Notes under the pieces: model-generated
Told to the model about the DNA's origin: nothing
What the model saw: the letters and a program-made list of their open reading frames with translations, nothing else
Database searches by the model: none
Program-made: the position numbers and the translations under genes
Origin: a virus
Taxonomy: Duplodnaviria; Caudoviricetes
Reading direction: 5' to 3' (one strand)
Length of the DNA stretch: 64,000 nt
IMG/VR virus record: IMGVR_UViG_3300017913_001833
Span: 64,001-128,000 of that record
Part shown: piece by piece, positions 1-64,000 of the stretch
Numbering within the stretch: the stretch's first letter is position 1
Layout of the letters: every line of letters starts with the position of its first letter

Positions 1-2
1 TT

Positions 3-74
3 GTGGAGATCAGTGTCGCAGAAGACAACGAAAACGGCTGTAAAATCTTTTATCCAAATCCCTCTAGTGTATAA
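3..74 (+). CDS. C-terminal fragment of a QueD/6-pyruvoyl-tetrahydropterin synthase-like (T-fold) protein, truncated by window start
   Basis: Frame 3 reads VEISVAEDNENGCKIFYPNPSSV* (stop 72-74). The V-x-V-x-E-D-x-E-N-G end resembles QueD-like C-termini, and folE/queE lie nearby. Not in the ORF track. Confidence 0.5.
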   Translation: MEISVAEDNENGCKIFYPNPSSV

Positions 75-89
75 GGAACTTATGAAAAA

Positions 90-302
90 ATGGATATTAA
101 ATTCAATCGTGAAGCGTATACGAAAGTATTCAACGACTTGGAACGTTATCGCGACTATTGTCGCTTTGAAGGTAAAGTGTTTGATGAAAAAGCACTTTAT
201 AAAAAGGAAGACCCCAACTGGGAAGCCTATCAAAAATGGCAAGGTTGGATGCGGGCTAAGGCTCGTAATGCAGGACGGAAGTTTAATAATCGGAGAAACT
301 AA
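90..302 (+). CDS. Hypothetical protein (70 aa)
   Basis: ORF with AAGGA upstream; abuts the next gene. Confidence 0.75.
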   Translation: MDIKFNREAYTKVFNDLERYRDYCRFEGKVFDEKALYKKEDPNWEAYQKWQGWMRAKARNAGRKFNNRRN

Positions 303-1364
303 ATGACTATCTATATTGTAGACATCGAAGCAGTAGACACACGCTATACAAAGCAATGGAAGGAACATCTTCCACGTCAACTGCAACGAGCTACAAATGA
401 AAATGTAGAAGTTATTAGTGGAGGAGATACACCTCAGGCTACTACGCCTGGGGCGTTTCTCAATTTCGGAGGTACAAATGTTTACAAGTCTAATCAACTT
501 GAACAGATTGGCAAAATGTTCTGTGAAGGTAAAGTCAAGGATGGCGATTACTTTCTCTATACTGATGCTTGGAACCCCACTGTTATTCAGTTACGCTATA
601 TGGCTGCACTCTTGGGTGTTGATGTTAGTATCGGTGGCTTATGGCATGCTGGTAGCTATGATCCTCAAGACTTCCTTGGTAGACTGATTGGTGATGCTCC
701 TTGGGTACGTCACGCTGAATATTCTATGTTTGAATGTTATGATGACAATTTTTTTGCTACTGAATTCCATTGGGATCTGTTTGCAGAAACGTTTGCATTA
801 GACATGGGAGTTGTTGATCAAAACAAAATGAAACGTGTTGGTTGGCCCATGGAATACTTACACACAAGTTTAGATCAATACAAAGGAATGGAAAAACGTG
901 ATCTTATTTTGTTCCCACATCGTATTGCTCCAGAAAAACAAGTAGACATTTTTCGCGATTTGAAACAACGTTTACCACAGTATGAATTTGTTGTGTGTCA
1001 AGAACAAGAACTTAGCAAGCACGAATATCACAACTTGCTAGGAGAAGCAAAATTAGTATTCAGTGCAAACTTACAAGAAACACTTGGCATTAGTTGGTAT
1101 GAAGGTGCATTAGTAGATGCTATTCCAATGGTGCCTGACAGACTAAGTTACACAGAAATGGCTAGTGCAGAATTCAAGTATCCTAGTAGATGGACAGAAG
1201 ATTACACATCTTATGCAAAACATAGAGGTGATGTAATGAACAAGATTGTTGACTACATGGAAAACTATGAAGACTATCTTCCAAGCCTTCGCAAGCAAAC
1301 ACAATTTTTGCACAAAGAGTTTTTCAGCGGTACAAAATTATACGGAGACATTAAGAATGGGTGA
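303..1364 (+). CDS. Glycosyltransferase, GT-B (GT4-like) fold
   Basis: 353 aa; HRIAPEKQ and C-terminal ETLGISWYEGALVDAIPMV, which resembles the E-x-F/L-G-x4-E-A/G motif of GT4 enzymes. Confidence 0.75.
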   Translation: MTIYIVDIEAVDTRYTKQWKEHLPRQLQRATNENVEVISGGDTPQATTPGAFLNFGGTNVYKSNQLEQIGKMFCEGKVKDGDYFLYTDAWNPTVIQLRYMAALLGVDVSIGGLWHAGSYDPQDFLGRLIGDAPWVRHAEYSMFECYDDNFFATEFHWDLFAETFALDMGVVDQNKMKRVGWPMEYLHTSLDQYKGMEKRDLILFPHRIAPEKQVDIFRDLKQRLPQYEFVVCQEQELSKHEYHNLLGEAKLVFSANLQETLGISWYEGALVDAIPMVPDRLSYTEMASAEFKYPSRWTEDYTSYAKHRGDVMNKIVDYMENYEDYLPSLRKQTQFLHKEFFSGTKLYGDIKNG

Positions 1365-1692
1365 TGATGATAACGTTCTAAGCATCAATGACTTAGAATT
1401 AAATCTTCCAGAGCTAGAAAATACATCAGATGCTGTCACTATTACATTAGGTGATACCACGTTTAGTGATAGTGTATATACAACTGATACAGGTTCAGAA
1501 TACACATTTAATGTGTATGGTGAAGAAAAAGAATTTGAACAAACTATGCCTAGCGTACATAAAATTAACAATATGTGTAAACATTATCCTGCACTTGCTA
1601 AGGCTTATGAAAACTTTAAGACAATCTACAAAATGGTAGATCAAGATTACAAAGGTAACCACGAGGAGGCAGATAATGAAATCCCTTTCTAA
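1357..1692 (+). CDS. Hypothetical acidic protein
   Basis: ATG at 1357 (MGDDDNVL...) overlapping the GT stop region; ends DNEIPF. Confidence 0.65.
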   Translation: MGDDDNVLSINDLELNLPELENTSDAVTITLGDTTFSDSVYTTDTGSEYTFNVYGEEKEFEQTMPSVHKINNMCKHYPALAKAYENFKTIYKMVDQDYKGNHEEADNEIPF

Positions 1693-2218
1693 AAAAATAT
1701 ACACTTGGAAAGATATTGAAATTATGTGTACAAGTATTGTTGCACAGATGTACAAAGACAACTGGCGTCCTGATTACATTGTTGGTATCACACGAGGTGG
1801 TAATGTTCCTGCAACAATAATTTCAAATATGACTGGTATTCGTTGCGAAGCACTCAAGGTTGCATTGCGAGACGGTGAAAGTCATCAAGAAAGCAACTGT
1901 TGGATGGCTGAAGATGCCTTTGGTTATCCTAATCAAGATTCAGGTGGACAAGGAAAAAATATCCTTATTGTAGACGACATTAACGATACAGGTGCTACAT
2001 TTAATTGGATCATGCAAGATTGGCAAGCAGGTTGTTTGCCTGGGCATGAACATTGGAAAGATGTTTGGGGTAATAATGTTCGCTTTGCTGTTCTTACAGA
2101 TAACCTAAGTAGTGAGTTTGATCAATGTGTAAACTATTGTTGCGACTCAGTAAACAAAGCAGAAGAAGATGTTTGGTTAGTTTATCCCTGGGAGAATGTC
2201 GGTGAATACCATGCGTGA
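1676..2218 (+). CDS. Type I phosphoribosyltransferase (xanthine/guanine PRT-like)
   Basis: GITRGG loop, PRPP-binding motif ILIVDDINDTGAT, and C-terminal WLVYPWE as in Gpt-like enzymes. Confidence 0.85.
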   Translation: MKSLSKKIYTWKDIEIMCTSIVAQMYKDNWRPDYIVGITRGGNVPATIISNMTGIRCEALKVALRDGESHQESNCWMAEDAFGYPNQDSGGQGKNILIVDDINDTGATFNWIMQDWQAGCLPGHEHWKDVWGNNVRFAVLTDNLSSEFDQCVNYCCDSVNKAEEDVWLVYPWENVGEYHA

Positions 2219-2612
2219 TGACCTAATGGTCCAACAACAGGTAGATAATGTATGGCAACACATGGTCGGTGTGATGTGCCTTAATCTTACAGGTCGTAAA
2301 CAAGTAAAAGCAGTATTACCTAAGTTTTTTAAAAAATGGCCAACACATGAAGCACTACTCCATGCTACACGTTCTGAAATTGAGAATGTCATAGAGCCTT
2401 TAGGCATGAAACGTGTAAGAGCAGAAAGACTATATCGTATGAGCGAACAGTTCGGAGACTGGGACGGCGAAGATGCTACAGATCTACACGGTATTGGTAA
2501 GTATGGCTCAGACAGTTACGAACTGTTTTACAAAAAACGTGTACCTAAAAACGTAGGTGATCATGAACTTCAACGCTATGTTAAGGAAGAGTTTTATGAA
2601 ACCTTGGACTGA
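2211..2612 (+). CDS. HhH-GPD DNA glycosylase, MBD4-like catalytic domain
   Basis: CLNLT, FFKKWP, PLGM, HhH motif LHGIGKYGSDSY, and DHEL. These closely resemble the MBD4 glycosylase domain. Confidence 0.75.
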   Translation: MRDDLMVQQQVDNVWQHMVGVMCLNLTGRKQVKAVLPKFFKKWPTHEALLHATRSEIENVIEPLGMKRVRAERLYRMSEQFGDWDGEDATDLHGIGKYGSDSYELFYKKRVPKNVGDHELQRYVKEEFYETLD

Positions 2613-2931
2613 TGTAGTTATTGAATGTAAAGAATATACAGTTTACAAAGACGGCTTCCCTGTTACGGAAGGGCATATTCTTTTTGTGCCTAAAGAACAA
2701 ACTTGGGAATATCTAGAGAAGTGTTACAAAGCAGCATATGCTTGGGGATACGATTGGGTGCAGTCAGGTTACTGCGATGCATATAATATTGGACAGAACG
2801 TAGGAACAGAAGCAGGACAAACTGTTGATTATCCTCATGTTCATTTAATCCCTCGCCGTAAGGGTGATATGAAAGATCCTCGAGGAGGAGTACGGCATGT
2901 TATACCAGAGAAAGGAAATTACCGTGTCTGA
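2596..2931 (+). CDS. HIT family nucleotide hydrolase
   Basis: FPVTEGHILFVP and AGQTVDYPHVHLIPR (histidine-triad region; the first His position is Y/P). Confidence 0.85.
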   Translation: MKPWTDVVIECKEYTVYKDGFPVTEGHILFVPKEQTWEYLEKCYKAAYAWGYDWVQSGYCDAYNIGQNVGTEAGQTVDYPHVHLIPRRKGDMKDPRGGVRHVIPEKGNYRV

Positions 2932-3382
2932 AGGTGTTGATAAAATTGAAGTAGGTAAGTCCTACGAAGTGTGTGCATACTACAAAAAAAGTATGGTTGA
3001 AATTGAAATGTTTAAGCATGAAGATGGACGTATGTTAAATACTGAAGTTGTTTGGCGTAATGGCACCTTTATTATTCATGTGCAAAATGAAGAAGAGGCA
3101 GATACATTACAAGCATGCCTGGGTGAAGATGGCGACATCTGGGACTTTGAAGATTATGAAGAAATTGAAATGGACAGTACCTTTGACGGAGTACAAGAAG
3201 AATTTGTATTCTATGGTAAACATTTTACAGATGATGAACAACAAGCACTTGAAGAAGAATATGAAACACAACTTGAAAGTGATGATTGGCAAAGCCGTTA
3301 CGAGTTTTTAGAAGAACGTGGTTTTGAATCACAAGGCTGTAACTGGCAAGTTGAAGGGGGAATGATTGCAGAAGAACATTAA
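2924..3382 (+). CDS. Hypothetical acidic protein
   Basis: GTG start after AAGGA; very Asp/Glu-rich. Confidence 0.7.
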   Translation: MSEGVDKIEVGKSYEVCAYYKKSMVEIEMFKHEDGRMLNTEVVWRNGTFIIHVQNEEEADTLQACLGEDGDIWDFEDYEEIEMDSTFDGVQEEFVFYGKHFTDDEQQALEEEYETQLESDDWQSRYEFLEERGFESQGCNWQVEGGMIAEEH

Positions 3383-3955
3383 CATAGATTACTCACAAGA
3401 AGAAATACTGAAAGAAATTATTTCTTGTAGAGAATTTATGACTGATATTCCTGCGACAAAGAGCAACATCATGTCAGCTTTGACAGGTGAGTATTTTATG
3501 TCTGAAAGTAAAGATCTTTACAGTAAGATTAACGAATTACCAAATCCTAAATCACTTTACTTAAGAAATACTTTGGACAATCGTAGTGGTTACAAGTATT
3601 CAAAAGGACAAAACAAATATGTTTGGATTGAAAAGGTCATAGAAAAACTTCCTTATACAAAAAAGGTAATAGATAGTCTGCCAATTCAAAAAAAAACTTA
3701 AAATGTGTACGAGCAATAATAACGGAGAATACTTTTTTGCCTAGTCATCACGATAATTATACAGACGATATCACAGATAACTTAGGTATAAGTTTGGTTG
3801 CAAAGAATGTTGATTCACCGTTATTGGTAAGTATCAATAATACCATTGAACGTATAGAACACGATTGTTTTTGGTTTGATGATTCATATGTTCATGGCAT
3901 TCCGTTTTGCGATGGAATAAGAGTAGATATAAGAATATTTGGAAAGGATAACTAA
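3366..3955 (+). pseudogene. Fe(II)/2OG oxygenase-like gene split by a frameshift at an A9 run (pseudogene, slippage-recoded gene, or sequencing error)
   Basis: ORF 3366-3701 stops just after A9 (3688-3696). The -1 frame continues NLKCVRAIITENTFLPSHHD...WFDDSYVHGI...RVDIRIFG, giving an HxD...H...R pattern. Confidence 0.6.
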
Positions 3956-4090
3956 ATGTCTTGTACTTGCGGAAGATCGCCAACTGGTAAATGTGTAGGT
4001 TGGCATTCACTGACTGAAGATCAGTACAAAGAAAAACTAGCTCAATATGAAGCTAGACAACAAGCTAAAAAGGAGAAAGAAAATGGCTAA
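3956..4090 (+). CDS. Small CDGSH-like 3Cys-1His Fe-S/Zn protein (44 aa)
   Basis: Translates MSCTCGRSPTGKCVGWHSLTEDQYKEKLAQYEARQQAKKEKENG; AAGGA upstream; below the ORF-track cutoff. Confidence 0.7.
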   Translation: MSCTCGRSPTGKCVGWHSLTEDQYKEKLAQYEARQQAKKEKENG

Positions 4091-4295
4091 AGCTGGAGAC
4101 TTGTTAATTGAAGCTGCACGTAAGCAAGCAGAAGGAGAACTTGCTGTTCATCGTGCAAATATTGAAGTATATCGTACTATGCCTGCTGGTATTGGTGAAC
4201 ATGCCGATATTACAGAAGCAGTAATTGAAGAACTTAATAAAATGGCTTCTGCTCAAGATCGTTTAGATATGATCGAAAAATATTTTAATGGTTGA
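4083..4295 (+). CDS. Hypothetical protein (helical, GIGEH motif)
   Basis: ATG at 4083 after AGGAG; MAKAGDLL... Confidence 0.75.
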   Translation: MAKAGDLLIEAARKQAEGELAVHRANIEVYRTMPAGIGEHADITEAVIEELNKMASAQDRLDMIEKYFNG

Positions 4296-4320
4296 CAAAA
4301 ACCTAAATAAACAGTATAAT
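4292..4320 (+). promoter_or_regulatory. Consensus sigma70 promoter for folE-queE
   Basis: TTGACA (4292-4297), 17-nt spacer, TATAAT (4315-4320). Confidence 0.85.
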
Positions 4321-4363
4321 AACAACATAATAGACATCCTCGTCTATAACTCGGAGAATATAA

Positions 4364-5053
4364 ATGAGCAAAAGTAAAGAACTAAAACAGCGCCTTGAAG
4401 AATTAGGTGTACGTTATTGGGCAGGTGATAACATTTCATATGTTATGCAAAAAGGTGACAAGGAAGCACTTATAGAAGAACTTACACCCAAGTTTGAAAG
4501 CGTCCTTGAAAGCCTGTGCATTGACATTGAAAATGATCCTAATAGTATGGACACTGGTAGACGTCTTGCAAAGATGTATATCAATGAACTTATGGCAGGA
4601 CGTTATGATCCAATGCCTAACGCAACTGCATTTCCTAACCATGTAGATGATGGTTACAAAGGTATGCTAGTTGTAAGAAGTGAACTAAAAAGCATGTGTT
4701 CGCATCATCATCAGCCAGTTAATGGTGTAGCATACATTGGCATTATTGCCGCTAACACACTTATTGGACTTTCTAAGTATACACGTATTGCACAATGGTG
4801 TGCTAGACGTGGTACACTACAAGAAGAACTTAACAATGTTATTGCAAATGAAATACAGAAAGCAACTGGTTCAGAAAACGTAGGTGTATATATTCAAGCA
4901 ACGCATGGTTGTTGTGAAAACAGAGGTATTGGCGCACACAGTAGTCTTACACAAACAACTGTACTACGTGGTGCATTTGCTGATGATCCTAGCACTAAGA
5001 AAGAGTTTATGGATAATATCAAATTGCAACAACAGTTTGCATGTGGAGCATAG
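4364..5053 (+). CDS. folE: GTP cyclohydrolase I
   Basis: SMCSHHHQP, GLSKYTRI, LQEEL, ATHGCCENRG: Zn ligands and GTP-binding motifs of FolE. Confidence 0.95.
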   Translation: MSKSKELKQRLEELGVRYWAGDNISYVMQKGDKEALIEELTPKFESVLESLCIDIENDPNSMDTGRRLAKMYINELMAGRYDPMPNATAFPNHVDDGYKGMLVVRSELKSMCSHHHQPVNGVAYIGIIAANTLIGLSKYTRIAQWCARRGTLQEELNNVIANEIQKATGSENVGVYIQATHGCCENRGIGAHSSLTQTTVLRGAFADDPSTKKEFMDNIKLQQQFACGA

Positions 5054-5054
5054 T

Positions 5055-5948
5055 ATGAAACTTAGATATTCAGAAGCGTTTTACAGTGTACAAGGCGAAG
5101 GTAAATTTGTAGGAGTACCTAGTGTGTTCCTACGTACTTTCGGTTGTAATTTCCGTTGCATGAACTTTGGTGTTGATACTAAAAAAGATCGTTGGGAGCA
5201 ACATAAAGAAGGTCAACGATACAATGCAGAAGTAAAAGCACTTATTGATGCAGGCGTTCATGAAACTACAGAAAAATTTGAAGACTTGCCTATCATTCAC
5301 ACAGGTTGTGATACATACGCAAGTATCTATCCAGAATTCAAACACTTTAATAAACTAGCAGAAGTTGACGAAGTTGTAGATCATCTTATTAGTTTATTAC
5401 CCGAGGGTAAATGGACCATGGACAATGGTCAAGATATCCATTTAATTTTAACTGGAGGTGAGCCATTATTGGCTTGGCAACGTTTATACGTTGAGCTGTT
5501 TGAACACCCTAAAATGAAGGACTTAAAAAATGTTACATTTGAAACAAATACTACACAACATTTACACAAAGATTTCTTCAACTATCTCGCAGACCAAGAC
5601 AGATTTGAGGTTACTTGGAGTTGCTCCCCAAAACTTAGTGTCTCAGGAGAACCTTGGGAAACTGCTATACTGCCTGATGTTGCTAGTGAGTATAGCAACG
5701 TTGACGGTAGTGACCTTTATCTTAAGTTTGTTGTGGCTACTAACGAGGACTTTGACGAAGTTACAAGAGCTGTTGACGAGTATCGCAAAGCCGGGATTAA
5801 TTGTCCAGTATATCTTATGCCGTTGGGAGGACGTTCAGAAGAGTACAGTCTCAACGTTAAGGACGTGGCAGAAGCGTGTATGGAAAGAGGATGGCGATTC
5901 ACGCCAAGACTCCACATCAGCTTATTCGGAAATGCCTGGGGAACTTGA
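5055..5948 (+). CDS. queE: 7-carboxy-7-deazaguanine synthase (radical SAM), atypical CX3CX49C
   Basis: YSEAFYSVQGEG, FLRTFGCNFRC...GCDT, LTGGEP, FETN, SCSPKL, PRLH; directly downstream of folE. Confidence 0.9.
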   Translation: MKLRYSEAFYSVQGEGKFVGVPSVFLRTFGCNFRCMNFGVDTKKDRWEQHKEGQRYNAEVKALIDAGVHETTEKFEDLPIIHTGCDTYASIYPEFKHFNKLAEVDEVVDHLISLLPEGKWTMDNGQDIHLILTGGEPLLAWQRLYVELFEHPKMKDLKNVTFETNTTQHLHKDFFNYLADQDRFEVTWSCSPKLSVSGEPWETAILPDVASEYSNVDGSDLYLKFVVATNEDFDEVTRAVDEYRKAGINCPVYLMPLGGRSEEYSLNVKDVAEACMERGWRFTPRLHISLFGNAWGT

Positions 5949-6039
5949 TGAGTATATTAACGCAACTCACAAAAAGGCAATGAAAAAGCCGATAGAAAAA
6001 AACTTAGACGAAGAACTAAGAGAAAAAGGACTAATATGA
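5932..6039 (+). CDS. Possible small protein (35 aa)
   Basis: MPGELDEYINATHKKAMKKPIEKNLDEELREKGLI fills the gap between queE and the next gene (ATGA overlap). Confidence 0.4.
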   Translation: MPGELDEYINATHKKAMKKPIEKNLDEELREKGLI

Positions 6040-6440
6040 AGGATCTAATAAAAAAACTAGTTGGACTTGATAAACAAGAAGAACAACTTAAAAAAGAACG
6101 TGAAGAAGTAGCAAAGCATGAAGAAGAGCTTCTTAAAAAACGTGATCCTAAAGCATATGCTACACGCAAGAAAGAACCTTGGGTTGGTGTATTAGATGTC
6201 AAAGTGAACGAAAAGAACGTTCGTAATGGATTCTTTGAACTAGATTGGAACAAATATTTTATTGAACAACTTATTAATGCAGGCTACGGCGTTGCTAATG
6301 ATGAGGAAGAAGAAATTGTAGATCGCTGGTTCAGAGACATCGTTGGAAACATTTTGGATGAAGAAGGACTTGACAAAGAGCGCGGATCAGGGTATATTAA
6401 TGTAGTACCAATAAGCAAAGGGAAGAGTGAAATATCATGA
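6036..6440 (+). CDS. Hypothetical phage protein
   Basis: 134-aa ORF, coupled (ATGA) to the RNase H gene. Confidence 0.75.
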   Translation: MKDLIKKLVGLDKQEEQLKKEREEVAKHEEELLKKRDPKAYATRKKEPWVGVLDVKVNEKNVRNGFFELDWNKYFIEQLINAGYGVANDEEEEIVDRWFRDIVGNILDEEGLDKERGSGYINVVPISKGKSEIS

Positions 6441-7420
6441 GTACATACGTCCTTGTAGACACTGCAAACACTTTCTTTAGAGCTCGTCATGTAGTACGTG
6501 GCGATATCGATACGAAAGTAGGCATGGCGATACATATCACACTTAACAGTATTAAGAAAGCATGGAATGACTTTGATGCAGACCATGTTGTATTTTGTTT
6601 AGAAGGCCGCAGTTGGCGCAAGGATTATTATGAGCCTTACAAGCGTAATAGGCAAGAAACACGTGATGCAATGACACCGCGTGAAGCAGATGAAGATAAA
6701 GTGTTTTGGGAAATCTTTGATGAGTTCAAAGACTTTATTGATACAAAGACAAATTGTACAATGATACGTCATCCACAATTAGAAGCAGATGATCTTATTG
6801 CAGGTTGGGTGCAACGGCATCCTGATGACAATCATGTTATCATTAGCACTGATGGCGACTTTGCACAACTGATTGCGCCTAACGTAAAACAATATAACGG
6901 TGTTAGCAATACAACTATTACACACGAAGGTTACTTTGATGACAAAGGTAGGCGTGTTGTAGATAAGAAAACAGGCGAAGATAAGCCTGCTCCTGATCCT
7001 GCATTTATGTTGTTTGAAAAGTGTATGCGTGGCGACACTAGCGATAATGTTTTCAGTGCGTATCCAGGTGTACGCAAAAAAGGTACACGCAACAAAGTTG
7101 GCTTGATCGAAGCATTTGCTGACAAAGACACAAAAGGTTACAACTGGAATAACATGATGCTACAACGCTGGGTAGATCACAATGGTGAAGAGCATCGTGT
7201 GCTAGATGATTACAATCGCAACGTAACACTCTGTGACTTAACTGCACAGCCACAAGAAATTAAAGAGATAATTAACAATACCATTAGCGAAGTAGAAAGT
7301 AAAGATATCAATCAAGTTGGTATGCGTTTACTTAAATTCTGTGCTAAATGGGATATGCAACGTATCGCTGATCAAGCGGCACATTATGCACAACCACTAC
7401 AGGCGAGGTACCCACAATGA
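6437..7420 (+). CDS. rnh: T4 RNase H-like 5'-3' exonuclease (FEN/PIN family)
   Basis: LVDTAN, SWRKDYYEPYKRNR, EADDLIA, ISTDGDFAQL, GDTSDNV: acidic metal-binding motifs of the family. Confidence 0.88.
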   Translation: MSTYVLVDTANTFFRARHVVRGDIDTKVGMAIHITLNSIKKAWNDFDADHVVFCLEGRSWRKDYYEPYKRNRQETRDAMTPREADEDKVFWEIFDEFKDFIDTKTNCTMIRHPQLEADDLIAGWVQRHPDDNHVIISTDGDFAQLIAPNVKQYNGVSNTTITHEGYFDDKGRRVVDKKTGEDKPAPDPAFMLFEKCMRGDTSDNVFSAYPGVRKKGTRNKVGLIEAFADKDTKGYNWNNMMLQRWVDHNGEEHRVLDDYNRNVTLCDLTAQPQEIKEIINNTISEVESKDINQVGMRLLKFCAKWDMQRIADQAAHYAQPLQARYPQ

Positions 7421-7881
7421 TAAAGGCAAAAGAAGTATTAAAAGATAAGTTTTGGATTGTAGAAGAAGGTGGCGAAAGTTTTGCTACTATTTCTTGGGAT
7501 AAAGAAAACTATATCGTTAACAATAGAGGCGTAACAAAACTGTTTCAAACACAAAATGAAATCAGTCAAGATTTAGGCAAACAAATATTCTTTGATAAAC
7601 TAGATATCAAAGAAGCTATCGAACATGAAGTACATGGTTTTCCAACTAGTTGTACACCATATAATACAGTGTTAGATGTAAGACGTAAACTGCCATTATT
7701 TACAAAAAGTAATAAAAGTAAAAGTTTGTACTGTGCAGGTTATTATATTATTCATTTTGACAAGGGCTGGGTCAAAAGTTTTTGTCCTAAGCTAATTACT
7801 GTTGAACGTTACGATACACAAGGTCCTTTCAAAACAATATTAGAAATGAAAACAGCACTAAGTAATGCAAACAAAAATTGA
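7417..7881 (+). CDS. Hypothetical phage protein
   Basis: 154-aa ORF overlapping the rnh stop. Confidence 0.75.
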   Translation: MIKAKEVLKDKFWIVEEGGESFATISWDKENYIVNNRGVTKLFQTQNEISQDLGKQIFFDKLDIKEAIEHEVHGFPTSCTPYNTVLDVRRKLPLFTKSNKSKSLYCAGYYIIHFDKGWVKSFCPKLITVERYDTQGPFKTILEMKTALSNANKN

Positions 7882-8497
7882 TAATTTTCCATTCCAATAT
7901 GTGGAGTGGTTAGAATATGATAGTGAAAAACTTTTAGAGTTAGTTACAAGTATACCAGAAACATTATGGCGTGGACAAGGTCCAGGTGAATATACAGCAG
8001 ACACTCCTCTAAACAAGAGGCCTGCACATGAATATGGTATGAATACTGCACTGAATCTTGACCACGATTATGATCAATATCCAGTTATTCAAGATCTTAA
8101 AAAACAATTAATGTTAGGAGGACAGTGTCTTTACTACACAATTAATTGGAAACGTTCCAAAAAAGATTATTTTTCAGACTGGAATACAATGATGAATAAT
8201 GAAACTCAAAACAAAAGGTTCAAGATTGAACGTACATTCGATATTGTTGTACCTGTAGTTGGAGACTTTCGTGAAAATCCCGTGGAGGCAAAAAGAGTAA
8301 GCACAGGGGAAGAGTTTGTATATGAACCTAAAGGCACTGCCATGGCTATTCAAACAAGTTCAGATTGGCATTATAGATGGTGTGAGAAAGGAAACCCTTA
8401 CAGATATACACTACATTTACGTAGTCGTAAACCTGTAACATGGCGTTTGTTAGAACAAATATCAAACGAAAAAAGGAACAAACATGCAAACAAATGA
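7865..8497 (+). CDS. Hypothetical protein, possibly degenerate cupin/2OG-oxygenase fold
   Basis: 210 aa; DIVVPV...WHYRW...RYTLHLR resembles a double-stranded beta-helix C-terminus, but there is no clear HxD. Confidence 0.55.
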   Translation: MQTKIDNFPFQYVEWLEYDSEKLLELVTSIPETLWRGQGPGEYTADTPLNKRPAHEYGMNTALNLDHDYDQYPVIQDLKKQLMLGGQCLYYTINWKRSKKDYFSDWNTMMNNETQNKRFKIERTFDIVVPVVGDFRENPVEAKRVSTGEEFVYEPKGTAMAIQTSSDWHYRWCEKGNPYRYTLHLRSRKPVTWRLLEQISNEKRNKHANK

Positions 8498-8723
8498 ACC
8501 AATAAACACTGCAAGCATACAAGCGTTTATACAACAAGTAAAAGGCGCAGATGCAAGTAAAGCCAAAGACATACGTATGGACATAACACAAGCAAAAAAT
8601 CTAGCGTTTACATTAGGTATTGTAATGTCTAGACTAAATGGCGACTTAGAACAACTGCTTGTAAATAAAAGCAACACAGAAGAAACTGTTGAAGTTCAAC
8701 TAGATGGCGGTACTGGCTGGTAA
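8484..8723 (+). CDS. Hypothetical protein
   Basis: 79-aa ORF with AGGA RBS. Confidence 0.7.
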   Translation: MQTNEPINTASIQAFIQQVKGADASKAKDIRMDITQAKNLAFTLGIVMSRLNGDLEQLLVNKSNTEETVEVQLDGGTGW

Positions 8724-8729
8724 AAAGAG

Positions 8730-8766
8730 ATAAATATATGCGTATATAACTAAGGATTACGCATAT
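8730..8766 (+). promoter_or_regulatory. Late promoter core plus RBS/start-occluding hairpin
   Basis: ATAAATA at 8730-8736. ATATGCGTA (8736-8744) pairs with TACGCATAT (8758-8766), enclosing AAGGA and covering the AT of the ATG at 8765. Confidence 0.7.
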
Positions 8767-9052
8767 GAGTAGGCCAAAGCCCACCGTACTATTAGAAACA
8801 ATAGACAAGAAAACATATAAATCAGATCAAGTTTTAAAGGCTGAAGCTATCTGGGCAGTGTTTTACCAAGGTGCACCTTTTAATCTAAAAAGCAGTAACA
8901 TTTTAACAAACTATCCTGGACCTAAATATAAAAAAGTTAGTTTCTCTAACCCAGGACACGCCCTAAATTTAGCAAAAAAATTAAATGAAACATTTAGCAC
9001 TGATGAGTTTTCTGTGGTAAAACTTACAGAAGGCGAAACTGTTAAAGAATGA
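8765..9052 (+). CDS. Hypothetical phage protein (basic)
   Basis: MSRPKPTVLLE...YKKVSFSNPGHA; preceded by a late-promoter core. Confidence 0.8.
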   Translation: MSRPKPTVLLETIDKKTYKSDQVLKAEAIWAVFYQGAPFNLKSSNILTNYPGPKYKKVSFSNPGHALNLAKKLNETFSTDEFSVVKLTEGETVKE

Positions 9053-9432
9053 ACTGGAAAGAAACCTATACAAAAGTTTTCTTAAAACAAAAAGATATTG
9101 CAATAAGTGAAGTTACACTAAAGCAATATATGAGTAAATGGTGGCAAAATACCAGAGCAAAAGAAACAGGAGGATTGCGTCTTACAGATGCAGGATACCA
9201 ATTTGTGCGTGAAGAACTAGATTTAACAACATACGATATTCCTTTTCCAAAAGATTTTGAACTAACAACCAACACTATTATTTGGTTAGATCAATTTATC
9301 ACTTGTCCGTATTATCTTTTCCGTCATAGTATTGTTGTACTAGATGAAAGAAAAGCAATGGAATTGCACTTATTCAGTGGAGATATAACAAAGTACGGAC
9401 TTACAAAAGCAATGAATAGACATAAAAAATAA
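9049..9432 (+). CDS. Hypothetical phage protein
   Basis: 127 aa; ATGA overlap with the previous gene. Confidence 0.75.
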   Translation: MNWKETYTKVFLKQKDIAISEVTLKQYMSKWWQNTRAKETGGLRLTDAGYQFVREELDLTTYDIPFPKDFELTTNTIIWLDQFITCPYYLFRHSIVVLDERKAMELHLFSGDITKYGLTKAMNRHKK

Positions 9433-9442
9433 CCAAAAGTGG

Positions 9443-9471
9443 TTGACCTTTGTACTTATTGATAGTATATT
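9443..9471 (+). promoter_or_regulatory. Sigma70-like promoter
   Basis: TTGACC-17 nt-TATATT upstream of the AAA+ ATPase gene. Confidence 0.65.
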
Positions 9472-9520
9472 AATAGAGTAAGTTAAACATTAGCACTGAT
9501 TAACAAGAGAGGAATACACA

Positions 9521-10606
9521 ATGGAAGCAGTAGCAACACGCACAGTCTCGCCCAATAGAGCAAAAAAATCTATTCAAAGAGCTTTTAAGAAAAAACGTCC
9601 TATTTTTATTTGGGGTCCCCCAGGTATTGGTAAGTCAGATATTGTACACCAAATCGGTTACGGTATTGAAGCTCATGTAATTGACGTTCGTCTTTCACTT
9701 TGGGAACCTACAGATATTAAAGGTATCCCTTATTATGCCGCAAATGACAATAAAATGATGTGGGCGGCACCAGCAGAACTTCCAACTGCTGAAATGGCTA
9801 AGAAACATAAATGGATTATTTTGTTCTTAGACGAAATGAATTCTGCGGCGCCAGCAGTACAGGCGGCCGCTTACCAACTTATTCTAAATCGTAAAGTAGG
9901 GCAATACGTACTGCCAGACAATGTTCTTATTGTAGCGGCAGGTAATAGAGAAGCTGACAAAGGTGTTACTTATAGAATGCCTGCACCGTTGGCAAACCGT
10001 TTTGTACACTTGGAACTTGCAGTTGATTTTGATGACTGGTTTCAGTGGGCTGTAGATAACAACATCCACAAAGACGTTGTTGGTTATTTGCAGTTTAGCA
10101 AAAAAGACTTGTATGACTTTGATCCTAAGTCACCAAGTCGTTCGTTCGCAACACCTCGTTCATGGTCTTTTGTATCGGAACTGATCGAGGATGAGGACGA
10201 CGAAGAAACACTTACAGATCTTGTTTCAGGTTCTGTTGGTGAAGGATTAGGAGTGAAATTCATGGCGCACCGTAAAGTTGCCGCACAAATGCCTAACCCT
10301 ACTGACATTCTAGCTGGTAAGGTTAAAGAGCTTAAGGCAACGGAAATCAGTGCTATGTATTCCTTAACTGTCTCGCTTTGTTATGAGCTTAAAGAAGCAC
10401 ATGACAAAAATAGCTCGAAGTTCGATGACATGGTCAACAACTTTTTGCGTTTTGCGATGGACAACTTTGAAACTGAACTGGTTGTAATGGGTATCAAACT
10501 TGCTCTTACGCAATATGCTCTGCCTATTGATCCAGATGAAGTTGAGTGCTTCGATGAGTTTCACGAGCGTTTTGGCAAGTATATTACTGCCGCACAGAGC
10601 GCATAA
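9521..10606 (+). CDS. MoxR/dynein-related AAA+ ATPase
   Basis: Walker A GPPGIGKS, Walker B LFLDE, AAGN sensor 1, PLANRF arginine finger, ATPRSW sensor 2. Confidence 0.9.
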   Translation: MEAVATRTVSPNRAKKSIQRAFKKKRPIFIWGPPGIGKSDIVHQIGYGIEAHVIDVRLSLWEPTDIKGIPYYAANDNKMMWAAPAELPTAEMAKKHKWIILFLDEMNSAAPAVQAAAYQLILNRKVGQYVLPDNVLIVAAGNREADKGVTYRMPAPLANRFVHLELAVDFDDWFQWAVDNNIHKDVVGYLQFSKKDLYDFDPKSPSRSFATPRSWSFVSELIEDEDDEETLTDLVSGSVGEGLGVKFMAHRKVAAQMPNPTDILAGKVKELKATEISAMYSLTVSLCYELKEAHDKNSSKFDDMVNNFLRFAMDNFETELVVMGIKLALTQYALPIDPDEVECFDEFHERFGKYITAAQSA

Positions 10607-10617
10607 TCCTAAAGAGT

Positions 10618-10645
10618 TGGGCGATCTCTCCAAAACGCCCATTTT
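10618..10645 (+). terminator. Probable intrinsic terminator
   Basis: TGGGCG-12 nt loop-CGCCCA followed by TTTT, just after the ATPase stop. Confidence 0.55.
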
Positions 10646-10648
10646 CTC

Positions 10649-10677
10649 TTGACTTTTATCGTAAATAGTACTATATT
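10649..10677 (+). promoter_or_regulatory. Sigma70-like promoter
   Basis: TTGACT-17 nt-TATATT. Confidence 0.65.
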
Positions 10678-10709
10678 AGTAGTATAGAAACAGAGATAGG
10701 TAGCACACT

Positions 10710-12020
10710 ATGTCAGCAAAAGATACACAAACTAAACTAAAGCATTGGCAACCAGACCCAGATATTACGCAAGAACAACTTGAAGAAATGCGTGTCGAAG
10801 TTGTTGATCGTATTATCGTAGCAAGGGTAGGACTGTTACTACGCCATCCATGGTTTGGTAATATGGCAACACGTTTACGTATTGTTGCCGCTGACGATTG
10901 GTTAATGACTGCCGCAGTTGACGGGCGTAACTTATTTTTTAATACACAATTTTTCAATGCAATGTCTAACAAAGAAATTGAATTTGTTATTGCACATGAA
11001 ATCCTACATCTTGTATTTGATCATTTAGGACGTAGAGATAACCGTGATCCAATGTTGTATAATATCTCCGCGGATTATAAAGTAAACAATACACTTGTTC
11101 GTGACCGTATTGGCGAGAAGCCTAAGATTGTTGATTGTTTCCAAGACTTCAAATACGAGTCACATACTTCAGAAGAAATCTATGACGAATTGTACGAAAC
11201 TGCTAAAAAGAACGGCGAGCAGTTTTTGAAAGAACTTGGCGAACTGCTTGACGAACACTTAGACCCAGAAGGCGAAGAAGGTGAACAAGGTGCAGATCAA
11301 GATGGCAAAGACAAGAATGGCAACAATGTAAGCAAAGGCAAACCAAAGTATACCAAAGAAGAAATTGCAAAAATTAAAGACGAAGTTAAAGAAGGTATGA
11401 TGCAGGCGGCACAGAGCGCAGGCGCAGGTAACGTTCCTGCAGAAGTTGCACGTATCATTCAACAACTAACAGAACCTAAAATGAACTGGCGTGAATTGTT
11501 GCGTCAGCAGATCCAATCAACAATTAGAAATGACTATACATTTAGTCGTCCATCACGTAAAGGCTGGCACACAGGTGCAGTATTGCCAGGCATGAACTTT
11601 ATGGATACTATTGATATCTGTGTTGCAATTGACATGAGTGGTTCAATTGGCGACGATCAAGCAAAAGATTTCTTAGGCGAAGTTAAAGGTATTATGCAAG
11701 AGTTCAAAGACTACAATATTAAACTTTGGACTTTTGATACTAATGTTTACAATGAAGAAGACTTTAGTGCAGATGACGGTAAAGATCTGTTAGACTATGA
11801 AGTATTTGGCGGTGGCGGAACTGACTTTGATTGTAACTGGAATTACATGAAAGATCAGAACATTACTCCTAAAAAGTTTCTTATGTTTACAGATGGCTAT
11901 CCATGGCAGAGTTGGGGTGATGAAAATTATTGTGATACTATCTTTGTTATCCACAGTAATCATGATAAAAACTTAGAAGCACCATTTGGGATTACAGCTC
12001 ATTACGATAAAGCGGCATGA
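10710..12020 (+). CDS. Metallopeptidase (HExxH)-vWA domain protein (DUF2201-like), MoxR partner
   Basis: TAAVDG, AHEILH zinc motif, C-terminal MIDAS DMSGS...GGGGTDF...FTDG. Confidence 0.85.
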   Translation: MSAKDTQTKLKHWQPDPDITQEQLEEMRVEVVDRIIVARVGLLLRHPWFGNMATRLRIVAADDWLMTAAVDGRNLFFNTQFFNAMSNKEIEFVIAHEILHLVFDHLGRRDNRDPMLYNISADYKVNNTLVRDRIGEKPKIVDCFQDFKYESHTSEEIYDELYETAKKNGEQFLKELGELLDEHLDPEGEEGEQGADQDGKDKNGNNVSKGKPKYTKEEIAKIKDEVKEGMMQAAQSAGAGNVPAEVARIIQQLTEPKMNWRELLRQQIQSTIRNDYTFSRPSRKGWHTGAVLPGMNFMDTIDICVAIDMSGSIGDDQAKDFLGEVKGIMQEFKDYNIKLWTFDTNVYNEEDFSADDGKDLLDYEVFGGGGTDFDCNWNYMKDQNITPKKFLMFTDGYPWQSWGDENYCDTIFVIHSNHDKNLEAPFGITAHYDKAA

Positions 12021-12295
12021 TTAAAGATAAACCAAACGCATTGAATTTTTTTGATATACGTAAAATGAAGGTGCCGCCACCTCATTTTGAATATATGGTG
12101 ATTCCGCAGAAGTATAATTTAGAAACTAGCCTTGATAAATGGATTAAAAGTCATTTAAAAGGCAGATATTATCTAGGCACAACTATAGCAGTTGGACATG
12201 TAAATGGCCTAGATACTAGGCTCAAAGTGGGGTTTGAAGACGCAAAAGAACTCAGTTATTTCACTTTGGCATGTCCACTTTTGAAGTACAATTAA
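12017..12295 (+). CDS. Hypothetical protein
   Basis: 92 aa; ATGA overlap. Confidence 0.7.
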   Translation: MIKDKPNALNFFDIRKMKVPPPHFEYMVIPQKYNLETSLDKWIKSHLKGRYYLGTTIAVGHVNGLDTRLKVGFEDAKELSYFTLACPLLKYN

Positions 12296-12330
12296 ATAAT
12301 ATACACATATATAAAGTATAGGAGTTACTT

Positions 12331-12585
12331 ATGGCAGAAGAAACTATTGAGAAGGCAGCTGAACAAAAACAAGCAGCACCTGCTCAACCAGAACAAAACG
12401 GTATGGATCTCACCGTAAATGATCTTAATAACATCAAACAAATCATTGATGTTGCAAGTTCACGTGGTGCATTCCGTCCAAACGAAATGATGACTATTGG
12501 ACAAGTGTATAACAAACTTGAAACATTCTTGGGAACAGTAGCGCAACAACAGCAACAAGCACAACCTACTGCAAAAGGAGAGTAG
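12331..12585 (+). CDS. Hypothetical phage protein
   Basis: AGGAG RBS; IIDVASSRGAF motif. Confidence 0.75.
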   Translation: MAEETIEKAAEQKQAAPAQPEQNGMDLTVNDLNNIKQIIDVASSRGAFRPNEMMTIGQVYNKLETFLGTVAQQQQQAQPTAKGE

Positions 12586-12586
12586 A

Positions 12587-13213
12587 ATGGCGTTAAAACA
12601 CGTTGGTCGTATCAAAGATACGAAAAAGAAATGTGCTGTAGTTTATAGGGTCGTACCCGGTGAACCAAACAGTGCAGTCATTGTTATGACAGAAAGTCTT
12701 GCCGCAGAAGAGCATGATTCACTTATTAATTTAATTGAATCGCCTGCAGGACAAGATGCATATGAGCTTGGAGAAGCTATGGCAAGAGCAACACTACCTG
12801 ATGGTAGAGTAATGCTTGCGGCTTTCCATGCAACAGGCAAAATGAATAAAGTAAATGCAGATAGAATTGAAATGATTCCTAATGCATCAACTACTATTTC
12901 ATTAGATTCATTAAACAGAAGCATCGCAGAACAACGCGGTGTAAGTGTAGCAGATCTTGCACTTAAAGGACCAGACGGAGAAACAGTTCCGGATCAGACA
13001 CCTGAAAAGGTAGATGCAACTGCAATGTACGGTGGTGAAACAACTACACAGGCAGCTGATGACGGTGTACTAAGCGATGAGCAATTAGCAGCATCATACC
13101 GCAGTCAAGCGGATAGGCTTTTCAAGGAAGCAAAGGCCCTACGTGAACAAGCAGAAGAGCTAGTTCCGACTAAGCGTAAGAAAGCCACTGCTGATGCCAC
13201 CCAAGAAGGATAA
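12587..13213 (+). CDS. Hypothetical phage protein
   Basis: AGGAG RBS; MALKHVGR...; C-terminal coiled coil. Confidence 0.75.
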   Translation: MALKHVGRIKDTKKKCAVVYRVVPGEPNSAVIVMTESLAAEEHDSLINLIESPAGQDAYELGEAMARATLPDGRVMLAAFHATGKMNKVNADRIEMIPNASTTISLDSLNRSIAEQRGVSVADLALKGPDGETVPDQTPEKVDATAMYGGETTTQAADDGVLSDEQLAASYRSQADRLFKEAKALREQAEELVPTKRKKATADATQEG

Positions 13214-13514
13214 ACTTTCTAAAGGTGTACAAAATACATGGCCGGAAGTACTTGGTGATATCAAAGTAGATGTTATCCCCTTACAGTACCTTATAAGCGT
13301 TAGAGTAAGTTTCAAAGATAAAAAAATCTGGGAAATCGACATGCAATCATCACGAAAGAAACTAGGTGATGATGGAAAATTAGAAGATGTACTAGAAGAG
13401 CTATTTGAAGAATACAATGACGCTATTGAGCATATTGACTTTAGATTAGATACAGAACGCCTAAAAAATGACGTACAAAGGCGTACTAGATCATTTATGA
13501 AGAAAGGCAAATGA
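13194..13514 (+). CDS. Hypothetical protein
   Basis: 106-aa ORF overlapping the previous gene. Confidence 0.7.
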   Translation: MPPKKDKLSKGVQNTWPEVLGDIKVDVIPLQYLISVRVSFKDKKIWEIDMQSSRKKLGDDGKLEDVLEELFEEYNDAIEHIDFRLDTERLKNDVQRRTRSFMKKGK

Positions 13515-13525
13515 TTCCTAAAGGC

Positions 13526-13532
13526 ATAAATA
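13526..13532 (+). promoter_or_regulatory. Late promoter core ATAAATA
   Basis: Lies upstream of the fibre-like gene, which has an AGGAG RBS. Confidence 0.6.
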
Positions 13533-13563
13533 TACATAGTAGAACGAATCCAGGAGTATATAA

Positions 13564-14748
13564 ATGGCTTTACAGATAAGACGTGGTAGCGACGTAGATA
13601 GACAGGGTATTACACCTAAAGCAGGTGAACCAATCTTTACAACTGATACTAAAAAGTTGTACATAGGCGATGGTACAACTGTTGGTGGTATAATTGTTGA
13701 TACCACTGCTGGACTTACAAACATTGTTGAAGACACAACACCGCAACTAGGTGGTAACTTAGATCTAAACAATAACACTATTAACGGTTCTGGTAACATT
13801 ACCATTACTGGACAAATTTCTGCTACTAGCATTGACTTAAAAGGTTCTATATTTGCTGATGATTCTGCTCTACTAGTTGATGGTATAAATGGACGTATTG
13901 TTGGTCCAGTATTTGCAAACGTAACAGGAGATGTTACAGGAAACCTTACTGGTGATGTTACAGGAGATGTTACAGGAGATGTTACAGGTACGCTAACTGG
14001 TGATATGTCAGGAAGCGTTTTTGCTGATGACAGTACAGTTCTTGTTGATGCTGTATCAGGAACAATTACAGCACCTGTTAACACAACTGGTAATGTTGAA
14101 ACCACAGCTGCCGTTACAGCTGGAACAATAAGATTAAATCCTCCAGGACTAGACCATACTATTGCTGTTCACGACACAAGTGCAACACAAATGACTCTTA
14201 CAACATTTAACACTTCAGGTGAAGTTGTATCAGCTCGTCCTTTTAGAATTGGTGGTACAAGCGGCACAATTAGTGAAGGAACACTGAAAGTATTCAATGC
14301 TAACGGAAATGTTGCTCTTGTAGATTTGTTTGATTATGCAAATGATGCTACTGCCGGTCTTGTTATGCATAGCAAATCAAGAGGAACAAAAGCAAGTCCA
14401 ACTGCTGTGCAAGATGCAGATGCATTAGGTTCATTCTTAGCAAATGGATATAACGGTGCAAACTATAGACTAGCAGGTGGAGTGTCAGTACAAGTAGACG
14501 GAACACCAGCTGCAAACTATATTCCAGCAAAAGTTGTTTTATTAACTAGTAACAGTAGTGGTTCAAGCACTGTGCAATTTAGTGTTGACAAAGATGGTAT
14601 TGCAGAATTTAATGGTCCTGCACAACTTAAAAGCTATGACACATCAGGAAGAGACGGCGTTTCAGCAGTCAACGGCATGATGATTTACAATAGCGACACA
14701 GACAAAGTCCAAGCCTATGCAGGCGGTTCTTGGGTAGACTTACATTAA
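13564..14748 (+). CDS. Virion fibre/spike-like protein (Mtd/hyaluronidase-type N-terminus)
   Basis: MALQIRRG...GEPIFTTDTKKLYIGDG N-terminus; DTTPQLGGNLD; VTGD repeats; Gly/Thr-rich; ends GMMIYNSDT...WVDLH. Confidence 0.75.
   Translation: MALQIRRGSDVDRQGITPKAGEPIFTTDTKKLYIGDGTTVGGIIVDTTAGLTNIVEDTTPQLGGNLDLNNNTINGSGNITITGQISATSIDLKGSIFADDSALLVDGINGRIVGPVFANVTGDVTGNLTGDVTGDVTGDVTGTLTGDMSGSVFADDSTVLVDAVSGTITAPVNTTGNVETTAAVTAGTIRLNPPGLDHTIAVHDTSATQMTLTTFNTSGEVVSARPFRIGGTSGTISEGTLKVFNANGNVALVDLFDYANDATAGLVMHSKSRGTKASPTAVQDADALGSFLANGYNGANYRLAGGVSVQVDGTPAANYIPAKVVLLTSNSSGSSTVQFSVDKDGIAEFNGPAQLKSYDTSGRDGVSAVNGMMIYNSDTDKVQAYAGGSWVDLH
13921..14004 (+). repeat. Imperfect 12-bp coding tandem repeat (GTTACAGGAGAT; V/L-T-G-D/N x7)
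   Basis: Visible directly in both DNA and protein. Confidence 0.8.
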
Positions 14749-14760
14749 TCCAAAAAACGG

Positions 14761-14789
14761 TTGACGATTTTTCCATTCTATAGTATACT
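14761..14789 (+). promoter_or_regulatory. Sigma70-like promoter, probably giving a leaderless panD transcript
   Basis: TTGACG-17 nt-TATACT; ATG follows 6 nt after the -10 box; no SD. Confidence 0.7.
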
Positions 14790-14795
14790 ATAAGT

Positions 14796-15149
14796 ATGAA
14801 AGAATATGTGCAGTCTAAACTTCACAACATAAATGTAACATCTAAAGCACTTGACTATCATGGCAGTGTTACAGTTTGTAGTGAATTATTAGAAAAATCT
14901 AAAATTGATGCTTATCAAAAAGTAGATGTTGTAAATTTAAACACTGGCAACAGATGGACAACATATGCTGTTCCAGGTTCTAAAGGCAGTTTTGAACTCA
15001 ATGGTGGAGGTGCTCGGCTAGGAGAAATAGGCGACAAGTGTGTTGTGATAGCCTATCAGAGTGCTAATCAGTTCCCAGGTGCTAGTGTAATTTTCTGCGA
15101 TAAGTACAATCATATAGAGTCAACATTAGATTACCCTCAGGAGAAGTAA
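14796..15149 (+). CDS. panD: Aspartate 1-decarboxylase (pyruvoyl-dependent)
   Basis: SKLH, Y-H-G|S-V-T self-cleavage site, NR-W-TTY (Arg/Thr/Tyr active-site residues), LNGGGAR, GD..VIAY. Confidence 0.88.
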   Translation: MKEYVQSKLHNINVTSKALDYHGSVTVCSELLEKSKIDAYQKVDVVNLNTGNRWTTYAVPGSKGSFELNGGGARLGEIGDKCVVIAYQSANQFPGASVIFCDKYNHIESTLDYPQEK

Positions 15150-16082
15150 ATGAAATTAAATAAAATAGAAGGTTTTGGTAACCTCGGTGTTAAAATAAGT
15201 GATATTGATCTTAACACAGCATCTGATGAAGAGTTGATGGAAGTAGGACATGAAGTTCTTCATAAACTAGTTGTAGTAGTGGATAAAGAATGTGCAAATG
15301 TGCCTGTAGAAAGATTTCACTATATACAAACTCTTTGGGGTGACCCTGTAAGATCATATGCAAGTGATAGACTGAAAGAGCGTGTAGAAAAAGAGGGTTG
15401 GAGCAAACTATATCTCGAAACAGCAAAAGACATGAAAGCAATGACTAAAGATCTAAATCATTTGCCAGGCATGATAAGAGTTACAGGCATCAAAGATGAC
15501 AAGGGAAATCGCACTGGAATGTTTGCTGATGGTGAACTAGATTGGCATAGTAATCAACAAAGTGATAATGATGGACATGCTCCTTTAATTGGATTACAAG
15601 GTGTTGAAGGCACATCAGGATCTAGCACAGAATTTTTGCAAACAGTAGATGCATTTAATGAATTAGATAGCGACACTCAAAGTGAAGTTGATCAATTAAT
15701 TGCAATACACAAGTTTGAAAAAGATCGTGTTAGTAGAGGTACAAGTGATTCACAAGCACTTATTACAAATCTACAACTTGTACCAGAAGATAATGTTGAA
15801 ATGAAAGTTACAGTGAAAGCACCTAATGGCGTAAAAGGTATGCATTTTCCATGGACAAGTATTGTAGGCTTTAAAGATTACACACAAGAAGAATTTGAAA
15901 AACTATATAACTATCTTGTAGAACACCTATGGCAAGACAAATACGTTTATAAACATCAGTGGCAAGATGGTGATATTGTATGGATGGATCAGATAGTAAC
16001 ATTACATAGACGTCCTGGTAACGATACAAGCACAAGACTATTACACAGAATGTGTAGTAACTGGAGCAAAATGAGTGTATAA
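15150..16082 (+). CDS. TauD/TfdA-family Fe(II)/2OG dioxygenase with non-canonical HxN
   Basis: GVKISDIDL, LDWHSNQ, GSSTEF, HQWQDGDIVWMDQIVTLHRR, RLLHR. Confidence 0.8.
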   Translation: MKLNKIEGFGNLGVKISDIDLNTASDEELMEVGHEVLHKLVVVVDKECANVPVERFHYIQTLWGDPVRSYASDRLKERVEKEGWSKLYLETAKDMKAMTKDLNHLPGMIRVTGIKDDKGNRTGMFADGELDWHSNQQSDNDGHAPLIGLQGVEGTSGSSTEFLQTVDAFNELDSDTQSEVDQLIAIHKFEKDRVSRGTSDSQALITNLQLVPEDNVEMKVTVKAPNGVKGMHFPWTSIVGFKDYTQEEFEKLYNYLVEHLWQDKYVYKHQWQDGDIVWMDQIVTLHRRPGNDTSTRLLHRMCSNWSKMSV

Positions 16083-16770
16083 GATAAAGTTAGATGAAAC
16101 ATGGCATGTAAATTTACTTGACAAATTATTAGAACACGGACTAATAATTGTAAAATGCAATGCAAGTGTTTCTCTAGACGACTTTAAATTATTAGGTAAA
16201 AGATTAGGCAAGCCTTTAATTGCAAAAAAACATACACTAGATGAAGATAGACATGTACAGTATGTAAGTGACAAAGGTTTGTTTAGCAATGATGATGTTG
16301 ATTGGCATAACGACTGGAGTTACGGTGAAGGAAATTATTTCGGTACAATGTTATACAACAATAAGAATGGTCATTTAAGTACAACTGATTTTATTGATAT
16401 GCGTAAAGCATATGATGACTATCCTGATAAAGAATTTTTACATAGAACAGAAGGAACTTACTTTCCCCCACAATATTTACACGAAACTTGCTTTACACCT
16501 AGAATGTTAAAAATTTTAGAAAAAGCAAAAGTAACAAGGAAGTTTGCACATTTACATCATGCTACAGGTGATCACGTTATGTATATTTCTCCAGGTACAT
16601 TACAGAATGACATAGATGTAAATAGTTTAGTTGAACATTGTGAAAAAGACATATACGAACATCACTGGCAAAGCAATGATATTTTAATTTATGATAATAT
16701 TAGATATATGCATAGACGGCATGCATTTGAGGGAGAAAGAGAATTATGGCGAACCCAATTCTGGATCTAA
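16075..16770 (+). CDS. TauD/TfdA-family Fe(II)/2OG dioxygenase
   Basis: DWHND, TDFIDMRKAY, HHWQSNDILIYDNIRYMHRR, RELWR. Confidence 0.82.
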   Translation: MYKIKLDETWHVNLLDKLLEHGLIIVKCNASVSLDDFKLLGKRLGKPLIAKKHTLDEDRHVQYVSDKGLFSNDDVDWHNDWSYGEGNYFGTMLYNNKNGHLSTTDFIDMRKAYDDYPDKEFLHRTEGTYFPPQYLHETCFTPRMLKILEKAKVTRKFAHLHHATGDHVMYISPGTLQNDIDVNSLVEHCEKDIYEHHWQSNDILIYDNIRYMHRRHAFEGERELWRTQFWI

Positions 16771-17471
16771 GCACTAATTTTAAATTACGTTCTATTTTAT
16801 TGTTTAATCATTTACTAGCCATTTATGCGCTAATATATCATTTTAACTTTGGGCTACTTGCTCTATCATATCTATTAGGTTTCTTGCTAGGAGGTATAGG
16901 TATAAGCATAGGATATCATAGATACTTTGCACACTATAGTTTTAAGACAAACAAATTTTACAAATTAGTGTTAACTGCAATAGGACATTTTTGTTCTGTA
17001 GGTAGTGCAATTACGTGGGTTGGTATACACAGAGATCATCATGCTCATAGTGATACAAAAGAAGACCCTCACAGTCCTATATACAATGGTTGGTTAAGAA
17101 CACTAGTGCATGTATGGGAAAAGAATACGATTAATCCAATATATGTAAGACATTTGTTAAAAGATAAAACACTAAAATTTCAGCATAGATATTACTTTCA
17201 TATTTTGCTAGGAGCAATAATAATCAGTTTGTTATTGTTAGGACCAGTAACTACAGCATACATTTATAGTATTCCTGCTATTCATGTATTCTACGCAACA
17301 GGAATTGTTAATAGTATTAACCATTGGGGCGGGAAACCAAACAACATTCCTTTACTAAACATTTTTACGAGCGGCGAAAGTTATCATGCTAATCATCATG
17401 ATAATGTTGCCAATTGGCGCTTTGGATCGTTTGATCCGATGGCTCCTATTATAAGGTTAATCAAAGAATGA
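16746..17471 (+). CDS. Membrane fatty-acid desaturase (delta-9/DesC-like)
   Basis: His boxes HRYFAH, HRDHH, HANHH; DPHSP; NSINH; hydrophobic segments. Confidence 0.88.
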   Translation: MANPILDLSTNFKLRSILLFNHLLAIYALIYHFNFGLLALSYLLGFLLGGIGISIGYHRYFAHYSFKTNKFYKLVLTAIGHFCSVGSAITWVGIHRDHHAHSDTKEDPHSPIYNGWLRTLVHVWEKNTINPIYVRHLLKDKTLKFQHRYYFHILLGAIIISLLLLGPVTTAYIYSIPAIHVFYATGIVNSINHWGGKPNNIPLLNIFTSGESYHANHHDNVANWRFGSFDPMAPIIRLIKE

Positions 17472-18376
17472 AATATTACGAACAAAGACCAGAAGAAAAT
17501 ACATTCAAAGTTATATTTGTAGATCTCACACATAGATGTAACATGGATTGTTTCAATTGTTATCTGCCTAATAGAACAATACCAGACATGGACGAAAACA
17601 TGTTATACGATGTTTTAGAACGATTACCTGAAAGAACTTATATAAGACTTATAGGTGCAGAGCCTACTCTACGCAAAGACTTAACTGATATTATAAGAAA
17701 AGTTTTACACTATGGTCATAAGCCTAGTGTCACTACAAATGGATTAAAATTAGCAAGTTTAAAATATTGTCAAGAACTACGTGATGCTGGGTTGCGTATG
17801 GTATTACTAAGCATGAATGGTGCTGACGAACAGAAGATATATGAAAAAATAGATAATCATAGCCACGCACATGATCTTAAAATGCAAGCATTAGAAAATT
17901 GTTTCAAAACAAAAGGCTTTATAATCAACACAGGTACTATTATCGCCAAGGGTGTGAACGAACATACACTTAGAAGGCAAGCAGATATTGTATCAGACCT
18001 AGCAGAAAAATATAAGCCAAGAGTGAAACCAGTATTACGTGTAAAAAACATAGGCGACCTAGGCCGTTACATGCAAGGCAACACTATGAGCTTTGAAGAA
18101 TTAGTAGATGTTGCAAGCAATCAGTTAGGTATACCCAAAAGTACAATAATGGCAGAACGTGTAGAAGCAGGCACAAATAAAATTACTACAAATAATTACG
18201 GAGAAAGTTATTTGTTTGAATACAAAAACGTATATGTAAGATTAATCAACTGGAATGAAGAAGATGATCTAAACGACAGTGGTATAAATGGAAGCAAAAA
18301 CAGAGGACGTCTTACTGAAGATGGTATGATAGCACCTTGTTGGGAGCATATAAAACTAAATGAGTACGGTTACTAA
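17468..18376 (+). CDS. Radical SAM enzyme (MoaA-like core, no C-terminal auxiliary Cys cluster)
   Basis: CNMDCFNC, GAEPTL, TTNG. Confidence 0.85.
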   Translation: MKYYEQRPEENTFKVIFVDLTHRCNMDCFNCYLPNRTIPDMDENMLYDVLERLPERTYIRLIGAEPTLRKDLTDIIRKVLHYGHKPSVTTNGLKLASLKYCQELRDAGLRMVLLSMNGADEQKIYEKIDNHSHAHDLKMQALENCFKTKGFIINTGTIIAKGVNEHTLRRQADIVSDLAEKYKPRVKPVLRVKNIGDLGRYMQGNTMSFEELVDVASNQLGIPKSTIMAERVEAGTNKITTNNYGESYLFEYKNVYVRLINWNEEDDLNDSGINGSKNRGRLTEDGMIAPCWEHIKLNEYGY

Positions 18377-18974
18377 ACTAGATCAAACGCACAAAGGTTT
18401 ATTTAACAATTTTGTAAATGCAGAAATAGCACAGAGAAATTTGCATTCAGATCCCTTGTGGCAAAATATTTTGTTTATTGAACCAGATAGAGATATATTT
18501 GCCATAATAGAAAATGAGAATATAAAAGCATGTATGGCAGTTGAATACATCCAAACAATGCCTTGGTGTATACACAACACATTTATTATGCATTATGAAC
18601 TAAATGCTTTCACTGGAATCAAATATACAAAAAAATTATATGAGCATGTTTTAAATTACGCTGAAACTAAAGGTATATGGAGCCATTGGTATGCAAGAAC
18701 TGACAAAATAGATCAAGCATTAAAAAGTGAAAAATATGAATATGAAGGAATAAAACAAATGTCAAGATATGGAAATATGTTGGCGAAAGTTATAGGTGAT
18801 AGATATACTATTGCAGATAGAGCATATGTCAAAGCAGGACATTTAACAGGAATACCTCTATACGATAGGCTAATGATAGGCAAACCACTTCCATATGATG
18901 TAACACTACGGCAGATAACTATTAAACAATCAGCAGTAGCAGAAGGTTTTGGCGAGCGTATTACCTATGGCTAA
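18360..18974 (+). CDS. Hypothetical protein, possibly GNAT-like
   Basis: IFAIIENENIKACM...LYEHVLNYAETKG pattern resembles a GNAT topology; weak. Confidence 0.5.
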   Translation: MSTVTKLDQTHKGLFNNFVNAEIAQRNLHSDPLWQNILFIEPDRDIFAIIENENIKACMAVEYIQTMPWCIHNTFIMHYELNAFTGIKYTKKLYEHVLNYAETKGIWSHWYARTDKIDQALKSEKYEYEGIKQMSRYGNMLAKVIGDRYTIADRAYVKAGHLTGIPLYDRLMIGKPLPYDVTLRQITIKQSAVAEGFGERITYG

Positions 18975-20106
18975 CATATTAATAAATTATCAAAGTTCAA
19001 GTCTAAGACATACAACTCAAGAATTAAACGAGCATAATCTATATTCATGGAGAGTGCTTAATAAAGATTTCACAAAACGCACTGCTAGAGAAATACATCC
19101 TAGCTTTATTGATAATATTGACATATATGATGACCCTAGACCTATTGTTGCAAAAAAGATCAAAGCCTATATGGCAGAAAAAAATATTGATCTAATTTTT
19201 CCTTTGTACAATGATATGATGTTGCCTTACTTGTATGACAAAGTAGGCATAACTAAGAAACAGGCTAGTATTTTATCAAACAAAGAATACTACAGTAAAT
19301 TAGCCCGCCAATTGCATATTCCTGTGCCTAAAACTTATACCAACGTCCATGATGCTACATTTCCTATAATTGCTAAGCCAGTTAATGGTACAGGCAGTAT
19401 AGGCATAAAGGTCTTAACTGACTTTGATGATTTTGCACAATTTGTATCTGGCAAAGACTATCAGCATAATGATTTAGATCAATACTACATCTTCCAAGAA
19501 TTTTTACAAGGTAAGACTGTAAGTTGTGCAGGTAGGATTGTAGACGGAGAATTGCTTTATGATATATCATATGAAATAGAATCAAGTGCTTTACCTTATA
19601 GAGCAGAGACTGGATTTATCTTTTCTGCTGATATGGATCATGATAGTACATTACAATATTATATAGAAAAACTAGTTAAAGGATTAGGCTTAGATAACTG
19701 TTGCTGGATGGCTGACTTTTTATACAGTGATGGCGAATACTATTTGGTTGACTTTAGTGCCAGGCTTAGCACCAGTGCTCAAACACTTATTAAATATAGT
19801 GCTAATGTTGACTATAATAAAATTGTTGTTGATAGTTTACTATACAAAGACAAAACAAAAGTAGACTGCAAAAAAAGTGTAGTGTATAGGCATTTTAATT
19901 TACCAATGAGCGAATACAACACTGATATAGATGAGTGGCTTGTTGATGAAATACAATTACCTGCATACACTACATACCAAAATAGGATAGACATGTTGGT
20001 ACAATATAATGGTTACGCAATAACTAGTGCAGAATCATTAGCAAAAGCAGAACATAAGCATAAAAAAGTAGTTCAAACTTTAGTAAAATCTCTTAATGTA
20101 ATATAG
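18967..20106 (+). CDS. ATP-grasp ligase
   Basis: NKEY..KLA, IPVPKT, FPIIAKPVNGTGSIGI, IFQEFLQG, ADFL...LVDFSARL. Confidence 0.85.
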   Translation: MANILINYQSSSLRHTTQELNEHNLYSWRVLNKDFTKRTAREIHPSFIDNIDIYDDPRPIVAKKIKAYMAEKNIDLIFPLYNDMMLPYLYDKVGITKKQASILSNKEYYSKLARQLHIPVPKTYTNVHDATFPIIAKPVNGTGSIGIKVLTDFDDFAQFVSGKDYQHNDLDQYYIFQEFLQGKTVSCAGRIVDGELLYDISYEIESSALPYRAETGFIFSADMDHDSTLQYYIEKLVKGLGLDNCCWMADFLYSDGEYYLVDFSARLSTSAQTLIKYSANVDYNKIVVDSLLYKDKTKVDCKKSVVYRHFNLPMSEYNTDIDEWLVDEIQLPAYTTYQNRIDMLVQYNGYAITSAESLAKAEHKHKKVVQTLVKSLNVI

Positions 20107-20777
20107 TCGGGGCGCAGATTTTTTGTGACTTTATTATCCAATCTATTGTAACAAACAAACAATACAGTCCTGTCATCATTGCTTAAATTAGCGTCACTAG
20201 CATGTAGAGTATTGGCATGCATTACTATGCAGTCTCCGGCATTAGCCACCAGCTGTAGGGCTTTATACGCTGTTTTAGACGCCATTATTCCAAGGTTTTC
20301 GTCCGCACTATGTTTAATAGTCCATGAATCTGTTTCGAATTTTTCAACAGGTAAAGTATGTGATTCTGGCAATATTTGCAATGGTCCATTATTGTCATGC
20401 ATATCATCTAATATATACAGTACACTTATAGCATGAGGATTCGGCATGCCATCCATATTATGCCAATAAGTGTAATCGCTATGCCAAGCAAACTCTCCGC
20501 CTGTTTGTGATTTTTTATAATTGAAATGACACTGGTGTATGTAAATATCATCACCTAATTGTTCTTTGATATATGGTATTGCAGGATTGTCGTATAGAAA
20601 ATCATTTATTATTTCACTACGCCAATGCGGAGCAAATATGCTTCTAAGACTACCGTTGTTTTCTAGTATGTAAGTGTCATCAGCAGTACTGTATTCTAAA
20701 CGTTTTGCTTCTGCTTTAAGTGGTGTGGGATCAAAAATTCTTTGTAGAATTTCAAAGTCTTTATTCATGCAAGCCAT
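20073..20777 (-). CDS. PhyH-family Fe(II)/2OG hydroxylase, ectoine hydroxylase-like
   Basis: FAWHSDYTYWHNMDGMP resembles the EctD signature; NGPLQILPESH; AGDCIVMHANTLHAS..N.S...R. Confidence 0.8.
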   Translation of the reverse strand: MACMNKDFEILQRIFDPTPLKAEAKRLEYSTADDTYILENNGSLRSIFAPHWRSEIINDFLYDNPAIPYIKEQLGDDIYIHQCHFNYKKSQTGGEFAWHSDYTYWHNMDGMPNPHAISVLYILDDMHDNNGPLQILPESHTLPVEKFETDSWTIKHSADENLGIMASKTAYKALQLVANAGDCIVMHANTLHASDANLSNDDRTVLFVCYNRLDNKVTKNLRPDYITLRDFTKV

Positions 20778-20796
20778 TCCAAGTCAGTAGTAAAAG

Positions 20797-20825
20797 TATT
20801 TATTGATAAATATATTTAGGAGACA
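20797..20825. promoter_or_regulatory. Back-to-back divergent late promoter cores plus RBS
   Basis: TATTTAT-TG-ATAAATA (20797-20812), then TATTTAGGAGACA. Confidence 0.65.
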
Positions 20826-20829
20826 TGAT

Positions 20830-21204
20830 ATGAAAAAAGTTACCGTTAAATTTACTTCAGCTACAGATGACATTGAAACATTTGTCACTGGGAAATTTGA
20901 TAGCCTAGATGATGCAACTTTAGCAAGTCTGCATTCAACAATAGGTACAAACACAACTAATGGAAATATTTGGTTAAGACATTATTGCATTGAAGGTAGT
21001 CAAGCTCATATGATTTATATCCTAGATGATGCTGATGCAGTGACAGCAGTACAGCCTGCTCTAACACTAATGGCAGGTATTGAAGGATATGTTGAAACTG
21101 TAACTGAAGATATGACTTTTGATGAATTCAGTGCTTATGCAGCAGATCACAGAGAAACTGAAATCGTACATGCACGTAAAACTGCATTAGATGAGGCTAG
21201 TTAA
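20830..21204 (+). CDS. Hypothetical acidic protein (124 aa), probably late-expressed
   Basis: AGGAG RBS and late core upstream; no enzyme motif recognised. Confidence 0.75.
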   Translation: MKKVTVKFTSATDDIETFVTGKFDSLDDATLASLHSTIGTNTTNGNIWLRHYCIEGSQAHMIYILDDADAVTAVQPALTLMAGIEGYVETVTEDMTFDEFSAYAADHRETEIVHARKTALDEAS

Positions 21205-22041
21205 TAGCTCTTTAACTTCTATTTCGTAAACACCATTATACAGTAATCTTACATCTTCAATACTAGAAAATACCTGTTCCATTATAGGAGATTCTTCTAG
21301 CATTTCCCATCCTGTATATTTTTGTCTAGGAACAAAATTATAATTAGTAGAATAAAGTTTATGCTTGCTAGTCCGTGTGCTTAGTTTACCCGGACGTTGG
21401 TTGTTAACAAGTTCTTGTATTATAGGATCTCTCGCGAATGCAACTACCATTTCGGGAGTGTAACGTAAAAAGTCTGGTGTGCCGTCTATGTTGTTTATTT
21501 CATACCAACGGTTATAAGAATTTACTCTTTCAGTTTCTTGCCATTTCCATATACCGTCATAATTTTTGAAGTACGGTTCACCATTGGCCATAATCACAGT
21601 CCCAGACACTTTAGTAATACCTTTCATAACAGGAATCATTTGATAAGCGCAACATTGAGCTTTGTGTGCAATGTCTTTAAATTCTCCGCTGTATACTAAA
21701 TCTTCAACATCAACATTTATTACTTGTGGAGTAATGCCATTAATTTTACAAAAATCATATGCATAATTTGTATCATGCTCGTTCCAGTGTCCGTAATCTA
21801 TTATTGCTACATCAAATTGTATGCCTGCAGACTGGAAAACTCTGATCATAAACTCGCTGTCAATACCTCCGCTAAATAGAATAGTAAGAGAGTGTAGTGC
21901 AGTTTGCTCAACAAGTTTTGCGGATCTGATACATTCATTAGTAAATGAATCTATTATATTGTTTTTACACTTGTCCAAATGAACTGTCCAGCTACTGCCA
22001 TTACCTGATTGTTTGAAATAATTATTATAAGAAAGATCCAT
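21187..22041 (-). CDS. PP-loop (adenine nucleotide alpha-hydrolase-like) ATPase/amidoligase
   Basis: LTILFSGGIDSE PP-loop; PRQKYTGWE C-terminal motif. Confidence 0.7.
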   Translation of the reverse strand: MDLSYNNYFKQSGNGSSWTVHLDKCKNNIIDSFTNECIRSAKLVEQTALHSLTILFSGGIDSEFMIRVFQSAGIQFDVAIIDYGHWNEHDTNYAYDFCKINGITPQVINVDVEDLVYSGEFKDIAHKAQCCAYQMIPVMKGITKVSGTVIMANGEPYFKNYDGIWKWQETERVNSYNRWYEINNIDGTPDFLRYTPEMVVAFARDPIIQELVNNQRPGKLSTRTSKHKLYSTNYNFVPRQKYTGWEMLEESPIMEQVFSSIEDVRLLYNGVYEIEVKELLTSLI

Positions 22042-22713
22042 ATGAAAGCATTTAGTCCAATAGATTATAAGTTCGACAAAGAAGCAATTTACAAAGACTT
22101 AATGGAAATGAAAATCTTCGACAAAAGTTTCCTTGCTACAGTTATTTACAAAGACGGCAGGAGTAAGTATGATAAAGCTGGTGTGTTTGACAAGTATGAA
22201 GATGTAACACATTATGATGAGGAGGGCGAACTTGTAAAAGGCGATTACAATACCTTTGTAACATATAACTTTACACAGTGTCCTGATATTCCTGAAACAG
22301 CAGACAACAGTTTTACAGAGACTGAAGATGGTAGAAAACCTGTTTGGCATGTGTATGATCTACCGTGGTTCTGGAAAAGCAACACTCCAAAAAGTATAAA
22401 AGAGGCTGTCAACAATTTAGGATTATCTTATATAACTTGTGTAAGGCTAGTAGGACAAACACCTCCTAGTAAAGGCATTGTTCATGTAGACGCAGATTAC
22501 AAAGACAATTTACGTTACTACAAAAAAGGCGGAGTAAGTATTACTCTTAACATAAGCGATGGTGGTGGACATCTACAATACCTTACTCCTCAAGGTATGC
22601 AAGAAGTAGATGAATCTTTATACGACTGTTGGCATTTCAATGATGCACTACAACATAGGACTACAGAAATTACAAGCCCTAGAATACAAATTAGAGTATT
22701 TGGAAGAAAATGA
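22042..22713 (+). CDS. Fe(II)/2OG oxygenase-like protein
   Basis: CVRLV...IVHVD...FNDALQHRT...RIQIRVFG; similar to the split gene at 3366-3955. Confidence 0.7.
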   Translation: MKAFSPIDYKFDKEAIYKDLMEMKIFDKSFLATVIYKDGRSKYDKAGVFDKYEDVTHYDEEGELVKGDYNTFVTYNFTQCPDIPETADNSFTETEDGRKPVWHVYDLPWFWKSNTPKSIKEAVNNLGLSYITCVRLVGQTPPSKGIVHVDADYKDNLRYYKKGGVSITLNISDGGGHLQYLTPQGMQEVDESLYDCWHFNDALQHRTTEITSPRIQIRVFGRK

Positions 22714-23420
22714 CAGACTGGCGCAATTTAGTTTTTTCACCATTAGACTTGCCAAGTCCACCCGAAGTAGATATGGATGCTTTTATCGAGTGGCATGCTA
22801 AACAGAAAAAGTTTATGCTACAACATAATCAAAACAAAGTCAACAGTACAAATATATACGGAGGCTATTGTTGGCACATAAGTTGGGCAATCTGGTGGAA
22901 TACATATAAATTAGACAACCCTTGGATTTGCGGCTTTGAGAAATATTTTCCTGAGCTAGTCGACTATATAAACATGTTTCCTTTTACGCAAATAAAAAGT
23001 ATCAGTTTCCTTAATCAGATAGGAGGCGCAAAAGTTGAACCTCATAGTGATCCTGATAAAATGTGGGGTATGCGTTTTTACTTAAAAAATAAAACCAAAG
23101 ATGCTCTATACTTTAGTAGAATGAAAGAACCTCGTAATGAACGCATAGCAACAATGGAAGATGCAGATGGCAATCCTTTAAGCAAACGTAGAGATCATTT
23201 AGATTTTTGTAGAGATGAAAAAATTTATGCACGTTTTCCTAAAGACGAATGTGCTTGGATGCTTAACAGTTACAGAGCATGGCATGGTTTAGATGAAAAC
23301 GCTTCACCAACAGGAAGCAGAATTACATGTGCTATAATCGGCGACTACGACAAAGACAAACTTTTTAACTTGCTAGACTCAAGCACAAAAGAATATAAAG
23401 ATTATCAAATTTGGTTTTAA
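22710..23420 (+). CDS. Fe(II)/2OG oxygenase-like protein
   Basis: VEPHSD...LNSYRAWHG...RIT; paralog of the next gene (shared PLDLP N-terminus and LDxSxxxYKDY C-terminus). Confidence 0.7.
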   Translation: MTDWRNLVFSPLDLPSPPEVDMDAFIEWHAKQKKFMLQHNQNKVNSTNIYGGYCWHISWAIWWNTYKLDNPWICGFEKYFPELVDYINMFPFTQIKSISFLNQIGGAKVEPHSDPDKMWGMRFYLKNKTKDALYFSRMKEPRNERIATMEDADGNPLSKRRDHLDFCRDEKIYARFPKDECAWMLNSYRAWHGLDENASPTGSRITCAIIGDYDKDKLFNLLDSSTKEYKDYQIWF

Positions 23421-23421
23421 C

Positions 23422-24042
23422 ATGACAATACTATACACACCTTTAGATTTACCAGCACTAGACTTTGACAGAGAAGAATTTATAAAATGGCACGAAGCAA
23501 AAAGATGGCGTAACAGAGATAACATTAATTACGACACAAAAGATTTTATTGCTCCGTGGTTAGTAAGTTTTGCGTATCATAAAGACTATGGTTGGTGTAA
23601 CAGATTTATGAAAGTCATTCCAAACTTTCAAGACATATTGTACAATCATCTTCCATACTATGATATTACATATGTAAACTTTTTAGAACAAAAGATTCCT
23701 TGTCAACTACATCAAGATGTTGGCAGTCGTCCTGAAAGAGAAGACGAACCAGGTGCATACAAAGCATTTATGGTTTATGATGCACCATTAATGTATTTCC
23801 AAGTAGGAGAAGATAAGAAAAATCTTAGTGAAGAAAAGTTATATATTCAACATCCTAATGAACTTACGAAATGGTTTGCAATTAATAACTATGATGCATA
23901 CCATGCAGCTGACTTGCCAAGCAAGGGTCAACGCAAAATTATAATGACAATATTAGGAAAATTAGATAAAGAAAAACACAAACAGATACTAGATAGAAGT
24001 TTAGAAAAGTATAAAGATTATCTAATTACCTGTAAAACTTAA
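23422..24042 (+). CDS. Fe(II)/2OG oxygenase-like protein
   Basis: LHQD...INNYDAYHAA...RKII. Confidence 0.7.
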   Translation: MTILYTPLDLPALDFDREEFIKWHEAKRWRNRDNINYDTKDFIAPWLVSFAYHKDYGWCNRFMKVIPNFQDILYNHLPYYDITYVNFLEQKIPCQLHQDVGSRPEREDEPGAYKAFMVYDAPLMYFQVGEDKKNLSEEKLYIQHPNELTKWFAINNYDAYHAADLPSKGQRKIIMTILGKLDKEKHKQILDRSLEKYKDYLITCKT

Positions 24043-24634
24043 TTAGATCAAATTGGTCGGGCTTTTTATTTCTACTGCTTATTGCAATATCAGGTTTTAC
24101 ATTAGCATGATCCCAACCTAGTTCTACTCCATCCTTATATACTTTTCTAATTGGATCTGTGTCTAATTGATCTATATATCCTATACCAAGAATAATGGCG
24201 GCTGTTTTTCCAGACCTATCTAATTTTTTTGCAACTTTACCAGGTTCAATACATCCACAAAAGCCTGTTTGTAAACCTATTTCTTCGGCGGCAACCATTG
24301 CTATTGTTGCACTTACTATACAGTCTGCATATGTTTCTTTATCTTTATCAGATGCTATCCATGTTAAAATCACAGGAGCAAGAACTTGTCCGTTGTACCT
24401 TCTTACACCATCGCCTTCTGCGCCTCTTACTCCATTTAGGCAACAGGTATTTTTATAGTATAACCAATTTTTAAATTCTTCTGATTTAGAAACAAAAACT
24501 TCATATTCAAAATTTCCATTTTTAGATGGAGCATTGTAAAGACAATCTAGAACGTATTTTAATTTTTTATCCTCAACTTGAGAATCACTCCACCATTTTG
24601 CAGTTATACGTTTTTGTAAAAGGTCTTTTATCAT
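24026..24634 (-). CDS. Nitroreductase-fold flavoprotein
   Basis: LQKRITAKWW, APSKNG, AAEEIGLQTGFCGC, LGIGY. Confidence 0.8.
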   Translation of the reverse strand: MIKDLLQKRITAKWWSDSQVEDKKLKYVLDCLYNAPSKNGNFEYEVFVSKSEEFKNWLYYKNTCCLNGVRGAEGDGVRRYNGQVLAPVILTWIASDKDKETYADCIVSATIAMVAAEEIGLQTGFCGCIEPGKVAKKLDRSGKTAAIILGIGYIDQLDTDPIRKVYKDGVELGWDHANVKPDIAISSRNKKPDQFDLIKFYR

Positions 24635-26100
24635 GCTAGTGTCTTTTGTAAATAATCTTGTATAGCTTTACGCTTTGTATTCTTCAAGTATTTATGAGGT
24701 AATTTTTTGCGTAAGCCCGAGTAGTCTTGGTAGTGCTTTTCTAAATCTAATCCTAAACTAGTCACACTACCACATACCCAGCCTGCTACTTTTTGATAAC
24801 TGTCATCCATCTGTCTTAATTCTTCTGCAAGTTTTCCTGCTTTTATAGCATTCATGTGTTCATTTTTCCATACTGTCATCCATGCATTTGTTTTACTTGC
24901 AAGTGTATTTTTTAGTAGACGTTTTTGCTTATGTACTTTATACCCATACTTTTCAGGATTACGATCAATTGGGCTATGATATTCGTGATGTTCTTTTGAA
25001 TGTATTAGTAATGGATACCATTGCCAAAAGTCTATATTAGGATCTGAAACTACACGTTCTCTACTTTCTCTAATACTTGATTCGCTTTCATGAGGTAATC
25101 CAACAATTAAGTTTATCTGTGTTTTTACTTGCCCTTTACTTTTTTGCTTCATATCAGCTATAGCATCTAGCACTTTGTCTACTGTATAGCCTTTTTGCAC
25201 TGCTTGTCTTGTTTGTTTGTTATAACTTTCAATACCGAAACTTGCTCCTCGTAATCCTGATTCAACTAGTAAATCTATTTGGTCGGGCCACCTTACTAAC
25301 AATTCTGGTTTGATATATGTATCAAAATTTATGTTGAAAGGTAAACTACTTATAACTTCGTGCATAAGTTCTAATTTAACCATACTATCGTTATATGTAT
25401 CGTCCATAAACCAATAATTTGTTGTACCAAATTTTTCATAGTTACGCATAAATTCTGTATACATATCTTCTTTAGCACGGATATAATCAAACTTATTTTT
25501 GTTGTTAAGCGGAAAATTACAGAAACTACAATTAAAAATGCATCCTCTGGCTATTTCCATAGGTAAACTTTGATGCGGTGTGATGTAATCTTCTGCTTTC
25601 CATAGAACAGGTATATTACTAATATCTTTTCTATCATAATTGTGATTACTATCAACTATTTTCTTACCTTTGTAGTCTCTAAATTTTAGATTTGTATCTT
25701 TGCCGTCAAGGTATTTTGTTAATGCTACTGTTGCATCGTCTGCATATCCTGTAACGAATATATCTGCAAAGTCTAAAAATTCTACCATTGCTTTTGCACC
25801 GCCAATTACAAATGGTACTTTATATTGTTGGCGAAGATTTGTAAAGAATAATTTTCTTTCTTGTAATAGTTGAGATGTGTTAAAAAATGTTGTGCTGAAT
25901 CCTACCCATAGTGTATCTTGACTAACATATTTGTCAAACGCTTGTTGTATATTTTCATTAGACATGCTATGGAAATGGTCAATTACTTTGACTCTGTATC
26001 CATTCATCTCTAATTCTGTGCGTATCCTGTACGCTCCTAAAGCTCGAAAATATGTAGACTCTGATAAATCAATACCAGTAAAGATTACAGCATGATACAT
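24631..26100 (-). CDS. B12-binding-domain radical SAM enzyme (class B methyltransferase-like)
   Basis: Start at MYHAVIFTG (26100, TAATG overlap); VGFSTT..VIGG..VTGYAD B12-type domain; EIARGCIFNCSFC; DDTYN; GIES; IVGLPHE. Confidence 0.82.
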   Translation of the reverse strand: MYHAVIFTGIDLSESTYFRALGAYRIRTELEMNGYRVKVIDHFHSMSNENIQQAFDKYVSQDTLWVGFSTTFFNTSQLLQERKLFFTNLRQQYKVPFVIGGAKAMVEFLDFADIFVTGYADDATVALTKYLDGKDTNLKFRDYKGKKIVDSNHNYDRKDISNIPVLWKAEDYITPHQSLPMEIARGCIFNCSFCNFPLNNKNKFDYIRAKEDMYTEFMRNYEKFGTTNYWFMDDTYNDSMVKLELMHEVISSLPFNINFDTYIKPELLVRWPDQIDLLVESGLRGASFGIESYNKQTRQAVQKGYTVDKVLDAIADMKQKSKGQVKTQINLIVGLPHESESSIRESRERVVSDPNIDFWQWYPLLIHSKEHHEYHSPIDRNPEKYGYKVHKQKRLLKNTLASKTNAWMTVWKNEHMNAIKAGKLAEELRQMDDSYQKVAGWVCGSVTSLGLDLEKHYQDYSGLRKKLPHKYLKNTKRKAIQDYLQKTLA

Positions 26101-26852
26101 TATGTTTTGATTAGTTTGATTACCCAAGCACTTGGGTCTAATTCCCACCATTTGTGTTGAAAGTTCCATCTACCAGGTTTAGCATGATGATTGTTATGCC
26201 AACCTTCACCCCATGTAATAAGTGCAAGCCACCAAGTGTTACGGCTGTCTTCTTTTGTTTCGTAGTTTCTATATCCCCACATGTGATTTATGTAGTTGCT
26301 TAGAACACTGATCCAAATTTGTATTCCCATTGGAATAATACCTGCAAATATTAAAACATTTATGCCGCCTGCAATGTATAAAACTGCAAGCCATACAAGT
26401 AGTATAGCATAATAATAATTATGAAGCAAGAGATGAAATTTATCAGTGATAAGTTTTCTTACTGACCATTTATTCATTTCAAATTCATACTTAGGTATTA
26501 ACACATTCCACACACCGAGATGCGGACTATGTGGATCTCCATCTTTATCAGCATTTTTATGATGATCATTGTGTATAGCAACCCATCCAATACTACTCCC
26601 TGTTCCGCCTATAGCACCAAAAAAGGAAAACAAATATTCCATCCACTTATATCTAAATTTAAATGATCTATGTGTCAGATAGCGATGAAATGTAACTGTA
26701 ATACCTAAACATCCTGTTAAAAAATAGACAGCAATACTTAATGCCCACCATGATAGACTAGGTGCAAAGAACAGCATATAAACAATAGCCAATGTTGCTA
26801 CTGCCTGTATGTATGGGAAGTAGGTTGTATTTGCTCTAAAAATGTCTCTCAT
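26100..26852 (-). CDS. Membrane fatty-acid desaturase (delta-9/DesC-like)
   Basis: HRYLTH, HNDHH, DPHSP, NHMWGYRNY, GEGWHNNHH, WWELDP. Confidence 0.9.
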   Translation of the reverse strand: MRDIFRANTTYFPYIQAVATLAIVYMLFFAPSLSWWALSIAVYFLTGCLGITVTFHRYLTHRSFKFRYKWMEYLFSFFGAIGGTGSSIGWVAIHNDHHKNADKDGDPHSPHLGVWNVLIPKYEFEMNKWSVRKLITDKFHLLLHNYYYAILLVWLAVLYIAGGINVLIFAGIIPMGIQIWISVLSNYINHMWGYRNYETKEDSRNTWWLALITWGEGWHNNHHAKPGRWNFQHKWWELDPSAWVIKLIKT

Positions 26853-26857
26853 GATAA

Positions 26858-26864
26858 TATTTAT
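26858..26864 (-). promoter_or_regulatory. Late promoter core, probably leaderless transcript
   Basis: Minus strand reads GATAAATA-TTATC-ATG. Confidence 0.55.
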
Positions 26865-26871
26865 CCTGGTT

Positions 26872-27708
26872 TTATAGGGTTATCATATGATCAGGCAATA
26901 TATCGCCTTCTAGCAACATGTCAAAAGGATGTTTTACTCCAAAGAACTTGTTTGTTGCCCATGTTTTTTCAATAGGATCATAGTCAAACCAAGGACTACA
27001 TCCTATTACAAGATGTGTTCTAGTGTTGTCAGTTTTTTCTGTGCTAAAAACTTTGTGTGCTACATTTGTATCCCATGTATACAAGTTACCTACTTTTAAA
27101 TTGTAAGGATCTTTGTTTTCCATTTGAAAATAAAATTCTTTACTAGTTGTAAGCGGAATGTTCAATCTAAGATTTATAAAAATACTTTCATCCCTATGCC
27201 AACCTACCTTAGGATCATCTGGAAAGTCTTTTGCAACAAGTGTGCTTATTCTACTTCTAACTATAGTAGGTTTAATTTGTGCAAGTAGATTTCCTAACTC
27301 TCCTTCTATACTACAAGGTGTAGGTTTTACAAATCCAAATGTGTCGTAATAACTGTCTTTTACATATTCATGATTGTGCGTTTGTGCATAAAAGAATTCA
27401 CCTGTCTTATTCTTAGGTGTACCTATACTGTTAACATTTTCATCTATATTATCTTGATGATTTGGATTACTACGCAAACTTAAACTTTTATAAAAATTTA
27501 CGTTTTGATTTTTAGTTTGCCAACCAACTGGATTGTATTTTTGTAAAATCTCTTGTACACTATTTTTTAACGCTTCAATATCATAGTTAAACTGTAAAGA
27601 TAAGTCACTATGTTTTGATTCAACTAAATGTTTGTTAAGTTTAGTTGCTTTTGTTAACCATTCGTGGACAGTAAATGCCTTAGGACATAATTCAACTGGG
27701 TACTTCAT
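26872..27708 (-). CDS. Asp/Asn beta-hydroxylase-like Fe(II)/2OG oxygenase
   Basis: RSRIS...WHRD...RLNIPLTT...WDTNVAH...RTHLV. Confidence 0.78.
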   Translation of the reverse strand: MKYPVELCPKAFTVHEWLTKATKLNKHLVESKHSDLSLQFNYDIEALKNSVQEILQKYNPVGWQTKNQNVNFYKSLSLRSNPNHQDNIDENVNSIGTPKNKTGEFFYAQTHNHEYVKDSYYDTFGFVKPTPCSIEGELGNLLAQIKPTIVRSRISTLVAKDFPDDPKVGWHRDESIFINLRLNIPLTTSKEFYFQMENKDPYNLKVGNLYTWDTNVAHKVFSTEKTDNTRTHLVIGCSPWFDYDPIEKTWATNKFFGVKHPFDMLLEGDILPDHMITL

Positions 27709-28271
27709 AGACTTTCCTTGTATTGCTTGATATTTAATTCAGCAACTGTTTGAAGTGTATATTGTACTTCTACTTTTTGATCTAGCCATGTTAGATTATT
27801 ATATATTTTTCTTGGGCCACCAAACGTACTTGCTTTGCCTTCACTCATACGTCTTAGAAAATTAACAAGTCGATGATTATAATCATTAAAAGTCATCCAA
27901 ACTTTTTCATAACCTTGTGCATGCCAATAGTCTATCTGCAAAGGGAATATATTTCTTGCTTGACACCAGTGGCCTCCTCCTCTATAATCTGGATGAGTAA
28001 ATGCCCTAACTCCAATAATAGGTATATCTTTCCACAAATACGTGCCACTCATAGCAATAGGTTTAACATCACGTACGATGTTAAACATATCAAATCTTTG
28101 CTTTTTATGTATTAGATGCAACAAAGTATAAGATTTGTTTTCCCAGCCATTAATATCATAATTTTTATAGGCATTTTCTTTTAGACTATATGCATACTCA
28201 CTTAGATATTGTAAATCTAAATTTTGAATATCTGTAATTTTTCCGCGGTATAACGAATCAGTTTTGATCAT
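27705..28271 (-). CDS. GNAT-like acyltransferase
   Basis: PIAMSG, RAFTHPDYRGGG (acetyl-CoA-binding motif A-like), VWMTFNDYN. Confidence 0.62.
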   Translation of the reverse strand: MIKTDSLYRGKITDIQNLDLQYLSEYAYSLKENAYKNYDINGWENKSYTLLHLIHKKQRFDMFNIVRDVKPIAMSGTYLWKDIPIIGVRAFTHPDYRGGGHWCQARNIFPLQIDYWHAQGYEKVWMTFNDYNHRLVNFLRRMSEGKASTFGGPRKIYNNLTWLDQKVEVQYTLQTVAELNIKQYKESL

Positions 28272-28274
28272 AAA

Positions 28275-28772
28275 CTAGATTGCTCCTACACTAACCAACT
28301 TCTTAAATGTGTAAGGAAATTTGCATTGTAGCACAAATGCACTACGCCAGCCATCTGTGTTATTTTCATAACCATGCCAAGAGCTACAATCAAATGCAGT
28401 AGGACAATCTATCAGCACACTATCAATTTTTTTGCCGTCAATACTCTCATAAAAATCTAAAGGTGTGCTATAGTTGTCTAAAGGAAAAAGTATATTGACT
28501 GTGCGTTTAATTTCACCCGCTGCACTATCTTCGTGTGCTTCTACAATACTATTAGCTTGTGTTCTTATAAAACTACAACTATAGAATATTTTACTCATTG
28601 CAAATTGATCTAATATCTCTTTAACATAATAATTTTTCATATCATATGCACTATGAACTTGCTGAGGAACTTTTCGTCCTATTTCTTTATATCCATCACT
28701 ATAGGTTAAACTTTGTGCAATCTCTAACAATGCATCTTTAGAATATTTTATATGAGGTAATTGTTTATACAT
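28275..28772 (-). CDS. Fe(II)/2OG oxygenase-like protein
   Basis: AHED...VNILFP...SWHGYEN...RSAF. Confidence 0.7.
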   Translation of the reverse strand: MYKQLPHIKYSKDALLEIAQSLTYSDGYKEIGRKVPQQVHSAYDMKNYYVKEILDQFAMSKIFYSCSFIRTQANSIVEAHEDSAAGEIKRTVNILFPLDNYSTPLDFYESIDGKKIDSVLIDCPTAFDCSSWHGYENNTDGWRSAFVLQCKFPYTFKKLVSVGAI

Positions 28773-29491
28773 TAACTTTCAGCCGCTTCTAGAATGTTCA
28801 AAACTCTTAATACATTTTCATAAGTCTTAGGAATGTTGAGAACTAAATGTATACTGCCGTGCTGATAACTATGTGTCCTATGTTGTTTACGGGTATCAAT
28901 ATAGTAACACCGGCCTTCTTCAATACTGCGTATACTGTAATCATGCTCCCATTGATAACTTTGATGTCCTGTATTTGTTAAAAATGCTACTATACGAAAA
29001 CATTTGCGTTGTAGTAACACACCATCTCTATGGCTTGGAAACCATCCACCTTTGTTAACTTTTACAAGTGTGCAACGTCCTAACTTAGGAAAGTAATCTA
29101 ATATAGGATGTAAGCTAGGAGTATCATGATATAATTGTGTAGGTGTATCGAAGTCAAGTTCATTTAATTTACGACCAGCTCGTTTTTGTGCTTCTGGCAT
29201 ACTAATACTATCTTGTGGTGTATCACCAGGTAACCCTACCATGTTAAGTCCGTCTCTATCATTAAGACTACCTTCACGGTGTAAGTAAGGAACCCACTGT
29301 CCGTCATATTTAGAAATTTCTTTTCTAAATTCACTTAGGTTAATTTTAATTGAAAGAGGAACAAAATCACCAATTGCATCAAGTTGCATTTCAGTAGCAA
29401 TATCCAAAAGTTTTGGATGTGAAAACGTACCGTCTTTAAATGATTGTAAATAATCAATTTTAAGTTTTTTCTTTTCTTCTTCTGTTATCAT
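28772..29491 (-). CDS. Asp/Asn beta-hydroxylase-like Fe(II)/2OG oxygenase
   Basis: GGWFPSHRD...GRCYYIDTRKQH...IHLVLNI. Confidence 0.75.
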   Translation of the reverse strand: MITEEEKKKLKIDYLQSFKDGTFSHPKLLDIATEMQLDAIGDFVPLSIKINLSEFRKEISKYDGQWVPYLHREGSLNDRDGLNMVGLPGDTPQDSISMPEAQKRAGRKLNELDFDTPTQLYHDTPSLHPILDYFPKLGRCTLVKVNKGGWFPSHRDGVLLQRKCFRIVAFLTNTGHQSYQWEHDYSIRSIEEGRCYYIDTRKQHRTHSYQHGSIHLVLNIPKTYENVLRVLNILEAAES

Positions 29492-30180
29492 TGTATCTCC
29501 GTAAAAATACTTAGTCCTATTTTTCTGTCAACCCCTAGCTTTGTAAAGTCACTTGAACAATGTATTCGTAAACTATCAAAAGCAATTATACTTCCTATAG
29601 TCCAAGGAAAAAATCCTTTCACACTTAATCCTTCAAGCCAATTATCTTTCAAATGAGTTAAGACATTTCTAATAGGTTGCGGTATTCCATTTTTATTTGT
29701 GTTTTCTACTTCACTATAATCATATAATGGTTGATTGTAATAAAATGGTATATCTAAATCTTGTTCACCGTTGAACAATTTTACAGGACCGCCATAATAG
29801 TATTGGTCAAACATAACTAGTTTTATTTTGTTACAATCTCCTTTATCTACCCATAAAGGTATAGTAAATGCTTTGTACACATCTGGATATTCAAAACTAT
29901 CATCTATGTGTAGCACATGAGGACTAGTAACATCAAAATAATGTGCAGACCTTACTTTGAAATTTCCAAACTGTTTACGTAACAAATCTAGTATGTCATC
30001 AATTACGTCTTCACCTTCTTCAACATACACAACTTTAGGACCTGTATTCTTTTCTATCTTTTCACTTGCATGATAATATTCAAGCAAACTTGTAATTTTG
30101 TCTTGATTAATTACATTTAATAATTGTGTAGATTCAGAATGTGTTTTCTTAATCCTGTTTATCTGCTCTGTTGTTCTCAT
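29488..30180 (-). CDS. Fe(II)/2OG oxygenase-like protein
   Basis: Start MRTTEQ (30180); LHIDD...FTIPL...GSIIAFDSLRIHCS...KIGLSIF. Confidence 0.68.
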   Translation of the reverse strand: MRTTEQINRIKKTHSESTQLLNVINQDKITSLLEYYHASEKIEKNTGPKVVYVEEGEDVIDDILDLLRKQFGNFKVRSAHYFDVTSPHVLHIDDSFEYPDVYKAFTIPLWVDKGDCNKIKLVMFDQYYYGGPVKLFNGEQDLDIPFYYNQPLYDYSEVENTNKNGIPQPIRNVLTHLKDNWLEGLSVKGFFPWTIGSIIAFDSLRIHCSSDFTKLGVDRKIGLSIFTEIQ

Positions 30181-31288
30181 CTTTAACTTTCGGTATCTTA
30201 CTATCTGCAGAACTAACACAGCTCTTAGTAATACACGTTTTTGGCTCTTTAAACAGTTTAAAGCCTGTCTCGATGTTACCAAGGGGTGCATCATGGCAAG
30301 AATAACTTCTTTTTACCGAACCGTCAGGCTCCCGTATTATTATTCCGCTAAAACCGGCGTTACACCGCCATCCTTCGAATTTATTAAAATTAAAGGCATT
30401 AAAGCGTTCTGCTTGGTCCATATACCACTTTTTACCTGTAGAGTCTTTTAGCTCTACTTGCATGTGCCATGGAACACTTGCATCATTCTTACCTGTTACT
30501 CCTGCAGGGATTTGGAATGTTGGTTTTGGTCTGCCTTCCCATTGCCTTTTGCTTTCTGTATAGGCTCGCTGGGGCATTCCGTTCCAGAGTCTGTCGAGTT
30601 GGTCTTTTGTGTATCCTTCAACAACTCGTGATGCTGTTGGATCAGACTGGGGTTTGAGAGTGACATTAATGCCTCTGGAATGGAAAAATAAGGCATTGCT
30701 CCAGTCTCGTTCAAACCATTCTGGAACCATGACCATATTGATCGTAACTTGGATATCATGTTCTTGACATAGGATGAGTTTATTTGCAAACTCTTCCATC
30801 CTTTCAGTAGTATTTACATGTTCTGTGTGTAAACTAGCTGTAATAGAGGCCCTATGGAAAGGTTTTGCATACTCTACATATGTTTCAAACCACTTCATAG
30901 GCCTGCTACAATTACTTGTCATATGTATGCTTGTATAATTTGTATTTCCTACATCATCTGCTAGATGTTTTAATATGTCCAAGTATCCAGGATGGAAAGT
31001 AGGTTCTCCTCCCGACAAGGAGAAATGGAAAGAATTGAAGCCGTTGAGTCTGGCTTGACGTTTGATTTCATCCACTGTAAGCAAGCAGAGCTCGGTAGGA
31101 CGGTGGTCTTTACGATCACTTCTTGCGTAAGGCCAACAGTAGGAACATCTGTAGTTACAGAACCTTCCGAGTAACCAGGATACAGTAAATAGATCGCGAT
31201 AAAGCAGAGTACGTTGACCCACAGAGACAATGTCATCAAAAGGGATCTTAGTAAAGTCATAATTACTCCATTTCAAATCTTCATTCAT
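30149..31288 (-). CDS. Radical SAM enzyme with C-terminal Cys (twitch/SPASM-like) domain
   Basis: WLLGRFCNYRCSYC, SGGEP, TSN; C-terminal CNAG...SC...CITKSC. Confidence 0.88.
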   Translation of the reverse strand: MNEDLKWSNYDFTKIPFDDIVSVGQRTLLYRDLFTVSWLLGRFCNYRCSYCWPYARSDRKDHRPTELCLLTVDEIKRQARLNGFNSFHFSLSGGEPTFHPGYLDILKHLADDVGNTNYTSIHMTSNCSRPMKWFETYVEYAKPFHRASITASLHTEHVNTTERMEEFANKLILCQEHDIQVTINMVMVPEWFERDWSNALFFHSRGINVTLKPQSDPTASRVVEGYTKDQLDRLWNGMPQRAYTESKRQWEGRPKPTFQIPAGVTGKNDASVPWHMQVELKDSTGKKWYMDQAERFNAFNFNKFEGWRCNAGFSGIIIREPDGSVKRSYSCHDAPLGNIETGFKLFKEPKTCITKSCVSSADSKIPKVKDENNRADKQD

Positions 31289-31293
31289 AATAT

Positions 31294-31322
31294 ACTATAA
31301 CACCACTACAGCTATTTGTCAA
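31294..31322 (-). promoter_or_regulatory. Sigma70 promoter with extended -10, probably leaderless
   Basis: Minus strand TTGACA-17 nt-TATAGT with TG; ATG follows 5 nt later. Confidence 0.72.
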
Positions 31323-31325
31323 TAG

Positions 31326-31351
31326 TATTTACGATAAATATTTAGGAGACA
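31326..31351. promoter_or_regulatory. Back-to-back late promoter cores plus RBS (similar to 20797-20825)
   Basis: TATTTAC-G-ATAAATA-TTTAGGAGACA. Confidence 0.6.
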
Positions 31352-31358
31352 GTACAAA

Positions 31359-31940
31359 ATGACTTTGCTAGACTACGCAAAAACTATAGAACCTTGTCAA
31401 AGGAACTGGGACGAAGATTACGAAGTTCCAGATGAACATATAGATTACATATTAGACGTATGCACAACAGTTCCCACAAAACAAAACCTAAACACCTATA
31501 GCTTAGTTACTATTACAGACAGAGAAACTATAGAAAATATATATAAAAAGTGTGCTTTTGATCCACAAGGCTATGCAGCAACTTATCTAAAAAACAGCCA
31601 AGTAAATGCAAATGCTTTGTTCATATGGTGCAATGGCACAGACAAGGCTGAATTCAAAGATGATGTAGATATTGCAGTTGGTATAAGTTCTGGTGCTGCT
31701 GCACTTGCGGCAGCTGAACTAGGTTACAAAACAGGTTTTTGCAAATGTTTTGAACCAAGACCTCTAAGAAAAATTCTTAGAAAAGCAGGTGTAAAAGATT
31801 ACAATCATGGTATACTAATGTTAGGGGTAGGTAAACCTAACGAGGATTTTCCTAGACATTACATTGTACGTGATGGAAGATACGCAGGTTTGCAACCTCC
31901 TAAAGGTGACAAAAATATTTTGCGTCAAAGGATTAAGTAG
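31359..31940 (+). CDS. Nitroreductase-fold flavoprotein
   Basis: CQRNWD, VPTKQN, AAAELGYKTGFCKC, LGVGKP. Confidence 0.78.
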   Translation: MTLLDYAKTIEPCQRNWDEDYEVPDEHIDYILDVCTTVPTKQNLNTYSLVTITDRETIENIYKKCAFDPQGYAATYLKNSQVNANALFIWCNGTDKAEFKDDVDIAVGISSGAAALAAAELGYKTGFCKCFEPRPLRKILRKAGVKDYNHGILMLGVGKPNEDFPRHYIVRDGRYAGLQPPKGDKNILRQRIK

Positions 31941-33099
31941 ATAATACACCTACGTCAAAATGATTAGCAACAACAGATTTATAATTTTCTTTATACCTAC
32001 TTTTAGGTGCACATAATCCGCAACCGCACACATGCTTAGGACAAGTTATAGTAGGCATAGTTTGTGATTCTAACATTTGTTTCAAGTTAGCAATAATATC
32101 TTTACCCTCACTTATTTTACCAATTGGGCCACGTGTACCATCAAAACGTGCTTGACATGTTTGATGATGGAAAACGCTGTCAGTTTGTTGTTCTAAATGT
32201 AAGAAGAACCAGTTTACACTGCACTGCCAGCCTTTGAATTCACGTAAGTCTACAAATGTTGCATTACGACTTTTTCCATTACTGCTTAAACACATTTCTC
32301 TGCTACCGCAGCAAGGTCTGCCTTCTACTAGTCCTAGTTTTTTCTTTTCGCTAGTCTTTTCGCCTGCGGCACTTAGTACTTTTGTAACTTCTTTTTCTTT
32401 GTTAAGTTTTGCGTTTTTATTTTTCCAGAAGTCACGCATGTATGTAAGTTGTTCTTCGTTATACTTGTGTGCAAAACTGGGCTTGCTATCAGGTTCTTCA
32501 CCAATAACCCGTGGTACATACTTTACACCATGTGTATCTAAGTAATCACACAAGTCCTTGCATTCGTCAAAATGCTCTGCATGGAACATTACATTGACAC
32601 TCATAGTAAGTCCGTGTTCTGGTCCATGTGTGTGAAATTGTAAAATCCTATCTCTTACTTGCTGTTTAAGTTTTTCATCACTCTCAGCATGGTAACTTAC
32701 AGTTATATGACGCATGTTTTCCATAACACGCTGAGCCATTTTTTCGCCCATTGCTCCATTACTTGTTAGTGCAAAGTTAGCTTTCCATTTATGTGCATAC
32801 TTTGTTTCATATTCACTTTTTAAATATTGTATAAAAGGTATAAAGTTTGGATTTACAGTAGGTTCGCCTCCAGTAAAGCCTATACTTGTAAACTTAAAAT
32901 CTCTGTATTGCATGTATGTGTCAATATACTCGAACAAAAAGTCTGTATTTGCTTTAAGTTCATCTAAACTAGCATGGGGACTATAATTATCATGTCGTGT
33001 AACAGGACAATAACTACAATCGTAATTACAACGTCTGCCTAAATCCCAAGTAACTTGAAAAACATTACCTGTTTTAAGATCTAAAGTATCAAAGCTCAA
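31933..33099 (-). CDS. Radical SAM enzyme with Cys-rich C-terminal domain
   Basis: TTG start at 33099 after GGAGG; WDLGRRCNYDCSYC, TGGEP, TSNG; PCCG...C...CPKHVCGCGLCAPK; paralog of 30149-31288. Confidence 0.87.
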   Translation of the reverse strand: MSFDTLDLKTGNVFQVTWDLGRRCNYDCSYCPVTRHDNYSPHASLDELKANTDFLFEYIDTYMQYRDFKFTSIGFTGGEPTVNPNFIPFIQYLKSEYETKYAHKWKANFALTSNGAMGEKMAQRVMENMRHITVSYHAESDEKLKQQVRDRILQFHTHGPEHGLTMSVNVMFHAEHFDECKDLCDYLDTHGVKYVPRVIGEEPDSKPSFAHKYNEEQLTYMRDFWKNKNAKLNKEKEVTKVLSAAGEKTSEKKKLGLVEGRPCCGSREMCLSSNGKSRNATFVDLREFKGWQCSVNWFFLHLEQQTDSVFHHQTCQARFDGTRGPIGKISEGKDIIANLKQMLESQTMPTITCPKHVCGCGLCAPKSRYKENYKSVVANHFDVGVLST

Positions 33100-34057
33100 T
33101 GCCGTTTTCCTCCAATGCCCATGCTTTTTCTTTACACCAATAACAATGACCACATTCTTCAACATTTTTATCTTTGTTATACCAAAATGCATCTTTGCCT
33201 GCTAGAGGTCCTTGCATACTGCTTCCGTCACCTTCGCAACTACGTGTAAGTTTAAGCAAGTCAAGTAGATCCATATTTTTGTATTGTTTAATCACCCAAT
33301 CTTTTTCGATATACTTGAACGGGTGTAGTTCCCAGAAGTGTGTTTTACAAATAGCAAGGTCATGTATGTCAGCTTTTTGAATATCTACATCTCTATTTTG
33401 CATCCTATCTTCAGGTGCTATATCTAAATCTGCATTTTTTGTAATAGCAGTAAATATTGCTTGGTAATTATTTTCATATGCTATGTATTCATTATACTTT
33501 TCGACAATAACTTGATCGCCGCTTCGCTGTTTTGGTTCATGTATAATATATCCTATAGCACCGTGTTCAAGTTCTGGTGGAATAAAGTTTGTATTTTGTA
33601 CACCGATAGTGTCGCCCCAGATATCTTTTAACTTATTATAAACTATTTTACTGATAGGCATCTGCCAAGGTCTGTTTCTCCAACCTCTATTGTGTGTGAT
33701 AAGGTCAATAGTGATGTTGTAGTTGTTTTCCTGTATAATATTTGCTAGTATGCTTGTTAACACTGCACTATCAGCGCCGCCAGATAAATTAACTGCTATC
33801 CTTTCCCAACTTGGATTCAAAGGTATATACAATCCGTCAACAAAATGCAAATGGAAACCGTGTTTTTTCAACAAACTACGATTTTCGTCTTTACGTCTTA
33901 CTGTGAGTTTGCGTATTTCTTCTTCTTTTTCAATGCCACTTGCATCACTTTCACGTATAGCATCAATTTTTTCATTAACTCTACTGTGCAATACTTTTTG
34001 ATATTCTACTATGTCAAAGTCAAAGTACTGATAGGTATCATATTGCTGTTTGGTCAT
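33089..34057 (-). CDS. QueC-like PP-loop ATPase with C-terminal Zn motif
   Basis: VNLSGGADS; TRSCE...CGHCYWC. Confidence 0.75.
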   Translation of the reverse strand: MTKQQYDTYQYFDFDIVEYQKVLHSRVNEKIDAIRESDASGIEKEEEIRKLTVRRKDENRSLLKKHGFHLHFVDGLYIPLNPSWERIAVNLSGGADSAVLTSILANIIQENNYNITIDLITHNRGWRNRPWQMPISKIVYNKLKDIWGDTIGVQNTNFIPPELEHGAIGYIIHEPKQRSGDQVIVEKYNEYIAYENNYQAIFTAITKNADLDIAPEDRMQNRDVDIQKADIHDLAICKTHFWELHPFKYIEKDWVIKQYKNMDLLDLLKLTRSCEGDGSSMQGPLAGKDAFWYNKDKNVEECGHCYWCKEKAWALEENGIEL

Positions 34058-35376
34058 ACTACTTCCTTTACATCCATGCTTTCTAGTTTATATTTTTTGA
34101 AATACTGATTGAAATCTTGCTTCCACAGCTTGTCCATCCTATTGGCATATATTATAAATGCTGTTTTGTCTTTTTCATGTGTTTTATGATTCACTATATA
34201 ATTTCTTACTTCTTCTAAGTCTCTAAGCAAAACATATATGTCCATAAATTTATTTTTTTCCTTGTTGTACCCTCTATGATTTTCATAACCTTCAAGTGAT
34301 AAACGCTTTTTCTCAACTTTTCTTATTGCTTTGATAGTTCTTTTTATATCTACAAGTATACGCTTGCCAAATATTCTGTATGCAACCGCAGGATTAATGT
34401 ACGCAGGTGTATACACAATGCTCATCGAAACCATATTTAAATTTAATGACAACAAACTTACTAGAATATTTTGAATATCAAGCATTTGGTATATGCTTGT
34501 TGTACATACAGCATCTAATATTGTATGATTGTTGATACTTTTAAATTTTTCTAAATTATCTTTAAGAACATTCCAATCTCCGTCCCTAAAATAACTGTAA
34601 ATGTTAGTACCACTGTCTACGCTTATCTTTATTGTGCTTTCTCCAAAAGGTTTGAGTAATTCATTTAACCGTTCAACATCAAATTTTGCATTAAAGTTTG
34701 TGTGGAAGAATATTTCAATATTAGAAGCGTTTGGATGCTCGGCTAATTTTTCTAAAACTGCAAAGAATTGTTTTTGATATAACACTTCGCCGCCAGCAAA
34801 ATCAATTTTTTGTATGTTAGGAAAATTTACAACTAGATCATTTGCAATTTCTAATGCATCTGCTTTACTTAAACGTATTTGTGTAGTATCATCAGGACCT
34901 TCTCTATGCTGTGTTTTTAACAGTTGTATGAGATTGTGCTTCTCATCAAGTTGGTCAGGCACATAATTTTTTAATCTAGCCGCCCAATTACTACTATATA
35001 CTTCGCTACAATGTAAACAAGCCATGTTACAACTATTACTGAATCTTAATTCAACATGTTTTAATCCTGTCAAAGGCATAATTCCTGTTTTAGGATCATA
35101 TTCACGCAAGTCTATTCTATTCTGATAGTCTTGCCGCATACTACGAGTGCCTTCTCTCTCTGCTTCTTCGCACAAATGACATGCGTCTGGCCATTTGCCT
35201 TTATCCAGTTGCTGTCTAAATTTTCTAAATTTATCGTTATTCCAAAATTCACTAGGAAGTTTGCTGTCGATAGTCTGTAGCCTAGCAGGATTGATAGGAC
35301 ATGTTGTTACAAATCCATTCTTATAATTTAAACCACTGTATGCATAATAGCAAGGTAATTTAGATTTGCGCTTCAT
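34054..35376 (-). CDS. Radical SAM enzyme with N-terminal twitch-like Cys domain
   Basis: N-terminal C...TC...CHLC; CNMACLHC; FAGGE; HTN; ISVD. Confidence 0.87.
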   Translation of the reverse strand: MKRKSKLPCYYAYSGLNYKNGFVTTCPINPARLQTIDSKLPSEFWNNDKFRKFRQQLDKGKWPDACHLCEEAEREGTRSMRQDYQNRIDLREYDPKTGIMPLTGLKHVELRFSNSCNMACLHCSEVYSSNWAARLKNYVPDQLDEKHNLIQLLKTQHREGPDDTTQIRLSKADALEIANDLVVNFPNIQKIDFAGGEVLYQKQFFAVLEKLAEHPNASNIEIFFHTNFNAKFDVERLNELLKPFGESTIKISVDSGTNIYSYFRDGDWNVLKDNLEKFKSINNHTILDAVCTTSIYQMLDIQNILVSLLSLNLNMVSMSIVYTPAYINPAVAYRIFGKRILVDIKRTIKAIRKVEKKRLSLEGYENHRGYNKEKNKFMDIYVLLRDLEEVRNYIVNHKTHEKDKTAFIIYANRMDKLWKQDFNQYFKKYKLESMDVKEVV

Positions 35377-36016
35377 TAGTAAAAATATCCTTTTGCATCA
35401 ACCAGTCGGCTTGCCATCTACAACCAGCAGGACCAAAATGATGATTGTCATCTTCTTTAGTGAATGTTTTATACTGTTTTTCACCCAACAACTCTTTTAC
35501 TATTTCAATATTTTCAAAATCACTGTGAGAATTTTTAAAATGAAAAAACATAAAGTTAGACTTTGCCTGTGCATAATGACAATGCACTAGATGCTGATGT
35601 TTCATTGTTTTGTTACTAGTAAACTTGTAGTACAATTTTCTATATTTGATTATATCTTTTTCTGGAGGCATAAAAGCATGGAAAGAATTAGGAGTAAACC
35701 CAACTACTTTTTTATCAGGCACAGGATTTTCTAGCCTAAAATAATTATCTGTTTCAGTAATAAACTTAGGTTCGTAATTTTCTTCCCAAGCTGTTACTCT
35801 TCCGTGATTCGTAACTTGAAAAACAAAACAATTATTATCTTCAGGAAATTTTTTTATTGCATAATCTAACAGATATGTTGCAACATTTATACTTGTACCT
35901 GCTATTGCCCAATTATAAAAGTTTTTGCTAGGAAGTAATCTTGCAAGCTCTTTTACATAGTTGTTTTTCGGCCATCCTGTCCAGCTACAACCAAAGAAAT
36001 GATAATTGTCAAACAT
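35360..36016 (-). CDS. SGNH-hydrolase/acyltransferase-like protein
   Basis: FFGCSWT (block I), NWAIAGTS (block II), DDNHHFG (block V). Confidence 0.55.
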   Translation of the reverse strand: MFDNYHFFGCSWTGWPKNNYVKELARLLPSKNFYNWAIAGTSINVATYLLDYAIKKFPEDNNCFVFQVTNHGRVTAWEENYEPKFITETDNYFRLENPVPDKKVVGFTPNSFHAFMPPEKDIIKYRKLYYKFTSNKTMKHQHLVHCHYAQAKSNFMFFHFKNSHSDFENIEIVKELLGEKQYKTFTKEDDNHHFGPAGCRWQADWLMQKDIFTNEAQI

Positions 36017-37421
36017 CTTTAAAAATATCCTTCATTTCAGGGAATGTTTCAGCAAACGAGACACCGCGTTGTTGATCGCACAGTTCTAAAAATTCTTTTG
36101 TTTCTGGTAAACGTACACTCCAGTCTTCACTTTCCATAAATCTAAGCATTCCGTCTAATCTTTTAATACCATATTCACCTTGGCGCCATGTTTCATAATC
36201 TACTTTGTCTTTATGCCAGGCTGGAATACTTCTTTCCCAATTGGCTTCCCACCAAGGATACCATGCTTCATACTTTTCTCTGCATTTTTCTTTAAACCAT
36301 TTAGGCAAAACTTTCACGTTTAAATGCGCAGGCCAATACACAAAATGATAGTTAACTCCGCCGCCACTAAACGGCCACATGTTTATCTTTTTAAATCCTT
36401 GCTCTACCTTCCATTGGATAAGATCAGGAATGTAATACACGTTAAGAGCTTGCACTGCACAAGCAACAGTAACTTCTACATTAGAAGATGTTTGCTTGTC
36501 TAGCTTGTGAAAAGTTTTAACTTGATTATTCCAGTTGCTAGGATAGCGGATATAATCATTCATTTCTTTTATACTGTCAATGCTATAATGGAAACGCACT
36601 ATTTTAAAATGCTTCCAAAGATCAAACAAATCTTCTCGCCATTCAACACCATTTGAATTATAACGTAATTCTAAATTTTTAGCATATCCCATCTTAATAG
36701 CATATTCAAGTATTTCGTAATGTTCTTCAATAATAAGACTTTCGCCACCTGCAAAATAAATTTGTTGCATACTTGGCATTTGTTCGTAAAATTGTTTCCA
36801 GAATGTAGGATTTTGTTTATGCCAATTGTAACTACTTCCGTTTGTACTACCTTTGTCTTTCCATTGCATTATCTCTTTTAGTGATTCATTCTGCACTGCT
36901 GGAAATACTGCTTTCCAATCTTTGATCCATCCTGAACTATCATGAGGCGAACACATAACACAAGCAAGCTGACATTTGGTTCCGAAACGTAAATCGATAT
37001 ATGCTAGATTAGGAGGCACACTTCCATCAGGATTTGTTTCTTGCAATATTTTATCAAGGTCAACACGTTGTTCCCAATATTTTGTTTCCCATTGCCTCTT
37101 ACTTCTATGTCCTGCAGCTTCTTCTTTGTAGCACTTTAAACAGCTAGGAGGCATTTCTCCATTTAGCATCTGCAGGCGTACATTCTTCATATAGTCACTG
37201 TTCCATGCTGTTTCAAAATCACTAACATTTAAATTGTTAGGCCGACCTTCTTCGTCTTTTAAGATACCTACTTGACCGCCATGCTGTTTGTCATTAGTAG
37301 GACCTACGGAACTTGCATTTGCTGTACAGCATACACGCATACTGCCGTCTGGTCTTGTACTTAGGTGTACCCAAGGTAGTAAGCAAAAAGTATTTGATGG
37401 ATATTTTGTTTTCTCTGTCAT
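36009..37421 (-). CDS. Radical SAM enzyme with N-terminal twitch-like Cys domain
   Basis: CLLPW...VCC...CLKC; CQLACVMC; FAGGE; NSNG; SIDS. Confidence 0.9.
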   Translation of the reverse strand: MTEKTKYPSNTFCLLPWVHLSTRPDGSMRVCCTANASSVGPTNDKQHGGQVGILKDEEGRPNNLNVSDFETAWNSDYMKNVRLQMLNGEMPPSCLKCYKEEAAGHRSKRQWETKYWEQRVDLDKILQETNPDGSVPPNLAYIDLRFGTKCQLACVMCSPHDSSGWIKDWKAVFPAVQNESLKEIMQWKDKGSTNGSSYNWHKQNPTFWKQFYEQMPSMQQIYFAGGESLIIEEHYEILEYAIKMGYAKNLELRYNSNGVEWREDLFDLWKHFKIVRFHYSIDSIKEMNDYIRYPSNWNNQVKTFHKLDKQTSSNVEVTVACAVQALNVYYIPDLIQWKVEQGFKKINMWPFSGGGVNYHFVYWPAHLNVKVLPKWFKEKCREKYEAWYPWWEANWERSIPAWHKDKVDYETWRQGEYGIKRLDGMLRFMESEDWSVRLPETKEFLELCDQQRGVSFAETFPEMKDIFKDV

Positions 37422-37439
37422 TATATACGTACTTATTAG

Positions 37440-38471
37440 TTAGTGAGCTGTGTGTATTTGATTATTGATTGTTGAGATAATATTCTCTTTACAATGGTGT
37501 ATACACTTGTCAAAAGACTCTTTTATTATCTGCTCGTGTAAGTTGCTGTACCAAGGACTATCTAATATTTCTTGGAAGCTCTTTCCACTGTTTACATTAT
37601 TATCATCTTTATCATACTTGTAACTATAAGTATCCTCCAGTGTTGCTAATTGTATTTCTGTTCCCCACCAACAACAAGGCAATACTGTACCTTGCACAGT
37701 GGTATATAATCCTGTATCTAATCCGTGATAATCCGGTCTGTGACATGCTTTGCATACAACTTTTTGTGTAGTTTCTTGTGTTGCAAGTTCATGTTTACCT
37801 TGGCCAGGAGTAACTATTTTATGTTCTCGAGATTTAGTACCTCTAAACTTTATACGTTCAAAACCTTCTTCTATGCTACGTTGTTTTGCAAGTTCATCTT
37901 GATGCTCATTGTGTTTGAAATAAATGAATTGCCAACTTGCGCGACCGCCTGCAGAAATATATGTTCTAAAGTTATCTTGTAGTTTGTCCCAATCTACATT
38001 TCTACGATAGATATGATTAGTATCTTCCAATCCATCTATACCCCATATAACATTTAATCTGCTTAGTGTAGGACGATTGATATACATATTTTTTGCACCA
38101 ATCTTTCCTAGGCTTTTCCAAAATTCAGTATTGCGTGTTCCGCCATTAGTAGCAATATTAACTTGTAGTGACCTGCTAAATTTACCACACCCAAATATCC
38201 ATTCTACTATTTCTAACAATTCTGGATTTGTTGTTGGTTCATCATAGTTTCCGCAAAAGTCAATTAGTCTAAGACTTTCCCATTCATCATTACTCATCCA
38301 ATTCTTAAATTTTTCAAAAGATACATATGTATCATTTAGTCCAATGTAATTTTTTGTTTCAGGTTTATCGTAACTTTTTTCTCTAGCACAAGCAGGACAT
38401 CTAGCATTACAATAGTTGCTGATCTCCATTTGTAGTTTTTTAATTTCTTTTGCAGCTACTGGCCAGCTCAT
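37440..38471 (-). CDS. Radical SAM enzyme with C-terminal twitch/SPASM domain
   Basis: CNARCPACAR, GNYDEP, ATNGG, IDGLEDTNHIYR, PCC...CIHHC. Confidence 0.9.
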   Translation of the reverse strand: MSWPVAAKEIKKLQMEISNYCNARCPACAREKSYDKPETKNYIGLNDTYVSFEKFKNWMSNDEWESLRLIDFCGNYDEPTTNPELLEIVEWIFGCGKFSRSLQVNIATNGGTRNTEFWKSLGKIGAKNMYINRPTLSRLNVIWGIDGLEDTNHIYRRNVDWDKLQDNFRTYISAGGRASWQFIYFKHNEHQDELAKQRSIEEGFERIKFRGTKSREHKIVTPGQGKHELATQETTQKVVCKACHRPDYHGLDTGLYTTVQGTVLPCCWWGTEIQLATLEDTYSYKYDKDDNNVNSGKSFQEILDSPWYSNLHEQIIKESFDKCIHHCKENIISTINNQIHTAH

Positions 38472-39409
38472 AGTTGTTCCTTGATAAACTTATCACGCTT
38501 GTTTTCTTTACATGTACTTTGGCATTTGCCTATACGGTTATTTCCAGTCCAACTGTTCTTGATATCTGTCCATACCTTGCCTGTCATTGCTTGTTCAAGT
38601 GTAACGTTTGCAAGATTTATATCATTCATGTAATCGTTGTCTACAAGTATTTCTTCAAATCTATCTTTTTGTTTTCCATTGACTGCAAACTCTAACATCT
38701 TACTGTTGAGGTGACAACAAGGAATAACATTGCCCATGTGGTTAACAAATATACGTTTTTGATTTCCATATTTGCAACTAATGCAAGGTGATTCTTCTAC
38801 TTCAACTTTTTTGTGTTTTACTCCACCAGTATCTTTCCTATGACTGATAATTGTTTTGAATTCTTTAAAGCCCTCGTCTTTGGCCATTTGTCTAGCAATT
38901 TCTAATTGATGTTCATTGTGTTCAAATACAATAAACTGCCAGTTAGCTCTACCGCCTGCACCTATAAAAGCTCTCCAGTTGTTTCTTACTTTTTTAAAAT
39001 TACTACCTTCTCTATACTGCTCACTTGTTTCGTCACTGCCGTCTATACCCCAAGTAACTTTATGACTGCGTGGTAGAATTGTTGCAAGTTTTGACCACCA
39101 TGCTTCTGTACGCAAGCTACCATTGGTTGCAATGTTGATATGACAATTCCACTGTGCAAAATGTTCGACTATTTCAAAAAAGTCTGGATGAGTAGTAGGT
39201 TCATCAACACTACCACAAAAATTAATGATCTTTATATTAGGAAACATATCTTTTTGAAACTTTTCTTTTATAACATTGACATCAAGATAAGTTTTGTTTA
39301 ATATTTTATCTGCTTCATTAGACAGTACACGGAAACAACCTTTACAACGTATGTTGCAAAAACTTGTAAGTTCAATATCTATCCATTCTAAATTATTACT
39401 ATTCCACAT
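38468..39409 (-). CDS. Radical SAM enzyme with C-terminal twitch/SPASM domain
   Basis: CNIRCKGCFR, GSVDEP, ATNG, WQFIVFEHNEHQ, PCC...CQSTC. Confidence 0.9.
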   Translation of the reverse strand: MWNSNNLEWIDIELTSFCNIRCKGCFRVLSNEADKILNKTYLDVNVIKEKFQKDMFPNIKIINFCGSVDEPTTHPDFFEIVEHFAQWNCHINIATNGSLRTEAWWSKLATILPRSHKVTWGIDGSDETSEQYREGSNFKKVRNNWRAFIGAGGRANWQFIVFEHNEHQLEIARQMAKDEGFKEFKTIISHRKDTGGVKHKKVEVEESPCISCKYGNQKRIFVNHMGNVIPCCHLNSKMLEFAVNGKQKDRFEEILVDNDYMNDINLANVTLEQAMTGKVWTDIKNSWTGNNRIGKCQSTCKENKRDKFIKEQL

Positions 39410-40461
39410 TATTCAAAACACCAAGGTATAACTTGCGGACTGTTAGTTCCGCGTTTTTTATCTAAATCAATTAAAAACCTCTGCATGGTTTTATTTGCCT
39501 TTTCGTTGTACTCATACTTTTTCAAAAAGCTATGAATAGATTTATTTGTTGTATCTTCTGCTACTTTTTGCACTACATGCGGTTTGAGAGCATTGATTTG
39601 TAAATGCTCCGGATACGTTACTGTATGTAGATCATAACTTGCATTCCATCTACTTGTAAGTTCATTTACTGTTTTATCAAGCACAGGTAAATTCATTGCT
39701 TGCGATGTAATGTTAAAGTATATATGGATAGGATTTAGTGCAAACAGTTCATCAGCATTCTTTACAAAAGTTTCATGCTTTGTTGGAAATCTGATTAGTT
39801 CGTTAACTTCTTCCCAGCCGTCAATACTAAGACTAAATTCTAGTTTCTTAAATTTAGCAAGAATATCTAAAAACTTTTTTGTATTGCTAACACAATTGGT
39901 TTGTATTTGTATAATTGTGTTCTTAGCATTCCAACTATTGCTACCAAGTTTGTCAAGGAAGTTATGTACTTCTTTCATATAAAAAGGTTCCCCTCCTGCA
40001 ATATAAACAAACTTTGCTGTGTTTACCATTTTATCGTATAACCAGTTCCAGTCTATATCACTACGTTCTCCAAAATGTTCTGTGCTATACTTAGAATAAA
40101 CATCTAAATCTTCAAGCCATTTACTACTTTGTTTTGGACTGCACATTGCACATTTCAAATTACAAGTATGACCAGGACGTATGTCCCAATGATCTAATCC
40201 TTGTCCTCTTTGTATGCTTCTTAATCTTTTACTGCTTAATCCTATTTCTTCTCTACGTAAACAATTATTACATGCAGGATTAGCTTTCCAGTCCGTTTTA
40301 AAGCCTTGCCTTATTTTATTAATCACAGGATTATCTAGTAATTGATCCAATGTATCAACATGCGATTTGTTTTTATCATCATAAAGACAACAAGGCCTTA
40401 CAATATAACCTTGTGGTTCCTTTTCAACATATAGACTGTTGATAGATTCTAAGCATGTCAT
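39409..40461 (-). CDS. Radical SAM enzyme with N-terminal twitch-like Cys domain
   Basis: C...PCC...CNNC; CNLKCAMC; AGGEP; QTN; SIDG. Confidence 0.88.
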   Translation of the reverse strand: MTCLESINSLYVEKEPQGYIVRPCCLYDDKNKSHVDTLDQLLDNPVINKIRQGFKTDWKANPACNNCLRREEIGLSSKRLRSIQRGQGLDHWDIRPGHTCNLKCAMCSPKQSSKWLEDLDVYSKYSTEHFGERSDIDWNWLYDKMVNTAKFVYIAGGEPFYMKEVHNFLDKLGSNSWNAKNTIIQIQTNCVSNTKKFLDILAKFKKLEFSLSIDGWEEVNELIRFPTKHETFVKNADELFALNPIHIYFNITSQAMNLPVLDKTVNELTSRWNASYDLHTVTYPEHLQINALKPHVVQKVAEDTTNKSIHSFLKKYEYNEKANKTMQRFLIDLDKKRGTNSPQVIPWCFE

Positions 40462-41519
40462 GTTTGGTCCTTCAATTCATTATGATATGCTTTGTTGTAG
40501 CCACATGTTACAATACATCTACGGAAATGCTTTTCATGTGCAGGATCCCAACTTTCTGCTAGTATTTTATCAAACCAAGGATGAGAAAGTATTTCATCAA
40601 TGCTATGAGTCTTTAAACTATTCCAACCTGTTTCGTATTCTGCTAATTTGTCGTTGATGTTTTCTTTATTTTTTTGTGCCCAATCAGAAAGGAAACAACA
40701 AGGCCACATTGTTTGTTTGGCACTTATAAATATTTCGCCTTCGTGAATTAATTTACATTTGATACTACGCACTACTGTTTGTGTTTCTTCTTTTGTCTTG
40801 TTTTCTTTTTCTATAAACTTGTATAACTCTTGTACTTGTGCTTTTTTGCTGTGTTCTTTACTTCCGGTAGTTGTAATTGCTTTTTTAACTTTTGAATTTT
40901 TCTTTCCTATTTCTGCAACCCATGTATGATAACTGTTACGCATACCTGTTCTTGTTGCGAAATTAAATCCTAAACGTTTAGCATGTTCTTTGGCTGCTTC
41001 TAGTTCGTGTTCGTTGTGATCAAAAACAATAAACACCCATTTTGCTCTGTAGGCAAATTCACCTACTGCTTCACTGAATGCATTCATGTTACGTTCTAAT
41101 ACTGACCATTTTGTGTTTACTCTGTATATGTGGTTAGTTTCTTTGTGTCCGTCTACACAGAAGTGTATGTGGAATTTGCGCTGATACTTTGCACACATAT
41201 GACCTAGTCTAGTCCACATGTCAACAGGGCCAACTGCACCGTTAGTGCTAATGCTAACCATGCCTTGATTTTCTAACAAATATTCTAGCATTTCTGCAAA
41301 CTGTGGATGAATAGCAGGATCGCCTAGCACGCCGCAAAACTTAAATTCAACACCGTCATAGTCTCCAGGAGGAAACATTCTCTTAAGATCATCCAGACTA
41401 AAATCTGTAACTTGTAGATTGCCTTTTGCAAGCTCTTGTGTTCTTGCACAGCCTGGACAGGCGGCATTGCAATCACTTGTAATTTCTAGTTCAACTTTTT
41501 TAATATCACTTAGTTTCAT
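40458..41519 (-). CDS. Radical SAM enzyme with C-terminal twitch/SPASM domain
   Basis: CNAACPGCAR, GVLGDP, STNG, VDGHKETNHIYR, PCC...CIVTC. Confidence 0.9.
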   Translation of the reverse strand: MKLSDIKKVELEITSDCNAACPGCARTQELAKGNLQVTDFSLDDLKRMFPPGDYDGVEFKFCGVLGDPAIHPQFAEMLEYLLENQGMVSISTNGAVGPVDMWTRLGHMCAKYQRKFHIHFCVDGHKETNHIYRVNTKWSVLERNMNAFSEAVGEFAYRAKWVFIVFDHNEHELEAAKEHAKRLGFNFATRTGMRNSYHTWVAEIGKKNSKVKKAITTTGSKEHSKKAQVQELYKFIEKENKTKEETQTVVRSIKCKLIHEGEIFISAKQTMWPCCFLSDWAQKNKENINDKLAEYETGWNSLKTHSIDEILSHPWFDKILAESWDPAHEKHFRRCIVTCGYNKAYHNELKDQT

Positions 41520-42598
41520 TCATCGCTCCATTGTGCTTTATATGGATCAAATTCTATACCGCACTTTTCAGAACATACTGATAATTTGCCTTCTTTACAA
41601 CTAGACAAACTCCAACCTGATTGAATGTTGTCAAATATACCTGTTGCAAAAACTTTATCTAGTCCTTGCTTTGCATTTAGATTTTGTTTGCCGCCGATGT
41701 TTTCTATATAACGCCATATAGGTTCTATTGTAGGATCTTTATGGTACCATTTGTACATACGTGTAGCAGTCCAACAGCAAGGCAGTGCTAAGCCTTCTGC
41801 TGTTATAAACAAACTACCTTCTTCTTTTACTTTGCACTTGATAGGTACAGCATCGTAATAGTTTTGCATACTACCATACTTGTCTAACAGTGCATCTTGC
41901 TTGTTACGTGTTTTGTTTTGATATTTCTTAGCAGGCTTTTTAATAATTTTTGCAGTTTCACCTTTTTTACTTTTTGCTTGGTGTTCTTCTTTTTTATCTT
42001 TTTTTGCTGTAACAAATCTGTCAGTCTTTTTTGCAATAAATCTTTCAAACCCTAATTCGTTGGCAAATGCTTCTGCTTGTTCAACTTGATGTTGATTATG
42101 TTCAAACACAAGAAAATCCCAACGAGCTCTTCCACCTGCATTTATAAAAGAACGCATACTGCGTTCTACATTGTCCCAAACCACGTTCTGCCTGTATATG
42201 TGGTTAGTATCCCTAAGCCCGTCCACACTAAAAATAACAGCACCCATCCTACCATAGACTTGGGCCAGTTCTGTCCACCACGCTTCATCTCTTGCTCCTG
42301 CATTTGTATTCATGCTTAACCACATATTTGGATTATGCTCACGGAAATATTTGAATATCTCTAATGTATCTCTTGCAATTATAGGATCTCCTAAGTTGCC
42401 GCACATAAACATAGTTTTAAGTTGTGCTACAAACTCAGGTTTGAATATACGTTTACAATCTTCAAGTGATAGTTCATCAAGATTGATGTGTGGATTAACA
42501 CCTTCGCCATTCATGTTACGATCACACATAGGACATGCCGCCTGGCAGTTTTGTGTAACTTCTAAATGTATTGCTCTTATATCTTCATAATTATACAT
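41516..42598 (-). CDS. Radical SAM enzyme with C-terminal twitch/SPASM domain
   Basis: CQAACPMCDR, GNLGDP, NTN, VDGLRDTNHIYR, PCC...CSEKC. Confidence 0.9.
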   Translation of the reverse strand: MYNYEDIRAIHLEVTQNCQAACPMCDRNMNGEGVNPHINLDELSLEDCKRIFKPEFVAQLKTMFMCGNLGDPIIARDTLEIFKYFREHNPNMWLSMNTNAGARDEAWWTELAQVYGRMGAVIFSVDGLRDTNHIYRQNVVWDNVERSMRSFINAGGRARWDFLVFEHNQHQVEQAEAFANELGFERFIAKKTDRFVTAKKDKKEEHQAKSKKGETAKIIKKPAKKYQNKTRNKQDALLDKYGSMQNYYDAVPIKCKVKEEGSLFITAEGLALPCCWTATRMYKWYHKDPTIEPIWRYIENIGGKQNLNAKQGLDKVFATGIFDNIQSGWSLSSCKEGKLSVCSEKCGIEFDPYKAQWSDE

Positions 42599-43100
42599 TG
42601 TGTATCCTATTATTTACAAGCCATGCTAGTTGATTCCAACTAGCAATATACTTACCTGACATTATTTCATCAATAACTATAAAAGAGTCTATGTCTAACA
42701 GTTTTAATTTTAGATCATGTGTGAACACTAAATTTTTTAAGTACATGTCTTGGTGCATAAAATATTGTCCTTGAGGCAAATTTTCATGCGAGAATTGTAT
42801 GCAGTCTGTGTAAATTTGACAAAAAACTTGCAGTGCTTCTGCAATATTTTTATTAGGTATTTCATACTTGTCTGGGTAATCTAACAAACATTCTACAAGA
42901 GTGCAATATGGTCTAATCTTTTTCATACTATACTGTGTAGGACTTTCCCAAGTAATTACTGGTACACAATATTCTTTATCCTTGCTAAACTTTTTGTAAA
43001 GTTCGAAGTTTTCTTTTGTAAACGTACCGTACTTTAATTCTTTGCTTACAAAGTTCTTACCATGATACAGATTTGATCTAATAAATTCTTGTTTAATCAT
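42591..43100 (-). CDS. Small kinase-like protein (protein kinase-like/Kdo-WaaP fold)
   Basis: HQDMYLKNLVF catalytic-loop-like and LLDIDS DFG-like motifs; short N-lobe. Confidence 0.55.
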   Translation of the reverse strand: MIKQEFIRSNLYHGKNFVSKELKYGTFTKENFELYKKFSKDKEYCVPVITWESPTQYSMKKIRPYCTLVECLLDYPDKYEIPNKNIAEALQVFCQIYTDCIQFSHENLPQGQYFMHQDMYLKNLVFTHDLKLKLLDIDSFIVIDEIMSGKYIASWNQLAWLVNNRIHNV

Positions 43101-43317
43101 TGTATAATAATTTTATATCTTTCCCAGGTCCTGTTTTGCTAGGAAGATCTCCGTATTGTTCTATGTACCAATCAATAACAGCCTTGTACCAATTTTGGCT
43201 GTTGTGATGTGCCTGCTTATTGAACTGAAAAATATTATTGTTGGTTGCTTGCATTGTGCTCAGGGCTCTTGCACTTTCTTGTTGCAACTGCCTAAGTGTT
43301 AAATTATTTAAGTCCAA
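43093..43317 (-). CDS. Small hypothetical protein (74 aa)
   Basis: Overlaps both neighbouring genes, suggesting translational coupling. Confidence 0.7.
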   Translation of the reverse strand: MDLNNLTLRQLQQESARALSTMQATNNNIFQFNKQAHHNSQNWYKAVIDWYIEQYGDLPSKTGPGKDIKLLYND

Positions 43318-45868
43318 TTCTCATATACCTTGTGTATTGTTCTAATTCTAATTCTCCTGTAAAGTATACTTCACTTAAAGGAGACATTTCAGCAAAATGC
43401 AAACTATCCTTTACACAGTTTACATGTTCGTCTATAGCAACGTAATCGTTGCTCTGTAAACATATAAGTTTCCCTTTTGGTATTTTATCATACCATTCTG
43501 CAAAGTTTTCGATGTGTTCACAACTTGTATTGATAATGGTGTTAGGTGAGTCTTTGCAGTTTTCTATATCGCCATTGCCTTTAACTGTTGTATAGTTATC
43601 AACAATATAATTAATATCCATTATGTCTTTTGTTTGTGCCTTGAATTTCCAGCCATCTTTTAAATGTTGGTTAAATGTTTCTGCAATCTTCCATACGTTA
43701 TCGTCTATGTCAAAACTACGTATCTTATCAAACTTTATATTTGCTTCACTAAACATAGGCACTATTGTAGCATACCAACCAGCACAAATAAAAACGGTAC
43801 CAAGATCTAAGTCTAACTGTTTAAGTGTATCCACTAACCATTTTTTACTTTTTATTTGACCACGACTAAAACAATCCATATCAATATTGCTATCTTGTAA
43901 TTTTTTAAGAGCAGGTACAAACAAACTATTTGTATGTTTTTCTAACACACGCCATAGTGCATTTTTGTCATTTTGCAATACAACCTTAAATTCATCTTTT
44001 ACTTCAGGCAATAATCTCGACAAACTGTAAAAATTTTCTTCAATTACTGCTTTACGCAAATCAACGTTTGAATTTGCAAGTCTGAATATACTGTGCATAT
44101 TCTTTTCTACTACTGCTTTACGTAATTCTTCATTGTTTGCTATTTTAAAAACACTGCTTAAATCTCTATCATTATACAAACGTCTTACATTGCTAACACC
44201 TTCGTACATGTATTCAAATCTGTCAAGTAAGTCTACAATTTCCTGCGCCTTTATTTCAGGTTGTGCTACTTTTTCTTGCGGATAAGCAATATCAAATTGT
44301 TGTCTAAGCCATTCGAAATCATTTATTAGCCTAAGATCAGACCCCCCAGAAAGGCCAAACTCCATACCAGCGGTAGCGCCTGCCAAAGCGTATTCCCCAA
44401 AAGGTCTATCGTGTCCCACGGTTGTCCAAGTTTTAAGTCTTTCATCTGTTTCTCCTGTTTTTTGTCTATCAATTACTTTACTACTTAATTTTGCACATTC
44501 TCTAAATGCACTTTTCCAAGTTTCAAAAGGTCCTGTGTTAAATGCTGTAATATTACTAACAACTTTGATAGGCTTAAAATGTCTGCTTATGCTTGTTGTC
44601 ATATCTGGACGAGATGTGTCCATATCAATTGTTGCTTGTCTTGGAAATAGTTTTATGCCACCATATCCATATTCTAGGTCATTGATAGGATTGACACTAC
44701 GCCATACTTTTACGTAGTTCTTTTCGTGTTCTGGTGATACATAATCAAAATGAAAGTCTTCTGATATTACTGCATCGCCGTCAACGATCCATATAAGATC
44801 AGTTTTACATAGTTTTGCCGCTTCAATATGTGCTTGGTGAATACCTGTTACTCCGTCTACACGTTTTGCACGAGGGAACCTATCTAACAATGCTTGATAA
44901 TTTTCATCAGCATTAGGTTCATTGTATGTAATCATTACAATGTCATATTCTTCATTTTTATTAGGCTTTTTATAGTAGTCATTTAGCACACGCTTAGGTG
45001 GTGTGTATAAACTTTTAAAAAACTTGCTTTGTTCTTCATCATACCATTCAACAGGAATATCTATTTGGTACCTTAGCGTTTCACCTAGTTCTGTTATTTT
45101 GCTATAAAGTTCTTCTGGTGGTATTTTACTGTATGTTTCTTCCCACATACGATTGAGTGTTTCAAAATCACGCACATTTACATAATCCCAATTAGTACAC
45201 ATTGTTTTATATGCACCTTCTCTTGCACCATATATAGCCCACAGGCCGTTATCAACATCACTACCAACTGTTTGCCATATACGGAGTCTGTCAAGATTCT
45301 TTTTAGGTATTCTGCTTGCATCGTCTGTACGCAAGCCTTCAAGCAAACACATTTTTACACCTTCACGAAAACCTGCACGCCATGCTTGTTGCGGTGTAGC
45401 ATTGTTGTGTACAGTGCTGTATGTTTTGTTTATCTGCAAGTATTCGAGCCCCCAGCAAAAATCAATACCAGCAGCAACGTTTTCAGGATCTGCATTTTCA
45501 TGTGTCTTCATATTTTTTACAAGTTCGGTTGGCCAACACTTTATACCACCGTTTCCGTATACAAGTCCGTTGATGACATTGTAACCACTCCAACTAACTA
45601 CGCATTTACTAAGATCAATATCATCCCTGAAATATAACTCTTCGTCTATAAATCCGTCTATTACTTTGTTGTCACCATCGATAGTTATAAATCTATCTGT
45701 TTCTGCTATATTTGCACAGGCCTTATGTGCAGCATCACTGCCTTCTACTCCATGCACACGCTTTGCCCAAGGAATACGCTGTAATAGGTCATAATAATTT
45801 TCCTCAGCATTAGGTTCATCATAACTGAGATAAATTATATCGTAATCTTTTACTTTGAATGTTGCCAT
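43304..45868 (-). CDS. Fusion of two GT-A-like glycosyltransferase domains and a class I SAM-methyltransferase-like domain
   Basis: Duplicated D-I-x3-Y-x-EPNA-x-ENY...RV-x-GV-x-G...AH...DGD...GGIK...W-x2-FRE; helical LRKAV repeats; C-terminal FSRGQIKSKKWL, CAGWY, FDID, INTSCEH. Confidence 0.75.
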   Translation of the reverse strand: MATFKVKDYDIIYLSYDEPNAEENYYDLLQRIPWAKRVHGVEGSDAAHKACANIAETDRFITIDGDNKVIDGFIDEELYFRDDIDLSKCVVSWSGYNVINGLVYGNGGIKCWPTELVKNMKTHENADPENVAAGIDFCWGLEYLQINKTYSTVHNNATPQQAWRAGFREGVKMCLLEGLRTDDASRIPKKNLDRLRIWQTVGSDVDNGLWAIYGAREGAYKTMCTNWDYVNVRDFETLNRMWEETYSKIPPEELYSKITELGETLRYQIDIPVEWYDEEQSKFFKSLYTPPKRVLNDYYKKPNKNEEYDIVMITYNEPNADENYQALLDRFPRAKRVDGVTGIHQAHIEAAKLCKTDLIWIVDGDAVISEDFHFDYVSPEHEKNYVKVWRSVNPINDLEYGYGGIKLFPRQATIDMDTSRPDMTTSISRHFKPIKVVSNITAFNTGPFETWKSAFRECAKLSSKVIDRQKTGETDERLKTWTTVGHDRPFGEYALAGATAGMEFGLSGGSDLRLINDFEWLRQQFDIAYPQEKVAQPEIKAQEIVDLLDRFEYMYEGVSNVRRLYNDRDLSSVFKIANNEELRKAVVEKNMHSIFRLANSNVDLRKAVIEENFYSLSRLLPEVKDEFKVVLQNDKNALWRVLEKHTNSLFVPALKKLQDSNIDMDCFSRGQIKSKKWLVDTLKQLDLDLGTVFICAGWYATIVPMFSEANIKFDKIRSFDIDDNVWKIAETFNQHLKDGWKFKAQTKDIMDINYIVDNYTTVKGNGDIENCKDSPNTIINTSCEHIENFAEWYDKIPKGKLICLQSNDYVAIDEHVNCVKDSLHFAEMSPLSEVYFTGELELEQYTRYMRIGLK

Positions 45869-46374
45869 TATTGCCTTGTGTGTTTAAATGTGTATGCAGG
45901 ATTGTGCATGTACAAACTAATGTTTGATGTATCTACGTCATATTCTATATTTTGTGATGCTTCTTGTAACATAAAATGCATTGTATTTAAGAGTGCATAT
46001 GGGTTATTCTTTTCAGTTACGAATATATTCACAAGTGTGTTGTTATTTGCAATGTACTGTTTATATTCTTCATCACCTTGCACTTGCAAAGTAATTTTAT
46101 TTTTGTTTTGTACAAATTCTACATAATTTTCTGTTTTTACATCTGTAGGTACAGAATATATATTTTTATTGCTAGGTACTTCTAATTGATTTTGTTTGAA
46201 TACATATTCGCCTTCATACAATTCTACATGCCAATTGATAAAATTTTCTAAGCCGTCCTCAAACTTACGTCCAAGCTCATCAGTAATTGCTACACTAACT
46301 GCATTTTCTTTTTGTGGACTTATACTTGTAACAAGATTTGTTGCAGGATCAAAGTTAACGTAATACATCTTCAA
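45868..46374 (-). CDS. Hypothetical protein
   Basis: 168-aa ORF; TAATG coupling to the GT fusion gene. Confidence 0.65.
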   Translation of the reverse strand: MKMYYVNFDPATNLVTSISPQKENAVSVAITDELGRKFEDGLENFINWHVELYEGEYVFKQNQLEVPSNKNIYSVPTDVKTENYVEFVQNKNKITLQVQGDEEYKQYIANNNTLVNIFVTEKNNPYALLNTMHFMLQEASQNIEYDVDTSNISLYMHNPAYTFKHTRQ

Positions 46375-47095
46375 ATCCTTCTATGTAATGCACTATCCTA
46401 TTTTGTAAAAAATTGCCAATAAACAATTTGTTGTCAACAAAATGTATATCTTCTGGTAAATCACAATCATGCACCCTTGGTTTCAAATGAACAAAACCGA
46501 TATCATACTCTGTAATACTATAATTTAAAATATGTAATGCAATACTAGTGCTTATATCAATACTTGCCCAAGTTTGTGTTTTATAAGGAGCAAAAGTTGC
46601 ATAATATCCTTGCCAATTGTTGTGTACATCTTTAAGCGTATCAAAAAACTTACTTGCTTTTAGACTTTTCTTAAAATAGTACATGCCTACATAAGTGTTA
46701 GGTAATCCATTACCAATGACACTTTGCCTATAGTAAGAATTATGCACAGGTGTATTACGATATGTATAAACTTTTGTAGTGAACCATAAGTCTTCGTTAC
46801 TAAGCAAATCAAAATATTCATTCATATCTACAGGACAAAACATATCTACATCCATAACAATAGTTTCATCATAAGGAGATACATCATATGCATTTATTCT
46901 GTTGTAGATCTTCCAATTACCTTCACTGTTAGGCACATGGATTATGGTGTCAAAATTTTCACTGTCTACTATATCGCTAGTTACAAGTGTAATCTTAACA
47001 TCACCATTAGTTTTGATACTACGTGCAAGTATTTCTGCTTGACGCACATAATTGATAGTACTGTTTTCAGCAAATAAAACTACACCTCTAGTCAC
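46355..47095 (-). CDS. GT-A (GT8-like) glycosyltransferase
   Basis: RGVVLFA, SPYDETIVMDVDM (DxD), YYFKK, HLK, VHY. Confidence 0.7.
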   Translation of the reverse strand: MTRGVVLFAENSTINYVRQAEILARSIKTNGDVKITLVTSDIVDSENFDTIIHVPNSEGNWKIYNRINAYDVSPYDETIVMDVDMFCPVDMNEYFDLLSNEDLWFTTKVYTYRNTPVHNSYYRQSVIGNGLPNTYVGMYYFKKSLKASKFFDTLKDVHNNWQGYYATFAPYKTQTWASIDISTSIALHILNYSITEYDIGFVHLKPRVHDCDLPEDIHFVDNKLFIGNFLQNRIVHYIEGFEDVLR

Positions 47096-47867
47096 TTATC
47101 ATCTCCGTTAGTGCAACTTTATTCATAATATGAGTATTAAGGCCACGTGTGTTTACAACAAAGTTGCCTTGAGATATATCTAAATTATAAACAGAGTCTG
47201 AATCAAAACTTGACACAAGTGGATCTGGTAATGGGCATGGCCAATCTGTAGTTGTATAACCATTCAGCATGTGTATCGCAATACTAAATGCAAAGTCATT
47301 CCTAAACTTTCGATTGCCAATGCTATACAGCATACGATAGTAAGTCCAGTTGTTTTGTATATGTTCAACTAAATTAAAGAATATCTTTGTTTTAGGATTC
47401 TTGTTAAAATAAAATACTGTAGCCCAATACATGTCTATGCCATGTTCTGCTAAACGTTCTACAGTTTTATCTGAGCGTTCATTTATATCAGTATATGTTT
47501 TGTTAATTAGTAAATCTTTTCCGCTTTCAAACACGCTAGACAAACTTTTGTTCTTAATAATAAAGTCTGTGTCCATGACTAGTGTGTTTTCATAGGGTGT
47601 AAGATCCCAACATTTACACCTGTCAAAGTTTAACCAAACTATTTGTTCACCTGCAATTTTTTTGACCTGTCTACTGTGTAGATTTACATTGATAATCTTA
47701 TCAAACGGTCCGGACTTAAAACTTGTATTTGTAACTAAGCTCACAGGCAAAGACATGTGCTTTTTAATTTGTAAAGCACAATGTTCAGCAAGTTTCAAAT
47801 AGTTAACTTTAGGTTTAGAAAAGTTTACAACATCTTCTTGTATCGCAAAAAGTAAAACACCATTCAA
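47088..47867 (-). CDS. GT-A (GT8-like) glycosyltransferase
   Basis: NGVLLFA, TPYENTLVMDTDF (DxD), YWATVFYF, FRNDFAFSIA, HIMNK; paralog of the previous gene. Confidence 0.7.
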   Translation of the reverse strand: MNGVLLFAIQEDVVNFSKPKVNYLKLAEHCALQIKKHMSLPVSLVTNTSFKSGPFDKIINVNLHSRQVKKIAGEQIVWLNFDRCKCWDLTPYENTLVMDTDFIIKNKSLSSVFESGKDLLINKTYTDINERSDKTVERLAEHGIDMYWATVFYFNKNPKTKIFFNLVEHIQNNWTYYRMLYSIGNRKFRNDFAFSIAIHMLNGYTTTDWPCPLPDPLVSSFDSDSVYNLDISQGNFVVNTRGLNTHIMNKVALTEMISD

Positions 47868-48193
47868 GTTAACAACCCCTTAGCATCTCTATATTTGCAT
47901 AACTCAGCATAAGCATCATAATAAGTTTCAGTAGCAAACCTAAACTTATCTAAGATAGTTTCATAAAAATCTTGCATGTTGCTAATTTTTACAGGAATAT
48001 CATTTGCATCTATGACTACATCTGTAACAGGATTTTTCATACTGTTTACAAATTGTGTGTCAAGAATAAACATTCCTCCATTATAATATATAATGCAGTC
48101 TTTCTTGAATTTTTCTTTGAGTAAGCGTTTTTGATTTTGAAAAGTCCGCATGTATTCAGACTGTTCAAGTGCTGTTTTTAGTTTAGTATCCAT
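47864..48193 (-). CDS. Hypothetical phage protein
   Basis: 109 aa; first gene after a sigma70 promoter. Confidence 0.7.
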   Translation of the reverse strand: MDTKLKTALEQSEYMRTFQNQKRLLKEKFKKDCIIYYNGGMFILDTQFVNSMKNPVTDVVIDANDIPVKISNMQDFYETILDKFRFATETYYDAYAELCKYRDAKGLLT

Positions 48194-48199
48194 AGTACT

Positions 48200-48228
48200 A
48201 TACTAACACCTTTTGCAGTGTTTGTCAA
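48200..48228 (-). promoter_or_regulatory. Sigma70 promoter with extended -10, probably leaderless
   Basis: Minus strand TTGACA-17 nt-TAGTAT with TG; ATG follows 6 nt later. Confidence 0.7.
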
Positions 48229-48231
48229 GTG

Positions 48232-49107
48232 TTAAAGATTAGCGTTGTTTGTATATGTAGGAGCAGGATTTTCTACGTTTGATCCTGTAGCTCTTCTGTG
48301 TTGAATCACACTTTGTAGTGTACCAGTAACTTCTTCGTCAATAGCTCCACCAGCTTTAAATCCACCTTGTTGGTCACCAGTATCATCGTCTCTAAATTGA
48401 ATTCTAAATTGTATGTTACTACCTACATACCGTGCATTGATGTTGTAGTCGTTTTCTGCATAGTTACCACTACCATCTTTCTTGAAAATTTGTTGATAAC
48501 TAGTAGTTAGGTCAAGTCCACCTACTGTAGAACCTGTACCTGAACTTGCACTTGTGCTAGTGTAATTGAATATCACTGTGCCCATTGCACTTAGCATGTT
48601 AGTCCAGTCAGTGTTTTTTGATCCACTGCCGCCTGATCTGCTTGCTGAAAATCTTATTTGTCCACCTGCGTTAAAGAACTGTGTTCTTGCAGTTGCACTA
48701 GTGAAGTTTACTGTGCAAGTGTGTGTTACGACACCGCCACCACCACCGCCCCAAGGTGCAGTTCTTGATGATTGTGTGCCTGCTTCAATTGTAGTTTGTC
48801 CTGCACCTACGTTGAATTTATTAGTTTCAACAGTAGTCATTAATGTAGAATAGCCATTAATGTCAGCAGCTAAAATTGTATCGCCTTCATCTACATCTGT
48901 AATAGTTGGATTTGAACCTGCTTGGTGTACATATGCTTTTGTGATATCTGTGCGTAGGCTGTCCATTACTTCATCAGTAACAATATCACCTACACTAACT
49001 TGACTACTAAGAAGTGTTTGACCGTAGTCGGTATTCATTATTGTGTTGATTCTACTTTGTACTGTATTGTAATCTGTAGCCGATATAATTCCGCCAACAA
49101 CTGCCAT
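48232..49107 (-). CDS. Virion structural protein (tail/baseplate-associated)
   Basis: Gly/Ser/Thr-rich; ISATDYN, FFNAGGQI; TATAAATA late promoter and AGGAG RBS upstream. Confidence 0.65.
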   Translation of the reverse strand: MAVVGGIISATDYNTVQSRINTIMNTDYGQTLLSSQVSVGDIVTDEVMDSLRTDITKAYVHQAGSNPTITDVDEGDTILAADINGYSTLMTTVETNKFNVGAGQTTIEAGTQSSRTAPWGGGGGGVVTHTCTVNFTSATARTQFFNAGGQIRFSASRSGGSGSKNTDWTNMLSAMGTVIFNYTSTSASSGTGSTVGGLDLTTSYQQIFKKDGSGNYAENDYNINARYVGSNIQFRIQFRDDDTGDQQGGFKAGGAIDEEVTGTLQSVIQHRRATGSNVENPAPTYTNNANL

Positions 49108-49130
49108 AATAAACTCCTATTAACTACGTA

Positions 49131-49138
49131 TATTTATA
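49131..49138 (-). promoter_or_regulatory. T4-consensus late promoter TATAAATA
   Basis: Plus strand TATTTATA, overlapping the stop codon of the upstream gene. Confidence 0.7.
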
Positions 49139-50636
49139 CCTTTAGCACACATTCGATTAATTTTTCATCTTCGTCATCACTACTTGCAAGGGCTATACCT
49201 ACCATAGCTGTTGTTTGTACAGTTGAACATACGCCGTTTTCCCAAGCATAAATTGCTTGTCCTTTTTTCACAACACCTTTTACTCTTACAGGAACACGCC
49301 CTTTGAGTGCTATATATTGTCCTTCTGCTTCTGAATTCATCATAAATGCTGGATCTGTTGATACAACACCAATGCAATGATCACTTGATTTTGCAGGACC
49401 TACTTCATGATCTTCATGGGCGCAAACTGCTACTGCTGTGCCTGCTTCTAATTCTATACCTTCTTCAGTTGTGTACTTTTCTGCTAAGTCAGCAAATTCA
49501 GCACTTGTTGCAATACCATTAAATTTAGTTGCTGCTAAGTTACCACTAGAATCACGTGCCGCAATACTATTTGCTGTTGCACTAGTATCTGCTGATCTGT
49601 AGTTTGCTCCTACTGCAAGTGTTGATGCCTTTGAAGCAATACCTGTAAAGTTTGTTGCAAATACATTTGAAAACTGTGCGTCTGTTGCACCTAGTGTAAC
49701 TGTTTGTATGCTTGTGCCATCTGACTGTAATCCTGGAAGAACAGCTAGTGTCGCATCTGCCTGTACACGTAAAATATTTTGTGTTGTTCCACTTAATGGC
49801 TTTGCACTAAGTTTAATTGTTTTACCAACATCGTTTGCAATACTACCTTCGTTATCATTAATAATTTTAATCTTAAGATCACTTGAGTCACCAATTGCAA
49901 TACCAACATCAGAAAAAGTTGTTAGCGTATTGAAAGATGCAGCACCTGTTTGAATAAAGTTTGAAGCATCTACGCCTCCTAGTTTTTCAGCATTAGTTGC
50001 TGTACCGTGGAATCTATGCGCTGTAGTTGTAACACCATCTGCACTATTTTGTGTGTTTTTGAGTGTCATACCGCGTCTTACTACATCAAAGCCAGTAATT
50101 GCGTTTTCTGCATCTGTGCTATCTATAGTAAATTCTACTGCACTAATTGTAAAGATAACTTCATCATTTACTGTTGCAGCAATAATAGATCTATTTGTTC
50201 CGCCATCGTCACGCACTGATCTTGACTGCATTTGTGTAATACCACTACCTGCGTCTTGAGGTCCAACTAGTATAAAATCTGTTCCGTTATAGGCATATAA
50301 TTGTTCATTTGCTGTGTCCCACCAAAAGTCACCTGCTTTTAAGCCAGTTGGGGTTGTTGCACTGACTTCAGCACCGCCTGTTGTACGCCACTTAGTTCCA
50401 TCGTAAAATTTTAATTTTGAATTTCCGCTATCAAACCACATCTGCCCTGAAATAGCTTTTGGTGGACTGTTTGCACCGCTAAAGTTTTCTAACAAAAACA
50501 CAAAGTTTTCGTTTTGTATTTCTCCGTATCCAGCATAGTTTTTTCCAACTAGCTTTAGATCGGTAGTTTGATCAAGTGTGCCATCCTCAATAGTTGTTAA
50601 GGTAGCGTTATTGTAATTGTTAATAGTATATGCCAT
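49134..50636 (-). CDS. Baseplate/tail-fibre-like virion protein
   Basis: Shared N-terminal module (TTDL.L.GKNY.GYGE..NENF..LLENF...GQMWFD); C-terminal ADLAEKY...IALKGRVPVRV module typical of phage fibre/peptidase_G2-like tails. Confidence 0.7.
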   Translation of the reverse strand: MAYTINNYNNATLTTIEDGTLDQTTDLKLVGKNYAGYGEIQNENFVFLLENFSGANSPPKAISGQMWFDSGNSKLKFYDGTKWRTTGGAEVSATTPTGLKAGDFWWDTANEQLYAYNGTDFILVGPQDAGSGITQMQSRSVRDDGGTNRSIIAATVNDEVIFTISAVEFTIDSTDAENAITGFDVVRRGMTLKNTQNSADGVTTTAHRFHGTATNAEKLGGVDASNFIQTGAASFNTLTTFSDVGIAIGDSSDLKIKIINDNEGSIANDVGKTIKLSAKPLSGTTQNILRVQADATLAVLPGLQSDGTSIQTVTLGATDAQFSNVFATNFTGIASKASTLAVGANYRSADTSATANSIAARDSSGNLAATKFNGIATSAEFADLAEKYTTEEGIELEAGTAVAVCAHEDHEVGPAKSSDHCIGVVSTDPAFMMNSEAEGQYIALKGRVPVRVKGVVKKGQAIYAWENGVCSTVQTTAMVGIALASSDDEDEKLIECVLKV

Positions 50637-50659
50637 TTGTTATAACCCCTAATACAATG

Positions 50660-50666
50660 TATTTAT
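50660..50666 (-). promoter_or_regulatory. Late promoter core ATAAATA
   Basis: Intergenic, upstream of the 49134-50636 gene. Confidence 0.55.
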
Positions 50667-50670
50667 TCGT

Positions 50671-52587
50671 TTATGGTGTATATGTTGTTGTGCTATCATG
50701 TGTCCAAACACCTCCTGATACACTAAACACCATAGTATATCTATTTGGAGTAAGTGTAGCATTACCGCTTGCTGTGCTAAACGTAACGTCTTGTACAACA
50801 GACTGTGCGTTTACTACATTGTTTTTATCTACAGATACAGTGCTTTTACTCATAGCAGCATTAATGTCAATACCGCTAACACTAGCAGAACTATAGTCAA
50901 CAGCATGAATAATAGCTTTCGCGCCGTTGGTTAAAGTTTTGCTTCCTGCTGTATACATAGCAGCAAGAATATCGATAATATCATTTACAGGTCCGTCACC
51001 AGTACCAGGCGTGTTTGGATCTGTCAAACCAGTGATATCCAAACTCATTATGATAGGTTCAATTTGACGTTGTTCGTCAGTATACCCTTTTGTGGCAACA
51101 TGACTATCAGCTGTAGGAGTAGCAACACCTGTGATTTTTTGTGTGTTTACAACTATGTCACCGCTTGTACTGATGTTAAGTCCTGCACTTGAAGTAATTG
51201 TTGTTCCATCTAAATTTATATTGTCTACATCAAGTGCCGTCAATGTACCAACTTGTGTAAGGCCCGATGCTTTAGTAACTGTGTTGTGCAATTCAGTTTC
51301 TGATAACTTGATGTTACCTTTGATGTAATATGCAGGAGTAGCGTTACTATCTGTATCGATAATATCTATATTCTGATTGAATGTCCAGTTACTTGTACTG
51401 TTTCTCCAAAGAATATCTTTTGATCCTGTATTACTGTTAAGTATGATACCTCCGCCATCTGCTGTAGCGTCATCTACTAGAGTTGAATCACTGCTTAATG
51501 CAAGATTAAGATTTTTTGATTCAATGTTAAGCACTGACGTATCAATTGATAGTGTTGTACCTTCAACTTGTAAATTACCACCTACAGTAAAATCTCCGCT
51601 AACTTTACCATCACCAGTAATGTCTAGAGATGCTGTAGGACTGCTGTTGAAAAATCCAACAAACTCATTTGCACTATCTATGTACATAGCACTATTTGTT
51701 GAGTTACCAACACGCACTCTAAAATCAATATCTGAACCGCCTTGTTGGTTTTCAAAAACTGTTGTAACGCCGTCAACTTTAATTGTGTGGTATTTACTAT
51801 CACCTACACCAATTGCAAGTCCGCCACTGTTTTTAACAAACAAGCTACCAGTCATATTCTGGTTTCCTGTTGTTGCTACGAATTTTGTAAAGTCATATTT
51901 TGTACCGCTACCATCAACTAGTGCATCTGCTGTTGCTGCTGTACCATGGTATTTGTAACTACTACCTGTAGGATCAACAGGATTGAATCCTACCTTTATA
52001 AGTTGTCTAGCAGGTGTTTGTACGTCATCAGGATCGCTAGGGAAGCCTTGTATATCAAATCCGTTACCTGGGCGGAATTCTACTCTTGAATGTACTCCTG
52101 CAAGCACTCCGCCTACAAATAGTTTCAAAATAGTTCGTTCAACGTTACCATCATCGATCACGCTGTCCGCTTCTAAACCTGTTTTACCTTGTCCAGCTGT
52201 GTAACTAGGACCAACAAGAACTAAGTCTGTGCCATCCCAAAAATAAAGTCTGTTTTTTGCATCATCAATCCAAAGGTCGCCTGCAACTAAGTTATTAGGT
52301 TGCTGATTGCTGACTATAGGTCCGCCAGCAACTTTCCAATCACTGCCGTTAAATATTTTTAATCTTGCATCTGCTGTATCGTACCAAAGCTGTCCTCTAA
52401 GCGGATTGTTTGGAGAACCACTACTTGAAAAGTTCTCAAGCAATTTGATATTATTTTCATTAATAAACTCACCAAACCCTTTGTAGTTTCTTCCAATAAG
52501 TGTAAGATCTGTACTTGTTGTGTCAATACTACCATCAACTAGTGTTACTAAAAGTGTACCGTCAGTTTTATTTAGAATATAACTCAT
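50671..52587 (-). CDS. Baseplate/tail-fibre-like virion protein
   Basis: Same N-terminal module (LLENFS...GQLWYD, GDLWID); VATKGY motif. Confidence 0.7.
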   Translation of the reverse strand: MSYILNKTDGTLLVTLVDGSIDTTSTDLTLIGRNYKGFGEFINENNIKLLENFSSSGSPNNPLRGQLWYDTADARLKIFNGSDWKVAGGPIVSNQQPNNLVAGDLWIDDAKNRLYFWDGTDLVLVGPSYTAGQGKTGLEADSVIDDGNVERTILKLFVGGVLAGVHSRVEFRPGNGFDIQGFPSDPDDVQTPARQLIKVGFNPVDPTGSSYKYHGTAATADALVDGSGTKYDFTKFVATTGNQNMTGSLFVKNSGGLAIGVGDSKYHTIKVDGVTTVFENQQGGSDIDFRVRVGNSTNSAMYIDSANEFVGFFNSSPTASLDITGDGKVSGDFTVGGNLQVEGTTLSIDTSVLNIESKNLNLALSSDSTLVDDATADGGGIILNSNTGSKDILWRNSTSNWTFNQNIDIIDTDSNATPAYYIKGNIKLSETELHNTVTKASGLTQVGTLTALDVDNINLDGTTITSSAGLNISTSGDIVVNTQKITGVATPTADSHVATKGYTDEQRQIEPIIMSLDITGLTDPNTPGTGDGPVNDIIDILAAMYTAGSKTLTNGAKAIIHAVDYSSASVSGIDINAAMSKSTVSVDKNNVVNAQSVVQDVTFSTASGNATLTPNRYTMVFSVSGGVWTHDSTTTYTP

Positions 52588-54614
52588 TAACTTGCCCTAC
52601 CTGTGTATATAATATATTTCATTGCTAAGAACGGATTCATTACATCTAGTGCAGTGCCATCGCCGCCATCTAGTACGCCTCCGCTAGTTGGCAAACGCTG
52701 ACTGTTTTGTGATGAAGCAATTTCAAATGTTGACCTACTTGCACCAGTAGGTGTTGTGTCACCTGTGTTAACTTCACGTACAGCAAAAAACTGTTCTCCT
52801 GATGAAGCACGTAAATCGTGTTCGTGTTCTGGTAGATTTTCAACTGTAATAGTTTTTGTTTCAGTTCCGCTTGTTCCACCTAATGAGTCAGCAGCAGAAC
52901 TTGTAACTCTATCTGCACTGTTACCGCCCATGTTATCTAAACCTAGTGGGAATCTACCTCTCAAATCAGGCACTGCAAATTTACCTGATGATACTTGGCT
53001 TTCTGCTTTAAATGCATATCCTATAGCATCAAACAATGTTTGGTATTCTGCAATAGTGTATTCTGTACCATCACAAATTAACCATCCTGTAGGCAGAGCT
53101 GCACCAGCATATGGAACAACCACTCCTGGAGGATTAACAGCAACAGCCTTAAGTAAATTACGTCTTGAAATCTTCTTAAGACCTGTGTCACCTGATGTTC
53201 TGTTTATAAGGATTTCATCGTCTACTTGAGACTCTGTAACACTTACTTTGTTTGATACAATAGTATTACTAATGCTTGTAGTAAATGTTTTTGTACTGCC
53301 TCCAGCTTGGCCGTCAAATACAAAGTCATCTGCACTGACATCACCTGTAAGTCTAAAAGTTGTTGCACTTGTTAATTTGTCTGCGCTACCAGCTCTACCT
53401 GAAACTGTACCACTTACGTTACCTGTTAGGTTACCAATAAATGTTGTAGAATAAATTGTTTTATATTTGTTAAGAGCTGCACCTAAATTTCTTACGTTGC
53501 TTTGATCTGGTTCAATGTTACGTGTTGTAAGTGTGTTTTCTAATTCTGTTTCTCCGCCAACAAAAAGATTTTTTGCAATGCCAACACCACCTTTGATTAT
53601 AGCACTACCAGTTCCTATAGTTGTACTTTGTGTAGTATCATTTAATTTAAGCACTCCACTTGTTTGTATGTTACCTGTAACATCAAGAGCTTCTTCAGGT
53701 GCTTCGTTGTTTATTCCTACACGCAAATCACTATCAACACGTATTACTGTTTTAGATATACCTGCATTTCTGACACGTAAGTCAATGTTAGAACCTGCTA
53801 CTTGGTGTTGTATAATGCCAGCATTACCCTCAATACCAATATTCATTTCTGAATTGATGCCGTAGTTAATACCTGCGTTGTTTTGAACGTTTAATCCATT
53901 AAGTGTTGTACTTACAACATCACTGCGTAAAAAGTTTCCTGCACTAACATTTACATTGTTAACAATTAATGATTCTGCTTTTTCAGCAGTACCGTAGAAC
54001 TTTGCTACACCGTCTCCAGTAATATCTCTGTTTGATAATGTTAAACCTGGTTTGATTGTTGTAAACCCTGGAATAACTGTTTTAGGAGTAAATTCGTCTG
54101 ATGCAATAATTGCAACGGGCTGAGCGTTAACTTCTATTTGCACAACAGTATAGCTTACATTATCTGTACCAGTAACAGTTACAGGGACAGGTCCAGTATT
54201 CAATCCATCGCTGAATGTAGGACCTACAAGCACCCAACCTGAACCACTGTATAGATATAACTGTTGGTTATCAGTATCTACCCAAAGATCACCTAATAAA
54301 CTATCTGATGCACCAGGTTCTGAAGTTGCTTTTTTAAGACCACCACTTGGAACCCAGTTTGTTCCATCATATACTTTAAGTTGTTCAATACCAGGAGTAC
54401 TGTCATACCATAACTGTCCTTCAACTGGTCTTGCTGGTTGTGTAGCACTTGCAAAATTTTCTAATAAGTGCAAAAAGTTTTCTGAAATAGCTGTGCCATA
54501 TGCAGTTGTGTTTCTGCCAGGTAAGCTCAAATCTGTTGTGTTATTGAGAGTTGCATCTTCAATGGTAATAGTGCCTTTGTTGGCTTGGTCTGTATATGCA
54601 ATAGTATAAGCCAT
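52587..54614 (-). CDS. Tail fibre protein with tail-collar domain
   Basis: Same N-terminal module; C-terminal PPGVVVPYAG...GWLICDG...LFDAIG...VPDLRGRF collar motif; LPEHEH; MNPFLAMKYII. Confidence 0.82.
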   Translation of the reverse strand: MAYTIAYTDQANKGTITIEDATLNNTTDLSLPGRNTTAYGTAISENFLHLLENFASATQPARPVEGQLWYDSTPGIEQLKVYDGTNWVPSGGLKKATSEPGASDSLLGDLWVDTDNQQLYLYSGSGWVLVGPTFSDGLNTGPVPVTVTGTDNVSYTVVQIEVNAQPVAIIASDEFTPKTVIPGFTTIKPGLTLSNRDITGDGVAKFYGTAEKAESLIVNNVNVSAGNFLRSDVVSTTLNGLNVQNNAGINYGINSEMNIGIEGNAGIIQHQVAGSNIDLRVRNAGISKTVIRVDSDLRVGINNEAPEEALDVTGNIQTSGVLKLNDTTQSTTIGTGSAIIKGGVGIAKNLFVGGETELENTLTTRNIEPDQSNVRNLGAALNKYKTIYSTTFIGNLTGNVSGTVSGRAGSADKLTSATTFRLTGDVSADDFVFDGQAGGSTKTFTTSISNTIVSNKVSVTESQVDDEILINRTSGDTGLKKISRRNLLKAVAVNPPGVVVPYAGAALPTGWLICDGTEYTIAEYQTLFDAIGYAFKAESQVSSGKFAVPDLRGRFPLGLDNMGGNSADRVTSSAADSLGGTSGTETKTITVENLPEHEHDLRASSGEQFFAVREVNTGDTTPTGASRSTFEIASSQNSQRLPTSGGVLDGGDGTALDVMNPFLAMKYIIYTGRAS

Positions 54615-54617
54615 TTA

Positions 54618-55232
54618 TTACCCCTCGTTAAAACCAGTTAGACTTTGCACTCTTACTGTATAATCAATCTGTATCAACCTATTCAAACTTTTTTGAACAG
54701 GGTGGAAAACAACATGTGTAAGTAAACGTCCATTACCATCTTCTGCATATGCTTTAAGTCCTAATTCATCAAATACATATAATGAATTTTGATCTGTAGC
54801 TGTGTCAAATGCATCCTGTCCTGCAGGCTCACCATAATCTAGTAAGCATGTTACAATAACGTCTGTATAGTTTGTACCACTTACATGTCTTGTTTCAATC
54901 TTATTACGAACTGGATCAGTGTTAGATACGCTACGATCATCAACAACCTTTTTAAATGTTTGATTGTATAAACTTGCATTTGTACCTGTGCTATTTGGTG
55001 TAAGATATGTAATAATACCTGTAGGATCTACACTAGTACCACCGTTTCCAAACGCCATTTCATGTATCCAACCTGATCCGCCATTGCCTAAACTTTCAGC
55101 AAGTGACAAACTCATATTTTCATAATGAATTGCATTGCGCTTGTCTACAATGACTTCACCACTTTCTGGGTCGTGGATTTTGATATGTCCTTGTATATGT
55201 ACACCTTGTTGTTCGTTAATTTTATCTGTCAT
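54618..55232 (-). CDS. Virion structural protein (baseplate/tail region)
   Basis: GHIKIHDP...KRNAIH, LDYGEP, FDELGL, THVVFHPVQKSLNR; late core upstream. Confidence 0.7.
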   Translation of the reverse strand: MTDKINEQQGVHIQGHIKIHDPESGEVIVDKRNAIHYENMSLSLAESLGNGGSGWIHEMAFGNGGTSVDPTGIITYLTPNSTGTNASLYNQTFKKVVDDRSVSNTDPVRNKIETRHVSGTNYTDVIVTCLLDYGEPAGQDAFDTATDQNSLYVFDELGLKAYAEDGNGRLLTHVVFHPVQKSLNRLIQIDYTVRVQSLTGFNEG

Positions 55233-55248
55233 TTTGTTTTCCTACATG

Positions 55249-55255
55249 TATTTAT
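55249..55255 (-). promoter_or_regulatory. Late promoter core ATAAATA
   Basis: Overlaps the stop of the giant gene; AGGA RBS follows. Confidence 0.55.
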
Positions 55256-58200
55256 CGCGGTAAGTCAGTTGTTGAATTCCTCAAGAATCTAGCAATATTT
55301 CCTTCAGCTTTACTTAGCTGTGTGCCAGGGTCACTCCAAATTCTTCCTTGCTTCCTGATAATGATTACTTTAGCATTTTCTGGTGCAGGCTCAGCTAGTG
55401 TAAGTGTTGTGCCTGAAACAGTAAATTCTGGGACTAGTGTTACATCACCTTCCGGTGAATCCATTTGCGGTGCGCTTACAGTATTACCATTGCCATCAAT
55501 AGTTTCAAACTGATAACTGCTAATGCTGTTCTTACGCATACGTTTACCTGCAACAAATACTTCAAACTCATTTACACTGCTAGGTGTCCAATCTAGCTGG
55601 AATTCAGTACTTGTACCATCACCGTCTAGTGTTAATGTTATAGTTTCGTCTTTGTAAGGCATATTTTGATCAATACCTTGCTGATAAACTTCTGTTCCTT
55701 CTTTGTATACATCTTTAGCACCTGTACCAAGTGTTGCTCTGCGTAATTGTTTTAATGTATTACCATCTCTCACAAAGTATTCAATACGCTCACCTTCAAT
55801 AAAGATTATACTTGGTTGTGTAGGATTAGCAGGAGGTTGTGGTAATTTATCACCGTTCTCAACTTCAATAGTCTTATCCCATGGATACAAATCTCTTACA
55901 AGTAACACATCTTCTGCACCAGTTAGGCGCTTGTAGTGTGTTCTGTTTAGCATATCTTTAAATTGTCTCCAACCAAATTTTTGTACAAGCTGTGTAGCTG
56001 CAAAATGTATAATATCAATTGTATCATTTTCTGCTATGTCATGCACAATCTTTAGATATTTTTTATTGTCTGTAACATAGTAATCTACGCTTGGTGACAA
56101 TAGTGTGCCGTTCTTGGCTACCCATACATATTGCGCATCGGTGGCAGGTTTGCGTAGTTCAATTAATCCGTTACGTAAATGACGTAGTTGATACCAGTTT
56201 TCACTTCCGTATGTTAATTTTGTACGTTCAACAACATCAAACTCTTGGCGTTCGATATCTTGTATGCTGTCGTTGTTAAATGTGTATACAGTAATAATAT
56301 CACTCGATTCATAAACATTATCCATGTAAATTGTGCCAGGTGTGCGTTGGAATTCACCTTCACTGTCCCAATAACCATAAGCATACTGTCCATCTTTGAT
56401 TGCATAAACTCTAAGTGTATCTCCTGTAGTACCTACACCAGGAAGTAATGTAACTGTTGATCCTTCTTGTTGATCTAAAATTACCCTAGGTTCTCCTGTG
56501 ACTGGATCAATATCATTTTCATCTCTAATTGTGCTGTCAAATTCTCCTGCACTTACAAAATTCCATTGTTCTCCGTATGTAAGTTCTTCATCATTTAAGT
56601 AAACTAACAAGTCTTGATGATTAAATGTGCCAAGCGGTACTTGCCATAAATCTAATCTATATTCTCTAGTATCACTTACTGCAAACTGTTGACTGTATCC
56701 TGCTGTCAATATTGTATCATTAACTTTTACAATAGTATTGTGTTCGCTTGGTTTTGCACTAAATGGTGTAGTTGCAAGTGTATAAGTTAATGAACTACCG
56801 TCTCCGATAAATTCATCAATTTGTACTGAGCTGTAATTTTGTGTTAATCCTTCGAATACTCCAAAATTAATAATTTTATCATTAGCAATAGGTTCAGGAA
56901 AACGTATAACAACATTACCAGGAACATCAAAACTACTATCATCACTTTCAACTAGAATAGTATTTTGTTTTACACCGTCTATAGTTGCATAGTGCGACAT
57001 GTTTTCTGTAAAACGTATGTTAGTTAAGAAGTCAACTGTGCTACCGTCTCCTACAAATGTACCATAATCTAAAACATTTTTTCCTGCAACATCTAAACTG
57101 ACTATAGTTAATCTTACACCAGTCGCAGGAGCAACATCTAATGTTATACTTTTCCTGTCTGTGCTAAATGTGTAATCATCATCTGTTTGAATACTATCGC
57201 CTACTTTTACAAACAAGTTGTTGTTAAACGCTATATTTTGATCTATGCTAAATGTCTTAGTGCTACCATCACCTATATAGTTAAAACTTCTAATATTACT
57301 TCCGCCGCCTGTTGGACGTTCATAAACTTGTATGTCAACTGTGTCTATAACTTGTCCTGGAACTATCTCTTCTGGACCTTTTGAAGTAGTAGGTGTTACA
57401 AATCCGTCACCGTCAACTGATATATCTTCTGCAGCTAATCCTGTTGCTGTAGTGTAACCTAAATTGCCGCCTTCAATTACAGTGTCATATCCTGCAGGAT
57501 CTGCTAGGAAGCTACCGTCACTTGTCTTTTTACGTATTACAAGTGTATCCCCATCTGCAACTCTTATGTTGTAATTGTCTAGATACAATATTGTTGTTTC
57601 GCCGTCACCTACAAGTGTTTCCATTGTAGCATTTTTGTTAGTAATTACAGTGCTACCGTCATAATCTGGGTCATCAATACGCACATTATTTTTGTATACA
57701 TTGTATTCAACACCGTTTTCTAATGCTTTAGCTAATTCAATTTGTGTAGTGCTTCCGTCAAACTTGAAAACTTCATCTTCATATGTTTCATCATATGAAT
57801 CCCACTTACCTGTAAACCAACCTTCTGCATCGAAGCCGCCTAAGTTTTCAAATCCAAAACTCTTAACTTCTACTCCACCATAATCTATACCGTCCATTAC
57901 TTGTGCAAGATCTTTACCAAACATACCTGTTGTTGGATCGTACAATAGATTTACTCTATCTTGTGCTGTTAAGAGATCTGGAGACTTTTTATATTTTATA
58001 ACTATTGCTTTTGCAATAGCAGGAGGTGTAGTAAATGTTATTTCACCTTTATAACGCTGATAAGTTTTTGTGTTGTCAACTTTGTTGCGATAAGTGTATT
58101 CACTTGACAACAACTCAGTACCACCTACAGTAATAGTGATGTTACTTGGCATTAAATCTATAGGCCATTTTAAATCAAAAATGTATTTTGCACCAGTGCC

Positions 58201-61200
58201 TGTGAAGTTTTCAGTCTCGTCTAGTTTTGTAATAATGTAGCTAGAACTTATTCTGTCAAACTTAACATGCGTTGTAAAACTTCTTACTGTTTCGTGTCCA
58301 ATCACTGCACTAATACGTGCATCTTTTCCGTCTGGATTTGAACCATTTATTTCTAGAGTCGGTGCGCTTATGTATCCACTGCCTGGATTTATAACTTCGA
58401 TAGAAGTAATCTTTCCATTTGCTCCAAGATAAGTTTGGAATTTTGCGCCAGTGCCTCCACCGCCAACTGCTGTTACAACAGGTGGCTCAACATATTTTAA
58501 ACCGCCATCATAAATGTTTACACTTTTAATTTGATAACTTGCATTATCTAACCAATGTCTATATGGATAAGTTGTAATGTCTTTGTCAGTGCCTACAATC
58601 ATATCTTCTAACACTTGTGCATTATGCGGTAGTATTGTTTTACTTCCTTCTAAATATCTAGGAGATAAATCAAAGTCTGTAATAACACTTCTTGTAGGTT
58701 CTAATCTTTCATAACTAGACAGGTATTCTCTTAGTTTTGTTTTGAAAGGCTTTACTTCTTCCAAGTAATCTTCATAACTTGGTAGATTGTCATTGTTGAA
58801 AGTAATATCTTCTCTTAGTTGCCCAACGTTATGTTGTGCTTTTACAAAGCTAGTCTTAAATGCCCAGTCTACATTTGGCTGTTCACTGAATGCATATCTA
58901 ATACTTGCTAAGAATAACTTGTTATATTCAACTTCTAAATCATTTACGAAGATATCATCTCTAATTGTTTCTAATATTCTACGTTGTTCAATAGTAGGCT
59001 GACTATCATAAAACTGCACATCAAAACTTATTGTATCAAATCCATTAAGTGATGCAGTTACATCATACAATCCTCTTTTGAATTGTATAGTACCATCTTG
59101 TCTACCAATAGTTTTATAGTTTACTGTATAGTCAGTTGTAGTCTTTTCGTCAATTTTTTGTAGAAGTAACCAACCGCCTGTGCCAATTGAACTAATTTTT
59201 ACTACATCACCAATACTATCATTTAGTCCTGATAATTGATATGAATAATCTATTAAGTAATCTATTTCTGTGGTTGCATTATATCCTGTATCATACCAGT
59301 CAGTATACTCCCAGTATAAAGTTGTATTGTATGCTTGGCTTCTGATTCTATTCCAAGTTGCACTATCTTCTAGTCTTTCGTATATTGCCCACTTACCTTG
59401 TATAGTTTCATCTGCATTAACAAGTGCAGTAAACTTTCTAACCGATATTGTAGTATCAGCACCATAGTTTTCACCTTGGTTGTTAACTGTTACACTTGTA
59501 ACCTTACCTAGCGTATCAATAGTAAGCGTAAACTCTGCACCTTCTCCGTCACCAGTAATTTTGTATGTAGGTACAACTAGATAACCTCTGCCGGGATCTG
59601 TAATTGTAACACGAACAATTTTACCATTTTCTATAACAGGAGTAAGAACTGCTTGTTTACTTTTAGCAACACCAATAAATTCTAATTCTGCATAACTATC
59701 AACACTTGTATCATACAGTCTACTAATAGAGCTCGGTGCTTGTTCTAAATAATTTAAATTATTTAAATTTTTAGTTTCAACAACTAAGTTAGTTTTAAGT
59801 ACACCATTTACTCTTTCAATAACTTGCTTCAATGCTTCAACATTGTTTATAAACATACTTTGTCTAGGTGTGTTTAATATACCATATTTCTTTTTTGCAC
59901 CAAGTGTATTGTCAGGCACAGGTCTATTTCTTGTATCATAACCTATTAAACTATCATACCACTTACGTTCAATATCTCTATTAGGCTTACTCGTAGATAA
60001 TCCATCACTTACAAGTTGATATTGATTGTGTATATTAGTATCTTGATCTTCTAGTGTATAGTATTGTATACTAATTGCAGTATCTTTGCCTTTGATTAAT
60101 GTATCACAGTTATTAATTACAAACTGATTGTTAGAAATAAAGCTAATAAACTTATATCCATAGGAATAAGGATCTTTAATTAACATTGCTGTGTTAAATG
60201 CGCTTTCAGTTCTAAATTCATTATTTGGAATAGTCTTTTTATCTTTGACCCAGTAGAAATATTTTGTAGTAAACGCTTGGCTTATTGGATCATAAACTTG
60301 CTTTTCAACATAGTTTGCTGTATTTTTTGCTTGTCCACTTATACCCTGTGCTAGTCCGTCATTTGTATCTGCTTGATCGTTCCAAGCAGTTGGAAGCAGA
60401 CTACTTTCTACCCATTCATACACATCTATACTTGATCCTGTGTATAGTTTATTCCAATTATTTGTAGAATATGTAATATCTCCTTGATAAGGATTTAAAA
60501 ACTTAGCATTATTTAGATCCCACCACAGTTGCCCGACTTGCTCTGGCCCCCATGTGTTCAGTTTGTCAACAACAACTCCTGTGCCTACTGAGTATGTTGC
60601 AGGATCATAGTAAGTTTTATAACGTAATTCTTGTTCTGCTACTCCAGGAATTTTTCCTTGCAATACATCAACATAATCAAGATAAGAAAGAAGTTCTTTT
60701 GTTTTAACATCATATAGTGTTACTTTCTTAATTTTGTTTAAGTCAACTGTATCCTTAGGAGTGCGCTTATTTGTCCAAACTTTGTTAGGTACTCTATAAT
60801 CTACAATTCTACCTGTTGTTGCCGCATTAGGTATTCTTGGCAACCCTACAATTACATGATTATTTCGTGCAACTATGTTTCTACCAAAGTAACCTACATC
60901 AGGATCGTTGTATTGAGCTATATCAGCATATAGTAATTTGCCGCCGATGTTTTCGTAAACATAAACAACACCGTCGTCTATATTAACTTTTCTAAACTTT
61001 GTAAAGTTATTATCAAAAGTGGTTACAGTTCCGGTAATAGTCGAGGTAGGATCATTTACATATGTAGAACCTTTTTTCTTTTCTGAATAAATGTCAAAGG
61101 ATGATTCAAATACGCTATCAGCATTTTTGCTTCCTATAGCAAGAACATCGCCTGTGTAAGATACAGTAAATCCAAATTGTTCAGCTCTTTCATTTTTTGG

Positions 61201-63999
61201 ACTGTTTAATGTTTGATCTAGTACAAACACCCCATCTTTTTGTCTGTATATAAACACAGTACCTTGATCAGCATCAATATCATCATCGGTAGGCGCACTA
61301 ATTGCTAGGCTCATACCATCGTCAGCAATAGAAACACTTTCTCCAAATCCTATTGTTTTACTACTTGCTTCAATCAGTTGGCTGTATTCATAAAAACCGT
61401 TGTTGATTCTATATACAACAATTCCATTTGGCTTATCGGCATTGTATGTGACACTTGCTACAAGAACTTCACCGTTTAAACTAACATCGAATGTTTTTCC
61501 AAACAGTCCCATAGCACTTTGATCTAGGACTGTACTTCCATCTGTGCTATCGTTTGTAACTGAGAATGTTGTGTCATTAGGCAAGTAACCTACATAATCT
61601 AACAAATCATCTGTGCTAGTCCAATCGTTAGTGTTAAAACTTCCTGCAGCTAAGTTTGTCTTTGCTTTAAGTAAGCCATTTCCTAAGATAATAATATCAT
61701 CTTCTTGATAAGATCTAGCAGTGCTAAATTCTCCTTGAAATCTTTTGTTTTTTGCACTGTCCCAATCAAAGGAAGCATTATTTTCTGTGCCTTTTTTGTA
61801 TTGATAGATTGTACCTAAACCTTCTGGTGGTGTAGAATCTTCTCCACCTTTATCAGCATATACAAACAATCTATACAAATCATTCATCTTTGCACCTTTT
61901 ACTGTAGTGCCTAGTCTTTGATTGTCTGCTCTGTATTCATTAATGTAGTAACCTTCTGCCTCATATTCACCACCTGGAGTGCTTTGCCAAATACTAAACA
62001 TTCCTTCATTTATTCTTGTGCTTAGGTTGCGTTCTGCAAAAGCATCTACAGGAATTTTGTAAACTTCTGTCCAATCATTACTGTCTGGATTTGGAATAGT
62101 AGCTTGACGAGGTATACCATCAACTTTTGCATTATCATAAAACCAATATTCAGCTTCTAATAAAATATTTTCACTTGGTAATACTGCTGGTACTCCATCG
62201 AATACTAAAAATTTACCAATACCAAATGGTGCATAACTGAATCCTACTTTGTCAATTTGTCCAAAAACACGATCTGCTTGGTACAATGGATTAGCTCGGC
62301 CAGCATCACCTATAAATTCTATCTCAGTGTTGTCTCCGAAATCGTTACCTAAACTAAACGTTCCTGTAGTATTTTTTACATAGATAGTAGCGTTTAGACC
62401 ATCTCTCTCATAAAATACAACATCGGCTTCTGCACCTGTTGACAAATCTCTAACTCTTAGTGCATCGCCGCCTCCTAGTACAATAGGCTCAAACACGTTA
62501 CCTAAACTATCAAACTTTGTAAAGTTAAATTTAATATAGCCGTCCCAGATATCTGTAATTGTTTGTTCTTTGTTTGTAATTGCAGTTGTAAGGCCGATTT
62601 CAGTTACATCTTGGTAGCTGTTATCATTCCAACGCGGTAGCTGATCAACATATAAATTAATTTTATCCCCTATTGTAACAGAATCTGTAAGAGCTTTTGC
62701 AGCTTTTACAATATAACGACTGTCATATATAGGTGCTGTTACTCCTCCAGCTCCTGGTGCACCTTGAGTATTAAGTGTGCGGATGTAACTTCCTATACTG
62801 TTTTCACTGTTTACACTACTGTCATCGTCATAATCTAGACTATTAAAATATCTTCTGTTTTGATTTGTTTGACCACTAGGTGTAAAATCTTCGTAAACAA
62901 GTCCTCTGCCAGGATCTATGTTTGCACTTGTTGTTGCTCCTGTTGTATATGCCACAACACTGTCAATTACCCAATAGCCGCCCCATTGTGCAGAATAATC
63001 AGCATCATCTGAATGTAAACTCTTAACAAATTCACCTACAAAATCTCCGTTATCAAAAAACAAACTGCCTGCTGTTGGGAAAGAACCATTTACATCTTTC
63101 ATGTATATTGAAACTTGTGCGCCTACACTGAAAACATATGCAACTGTACCTGATGCTCCACTTGTTTCAATAACATCTCCTACAATAGGAGTATTGGTAG
63201 CACCATCAACATATAACACAGAATCTATCTTGTATAATATCTGATGCTCACCTGTTAAGAATTGTGGGGAAATACTAGGAAATCTGCTGTTAAATGGTGC
63301 AATATCTTCTATTACATTCCTGTTTTGATATGCATTTGATCTTTGATTCCATTTTAATGAAATCGTATCGCCAACTTTCGAACCTTGATATTGGTTGTAT
63401 GGAGCACGTACAATTATTTGATCAGTGCTTACATTAGGTAAAGGAAAATTACCAGTGGCAAGTACAGTAGGAGCATCATCGTTTTCGTCAGTTAGTCCTA
63501 ATGCTATACGTATTCCTGTAACACTGTTAAAACTATCAAATTGTATTGATGCTTCTTCGCCTTCTATTCCGCGCTCTGCTCGCCATATTGCACTATCATA
63601 TTTTACAATATCATTCTTTAGGTAATCTTGTGAAGACACATAGTCATCTTGATATCTTGTTTTAACATGAGAAGCATTAGGCGAACCAACATAAATGTAT
63701 TTTCCATCTTCTGATACATCAACACTTGCTCCAAAGCGTTCTCCGTCTAATGATGCGTTTGTCAATGGTGTAAGTTCTTGGCGTAATACCCAGTTAGTTG
63801 TTTCGCTAGGACGAGTATAAACTAAAACTTTACCATTACCTTGATCAGGCATACCAACAGCCATTATTGTATTTCTTTTGTTGACAGCAAGAGCACTAGC
63901 AAATTGTCCTAGTGTAGAATCGTCCCCGTATGTATTAGTGATTACTTGTGCTTCTACATAGTTGTTAGTATTTTCTACAACACTCCACTTACCATCGGA
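55252..63999 (-). CDS. Giant baseplate-wedge-like virion protein (>2,900 aa; 5' end outside the window)
   Basis: The frame stays open from 63864 to the window edge (SDGKWSVV...NTIM). It has FG-GAP-like repeats (FGASVDVS, FGESVSI, FGFTVS), V.I.DPG.GY repeats and GDGST repeats. Confidence 0.8.
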   Translation of the reverse strand, partial: SDGKWSVVENTNNYVEAQVITNTYGDDSTLGQFASALAVNKRNTIMAVGMPDQGNGKVLVYTRPSETTNWVLRQELTPLTNASLDGERFGASVDVSEDGKYIYVGSPNASHVKTRYQDDYVSSQDYLKNDIVKYDSAIWRAERGIEGEEASIQFDSFNSVTGIRIALGLTDENDDAPTVLATGNFPLPNVSTDQIIVRAPYNQYQGSKVGDTISLKWNQRSNAYQNRNVIEDIAPFNSRFPSISPQFLTGEHQILYKIDSVLYVDGATNTPIVGDVIETSGASGTVAYVFSVGAQVSIYMKDVNGSFPTAGSLFFDNGDFVGEFVKSLHSDDADYSAQWGGYWVIDSVVAYTTGATTSANIDPGRGLVYEDFTPSGQTNQNRRYFNSLDYDDDSSVNSENSIGSYIRTLNTQGAPGAGGVTAPIYDSRYIVKAAKALTDSVTIGDKINLYVDQLPRWNDNSYQDVTEIGLTTAITNKEQTITDIWDGYIKFNFTKFDSLGNVFEPIVLGGGDALRVRDLSTGAEADVVFYERDGLNATIYVKNTTGTFSLGNDFGDNTEIEFIGDAGRANPLYQADRVFGQIDKVGFSYAPFGIGKFLVFDGVPAVLPSENILLEAEYWFYDNAKVDGIPRQATIPNPDSNDWTEVYKIPVDAFAERNLSTRINEGMFSIWQSTPGGEYEAEGYYINEYRADNQRLGTTVKGAKMNDLYRLFVYADKGGEDSTPPEGLGTIYQYKKGTENNASFDWDSAKNKRFQGEFSTARSYQEDDIIILGNGLLKAKTNLAAGSFNTNDWTSTDDLLDYVGYLPNDTTFSVTNDSTDGSTVLDQSAMGLFGKTFDVSLNGEVLVASVTYNADKPNGIVVYRINNGFYEYSQLIEASSKTIGFGESVSIADDGMSLAISAPTDDDIDADQGTVFIYRQKDGVFVLDQTLNSPKNERAEQFGFTVSYTGDVLAIGSKNADSVFESSFDIYSEKKKGSTYVNDPTSTITGTVTTFDNNFTKFRKVNIDDGVVYVYENIGGKLLYADIAQYNDPDVGYFGRNIVARNNHVIVGLPRIPNAATTGRIVDYRVPNKVWTNKRTPKDTVDLNKIKKVTLYDVKTKELLSYLDYVDVLQGKIPGVAEQELRYKTYYDPATYSVGTGVVVDKLNTWGPEQVGQLWWDLNNAKFLNPYQGDITYSTNNWNKLYTGSSIDVYEWVESSLLPTAWNDQADTNDGLAQGISGQAKNTANYVEKQVYDPISQAFTTKYFYWVKDKKTIPNNEFRTESAFNTAMLIKDPYSYGYKFISFISNNQFVINNCDTLIKGKDTAISIQYYTLEDQDTNIHNQYQLVSDGLSTSKPNRDIERKWYDSLIGYDTRNRPVPDNTLGAKKKYGILNTPRQSMFINNVEALKQVIERVNGVLKTNLVVETKNLNNLNYLEQAPSSISRLYDTSVDSYAELEFIGVAKSKQAVLTPVIENGKIVRVTITDPGRGYLVVPTYKITGDGEGAEFTLTIDTLGKVTSVTVNNQGENYGADTTISVRKFTALVNADETIQGKWAIYERLEDSATWNRIRSQAYNTTLYWEYTDWYDTGYNATTEIDYLIDYSYQLSGLNDSIGDVVKISSIGTGGWLLLQKIDEKTTTDYTVNYKTIGRQDGTIQFKRGLYDVTASLNGFDTISFDVQFYDSQPTIEQRRILETIRDDIFVNDLEVEYNKLFLASIRYAFSEQPNVDWAFKTSFVKAQHNVGQLREDITFNNDNLPSYEDYLEEVKPFKTKLREYLSSYERLEPTRSVITDFDLSPRYLEGSKTILPHNAQVLEDMIVGTDKDITTYPYRHWLDNASYQIKSVNIYDGGLKYVEPPVVTAVGGGGTGAKFQTYLGANGKITSIEVINPGSGYISAPTLEINGSNPDGKDARISAVIGHETVRSFTTHVKFDRISSSYIITKLDETENFTGTGAKYIFDLKWPIDLMPSNITITVGGTELLSSEYTYRNKVDNTKTYQRYKGEITFTTPPAIAKAIVIKYKKSPDLLTAQDRVNLLYDPTTGMFGKDLAQVMDGIDYGGVEVKSFGFENLGGFDAEGWFTGKWDSYDETYEDEVFKFDGSTTQIELAKALENGVEYNVYKNNVRIDDPDYDGSTVITNKNATMETLVGDGETTILYLDNYNIRVADGDTLVIRKKTSDGSFLADPAGYDTVIEGGNLGYTTATGLAAEDISVDGDGFVTPTTSKGPEEIVPGQVIDTVDIQVYERPTGGGSNIRSFNYIGDGSTKTFSIDQNIAFNNNLFVKVGDSIQTDDDYTFSTDRKSITLDVAPATGVRLTIVSLDVAGKNVLDYGTFVGDGSTVDFLTNIRFTENMSHYATIDGVKQNTILVESDDSSFDVPGNVVIRFPEPIANDKIINFGVFEGLTQNYSSVQIDEFIGDGSSLTYTLATTPFSAKPSEHNTIVKVNDTILTAGYSQQFAVSDTREYRLDLWQVPLGTFNHQDLLVYLNDEELTYGEQWNFVSAGEFDSTIRDENDIDPVTGEPRVILDQQEGSTVTLLPGVGTTGDTLRVYAIKDGQYAYGYWDSEGEFQRTPGTIYMDNVYESSDIITVYTFNNDSIQDIERQEFDVVERTKLTYGSENWYQLRHLRNGLIELRKPATDAQYVWVAKNGTLLSPSVDYYVTDNKKYLKIVHDIAENDTIDIIHFAATQLVQKFGWRQFKDMLNRTHYKRLTGAEDVLLVRDLYPWDKTIEVENGDKLPQPPANPTQPSIIFIEGERIEYFVRDGNTLKQLRRATLGTGAKDVYKEGTEVYQQGIDQNMPYKDETITLTLDGDGTSTEFQLDWTPSSVNEFEVFVAGKRMRKNSISSYQFETIDGNGNTVSAPQMDSPEGDVTLVPEFTVSGTTLTLAEPAPENAKVIIIRKQGRIWSDPGTQLSKAEGNIARFLRNSTTDLPR

Positions 64000-64000
64000 T

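Follow-up and report, generated by a model that had tools for sequence, protein, structure and literature searches.

A PanD-led operon in an uncultivated marine jumbo phage that may direct synthesis of a beta-alanyl conjugate

L-amino acid ligases join free amino acids via an acyl-phosphate intermediate. In the NAGGN osmolyte pathway (Ngg, a GNAT-ATP-grasp fusion, plus AsnO), GNAT and ATP-grasp activities jointly produce an N-acetylated dipeptide, with an amidotransferase/PP-loop-type enzyme encoded nearby. In Enterobacteria, the pyruvoyl-type aspartate decarboxylase PanD is accompanied by a GNAT-fold regulator (PanZ/PanM), which the Escherichia coli enzyme requires. Closthioamide biosynthesis involves a PP-loop thioamide synthetase, CtaC. 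ATP-grasp enzymes and Asp/Glu decarboxylases together build beta-alanyl/GABA amide units in the closthioamide (CtaD/CtaF) and butirosin (BtrJ/BtrK) pathways (PMC7183216). Among phages, Delta9 desaturases are established auxiliary metabolic genes (PMC5776448).

The window analyzed here, a 64,000-nucleotide stretch of an uncultivated marine jumbo phage (IMGVR_UViG_3300017913_001833:64001-128000), contains an operon of seven early genes, all on the plus strand (14796-20106), that abut or overlap (junction gaps 0, -8, -25, -4, -17 and -26 nt). Read directly from the DNA, their order is PanD, two TauD-type proteins, a desaturase, a radical SAM enzyme, a GNAT-fold protein and an ATP-grasp ligase. 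A sigma70-like promoter on the same strand (TTGACG-17-TATACT, 14761-14789) stops 6 nt short of the ATG of panD. Both the compact layout and the dedicated promoter proposed in an earlier sequence-only reading are confirmed. Such promoter-like sites are not enriched across the region (49 found vs. 54 expected); the panD promoter is judged to be more than a chance occurrence because the arrangement TTGACx-17-TAtAaT-6nt-ATG is kept in all 10 of the related loci in which the upstream region was read, despite differing flanks. The spacing to the ATG implies a leaderless mRNA, and the operon transcript is probably of this kind.

PanD (117 aa, 14796-15149, +) matches Pfam Asp_decarbox (PF02261; 1.6e-28, 99.3 bits, gathering cut-off 25) and scores under the NCBIfam equivalog cut-off for TIGR00223 (77.8 vs. 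106 bits), marking it by sequence as a divergent family member. Matches to PanD structures in the PDB reach 7.5e-15, the nearest entries being 3oug and 2c45, which we take to be PanDs of organisms where the enzyme self-processes without PanZ. The Gly-Ser self-cleavage site is present together with Lys9, Tyr22, Arg54, Thr57, Tyr58 and Asn72 (E. coli numbering), and the corresponding K8, Y21, G23|S24, R53, T56, Y57 and N69 are invariant across 11 phage PanD homologues. The previously noted retention of the cleavage site and of Arg/Thr/Tyr residues is thus borne out and extends to every aspartate-binding residue, and to judge from these residues the enzyme looks catalytically intact. The absence of panB and panC from the window holds over the whole 146 kb record, which contains no PanB and, as its sole PanC match, an 18-bit sub-threshold fragment with a stop codon; as the record covers only about 39% of the genome, panBC could sit elsewhere. 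No PP-binding carrier protein was found in the same 146 kb, which includes small ORFs without a Pfam match.

The last gene of the operon (18949-20106, +) encodes an L-amino-acid-ligase/PylC-type member of the ATP-grasp family, a carboxylate-amine ligase; an ATG at 18967 is a more likely start than the TTG at 18949, homologues being 377-383 aa long. The protein matches Pfam ATP-grasp_3 (3.4e-08) and, in a profile search against the PDB, the L-amino acid ligase Lal BL00235 (3.1e-11). The top structure match of its AF2 model (pLDDT 88) is likewise BL00235 (3vot), aligned full-length (VIA Z 31.5 over 363 residues) and about 4 Z ahead of YwfE/BacD (Z 27-27.6), RizA and PylC (Z 25.9-26). On this model the enzyme is nearest to the L-amino-acid (dipeptide) ligases, which backs the earlier assignment to an amino-acid-ligating class and, by structure and profile, narrows it to the free-amino-acid type; beta-alanine is a putative substrate. 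LAL_C2 and PylC-like_N domains occur among distant relatives, which also include a fusion of GNAT and ATP-grasp.

Directly upstream, the sixth gene encodes a 204-aa protein (18360-18974, +) with no Pfam or NCBIfam match, and in particular none to Pfam GNAT. Its earlier label of ‘GNAT-like’ is now backed by fold: the AF2 model (pLDDT 83.4) matches RimI (VIA Z 13.5, rmsd 3.0 over 145 residues), and every one of the best 50 structure matches (Foldseek and VIA) is a GNAT. The conserved Q/RxxGxG/A pyrophosphate-binding CoA loop after strand 4 is absent from the family alignment (columns 86-100). This family was found only within the present phage clade, where it adjoins the 5' side of the ATP-grasp gene wherever it occurs; it has no profile similarity to P0183, a GNAT-ATP-grasp fusion with its GNAT domain at the N-terminus, and no sequence similarity to PanZ.

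The four genes between PanD and this pair are accessory. TauD1 (15150-16082, +; Pfam TauD 6.4e-20; phrog_24590 2.9e-40) has a TauD/TfdA fold and a non-canonical metal site, in which the HxD/E...H facial triad is incomplete: where the family norm is HxD it has H133-S-N135, with N135 aligned to the metal-binding Asp of TfdA (WHSD), but with H286 and R287/R288 retained distally, and its relatives carry HxN or HxA at the HxD position. TauD2 (16075-16770, +; Pfam TauD 1.3e-19; weak best PDB matches to ScoE and TfdA) is a short Fe(II)/2OG dioxygenase of canonical type, with the triad present (H78-N-D80, H213-R-R). The membrane di-iron desaturase (241 aa, 16746-17471, +; Pfam FA_desaturase 4e-12; acyl-CoA desaturase 4zyo 2.1e-08) is of the SCD1/DesC type, its histidine boxes (HRYFAH, HRDHH, NSINH and HANHH) aligning with those of SCD1 and reproducing the HX4H, HX2HH, HX2HH plus NSxxH pattern that defines such enzymes. 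The radical SAM enzyme, encoded by the fifth gene (302 aa, 17468-18376, +; Pfam Radical_SAM 1.5e-15, 58.2 bits), has a CxxxCxxC motif (C24-x3-C28-x2-C31), with best PDB matches to GDGT-MAS (7e-15), BlsE and MoaA; it has no SPASM Pfam match and no SPASM/twitch auxiliary Cys cluster, only C101, C145 and C291 of its six cysteines lying outside the core motif.

Together with two further leaderless operons, the panD operon belongs to an enzyme island of roughly 33 kb that is flanked on both sides by tail-fibre genes. Encoded in the island are 11 radical SAM enzymes along with many oxygenases and glycosyltransferases. A convergent gene overlapping the ATP-grasp 3' end and kept as a neighbour in all relatives encodes a PhyH/EctD-like Fe(II)/2OG hydroxylase (20073-20777, -; Pfam PhyH 2.3e-25; TIGR02408 ectoine hydroxylase 9.3e-36, under cut-off). 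The island also encodes a PP-loop (SGGLDS) ATP pyrophosphatase-like protein (21187-22041, -) with weak QueC, PP-loop and TilS matches and an invariant SGG.D motif, which lacks a glutaminase domain and is kept in relatives and in a distant island (L025). Three conserved, uncharacterized proteins of 234, 236 and 206 aa (22009-24042, +) have HxD...H-like motifs and no Pfam match; the last two are paralogues, and a homologue is present in a second distant island (L022). The second operon (24026-31322, -; promoter TTGACA-17-TATAGT-5nt-ATG at 31322-31286) encodes a radical SAM enzyme, uncharacterized HxD...H proteins, a GNAT, a 278-aa uncharacterized protein, a second desaturase, a B12-type radical SAM enzyme and a nitroreductase, and its 278-aa, desaturase and B12-radical SAM families recur beside distant ATP-grasp homologues. 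The third (31933-48228, -; promoter TTGACA-17-TAGTAT-6nt-ATG at 48228-48191) consists of a glycosyltransferase block and nine radical SAM genes.

Across about 15 related viral loci, the operon always opens with PanD, preceded by the same promoter, and ends with the ATP-grasp gene, with 0 to 5 genes turning over between them. These two genes are constant and the GNAT-like gene is missing from one sub-variant, whereas the two TauD genes, one or more desaturases and the radical SAM gene come and go, giving 3-, 5-, 6-, 7- and 8-gene versions of the operon. The seven genes had been taken to form a self-contained pathway, a view at odds with the many relatives that lack the TauD pair, desaturase and radical SAM gene.

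Our preferred reading, held tentatively, is that the operon core directs synthesis of a small-molecule beta-alanyl conjugate, with optional tailoring; PanD, the GNAT-fold protein and the ATP-grasp ligase probably make a beta-alanyl amide compound. The operon would be an early unit transcribed by host RNA polymerase, and PanD would self-cleave to its pyruvoyl form and convert free L-aspartate to beta-alanine. The Lal/PylC-type ligase would activate a carboxylate as an acyl-phosphate and form an amide bond with beta-alanine as one partner. The GNAT-fold protein, whose translation is coupled to that of the ligase, might acylate the free amine; alternatively, it might be a transferase that does not use CoA, or a partner setting specificity. 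The expected product is a small, dipeptide-like beta-alanyl conjugate, possibly N-acylated and presumably of benefit to the phage, and it may be oxidized further by the EctD-like hydroxylase together with other oxygenases of the island; the two TauD proteins, the SCD-type desaturase and the operon's radical SAM enzyme would constitute an optional, exchangeable tailoring cassette rather than obligatory steps. This proposal gains support from the resemblance of the ligase to free-amino-acid ligases, the intact PanD residues, the fixed first and last places of PanD and the ligase in related loci, and a record without PanB or a real PanC. It is weakened by the missing CoA loop of the GNAT-like protein and by ATP-grasp relatives in other viral lineages (24-32% identity) that lie in similar oxygenase/desaturase islands without PanD.

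The predicted co-occurrence of PanD and ATP-grasp genes was seen in every clade member examined, but in 31 of 44 PanD-bearing viral loci no ATP-grasp relative lies within 7 kb; the linkage is confined to one syntenic phage clade, and could therefore be explained by shared ancestry. Given those 31 loci, a stand-alone role in beta-alanine or CoA supply, set aside in the earlier reading, keeps some probability. PanD may instead be a stand-alone auxiliary metabolic gene, supplying beta-alanine for host pantothenate, CoA and ACP and merely sharing a promoter with unrelated genes, while the ATP-grasp, GNAT-like and oxygenase proteins use another substrate with the rest of the island; we consider this unlikely, though the most probable of the alternatives. 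The island's SCD-type desaturases would use acyl-CoA- or acyl-ACP-derived lipids, and the PanD-less ATP-grasp islands share the same recurrent partners: PhyH, the PP-loop protein, HxD...H proteins, B12-radical SAM and a second desaturase, all of which lie outside the operon in the window, as well as TauD and the 278-aa and 206-aa proteins. However, at least five rearrangements of the ATP-grasp operon have left PanD as its leading gene, and in the minimal version it overlaps or abuts the GNAT-like-ATP-grasp pair; the lack of PanB and PanC in the 146 kb also argues against a simple supply role. An unrelated viral group (L068-L071) has PanD directly followed by two Amidoligase_2 genes (GS-like amidoligases), which are non-homologous to ATP-grasp; here PanD and an amide ligase driven by ATP have come together independently, which points to a ligase partner.

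The location of the island between tail-fibre genes and its glycosyltransferase block also make a macromolecular acceptor conceivable. The ligase would then place beta-alanine or another amine on a virion or tail-fibre protein carboxylate, a uronic-acid glycan made by the island glycosyltransferases or a modified DNA base, and the island would be a decoration or hypermodification factory. A tail-fibre-like gene adjoins the distant island L025 too, a GT28 fusion occurs among distant ATP-grasp relatives, and the ratio of tailoring to scaffold-building enzymes is very high. We nevertheless regard this reading as improbable: the nearest structures are free-amino-acid ligases, and the listed top matches include no protein ligases of the RimK, TTL or graspetide type; sigma70-type early promoters are better suited to taking over the host than to maturing virions late; no thymidylate-synthase-like hydroxymethylase was found in the record; and neither a precursor peptide nor a carrier protein was found. 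Least probable of all is that the GNAT-fold protein is a PanZ/PanM-like PanD-binding factor controlling self-cleavage or activity rather than an acyltransferase, which would fit its lack of the CoA loop, the requirement of E. coli PanD for PanZ, its position directly after and overlapping PanD in the minimal operon, and the recurrence of PanD-GNAT associations (an ATPase-GNAT fusion precedes PanD in 28 other viral loci), but is disfavoured by longer variants in which the gene stays by the ATP-grasp gene, up to 3.7 kb from PanD, by the L005-type variant, with PanD and no detectable GNAT-like homologue, and by the proximity of phage PanD to the presumably PanZ-independent 3oug and 2c45.

In the beta-alanyl conjugate reading that we favour, the locus shares features with several described systems. 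The phage ligase has the three-domain ATP-grasp fold of L-amino acid ligases (BL00235, BacD/YwfE, RizA) and PylC over its whole length, at only 13-17% identity, and its partners are PanD and a GNAT-fold protein, in contrast to the warhead biosynthesis genes that accompany the bacilysin and rhizocticin ligases. The fusion among its distant homologues recalls NAGGN synthesis, although in the phage the GNAT-like protein (without a CoA loop) and the ATP-grasp ligase are separate, and the PP-loop protein lacks the glutaminase domain. The PanZ/PanM arrangement, in which a GNAT-fold protein is encoded along with a pyruvoyl PanD, has a counterpart in the phage, but there the gene position of the GNAT-fold protein tracks the ATP-grasp gene and not PanD. 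Among marine phages, TauD1 is 28% identical to the ‘taurine dioxygenases’ of Prochlorococcus phage P-HM2 and pelagiphage Mosig, all sharing HxN; in Mosig, genes for a desaturase, a GNAT, a nitroreductase and an oxygenase cluster by the tail-fibre genes, as in the present island, a likeness that also favours a macromolecular acceptor, and cyanophage DesC-like desaturases are among the marine myovirus counterparts of the island desaturase. No PanD or ATP-grasp annotation occurs in the examined Mosig stretch or near the P-HM2 TauD gene, and deposited phage records gave no ATP-grasp match. The CtaD/CtaF and BtrJ/BtrK systems are PCP-thiotemplated, and their decarboxylase is PLP-dependent and does not accept free Asp, whereas the phage decarboxylase is a pyruvoyl PanD with a site built for free Asp; a thiotemplated route of that type is ruled against by this non-PLP decarboxylase and by the record's lack of a carrier protein. 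The phage island nonetheless places a PP-loop protein near the ligase, like CtaC in closthioamide biosynthesis, and the use of a decarboxylase with an ATP-grasp enzyme to make beta-alanyl amides in these pathways provides a biochemical precedent for the proposed phage pairing.

The panD operon consists, as the sequence-only reading described it, of seven abutting or overlapping plus-strand ORFs running from 14796 to 20106 (junctions of 0, -8, -25, -4, -17 and -26 nt), for which Pfam and NCBIfam return PanD, two TauD-family proteins, a FA_desaturase, a radical SAM protein, nothing for gene 6, and an ATP-grasp protein. The catalytic residues of PanD are intact, as had been noted: K8, Y21, the G23-S24 cleavage pair, R53, T56, Y57 and N69 are invariant across 11 phage homologues, and the protein aligns to solved PanDs at 7.5e-15. 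The desaturase is SCD1-like with a full set of histidine boxes, and the radical SAM protein (gene 5) carries C24/C28/C31; no SPASM cysteine set was found in it, and its match to the best solved relatives (GDGT-MAS, BlsE and MoaA) covers the core only. The TTG start listed for the ATP-grasp gene (18949) adds six residues missing from homologues; the likelier start is the ATG at 18967 (MANILINY...), which would overlap gene 6 by 8 nt.

PanD-based and ATP-grasp-based searches yielded about 15 distinct loci, from marine and other metagenomes, that share an order of tail fibre, promoter and PanD ... ATP-grasp, with a convergent PhyH gene behind; all relatives are metagenomic. Between the first and last genes, content ranges from the GNAT-like gene alone (loci L002-4, L012, L014, L035/36), through TauD2, radical SAM and GNAT-like genes (L027) or these three preceded by TauD1 (L009-11), to the seven-gene form of the window (L008) and an eight-gene form with two desaturases (L017/L066); in L005/6/28 the desaturase and radical SAM genes are inverted, the ATP-grasp protein is only 30% identical, and there is no GNAT-like homologue. 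Because interior gene content varies in this way, the four middle genes (TauD1, TauD2, desaturase and radical SAM) are accessory, and the proposal that all seven form one self-contained pathway does not hold. Conservation extends past the end of the operon to PhyH, a PP-loop protein, three unknown proteins, a radical SAM protein of the B12 type and a second desaturase. In the L017/L066 variants, compared with window positions 17468-18974, the radical SAM protein is 87% identical, the GNAT-like protein 34-51% and the ATP-grasp protein 52-55%; judged by such identities, the GNAT-like gene evolves fastest within the operon.

The sigma70 promoter previously assigned to the operon is well borne out. 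A near-consensus TTGACG-17-TATACT lies upstream of panD and ends six nt from the ATG, and the ten related loci with upstream sequence read all retain both hexamers, the 17-nt spacing and the gap of 6 nt amid diverging surroundings, an arrangement that reads as a phylogenetic footprint; promoter-like sites show no enrichment across the region. The conserved spacing predicts a leaderless panD mRNA. Near-consensus sigma70 sequences stand 5-6 nt before the ATG at three operon heads (14761-14798, plus strand; 31322-31286 and 48228-48191, minus strand), none of which has a Shine-Dalgarno sequence. Since the two minus-strand heads (31322>31288 and 48228>48193) repeat the arrangement, the stretch from 14.8 to 48.2 kb is organised into three operons with like promoters, besides a few small units, which suggests that leaderless early transcripts cover the entire 33 kb island.

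Tail-fibre genes stand on both sides of this island, and the other flanking genes likewise have a phage character, encoding a 5'-3' exonuclease, a MoxR-type ATPase and a DUF2201/VWA protein whose best matches among deposited sequences are in jumbo phages, PA5oct and RaK2 among them. The window covers bases 64001-128000 of an IMG/VR record that spans 146 kb and is ~39% complete (CheckV). GC content is 33-39%. Two contigs, L027 (PBPT01000016.1, 335 kb) and L028 (JBDNIA010000282.1), are syntenic with the window phage across the whole stretch fetched, and were binned with a Neomarinimicrobiota and a Crocinitomicaceae MAG, respectively. Both are probably mis-binned phage contigs; the MAG labels are mutually discordant and the contigs phage-like throughout the fetched stretch, and we rejected the labels as host evidence. 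The 335 kb contig suggests that the genome measures several hundred kb, and it may itself come from a relative that is almost complete.

TauD2 has a canonical H-N-D...H triad, as expected of one of 'two TauD dioxygenases', but that description is too simple for TauD1, which lacks the Asp ligand of HxD: H133-S-N135 aligns with the TfdA WHSD metal site, the distal His and Arg residues are kept, and HxN recurs in TauD homologues of Prochlorococcus phage P-HM2 and pelagiphage Mosig, with HxA in relatives L009/L010. The HxN TauD-fold subfamily is phage-wide (phrog_24590), with HxA in some members replacing the HxD iron ligand, and it retains the distal His and the Arg residues; members lie at window 15150-16082, L018:1090-2148, L019:3803-4612 (Mosig) and L009:5738-6574. 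The subfamily may possess a 2-His centre, with halogenase-like or other chemistry, or consist of pseudo-enzymes.

Elsewhere in the island, which holds all 11 radical SAM matches of the record (window 17468-42598), nine of these genes lie together on the minus strand, in a single run that also includes two nitroreductases and two PP-loop proteins. Seven proteins of 234, 236, 206, 278, 165, 239 and 268 aa, lacking Pfam hits above threshold, each carry an HxD...H-like motif pair (22009-24042 and 26872-30294), which suggests, from motifs only, further double-stranded beta-helix oxygenases. The 236-aa and 206-aa proteins are paralogous; PDB profile searches gave no match for their families and only a marginal NAD synthetase match for the PP-loop family. 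In the cultured SAR11 myovirus Pelagibacter phage Mosig (52.5-61.1 kb of its record), an enzyme cluster likewise adjoins tail-fibre genes and encodes a nitroreductase, two Asp/Arg hydroxylases, FA_desaturase, an aminotransferase, FMN reductase, peroxiredoxin, TauD, a methylase and GNAT; it could serve as a model for experiments on islands of this kind.

The ATP-grasp model (pLDDT 88.4) is closest to the L-amino acid ligase BL00235 (Z 31.5 over 363 residues), followed by YwfE/BacD, RizA and PylC, a ranking with which the profile search agrees. Its distant homologues have LAL_C2 or PylC-like_N domains, and among them are fusions to GNAT, GT28, formyltransferase and methyltransferase domains. Other viral lineages (L020, L022-25) have relatives at 24-32% identity; there PanD is absent and the neighbours are FA_desaturase or FA_hydroxylase, TauD, B12-radical SAM and PP-loop proteins, along with proteins homologous to the 278-aa, 239-aa and 206-aa unknowns of the window. 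Neither the operon DNA nor the ATP-grasp protein matched deposited phages, a viral-contig scan with a single ATP-grasp query gave no confirmed relative, and no description of a phage PanD and ATP-grasp system was found in the literature.

The intact active site argues that PanD makes free beta-alanine, and the structural neighbours of the ATP-grasp enzyme argue for a ligase that would join small carboxylate and amine substrates. A hand-off from PanD to this ligase is the most economical reading, because PanD always heads the ligase operon although the genes in between turn over heavily, and because other viruses independently pair PanD with a different amide-ligase family: in L068-71 (e.g., L069:7001-9042) two Amidoligase_2 genes (GS-like COOH-NH2 ligases) directly follow PanD. 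Genes nearby encode a LuxE-like acyl-protein synthetase, a 5'-3' exonuclease and a P-loop protein of the AAA_28 family. The hand-off has a biochemical precedent in closthioamide and butirosin, where a decarboxylase and an ATP-grasp enzyme cooperate to produce beta-alanyl amides (PMC7183216); those systems are PCP-templated and PLP-dependent, whereas no carrier protein was found in the 146 kb phage record. A lipo-amino-acid product is possible, the hints being weak: SCD-type desaturases, FA_hydroxylases in related islands, the N-acyl amino acid synthase FeeM among the GNAT matches, and ScoE and GDGT-MAS, which are the best, yet weak, solved relatives.

A rival reading takes PanD as a stand-alone gene for beta-alanine or CoA supply. 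The expected co-occurrence of panD with ATP-grasp holds in the ~15 syntenic loci, where it may reflect ancestry within one clade, but in 31 of 44 PanD-bearing viral loci there is no ATP-grasp relative within 7 kb. Most of those 31 show PanD in a different context, a conserved module present in 28 viral loci (L037-L067, e.g., L052 = phage Jace, L015:4347-7112) and comprising a ParB-like protein, a P-loop ATPase-GNAT fusion, PanD and a CoA-transferase-like (c2) protein of ~230-300 aa. The Gordonia/Rhodococcus phage Jace has the closest deposited PanD (51% identity), and was rejected as a carrier of the PanD, gene 6 and gene 7 trio: its neighbouring ABC-ATPase-GNAT fusion and CoA-transferase-like fragment are non-homologous to genes 6 and 7.

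In a second rival reading, the ligase would attach beta-alanine or another amine to a macromolecule, be it a virion protein, a glycan or DNA. DNA hypermodification via 5-hydroxymethyl pyrimidines was set aside, there being no thymidylate-synthase-like gene in the record, which is weak evidence from an incomplete record. Gene 6 offers another alternative, in which the GNAT-fold protein would have a PanZ-like role. Its model (built with 13 homologues; pLDDT 83.4, pTM 0.81) matches GNAT proteins only (Foldseek probability 1.0; VIA Z up to 13.5), among them the N-acyl amino acid synthase FeeM; the family alignment does not conserve the Q/RxxGxG/A loop. The family was found in this phage clade only, profile comparison detected no similarity to P0183, a GNAT-ATP-grasp fusion, and a complex prediction with the ATP-grasp protein, run without controls, scored 0.00, which speaks neither for nor against an interaction.

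In a bolder proposal, which we consider unlikely, the panD operon would supply the scaffold for a natural-product pathway encoded by the virus. This scaffold, a dipeptide or lipo-amino acid containing beta-alanine, would be built by a Lal-type ligase together with a GNAT-fold transferase that does not use CoA. Its tailoring would fall to the radical SAM protein, an SCD-type desaturase and a 2-His (HxN/HxA) enzyme of the TauD fold, perhaps a halogenase or another oxidase that does not hydroxylate; early leaderless expression would serve competitor poisoning or host envelope remodelling. A RiPP reading of the operon was discarded, as neither a small ORF resembling a precursor nor a carrier protein was found and the ligase's top structural matches are not of the graspetide type.

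Were the natural-product proposal true, no small-molecule gene cluster fed by PanD would have been described in a phage before this one. The many 2OG oxygenases, desaturases and radical SAM proteins encoded by marine myoviruses act on substrates never yet identified, and the operon is a small, testable entry point: three genes are conserved, the building block (beta-alanine) can be predicted, and the natural variants of 3 to 8 genes are comparable to ready-made deletion mutants. The product's identity would distinguish phages making their own specialised metabolites from phages decorating their virions, and would give an island with 11 radical SAM enzymes a first function.

Follow-up and report, generated by a model that had tools for sequence, protein, structure and literature searches.

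Gene content of the island

The window analysed here is a 64,000-nucleotide stretch (positions 64,001 to 128,000) of IMG/VR record IMGVR_UViG_3300017913_001833, which derives from an uncultured marine Rak2/GAP32-like jumbo phage. Positions 14796-47867 of the window hold a 33-kb block of 38 open reading frames (ORFs) of 117 to 854 amino acids (aa), plus a conserved 74-aa ORF. An earlier note had described about 36 consecutive genes, nearly all enzymes; the block is present as delimited, with 38 ORFs and the overlooked 74-aa ORF, and many of the named families were borne out, but 13 ORFs have no family assignment. Enrichment for tailoring enzymes in the block is far above chance and recurs in relatives.

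Eleven intact radical SAM (rSAM) genes, the number first proposed, start at positions 17468, 24631, 30149, 31933, 34054, 36009, 37440, 38468, 39409, 40458, and 41516. All 11 contain CX3CX2C, and nine score above the Pfam gathering score. Pfam also bore out PanD (E value, 1.6e-28), two desaturases (both FA_desaturase, with three His boxes and transmembrane segments), two nitroreductases, and an ATP-grasp protein. The two predicted PP-loop ATPases both carry SGGxDS, with Pfam scores under the cut-off, and the three predicted glycosyltransferase (GT) genes were recovered as two GT8/glycogenin-like genes (46355 and 47088) and one with two GT-A domains (43304). The count of about 10 Fe/2OG oxygenases was inflated: three are firm (two TauD, one PhyH), and four are weak leads (26872, 28275, 28772, and 29488). 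Two GNAT-like proteins and an SGNH-like protein found no HMM support. As first stated, the island contains no scaffold synthase (NRPS/PKS) or exporter.

The island lies, as described, between a fibre gene and tail genes. The fibre-like gene on the left (13564..14748, + strand; PHROG tail fibre E value, 2e-8) has homologs bordering the island in relatives G001, G002, and G005. The conserved right flank (48232..63864, − strand; PHROGs and synteny) begins with 48232 and continues through three fibre proteins (49134, 50671, and 52587) and 54618 to a giant structural protein of the virion, >2870 aa long (55252-63864+). The late-type motif ATAAATA stands on flanking fibre genes, 38 nt upstream of 13564 and upstream of 48232, 49134, and 54618. 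Putative sigma70-type promoters, all called as motif matches, precede the three main enzyme operons: TTGACG-N17-TATACT before the panD operon (14761..14789, + strand), TTGACA-N17-TATAGT before core rSAM 3 (31322-31294, − strand), and TTGACA-N17-TAGTAT before a 109-aa gene (48228-48200, − strand). The window contains 13 sites of the class TTGACA-N16-18-TAnnnT versus 5.6 expected, a number reached by none of 100 shuffles.

Three variable cassettes, characterised by Pfam and motifs, fill the left part of the island. Cassette A (14796..20106, + strand) encodes PanD (14796), two TauD-family proteins (15150, with HSN replacing HxD, and 16075, with HND), a membrane desaturase (16746), an rSAM (17468), a protein of no assigned family (18360), and the ATP-grasp protein (18949). 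IMG/VR yielded no close relative of the ATP-grasp protein, which, like PanD and rSAM 17468, is missing from all three fully compared relatives. Cassette B (20073..24042, with no single strand assigned) encodes the PhyH dioxygenase (20073-20777, − strand), a PP-loop ATPase with SGGIDS (21187-22041, − strand), and four ORFs of no assigned family (20803, 22009, 22710, and 23422), of which 22710 and 23422 are paralogs. Cassette C (24026..30294, − strand) combines a nitroreductase (24026) and a class-B-like (B12-type) rSAM (24631) with a membrane desaturase (26100) and five ORFs of no assigned family (27705 and the four weak 2OG-oxygenase leads). It shows 64 to 82% identity to one related contig (L030/L104) and is patchy elsewhere.

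Two further variable cassettes consist largely of rSAM genes. The first (31359..36016, also with no single strand assigned) holds a nitroreductase (31359, + strand), a paralog of rSAM 30149 (31933), a PP-loop ATPase with SGGADS (33089), an N_Twi rSAM (34054), and an ORF of no assigned family (35360). In the related loci L008 and L027, the counterparts of 34054 and 33089 are joined as one 830-aa gene. The second (37440..41519, − strand) contains three rSAMs with a C-terminal PCC...C auxiliary type (37440, 38468, and 40458) and one of N_Twi type (39409); its identity with relatives lies between 25% and 91%, and loci differ in their gene set. BLAST clearly marks 37440 and 40458 as paralogs of 38468 and 41516 (1e-28 to 1e-45).

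Four GT-A-type domains and a SAM-methyltransferase fold stand at the head of the operon leading into the rSAM array. Its first gene, just beyond the coordinates of the earlier note, encodes the 109-aa protein (47864..48228 including the promoter, − strand), followed by two paralogous GT8 (glycogenin/LgtC-type) genes (46355-47095 and 47088-47867, − strand), which keep the same position in G001, G002, and G005. Their joint profile matches glycogenin (E value, 1e-4) over a stretch that begins in the nucleotide-binding region at the N terminus and extends through the DxD motif 'LDTD'. A 168-aa protein of no assigned family follows (45868..46374, − strand); a ~190-aa protein fills its slot in relatives.

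Domain mapping and AF2 models divide the next product, an 854-aa fusion protein (43304..45868, − strand), into a GT-A domain (aa 1-300), a second GT-A domain (aa 300-548), and helical repeats with a class I SAM-methyltransferase fold (aa 549-854); the protein carries a DxD motif ('VDGDA'). The model of aa 300-548 (pLDDT, 89) matches GT-A transferases by Foldseek (E value, 1e-4) and superposes on B4GALNT1 (VIA) with a Z score of 11.6 and an rmsd of 2.7 over 139 residues. The model of aa 549-854 (pLDDT, 85) matches SAM-methyltransferases at an E value of 1e-7. Relatives and Bdellovibrionales encode these parts in separate genes. The 74-aa protein (43093..43317, − strand) has a TTG start overlapping the stop of the 854-aa gene. 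It lacks Cys, is conserved end to end, and shows 66 to 82% identity in most of the related phage loci extending this far (67 ORFs). Worldwide it forms 61 representative clusters, in one of which (P0247) it is joined to the C terminus of a GT-A domain. Next is a 169-aa protein found in some relatives only (42591..43100, − strand); the kinase-like character attributed to it comes down to weak ABC1 similarity, an atypical kinase likeness (Pfam E value, 0.007, under the cut-off).

Conserved core, relatives, and a bacterial counterpart

Three rSAMs, all on the − strand, form a core with 60 to 90% identity over >200 viral contigs. Core rSAM 1 (41516..42598), with a C-terminal auxiliary Cys motif, shows 60 to 73% identity in relatives, where it invariably follows the 74-aa gene, either immediately or after a single intervening gene, and 40 to 45% in Bdellovibrionales. 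Core rSAM 2 (36009..37421), with an N-terminal twitch-type auxiliary-cluster domain, shows 80 to 86% identity in 206 IMG/VR contigs, matches 2144 metagenomic clusters, and has orthologs at 55 to 60% identity in ~30 Bdellovibrionota species. Core rSAM 3 (30149..31288) shows 77 to 90% identity in related phage loci and 58 to 65% in Bdellovibrionales chromosomes. The adjacent fibres reach 35 to 56% across relatives, versus 60 to 90% for the core rSAMs, which points to a functional core under strong purifying selection.

The relatives' capsid protein shares 70 to 76% identity with Rak2/GAP32/Phosso-type jumbo phages. The island occupies the same locus in one complete 382-kb relative and two ~250-kb contigs, so it is phage DNA, and misassembly or a host contig is ruled out. 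Island size across relatives is 26 to 54 kb, and 46 loci yield 413 rSAM ORFs in 123 families, 83 of which are confined to one or two loci. Conserved fibre flanks around variable content had been proposed as the mark of a hypervariable island, and both were found in related phages; surface-glycan loci show this pattern. Not all of the island varies, however: a strongly conserved backbone in fixed order (two GT8 genes, GT-A/methyltransferase, the 74-aa gene, and three rSAMs) runs through >200 contigs. The islands of three relatives contain 118 ORFs, including 36 rSAMs, three UDP-glucose/GDP-mannose dehydrogenases, two DegT sugar aminotransferases, and one NDP-sugar epimerase/dehydratase. An A-type Fe-S carrier is encoded by the present genome and two relatives.

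Such great differences in content among relatives would also suit an island with no single pathway, a recombination hotspot gathering unrelated auxiliary metabolic genes that each affect host metabolism separately (lipid desaturation, beta-alanine supply, Fe/2OG hydroxylases, and assorted rSAMs). Relatives lack counterparts of the left cassettes (PanD and ATP-grasp), the island contains several separate promoter-like sites, and desaturases and Asp/Asn hydroxylases recur as stand-alone auxiliary genes of marine myophages. Both are mentioned in passages of PMC7029224. We consider this account distinctly unlikely: the fixed-order backbone spans >200 contigs and the same set co-clusters in Bdellovibrionales chromosomes, genes overlap or abut as in a coupled operon, and fusions (rSAM/PP-loop, GT-A/GT-A/methyltransferase, and GT-A/74-aa) argue for functional coupling.

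In Bdellovibrionales, chromosomal clusters bring together the three core rSAMs and the GT-A and methyltransferase domains; the 74-aa protein is missing from these loci. GT2 is the commonest non-rSAM neighbour family of this core; a Bdellovibrio isolate (L125) has three GT2 genes and a gene for a DUF2142 membrane protein next to it. A TSP_3-repeat surface-type protein lies beside the core in seven loci, and no Wzx flippase was found near the core cluster in five Bdellovibrionales genomes.

This bacterial setting, beside GT2 and membrane-protein genes, bears on DNA hypermodification, in which the island would extend the 7-deazaguanine/DpdA locus at the window start or serve another base-modification route, with QueC-like PP-loop ATPases and with transferases and rSAMs making a sugar- or amino-acid-decorated base. 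The window has a QueE-like gene at 4884-5948, 21187 shows a weak QueC match (E value, 4.7e-4) along with SGGIDS, and three QueC-like matches occur in relatives' islands; known base hypermodification pathways include phage GTs, ATP-grasp enzymes, and an amine supply of the PanD type. Beyond the core being common to bacterial chromosomes, the QueC matches are under the cut-off, neither PP-loop protein has a solved relative that could be found, and PP-loop 33089 is joined in L008 and L027 to an array rSAM, not to deazaguanine genes. The island also lies ~9 kb from the deazaguanine genes and is fibre-linked in every relative, which makes this route very improbable.

Proposed function

We judge, with roughly even confidence, that the block is a hypervariable, fibre-linked glycoconjugate-tailoring island. 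The earlier note had proposed that the enzymes decorate an existing macromolecule; a glycoconjugate is the best-supported form of that idea, given the two GT8 genes, the two GT-A domains, the methyltransferase fold, the relatives' nucleotide-sugar genes, and the GT2 neighbours in Bdellovibrio. The N_Twi profile (seven members, including 36009, 34054, and 39409) adds to this, as its N-terminal domain can be aligned with the twitch domain of the carbohydrate-oxidising rSAM BtrN. The island is of the kind named 'host recognition cluster' (HRC) in marine T4-like phages. For the analogous island of pelagimyophages, passages of Zaragoza-Solas et al. 2020 (PMC7029224) propose host O-chain modification or host-surface change, which we also count in favour.

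We infer the substrate class, chemistry, and target as follows. The conserved core (the GT8-like pair, the GT-A/GT-A/methyltransferase polypeptide, the 74-aa accessory protein, and the three SPASM/twitch-type rSAMs) would build and tailor the glycoconjugate, the transferases putting together a sugar-containing structure in the cytoplasm. The rSAMs may perform C-H chemistry on sugars or nucleotide-activated precursors (epimerisation, dehydration, oxidation, or C-methylation), and the methyltransferase, oxygenases, and ligases may contribute further decorations. Cassettes between and beyond these anchors (rSAMs, PP-loop ATPases, Fe/2OG oxygenases, nitroreductases, membrane desaturases, and the PanD/ATP-grasp set) would be interchangeable, and their exchange would alter the final structure between phages. 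The product most likely goes to the infected cell's envelope, as an LPS-type glycolipid, or to the phage's own fibres. We slightly prefer the envelope because of the two integral-membrane acyl desaturases, the GT8 genes, a family that includes LPS-core transferases, and the sigma70-type promoters on the three main enzyme operons, in contrast to ATAAATA on the flanking fibre genes. Against that promoter contrast, the late-type motif also stands on three island genes, 20073 (PhyH, 26 nt upstream), 26100, and 31359.

Several observations weigh against the glycoconjugate reading. None of the 11 rSAMs matches a characterised sugar-modifying family above cut-off, and SPASM/twitch rSAM families are best known for modifying peptides or proteins. 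In the window's own island the analysis identified no nucleotide-sugar enzyme, flippase, polymerase, or ligase, and GT2 adjacency is limited to some Bdellovibrionales loci. The GT-A fold match is moderate (TM, 0.35 to 0.40), and this fold also covers nucleotidyltransferases. Some island genes, such as the desaturases and PanD, may be unrelated auxiliary metabolic genes.

An alternative is protein or peptide maturation of a RiPP-like kind, in which the SPASM/twitch rSAMs would crosslink, epimerise, or methylate the neighbouring phage fibre proteins or a small phage protein that the GTs then glycosylate, as modelled by the S-glycosyltransferases SunS and ThuS. Both are among the GT-A fold matches, fibre genes adjoin the island, the TSP_3-repeat protein accompanies the core in the seven loci, and the top PDB sequence matches of the N_Twi profile are TvgB (8vpo) and SkfB. 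Sub-threshold NCBIfam matches are mostly peptide maturases (PapB, CcpM, SkfB, StsB, YhhB, DynA, and WgkB), but these lie far under the family cut-offs and span the shared rSAM core only. No leader/core-type precursor was found; the genes abut, and the sole small ORF is the 74-aa one, whose lack of Cys, conservation throughout, and absence from bacterial clusters do not suit such a role, its fusion tying it to a transferase rather than to a peptide precursor. Pfam detected no RRE/PqqD, peptidase, or exporter among the island ORFs, and the relatives' nucleotide-sugar enzymes point to sugars. Overall, peptide maturation appears unlikely, and glycoconjugate tailoring is retained as the best explanation.

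Comparison with known systems

The rSAM-SPASM RiPP clusters (such as those for sactipeptides, ranthipeptides, and PQQ) resemble the island in their tandem SPASM/twitch-type rSAMs and in a small conserved ORF beside the first rSAM. Unlike them, the island lacks a leader/core precursor, RRE, peptidase, and exporter, and its small ORF is free of Cys and also found as a fusion with a GT-A domain. Virion-decorating glycosylation clusters (mycobacteriophage capsid and tail, Megavirinae fibril sugars, and chlorovirus capsid glycans) use cytoplasmic virus-encoded GTs and sugar-tailoring genes next to structural genes, vary in content by clade, and need no export machinery. The island resembles these clusters in its gene content; to our knowledge, none of those systems includes an rSAM array.

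Genes 34054, 36009, and 39409 belong to NCBIfam NF033640 (N_Twi_rSAM; twitch domain-containing radical SAM protein), a named family with no assigned function, scoring 212, 429, and 203 bits, respectively, over a cut-off of 170. As in that family, a Cys-rich domain at their N terminus precedes the CX3CX2C core; the other eight island rSAMs fall outside it. The earlier description of the system as undescribed was too strong, given two precedents. The marine T4-like genome TARA_ERS488813_N000010 (Nishimura et al. 2017, PMC5332604) has 12 rSAM genes and an A-type Fe-S carrier, but there the rSAM genes are mentioned in the context of Fe-S cluster supply only, with no locus analysis or function. Passages of PMC7029224 describe hypervariable fibre-linked islands with glycosyltransferases and rSAM cassettes in pelagimyophages. 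The HRC of marine T4-like pelagimyophages and cyanomyophages is, like the present island, large and non-syntenic and lies by a giant VrlC-type structural gene and tail fibres; its mean size in pelagimyophages is 44.6 kb according to the same passages. They do not describe the three-rSAM/GT-A/methyltransferase/74-aa core or its Bdellovibrionales counterpart. The present phage belongs to a different, Rak2/GAP32/Phosso-type lineage, and compared with the HRC as presented in those passages its rSAM array is far larger, with 11 genes here and 5 to 13 per 21 kb in relatives.

The island of enzyme genes at 14796-47867 is a real and striking feature whose enzymology is unexplored, and there is about an even chance that it serves as a hypervariable island for glycoconjugate tailoring, built around a conserved core of GT-A domains, a methyltransferase and three radical SAM (rSAM) enzymes. 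Genes are named below by their start positions in the window.

Genome context

The source contig is linear and 146 kb long (CheckV completeness, 39%; window, bases 64001-128000). Thirty-eight ORFs were counted in 14796-47867, plus a conserved 74-aa ORF at 43093-43317(-), which the earlier note lacks. A megablast search of the island and its flank against 50,697 phage records gave no match, and none of the isolated phages is close at the DNA level. The conserved ATPase of the phage shares 50% identity with its PA5oct counterpart. Large related contigs, one of which (G001; 381,886 bp) is rated complete, carry a T4-type Gp23 capsid gene, and their capsid protein shares 70-76% identity with those of Phosso, Vibrio 2.275.O, GAP32, and Serratia BF. 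The capsid identity and the related large contigs therefore place the lineage in a marine Rak2/GAP32-like jumbo phage group.

G001 and two related contigs of about 250 kb each, G002 and G005, carry the island at the same locus as in the window, with a fibre-like gene and ATPase/vWA genes on one side and the GT8 pair, three fibre genes, gene 54618, and a giant virion protein on the other. The giant flank protein matches phrog_10938 ("virion structural protein"). The island spans 39, 54, and 26 kb in G001, G002, and G005, respectively, versus 31 kb here. The earlier note had proposed a synteny comparison with related phages, which bore out conserved structural flanks around variable content of 26-54 kb in four genomes. 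Even GC content and this shared synteny, seen in four large contigs that are independent of one another, exclude both a misassembly and a host fragment.

Conserved core and variable content

With rSAM gene 36009 as the query, IMG/VR yielded 206 contigs (80-86% identity), and metagenomes, Tara included, yielded 2144 protein clusters. Gene order is fixed over the loci: GT-A gene(s) and a methyltransferase gene, the 74-aa gene, rSAM 41516, variable genes, rSAM 36009, variable genes, rSAM 30149, and variable genes. Identity over related loci is 66-82% for the 74-aa gene, 60-73% for rSAM 41516, and 77-90% for rSAM 30149; the core rSAMs equal the best-conserved replication genes in conservation and far exceed the neighbouring fibres (35-56% identity). 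Each 21-kb locus holds 5-13 rSAM-motif ORFs (median, 9; 46 loci). The 413 rSAM ORFs from these loci, which come from 46 of the 206 contigs, formed 123 clusters at a threshold of at least 50% identity; three clusters are near-universal, and 83 are confined to one or two loci. The left third of the island, including PanD, ATP-grasp, rSAM 17468, and PhyH among others, is without a counterpart in the relatives compared, and no close relative of the ATP-grasp gene was found in IMG/VR. The possibility that the island is an unlinked collection of auxiliary genes is judged quite improbable.

The islands of G001, G002, and G005 contain 118 ORFs, 36 of which are rSAM. Sugar genes among them comprise three UDP-glucose/GDP-mannose dehydrogenases, two DegT aminotransferases, and an NDP-sugar epimerase/dehydratase, and Asp/Asn hydroxylases and methyltransferases are also present. 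The same islands (loci L091-L102) hold an Orn/Arg-decarboxylase-fold enzyme together with a saccharopine-dehydrogenase-type enzyme, a polyamine pair resembling the carboxyspermidine pathway, as well as an AMP-binding enzyme and a TctA transporter. These genes, like PanD and ATP-grasp in the window, may supply amines for amide decorations.

Radical SAM genes

Eleven rSAM genes had been claimed from motifs; Pfam and motifs gave the same number, and all 11 keep the 4Fe-4S-binding CX3CX2C. Nine exceed the PF04055 gathering score of 29.5 bits, and the two that fall short of it, 37440 (24.9 bits) and 40458 (19.6 bits), have 38468 and 41516 as paralogs (BLAST, 1e-28 to 1e-45). Island-internal BLAST gave three subfamilies, namely, an N-terminal twitch type (N_Twi; 34054, 36009, and 39409), a C-terminal PCC...C type (37440, 38468, 40458, and 41516), and a third pair (30149 and 31933). 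The MoaA-like 17468 and the class-B-like 24631 fall outside them. The N_Twi members match NF033640 ("N_Twi_rSAM"; curated cut-off, 170 bits) over their full length, with 429 bits for 36009, 212 for 34054, and 203 for 39409; the remaining island rSAMs score at most 60 bits and match just the shared core of many NCBIfam families. Upstream of CX3CX2C, Cys31, Cys94, and Cys97 are invariant in the N_Twi rSAMs, and residues 7-72 of the profile (the N-terminal domain) align with the BtrN twitch domain, BtrN being an rSAM that oxidises sugars.

With tblastn, 36009 found just matches of 21-23% identity, in Vibrio K566/K567 and Ralstonia RsoM2USA, and BLAST and profile searches of the surroundings of the N_Twi-type rSAM in RsoM2USA found no GT-A, methyltransferase, GT8, or 74-aa gene. 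Seven aligned N_Twi rSAMs proved too divergent to serve as a genome-scan query. In two related loci (L008:12568-15060 and L027:12583-15066), homologs of N_Twi rSAM 34054 and PP-loop ATPase 33089 form a single protein of 827-830 aa, a fusion which implies that the adjacent genes in the window (33089-35376) work together. Outside the island, a QueE-like rSAM is encoded at 4884-5948 (phrog_2076).

Glycosyltransferase, methyltransferase, and 74-aa genes

Glycosyltransferase genes make up the right-hand end of the island. The joint profile (20 sequences) of paralogs 46355 and 47088 matches glycogenin-1/-2 (E, 1.2e-4; positions 13-102) over a stretch that spans the nucleotide-binding region and the DxD motif, "LDTD" included. 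Pfam gave no match to either single sequence, so the GT8 assignment is made at the superfamily level.

The 854-aa protein 43304 has three conserved parts. Residues 1-300 and 300-548 are paralogous domains, in both of which "VDGDA/N" is conserved. The AF2 model of the second GT-A domain (pLDDT, 89) matched RmlT, K4CP, GtrB, WrtF, and SunS at an E value of 1e-4 in Foldseek and B4GALNT1 in VIA (Z, 11.6; rmsd, 2.7 over 139 residues). Residues 1-548 are assigned to the GT-A fold with a DxD motif; we infer, rather than assign, transferase activity, because nucleotidyltransferases (IspD) score nearly equal to transferases against the domain model. A few homologs in a large protein collection have GT2 Pfam domains in their precomputed annotation. 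PDB-sequence profile searches with the GT-A domain or the methyltransferase domain gave no useful match, and the whole 854-aa protein as a query gave none, fold searches alone being informative; the ESM Atlas returned unnamed viral clusters and no others for the GT-A domain.

The model of residues 549-854 (AF2; pLDDT, 85) has a class I SAM-methyltransferase (Rossmann-type) fold and matches more than 500 PDB methyltransferases at an E value of 1e-3 or better (best, 1.8e-7). Its motif I, "CAGWYAT," differs from the canonical GxGxG, and the SAM-using aminocarboxypropyl transferase CntL and nicotianamine synthase also match. In relatives, the first GT-A domain is encoded by its own gene with additional cassettes after it; the 854-aa protein of the window is therefore a fusion created by a deletion.

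The family of the 74-aa protein (43093-43317(-)) comprises 61 representative clusters, one member of which is joined to the C-terminal end of a GT-A domain; this fusion argues for a transferase accessory rather than a peptide precursor. The ESM Atlas gave no match to the 74-aa protein, and its predicted complex with rSAM 41516 scored 0.01, a value that counts as evidence in neither direction on binding. The sub-threshold matches of the island rSAMs lean to peptide maturases, as would suit an island for protein or peptide maturation. Such a role is nevertheless unlikely, as the sole small ORF is this GT-A-linked one, which is uniformly conserved and has no Cys, and the locus falls outside the definition of a RiPP cluster, with no RRE, peptidase, or transporter by Pfam. 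The 74-aa profile also matches 17 repeats of a "GDLPSKxGPG"-like segment in a 1631-aa metagenomic protein (P0251), probably a low-complexity coincidence.

Other island enzymes

Pfam assigned the PanD, ATP-grasp, two desaturase, and two nitroreductase genes of the earlier note; PanD retains its Gly-Ser cleavage context, and both FA_desaturase proteins retain three His boxes and transmembrane segments. The "about 10" Fe/2OG oxygenases shrank to three firm members (two TauD family, one PhyH) and four weak leads. Both an HMM match and the HxD/E...H triad were found for 16075 (TauD family, HND) and 20073 (PhyH, HSD); 15150 matches TauD (E, 6e-20), but HSN replaces HxD. For the seven further claimed members, nothing beyond weak leads emerged: lenient Pfam and PHROGs searches of 10 unknown ORFs gave just two weak 2OG leads, and hhalign against the island's own TauD and PhyH profiles gave probabilities of 56% for 28772 and 31% for 29488, with the others unsupported. 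The GNAT-like and SGNH-like proteins found no support, and 13 ORFs are without a family. Orthologs of 15150-16082(+) in related phages have HSN, HAN, or HCN at the HxD position, and a TauD-family paralog outside the window (G000:C1:56978-57859) aligns as H-N-A, the Fe/2OG halogenase pattern. To judge from these residues, 15150-type proteins may ligate the metal differently or catalyse another reaction.

Each membrane desaturase gene lies directly upstream of an rSAM gene, MoaA/Tes-like 17468 in one case (window 16746-18376(+)) and class-B-like 24631 in the other (24631-26852(-)). The sub-threshold matches of 24631 include ladderane-lipid and hopanoid rSAMs, and the two desaturase-rSAM pairs may be lipid-tailoring pairs.

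Both of the PP-loop ATPases recognized by motif keep SGGxDS, but their Pfam scores are weak: 33089 has a weak match to ATP_bind_3 alone, and 21187 scored 20.2 bits against QueC (cut-off, 22), with just profile positions 4-66 covered. No PDB relatives of either protein were found. Their identification as QueC (7-cyano-7-deazaguanine synthase) was rejected at the family cut-off, and this shortfall weighs against DNA hypermodification, which is very improbable as the role of the island.

Putative transcription signals

The motif TTGACA-N16-18-TAnnnT occurs 13 times in the window versus 5.6 expected, and none of 100 shuffles reached 13. Sites of this class lie in the intergenic gap ahead of 47864, where the glycosyltransferase/rSAM operon begins, and in the one ahead of rSAM 30149; a TTGACG variant upstream of panD was found by eye. 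Eight of the 11 ATAAATA sites in the window, which include 13526(+), 49137(-), 50666(-), and 55255(-), lie 12-38 nt upstream of a same-strand gene start, mostly of structural genes. The motif precedes the flanking fibre genes 13564, 48232, and 49134, gene 54618, and, inside the island, 20073, 26100, and 31359. In its full form, the T4 motif TATAAATA occurs less often in the window than expected by chance. At the motif level, ATAAATA seems to behave like a late-type promoter element, and motif placement makes the main enzyme operons look like early-type units between late structural genes. Combined with the membrane desaturases and GT8, the early-type operons give a slight preference to the host envelope as the target, with virion glycosylation also plausible, given the missing exporter and the fibre linkage.

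Bacterial counterpart

When prokaryotes were scanned with each species represented by a single genome, orthologs of 36009 (55-60% identity) were almost confined to Bdellovibrionales and Oligoflexia, including complete chromosomes and a Bdellovibrio isolate. A few further matches, of 62-85% identity, evidently stem from phage contigs binned into MAGs. Clustered in those chromosomes are orthologs of 36009, 30149 (58-65%), 41516 (40-45%), GT-A (~40%), and the methyltransferase domain (~33%), along with extra, variable rSAMs; the 74-aa gene is absent from the Bdellovibrionales loci. GT2 is the commonest family among 111 non-redundant bacterial neighbours, three GT2 genes and a DUF2142 membrane protein adjoin the cluster of the isolate (L125), and one bacterial locus has a desaturase. 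No Wzx flippase was found near the cluster in five Bdellovibrionales genomes. A protein of ~400 aa with thrombospondin type-3 (TSP_3) repeats adjoins the methyltransferase/GT-A genes in seven Bdellovibrionales loci (L112:4096-5364, L120:4820-6025, and five more), possibly as a surface substrate and possibly by coincidence.

In a paralog-rooted FastTree phylogeny of 36009 orthologs, the phage sequences form a shallow clade within a Bdellovibrionota grade; transfer from Bdellovibrionota to phage is only a lead from this tree. Phage-type loci (58-85% identity), three with the 74-aa gene, also occur in bacterial MAGs (L103, L104, L105, L106, and L139) labelled Arcticimaribacter, Crocinitomicaceae, Neisseriaceae, Planctomycetota, and Gammaproteobacteria MED685. 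These are probably phage contigs mis-binned into MAGs and give no evidence on the host.

Interpretation and comparison with known systems

The glycoconjugate reading draws on the nucleotide-sugar genes of relatives, the alignment of the N_Twi profile to the BtrN twitch domain, and the 74-aa/GT-A fusion; against it, no nucleotide-sugar enzyme or export gene is recognizable in the island of this window, and the sub-threshold rSAM matches lean to peptide maturases. A bolder proposal, which we advance tentatively and consider doubtful, is that the GT-A domains, the methyltransferase fold, the three rSAMs, and more than 120 interchangeable rSAM families make up a hitherto uncharacterised radical-SAM-driven system for diversifying surface glycoconjugates, common to Bdellovibrionota and a cosmopolitan marine jumbo phage lineage. 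The rSAM reactions would then be directed at sugars in a way without described precedent, and by exchanging cassettes phages would rewrite the sugar structures of the host envelope or of their own fibres.

The locus holds an unusual amount of unexplored radical chemistry (413 rSAM genes in 123 families, anchored by three conserved rSAMs) and offers enzymologists a rich supply of new rSAM enzymes. With a glycan as the target, it would represent a new route to surface-sugar diversity and a new layer of ocean phage-host recognition; with a protein as the target, a large family of phage-borne protein-modifying enzymes. Since the core has culturable bacterial counterparts, such as the Bdellovibrio sp. 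isolate of L125, the question is open to experiment.

A literature search found no publication that treats the conserved core, the Bdellovibrionales version of it, or the chemistry of the core. In a marine T4-like genome, Nishimura et al. (PMC5332604) recorded 12 rSAM genes together with an A-type Fe-S carrier. Like that genome, the phage of the window (G000:C1:7742-8005, outside the window) and two relatives (G001:336710-337012 and G005:98206-98508) encode such a carrier (PF01521), with no IscU; it may serve to supply the numerous Fe-S enzymes, a point made by Nishimura et al. 2017. The closest description is the host recognition cluster of pelagimyophages (PMC7029224), a hypervariable island that adjoins the giant VrlC gene and fibres, is rich in GT8 and LPS-type genes, carries rSAM cassettes, and is proposed to alter the host O-chain. 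Like that cluster as described there, the island is non-syntenic between conserved structural flanks, lies beside a giant virion gene and fibres, and combines glycosyltransferase and rSAM genes. On its other side, the pelagimyophage cluster is bounded by the neck gene gp14; in the phage of the window, that side holds a fibre-like gene and, beyond it, ATPase and vWA-type genes.
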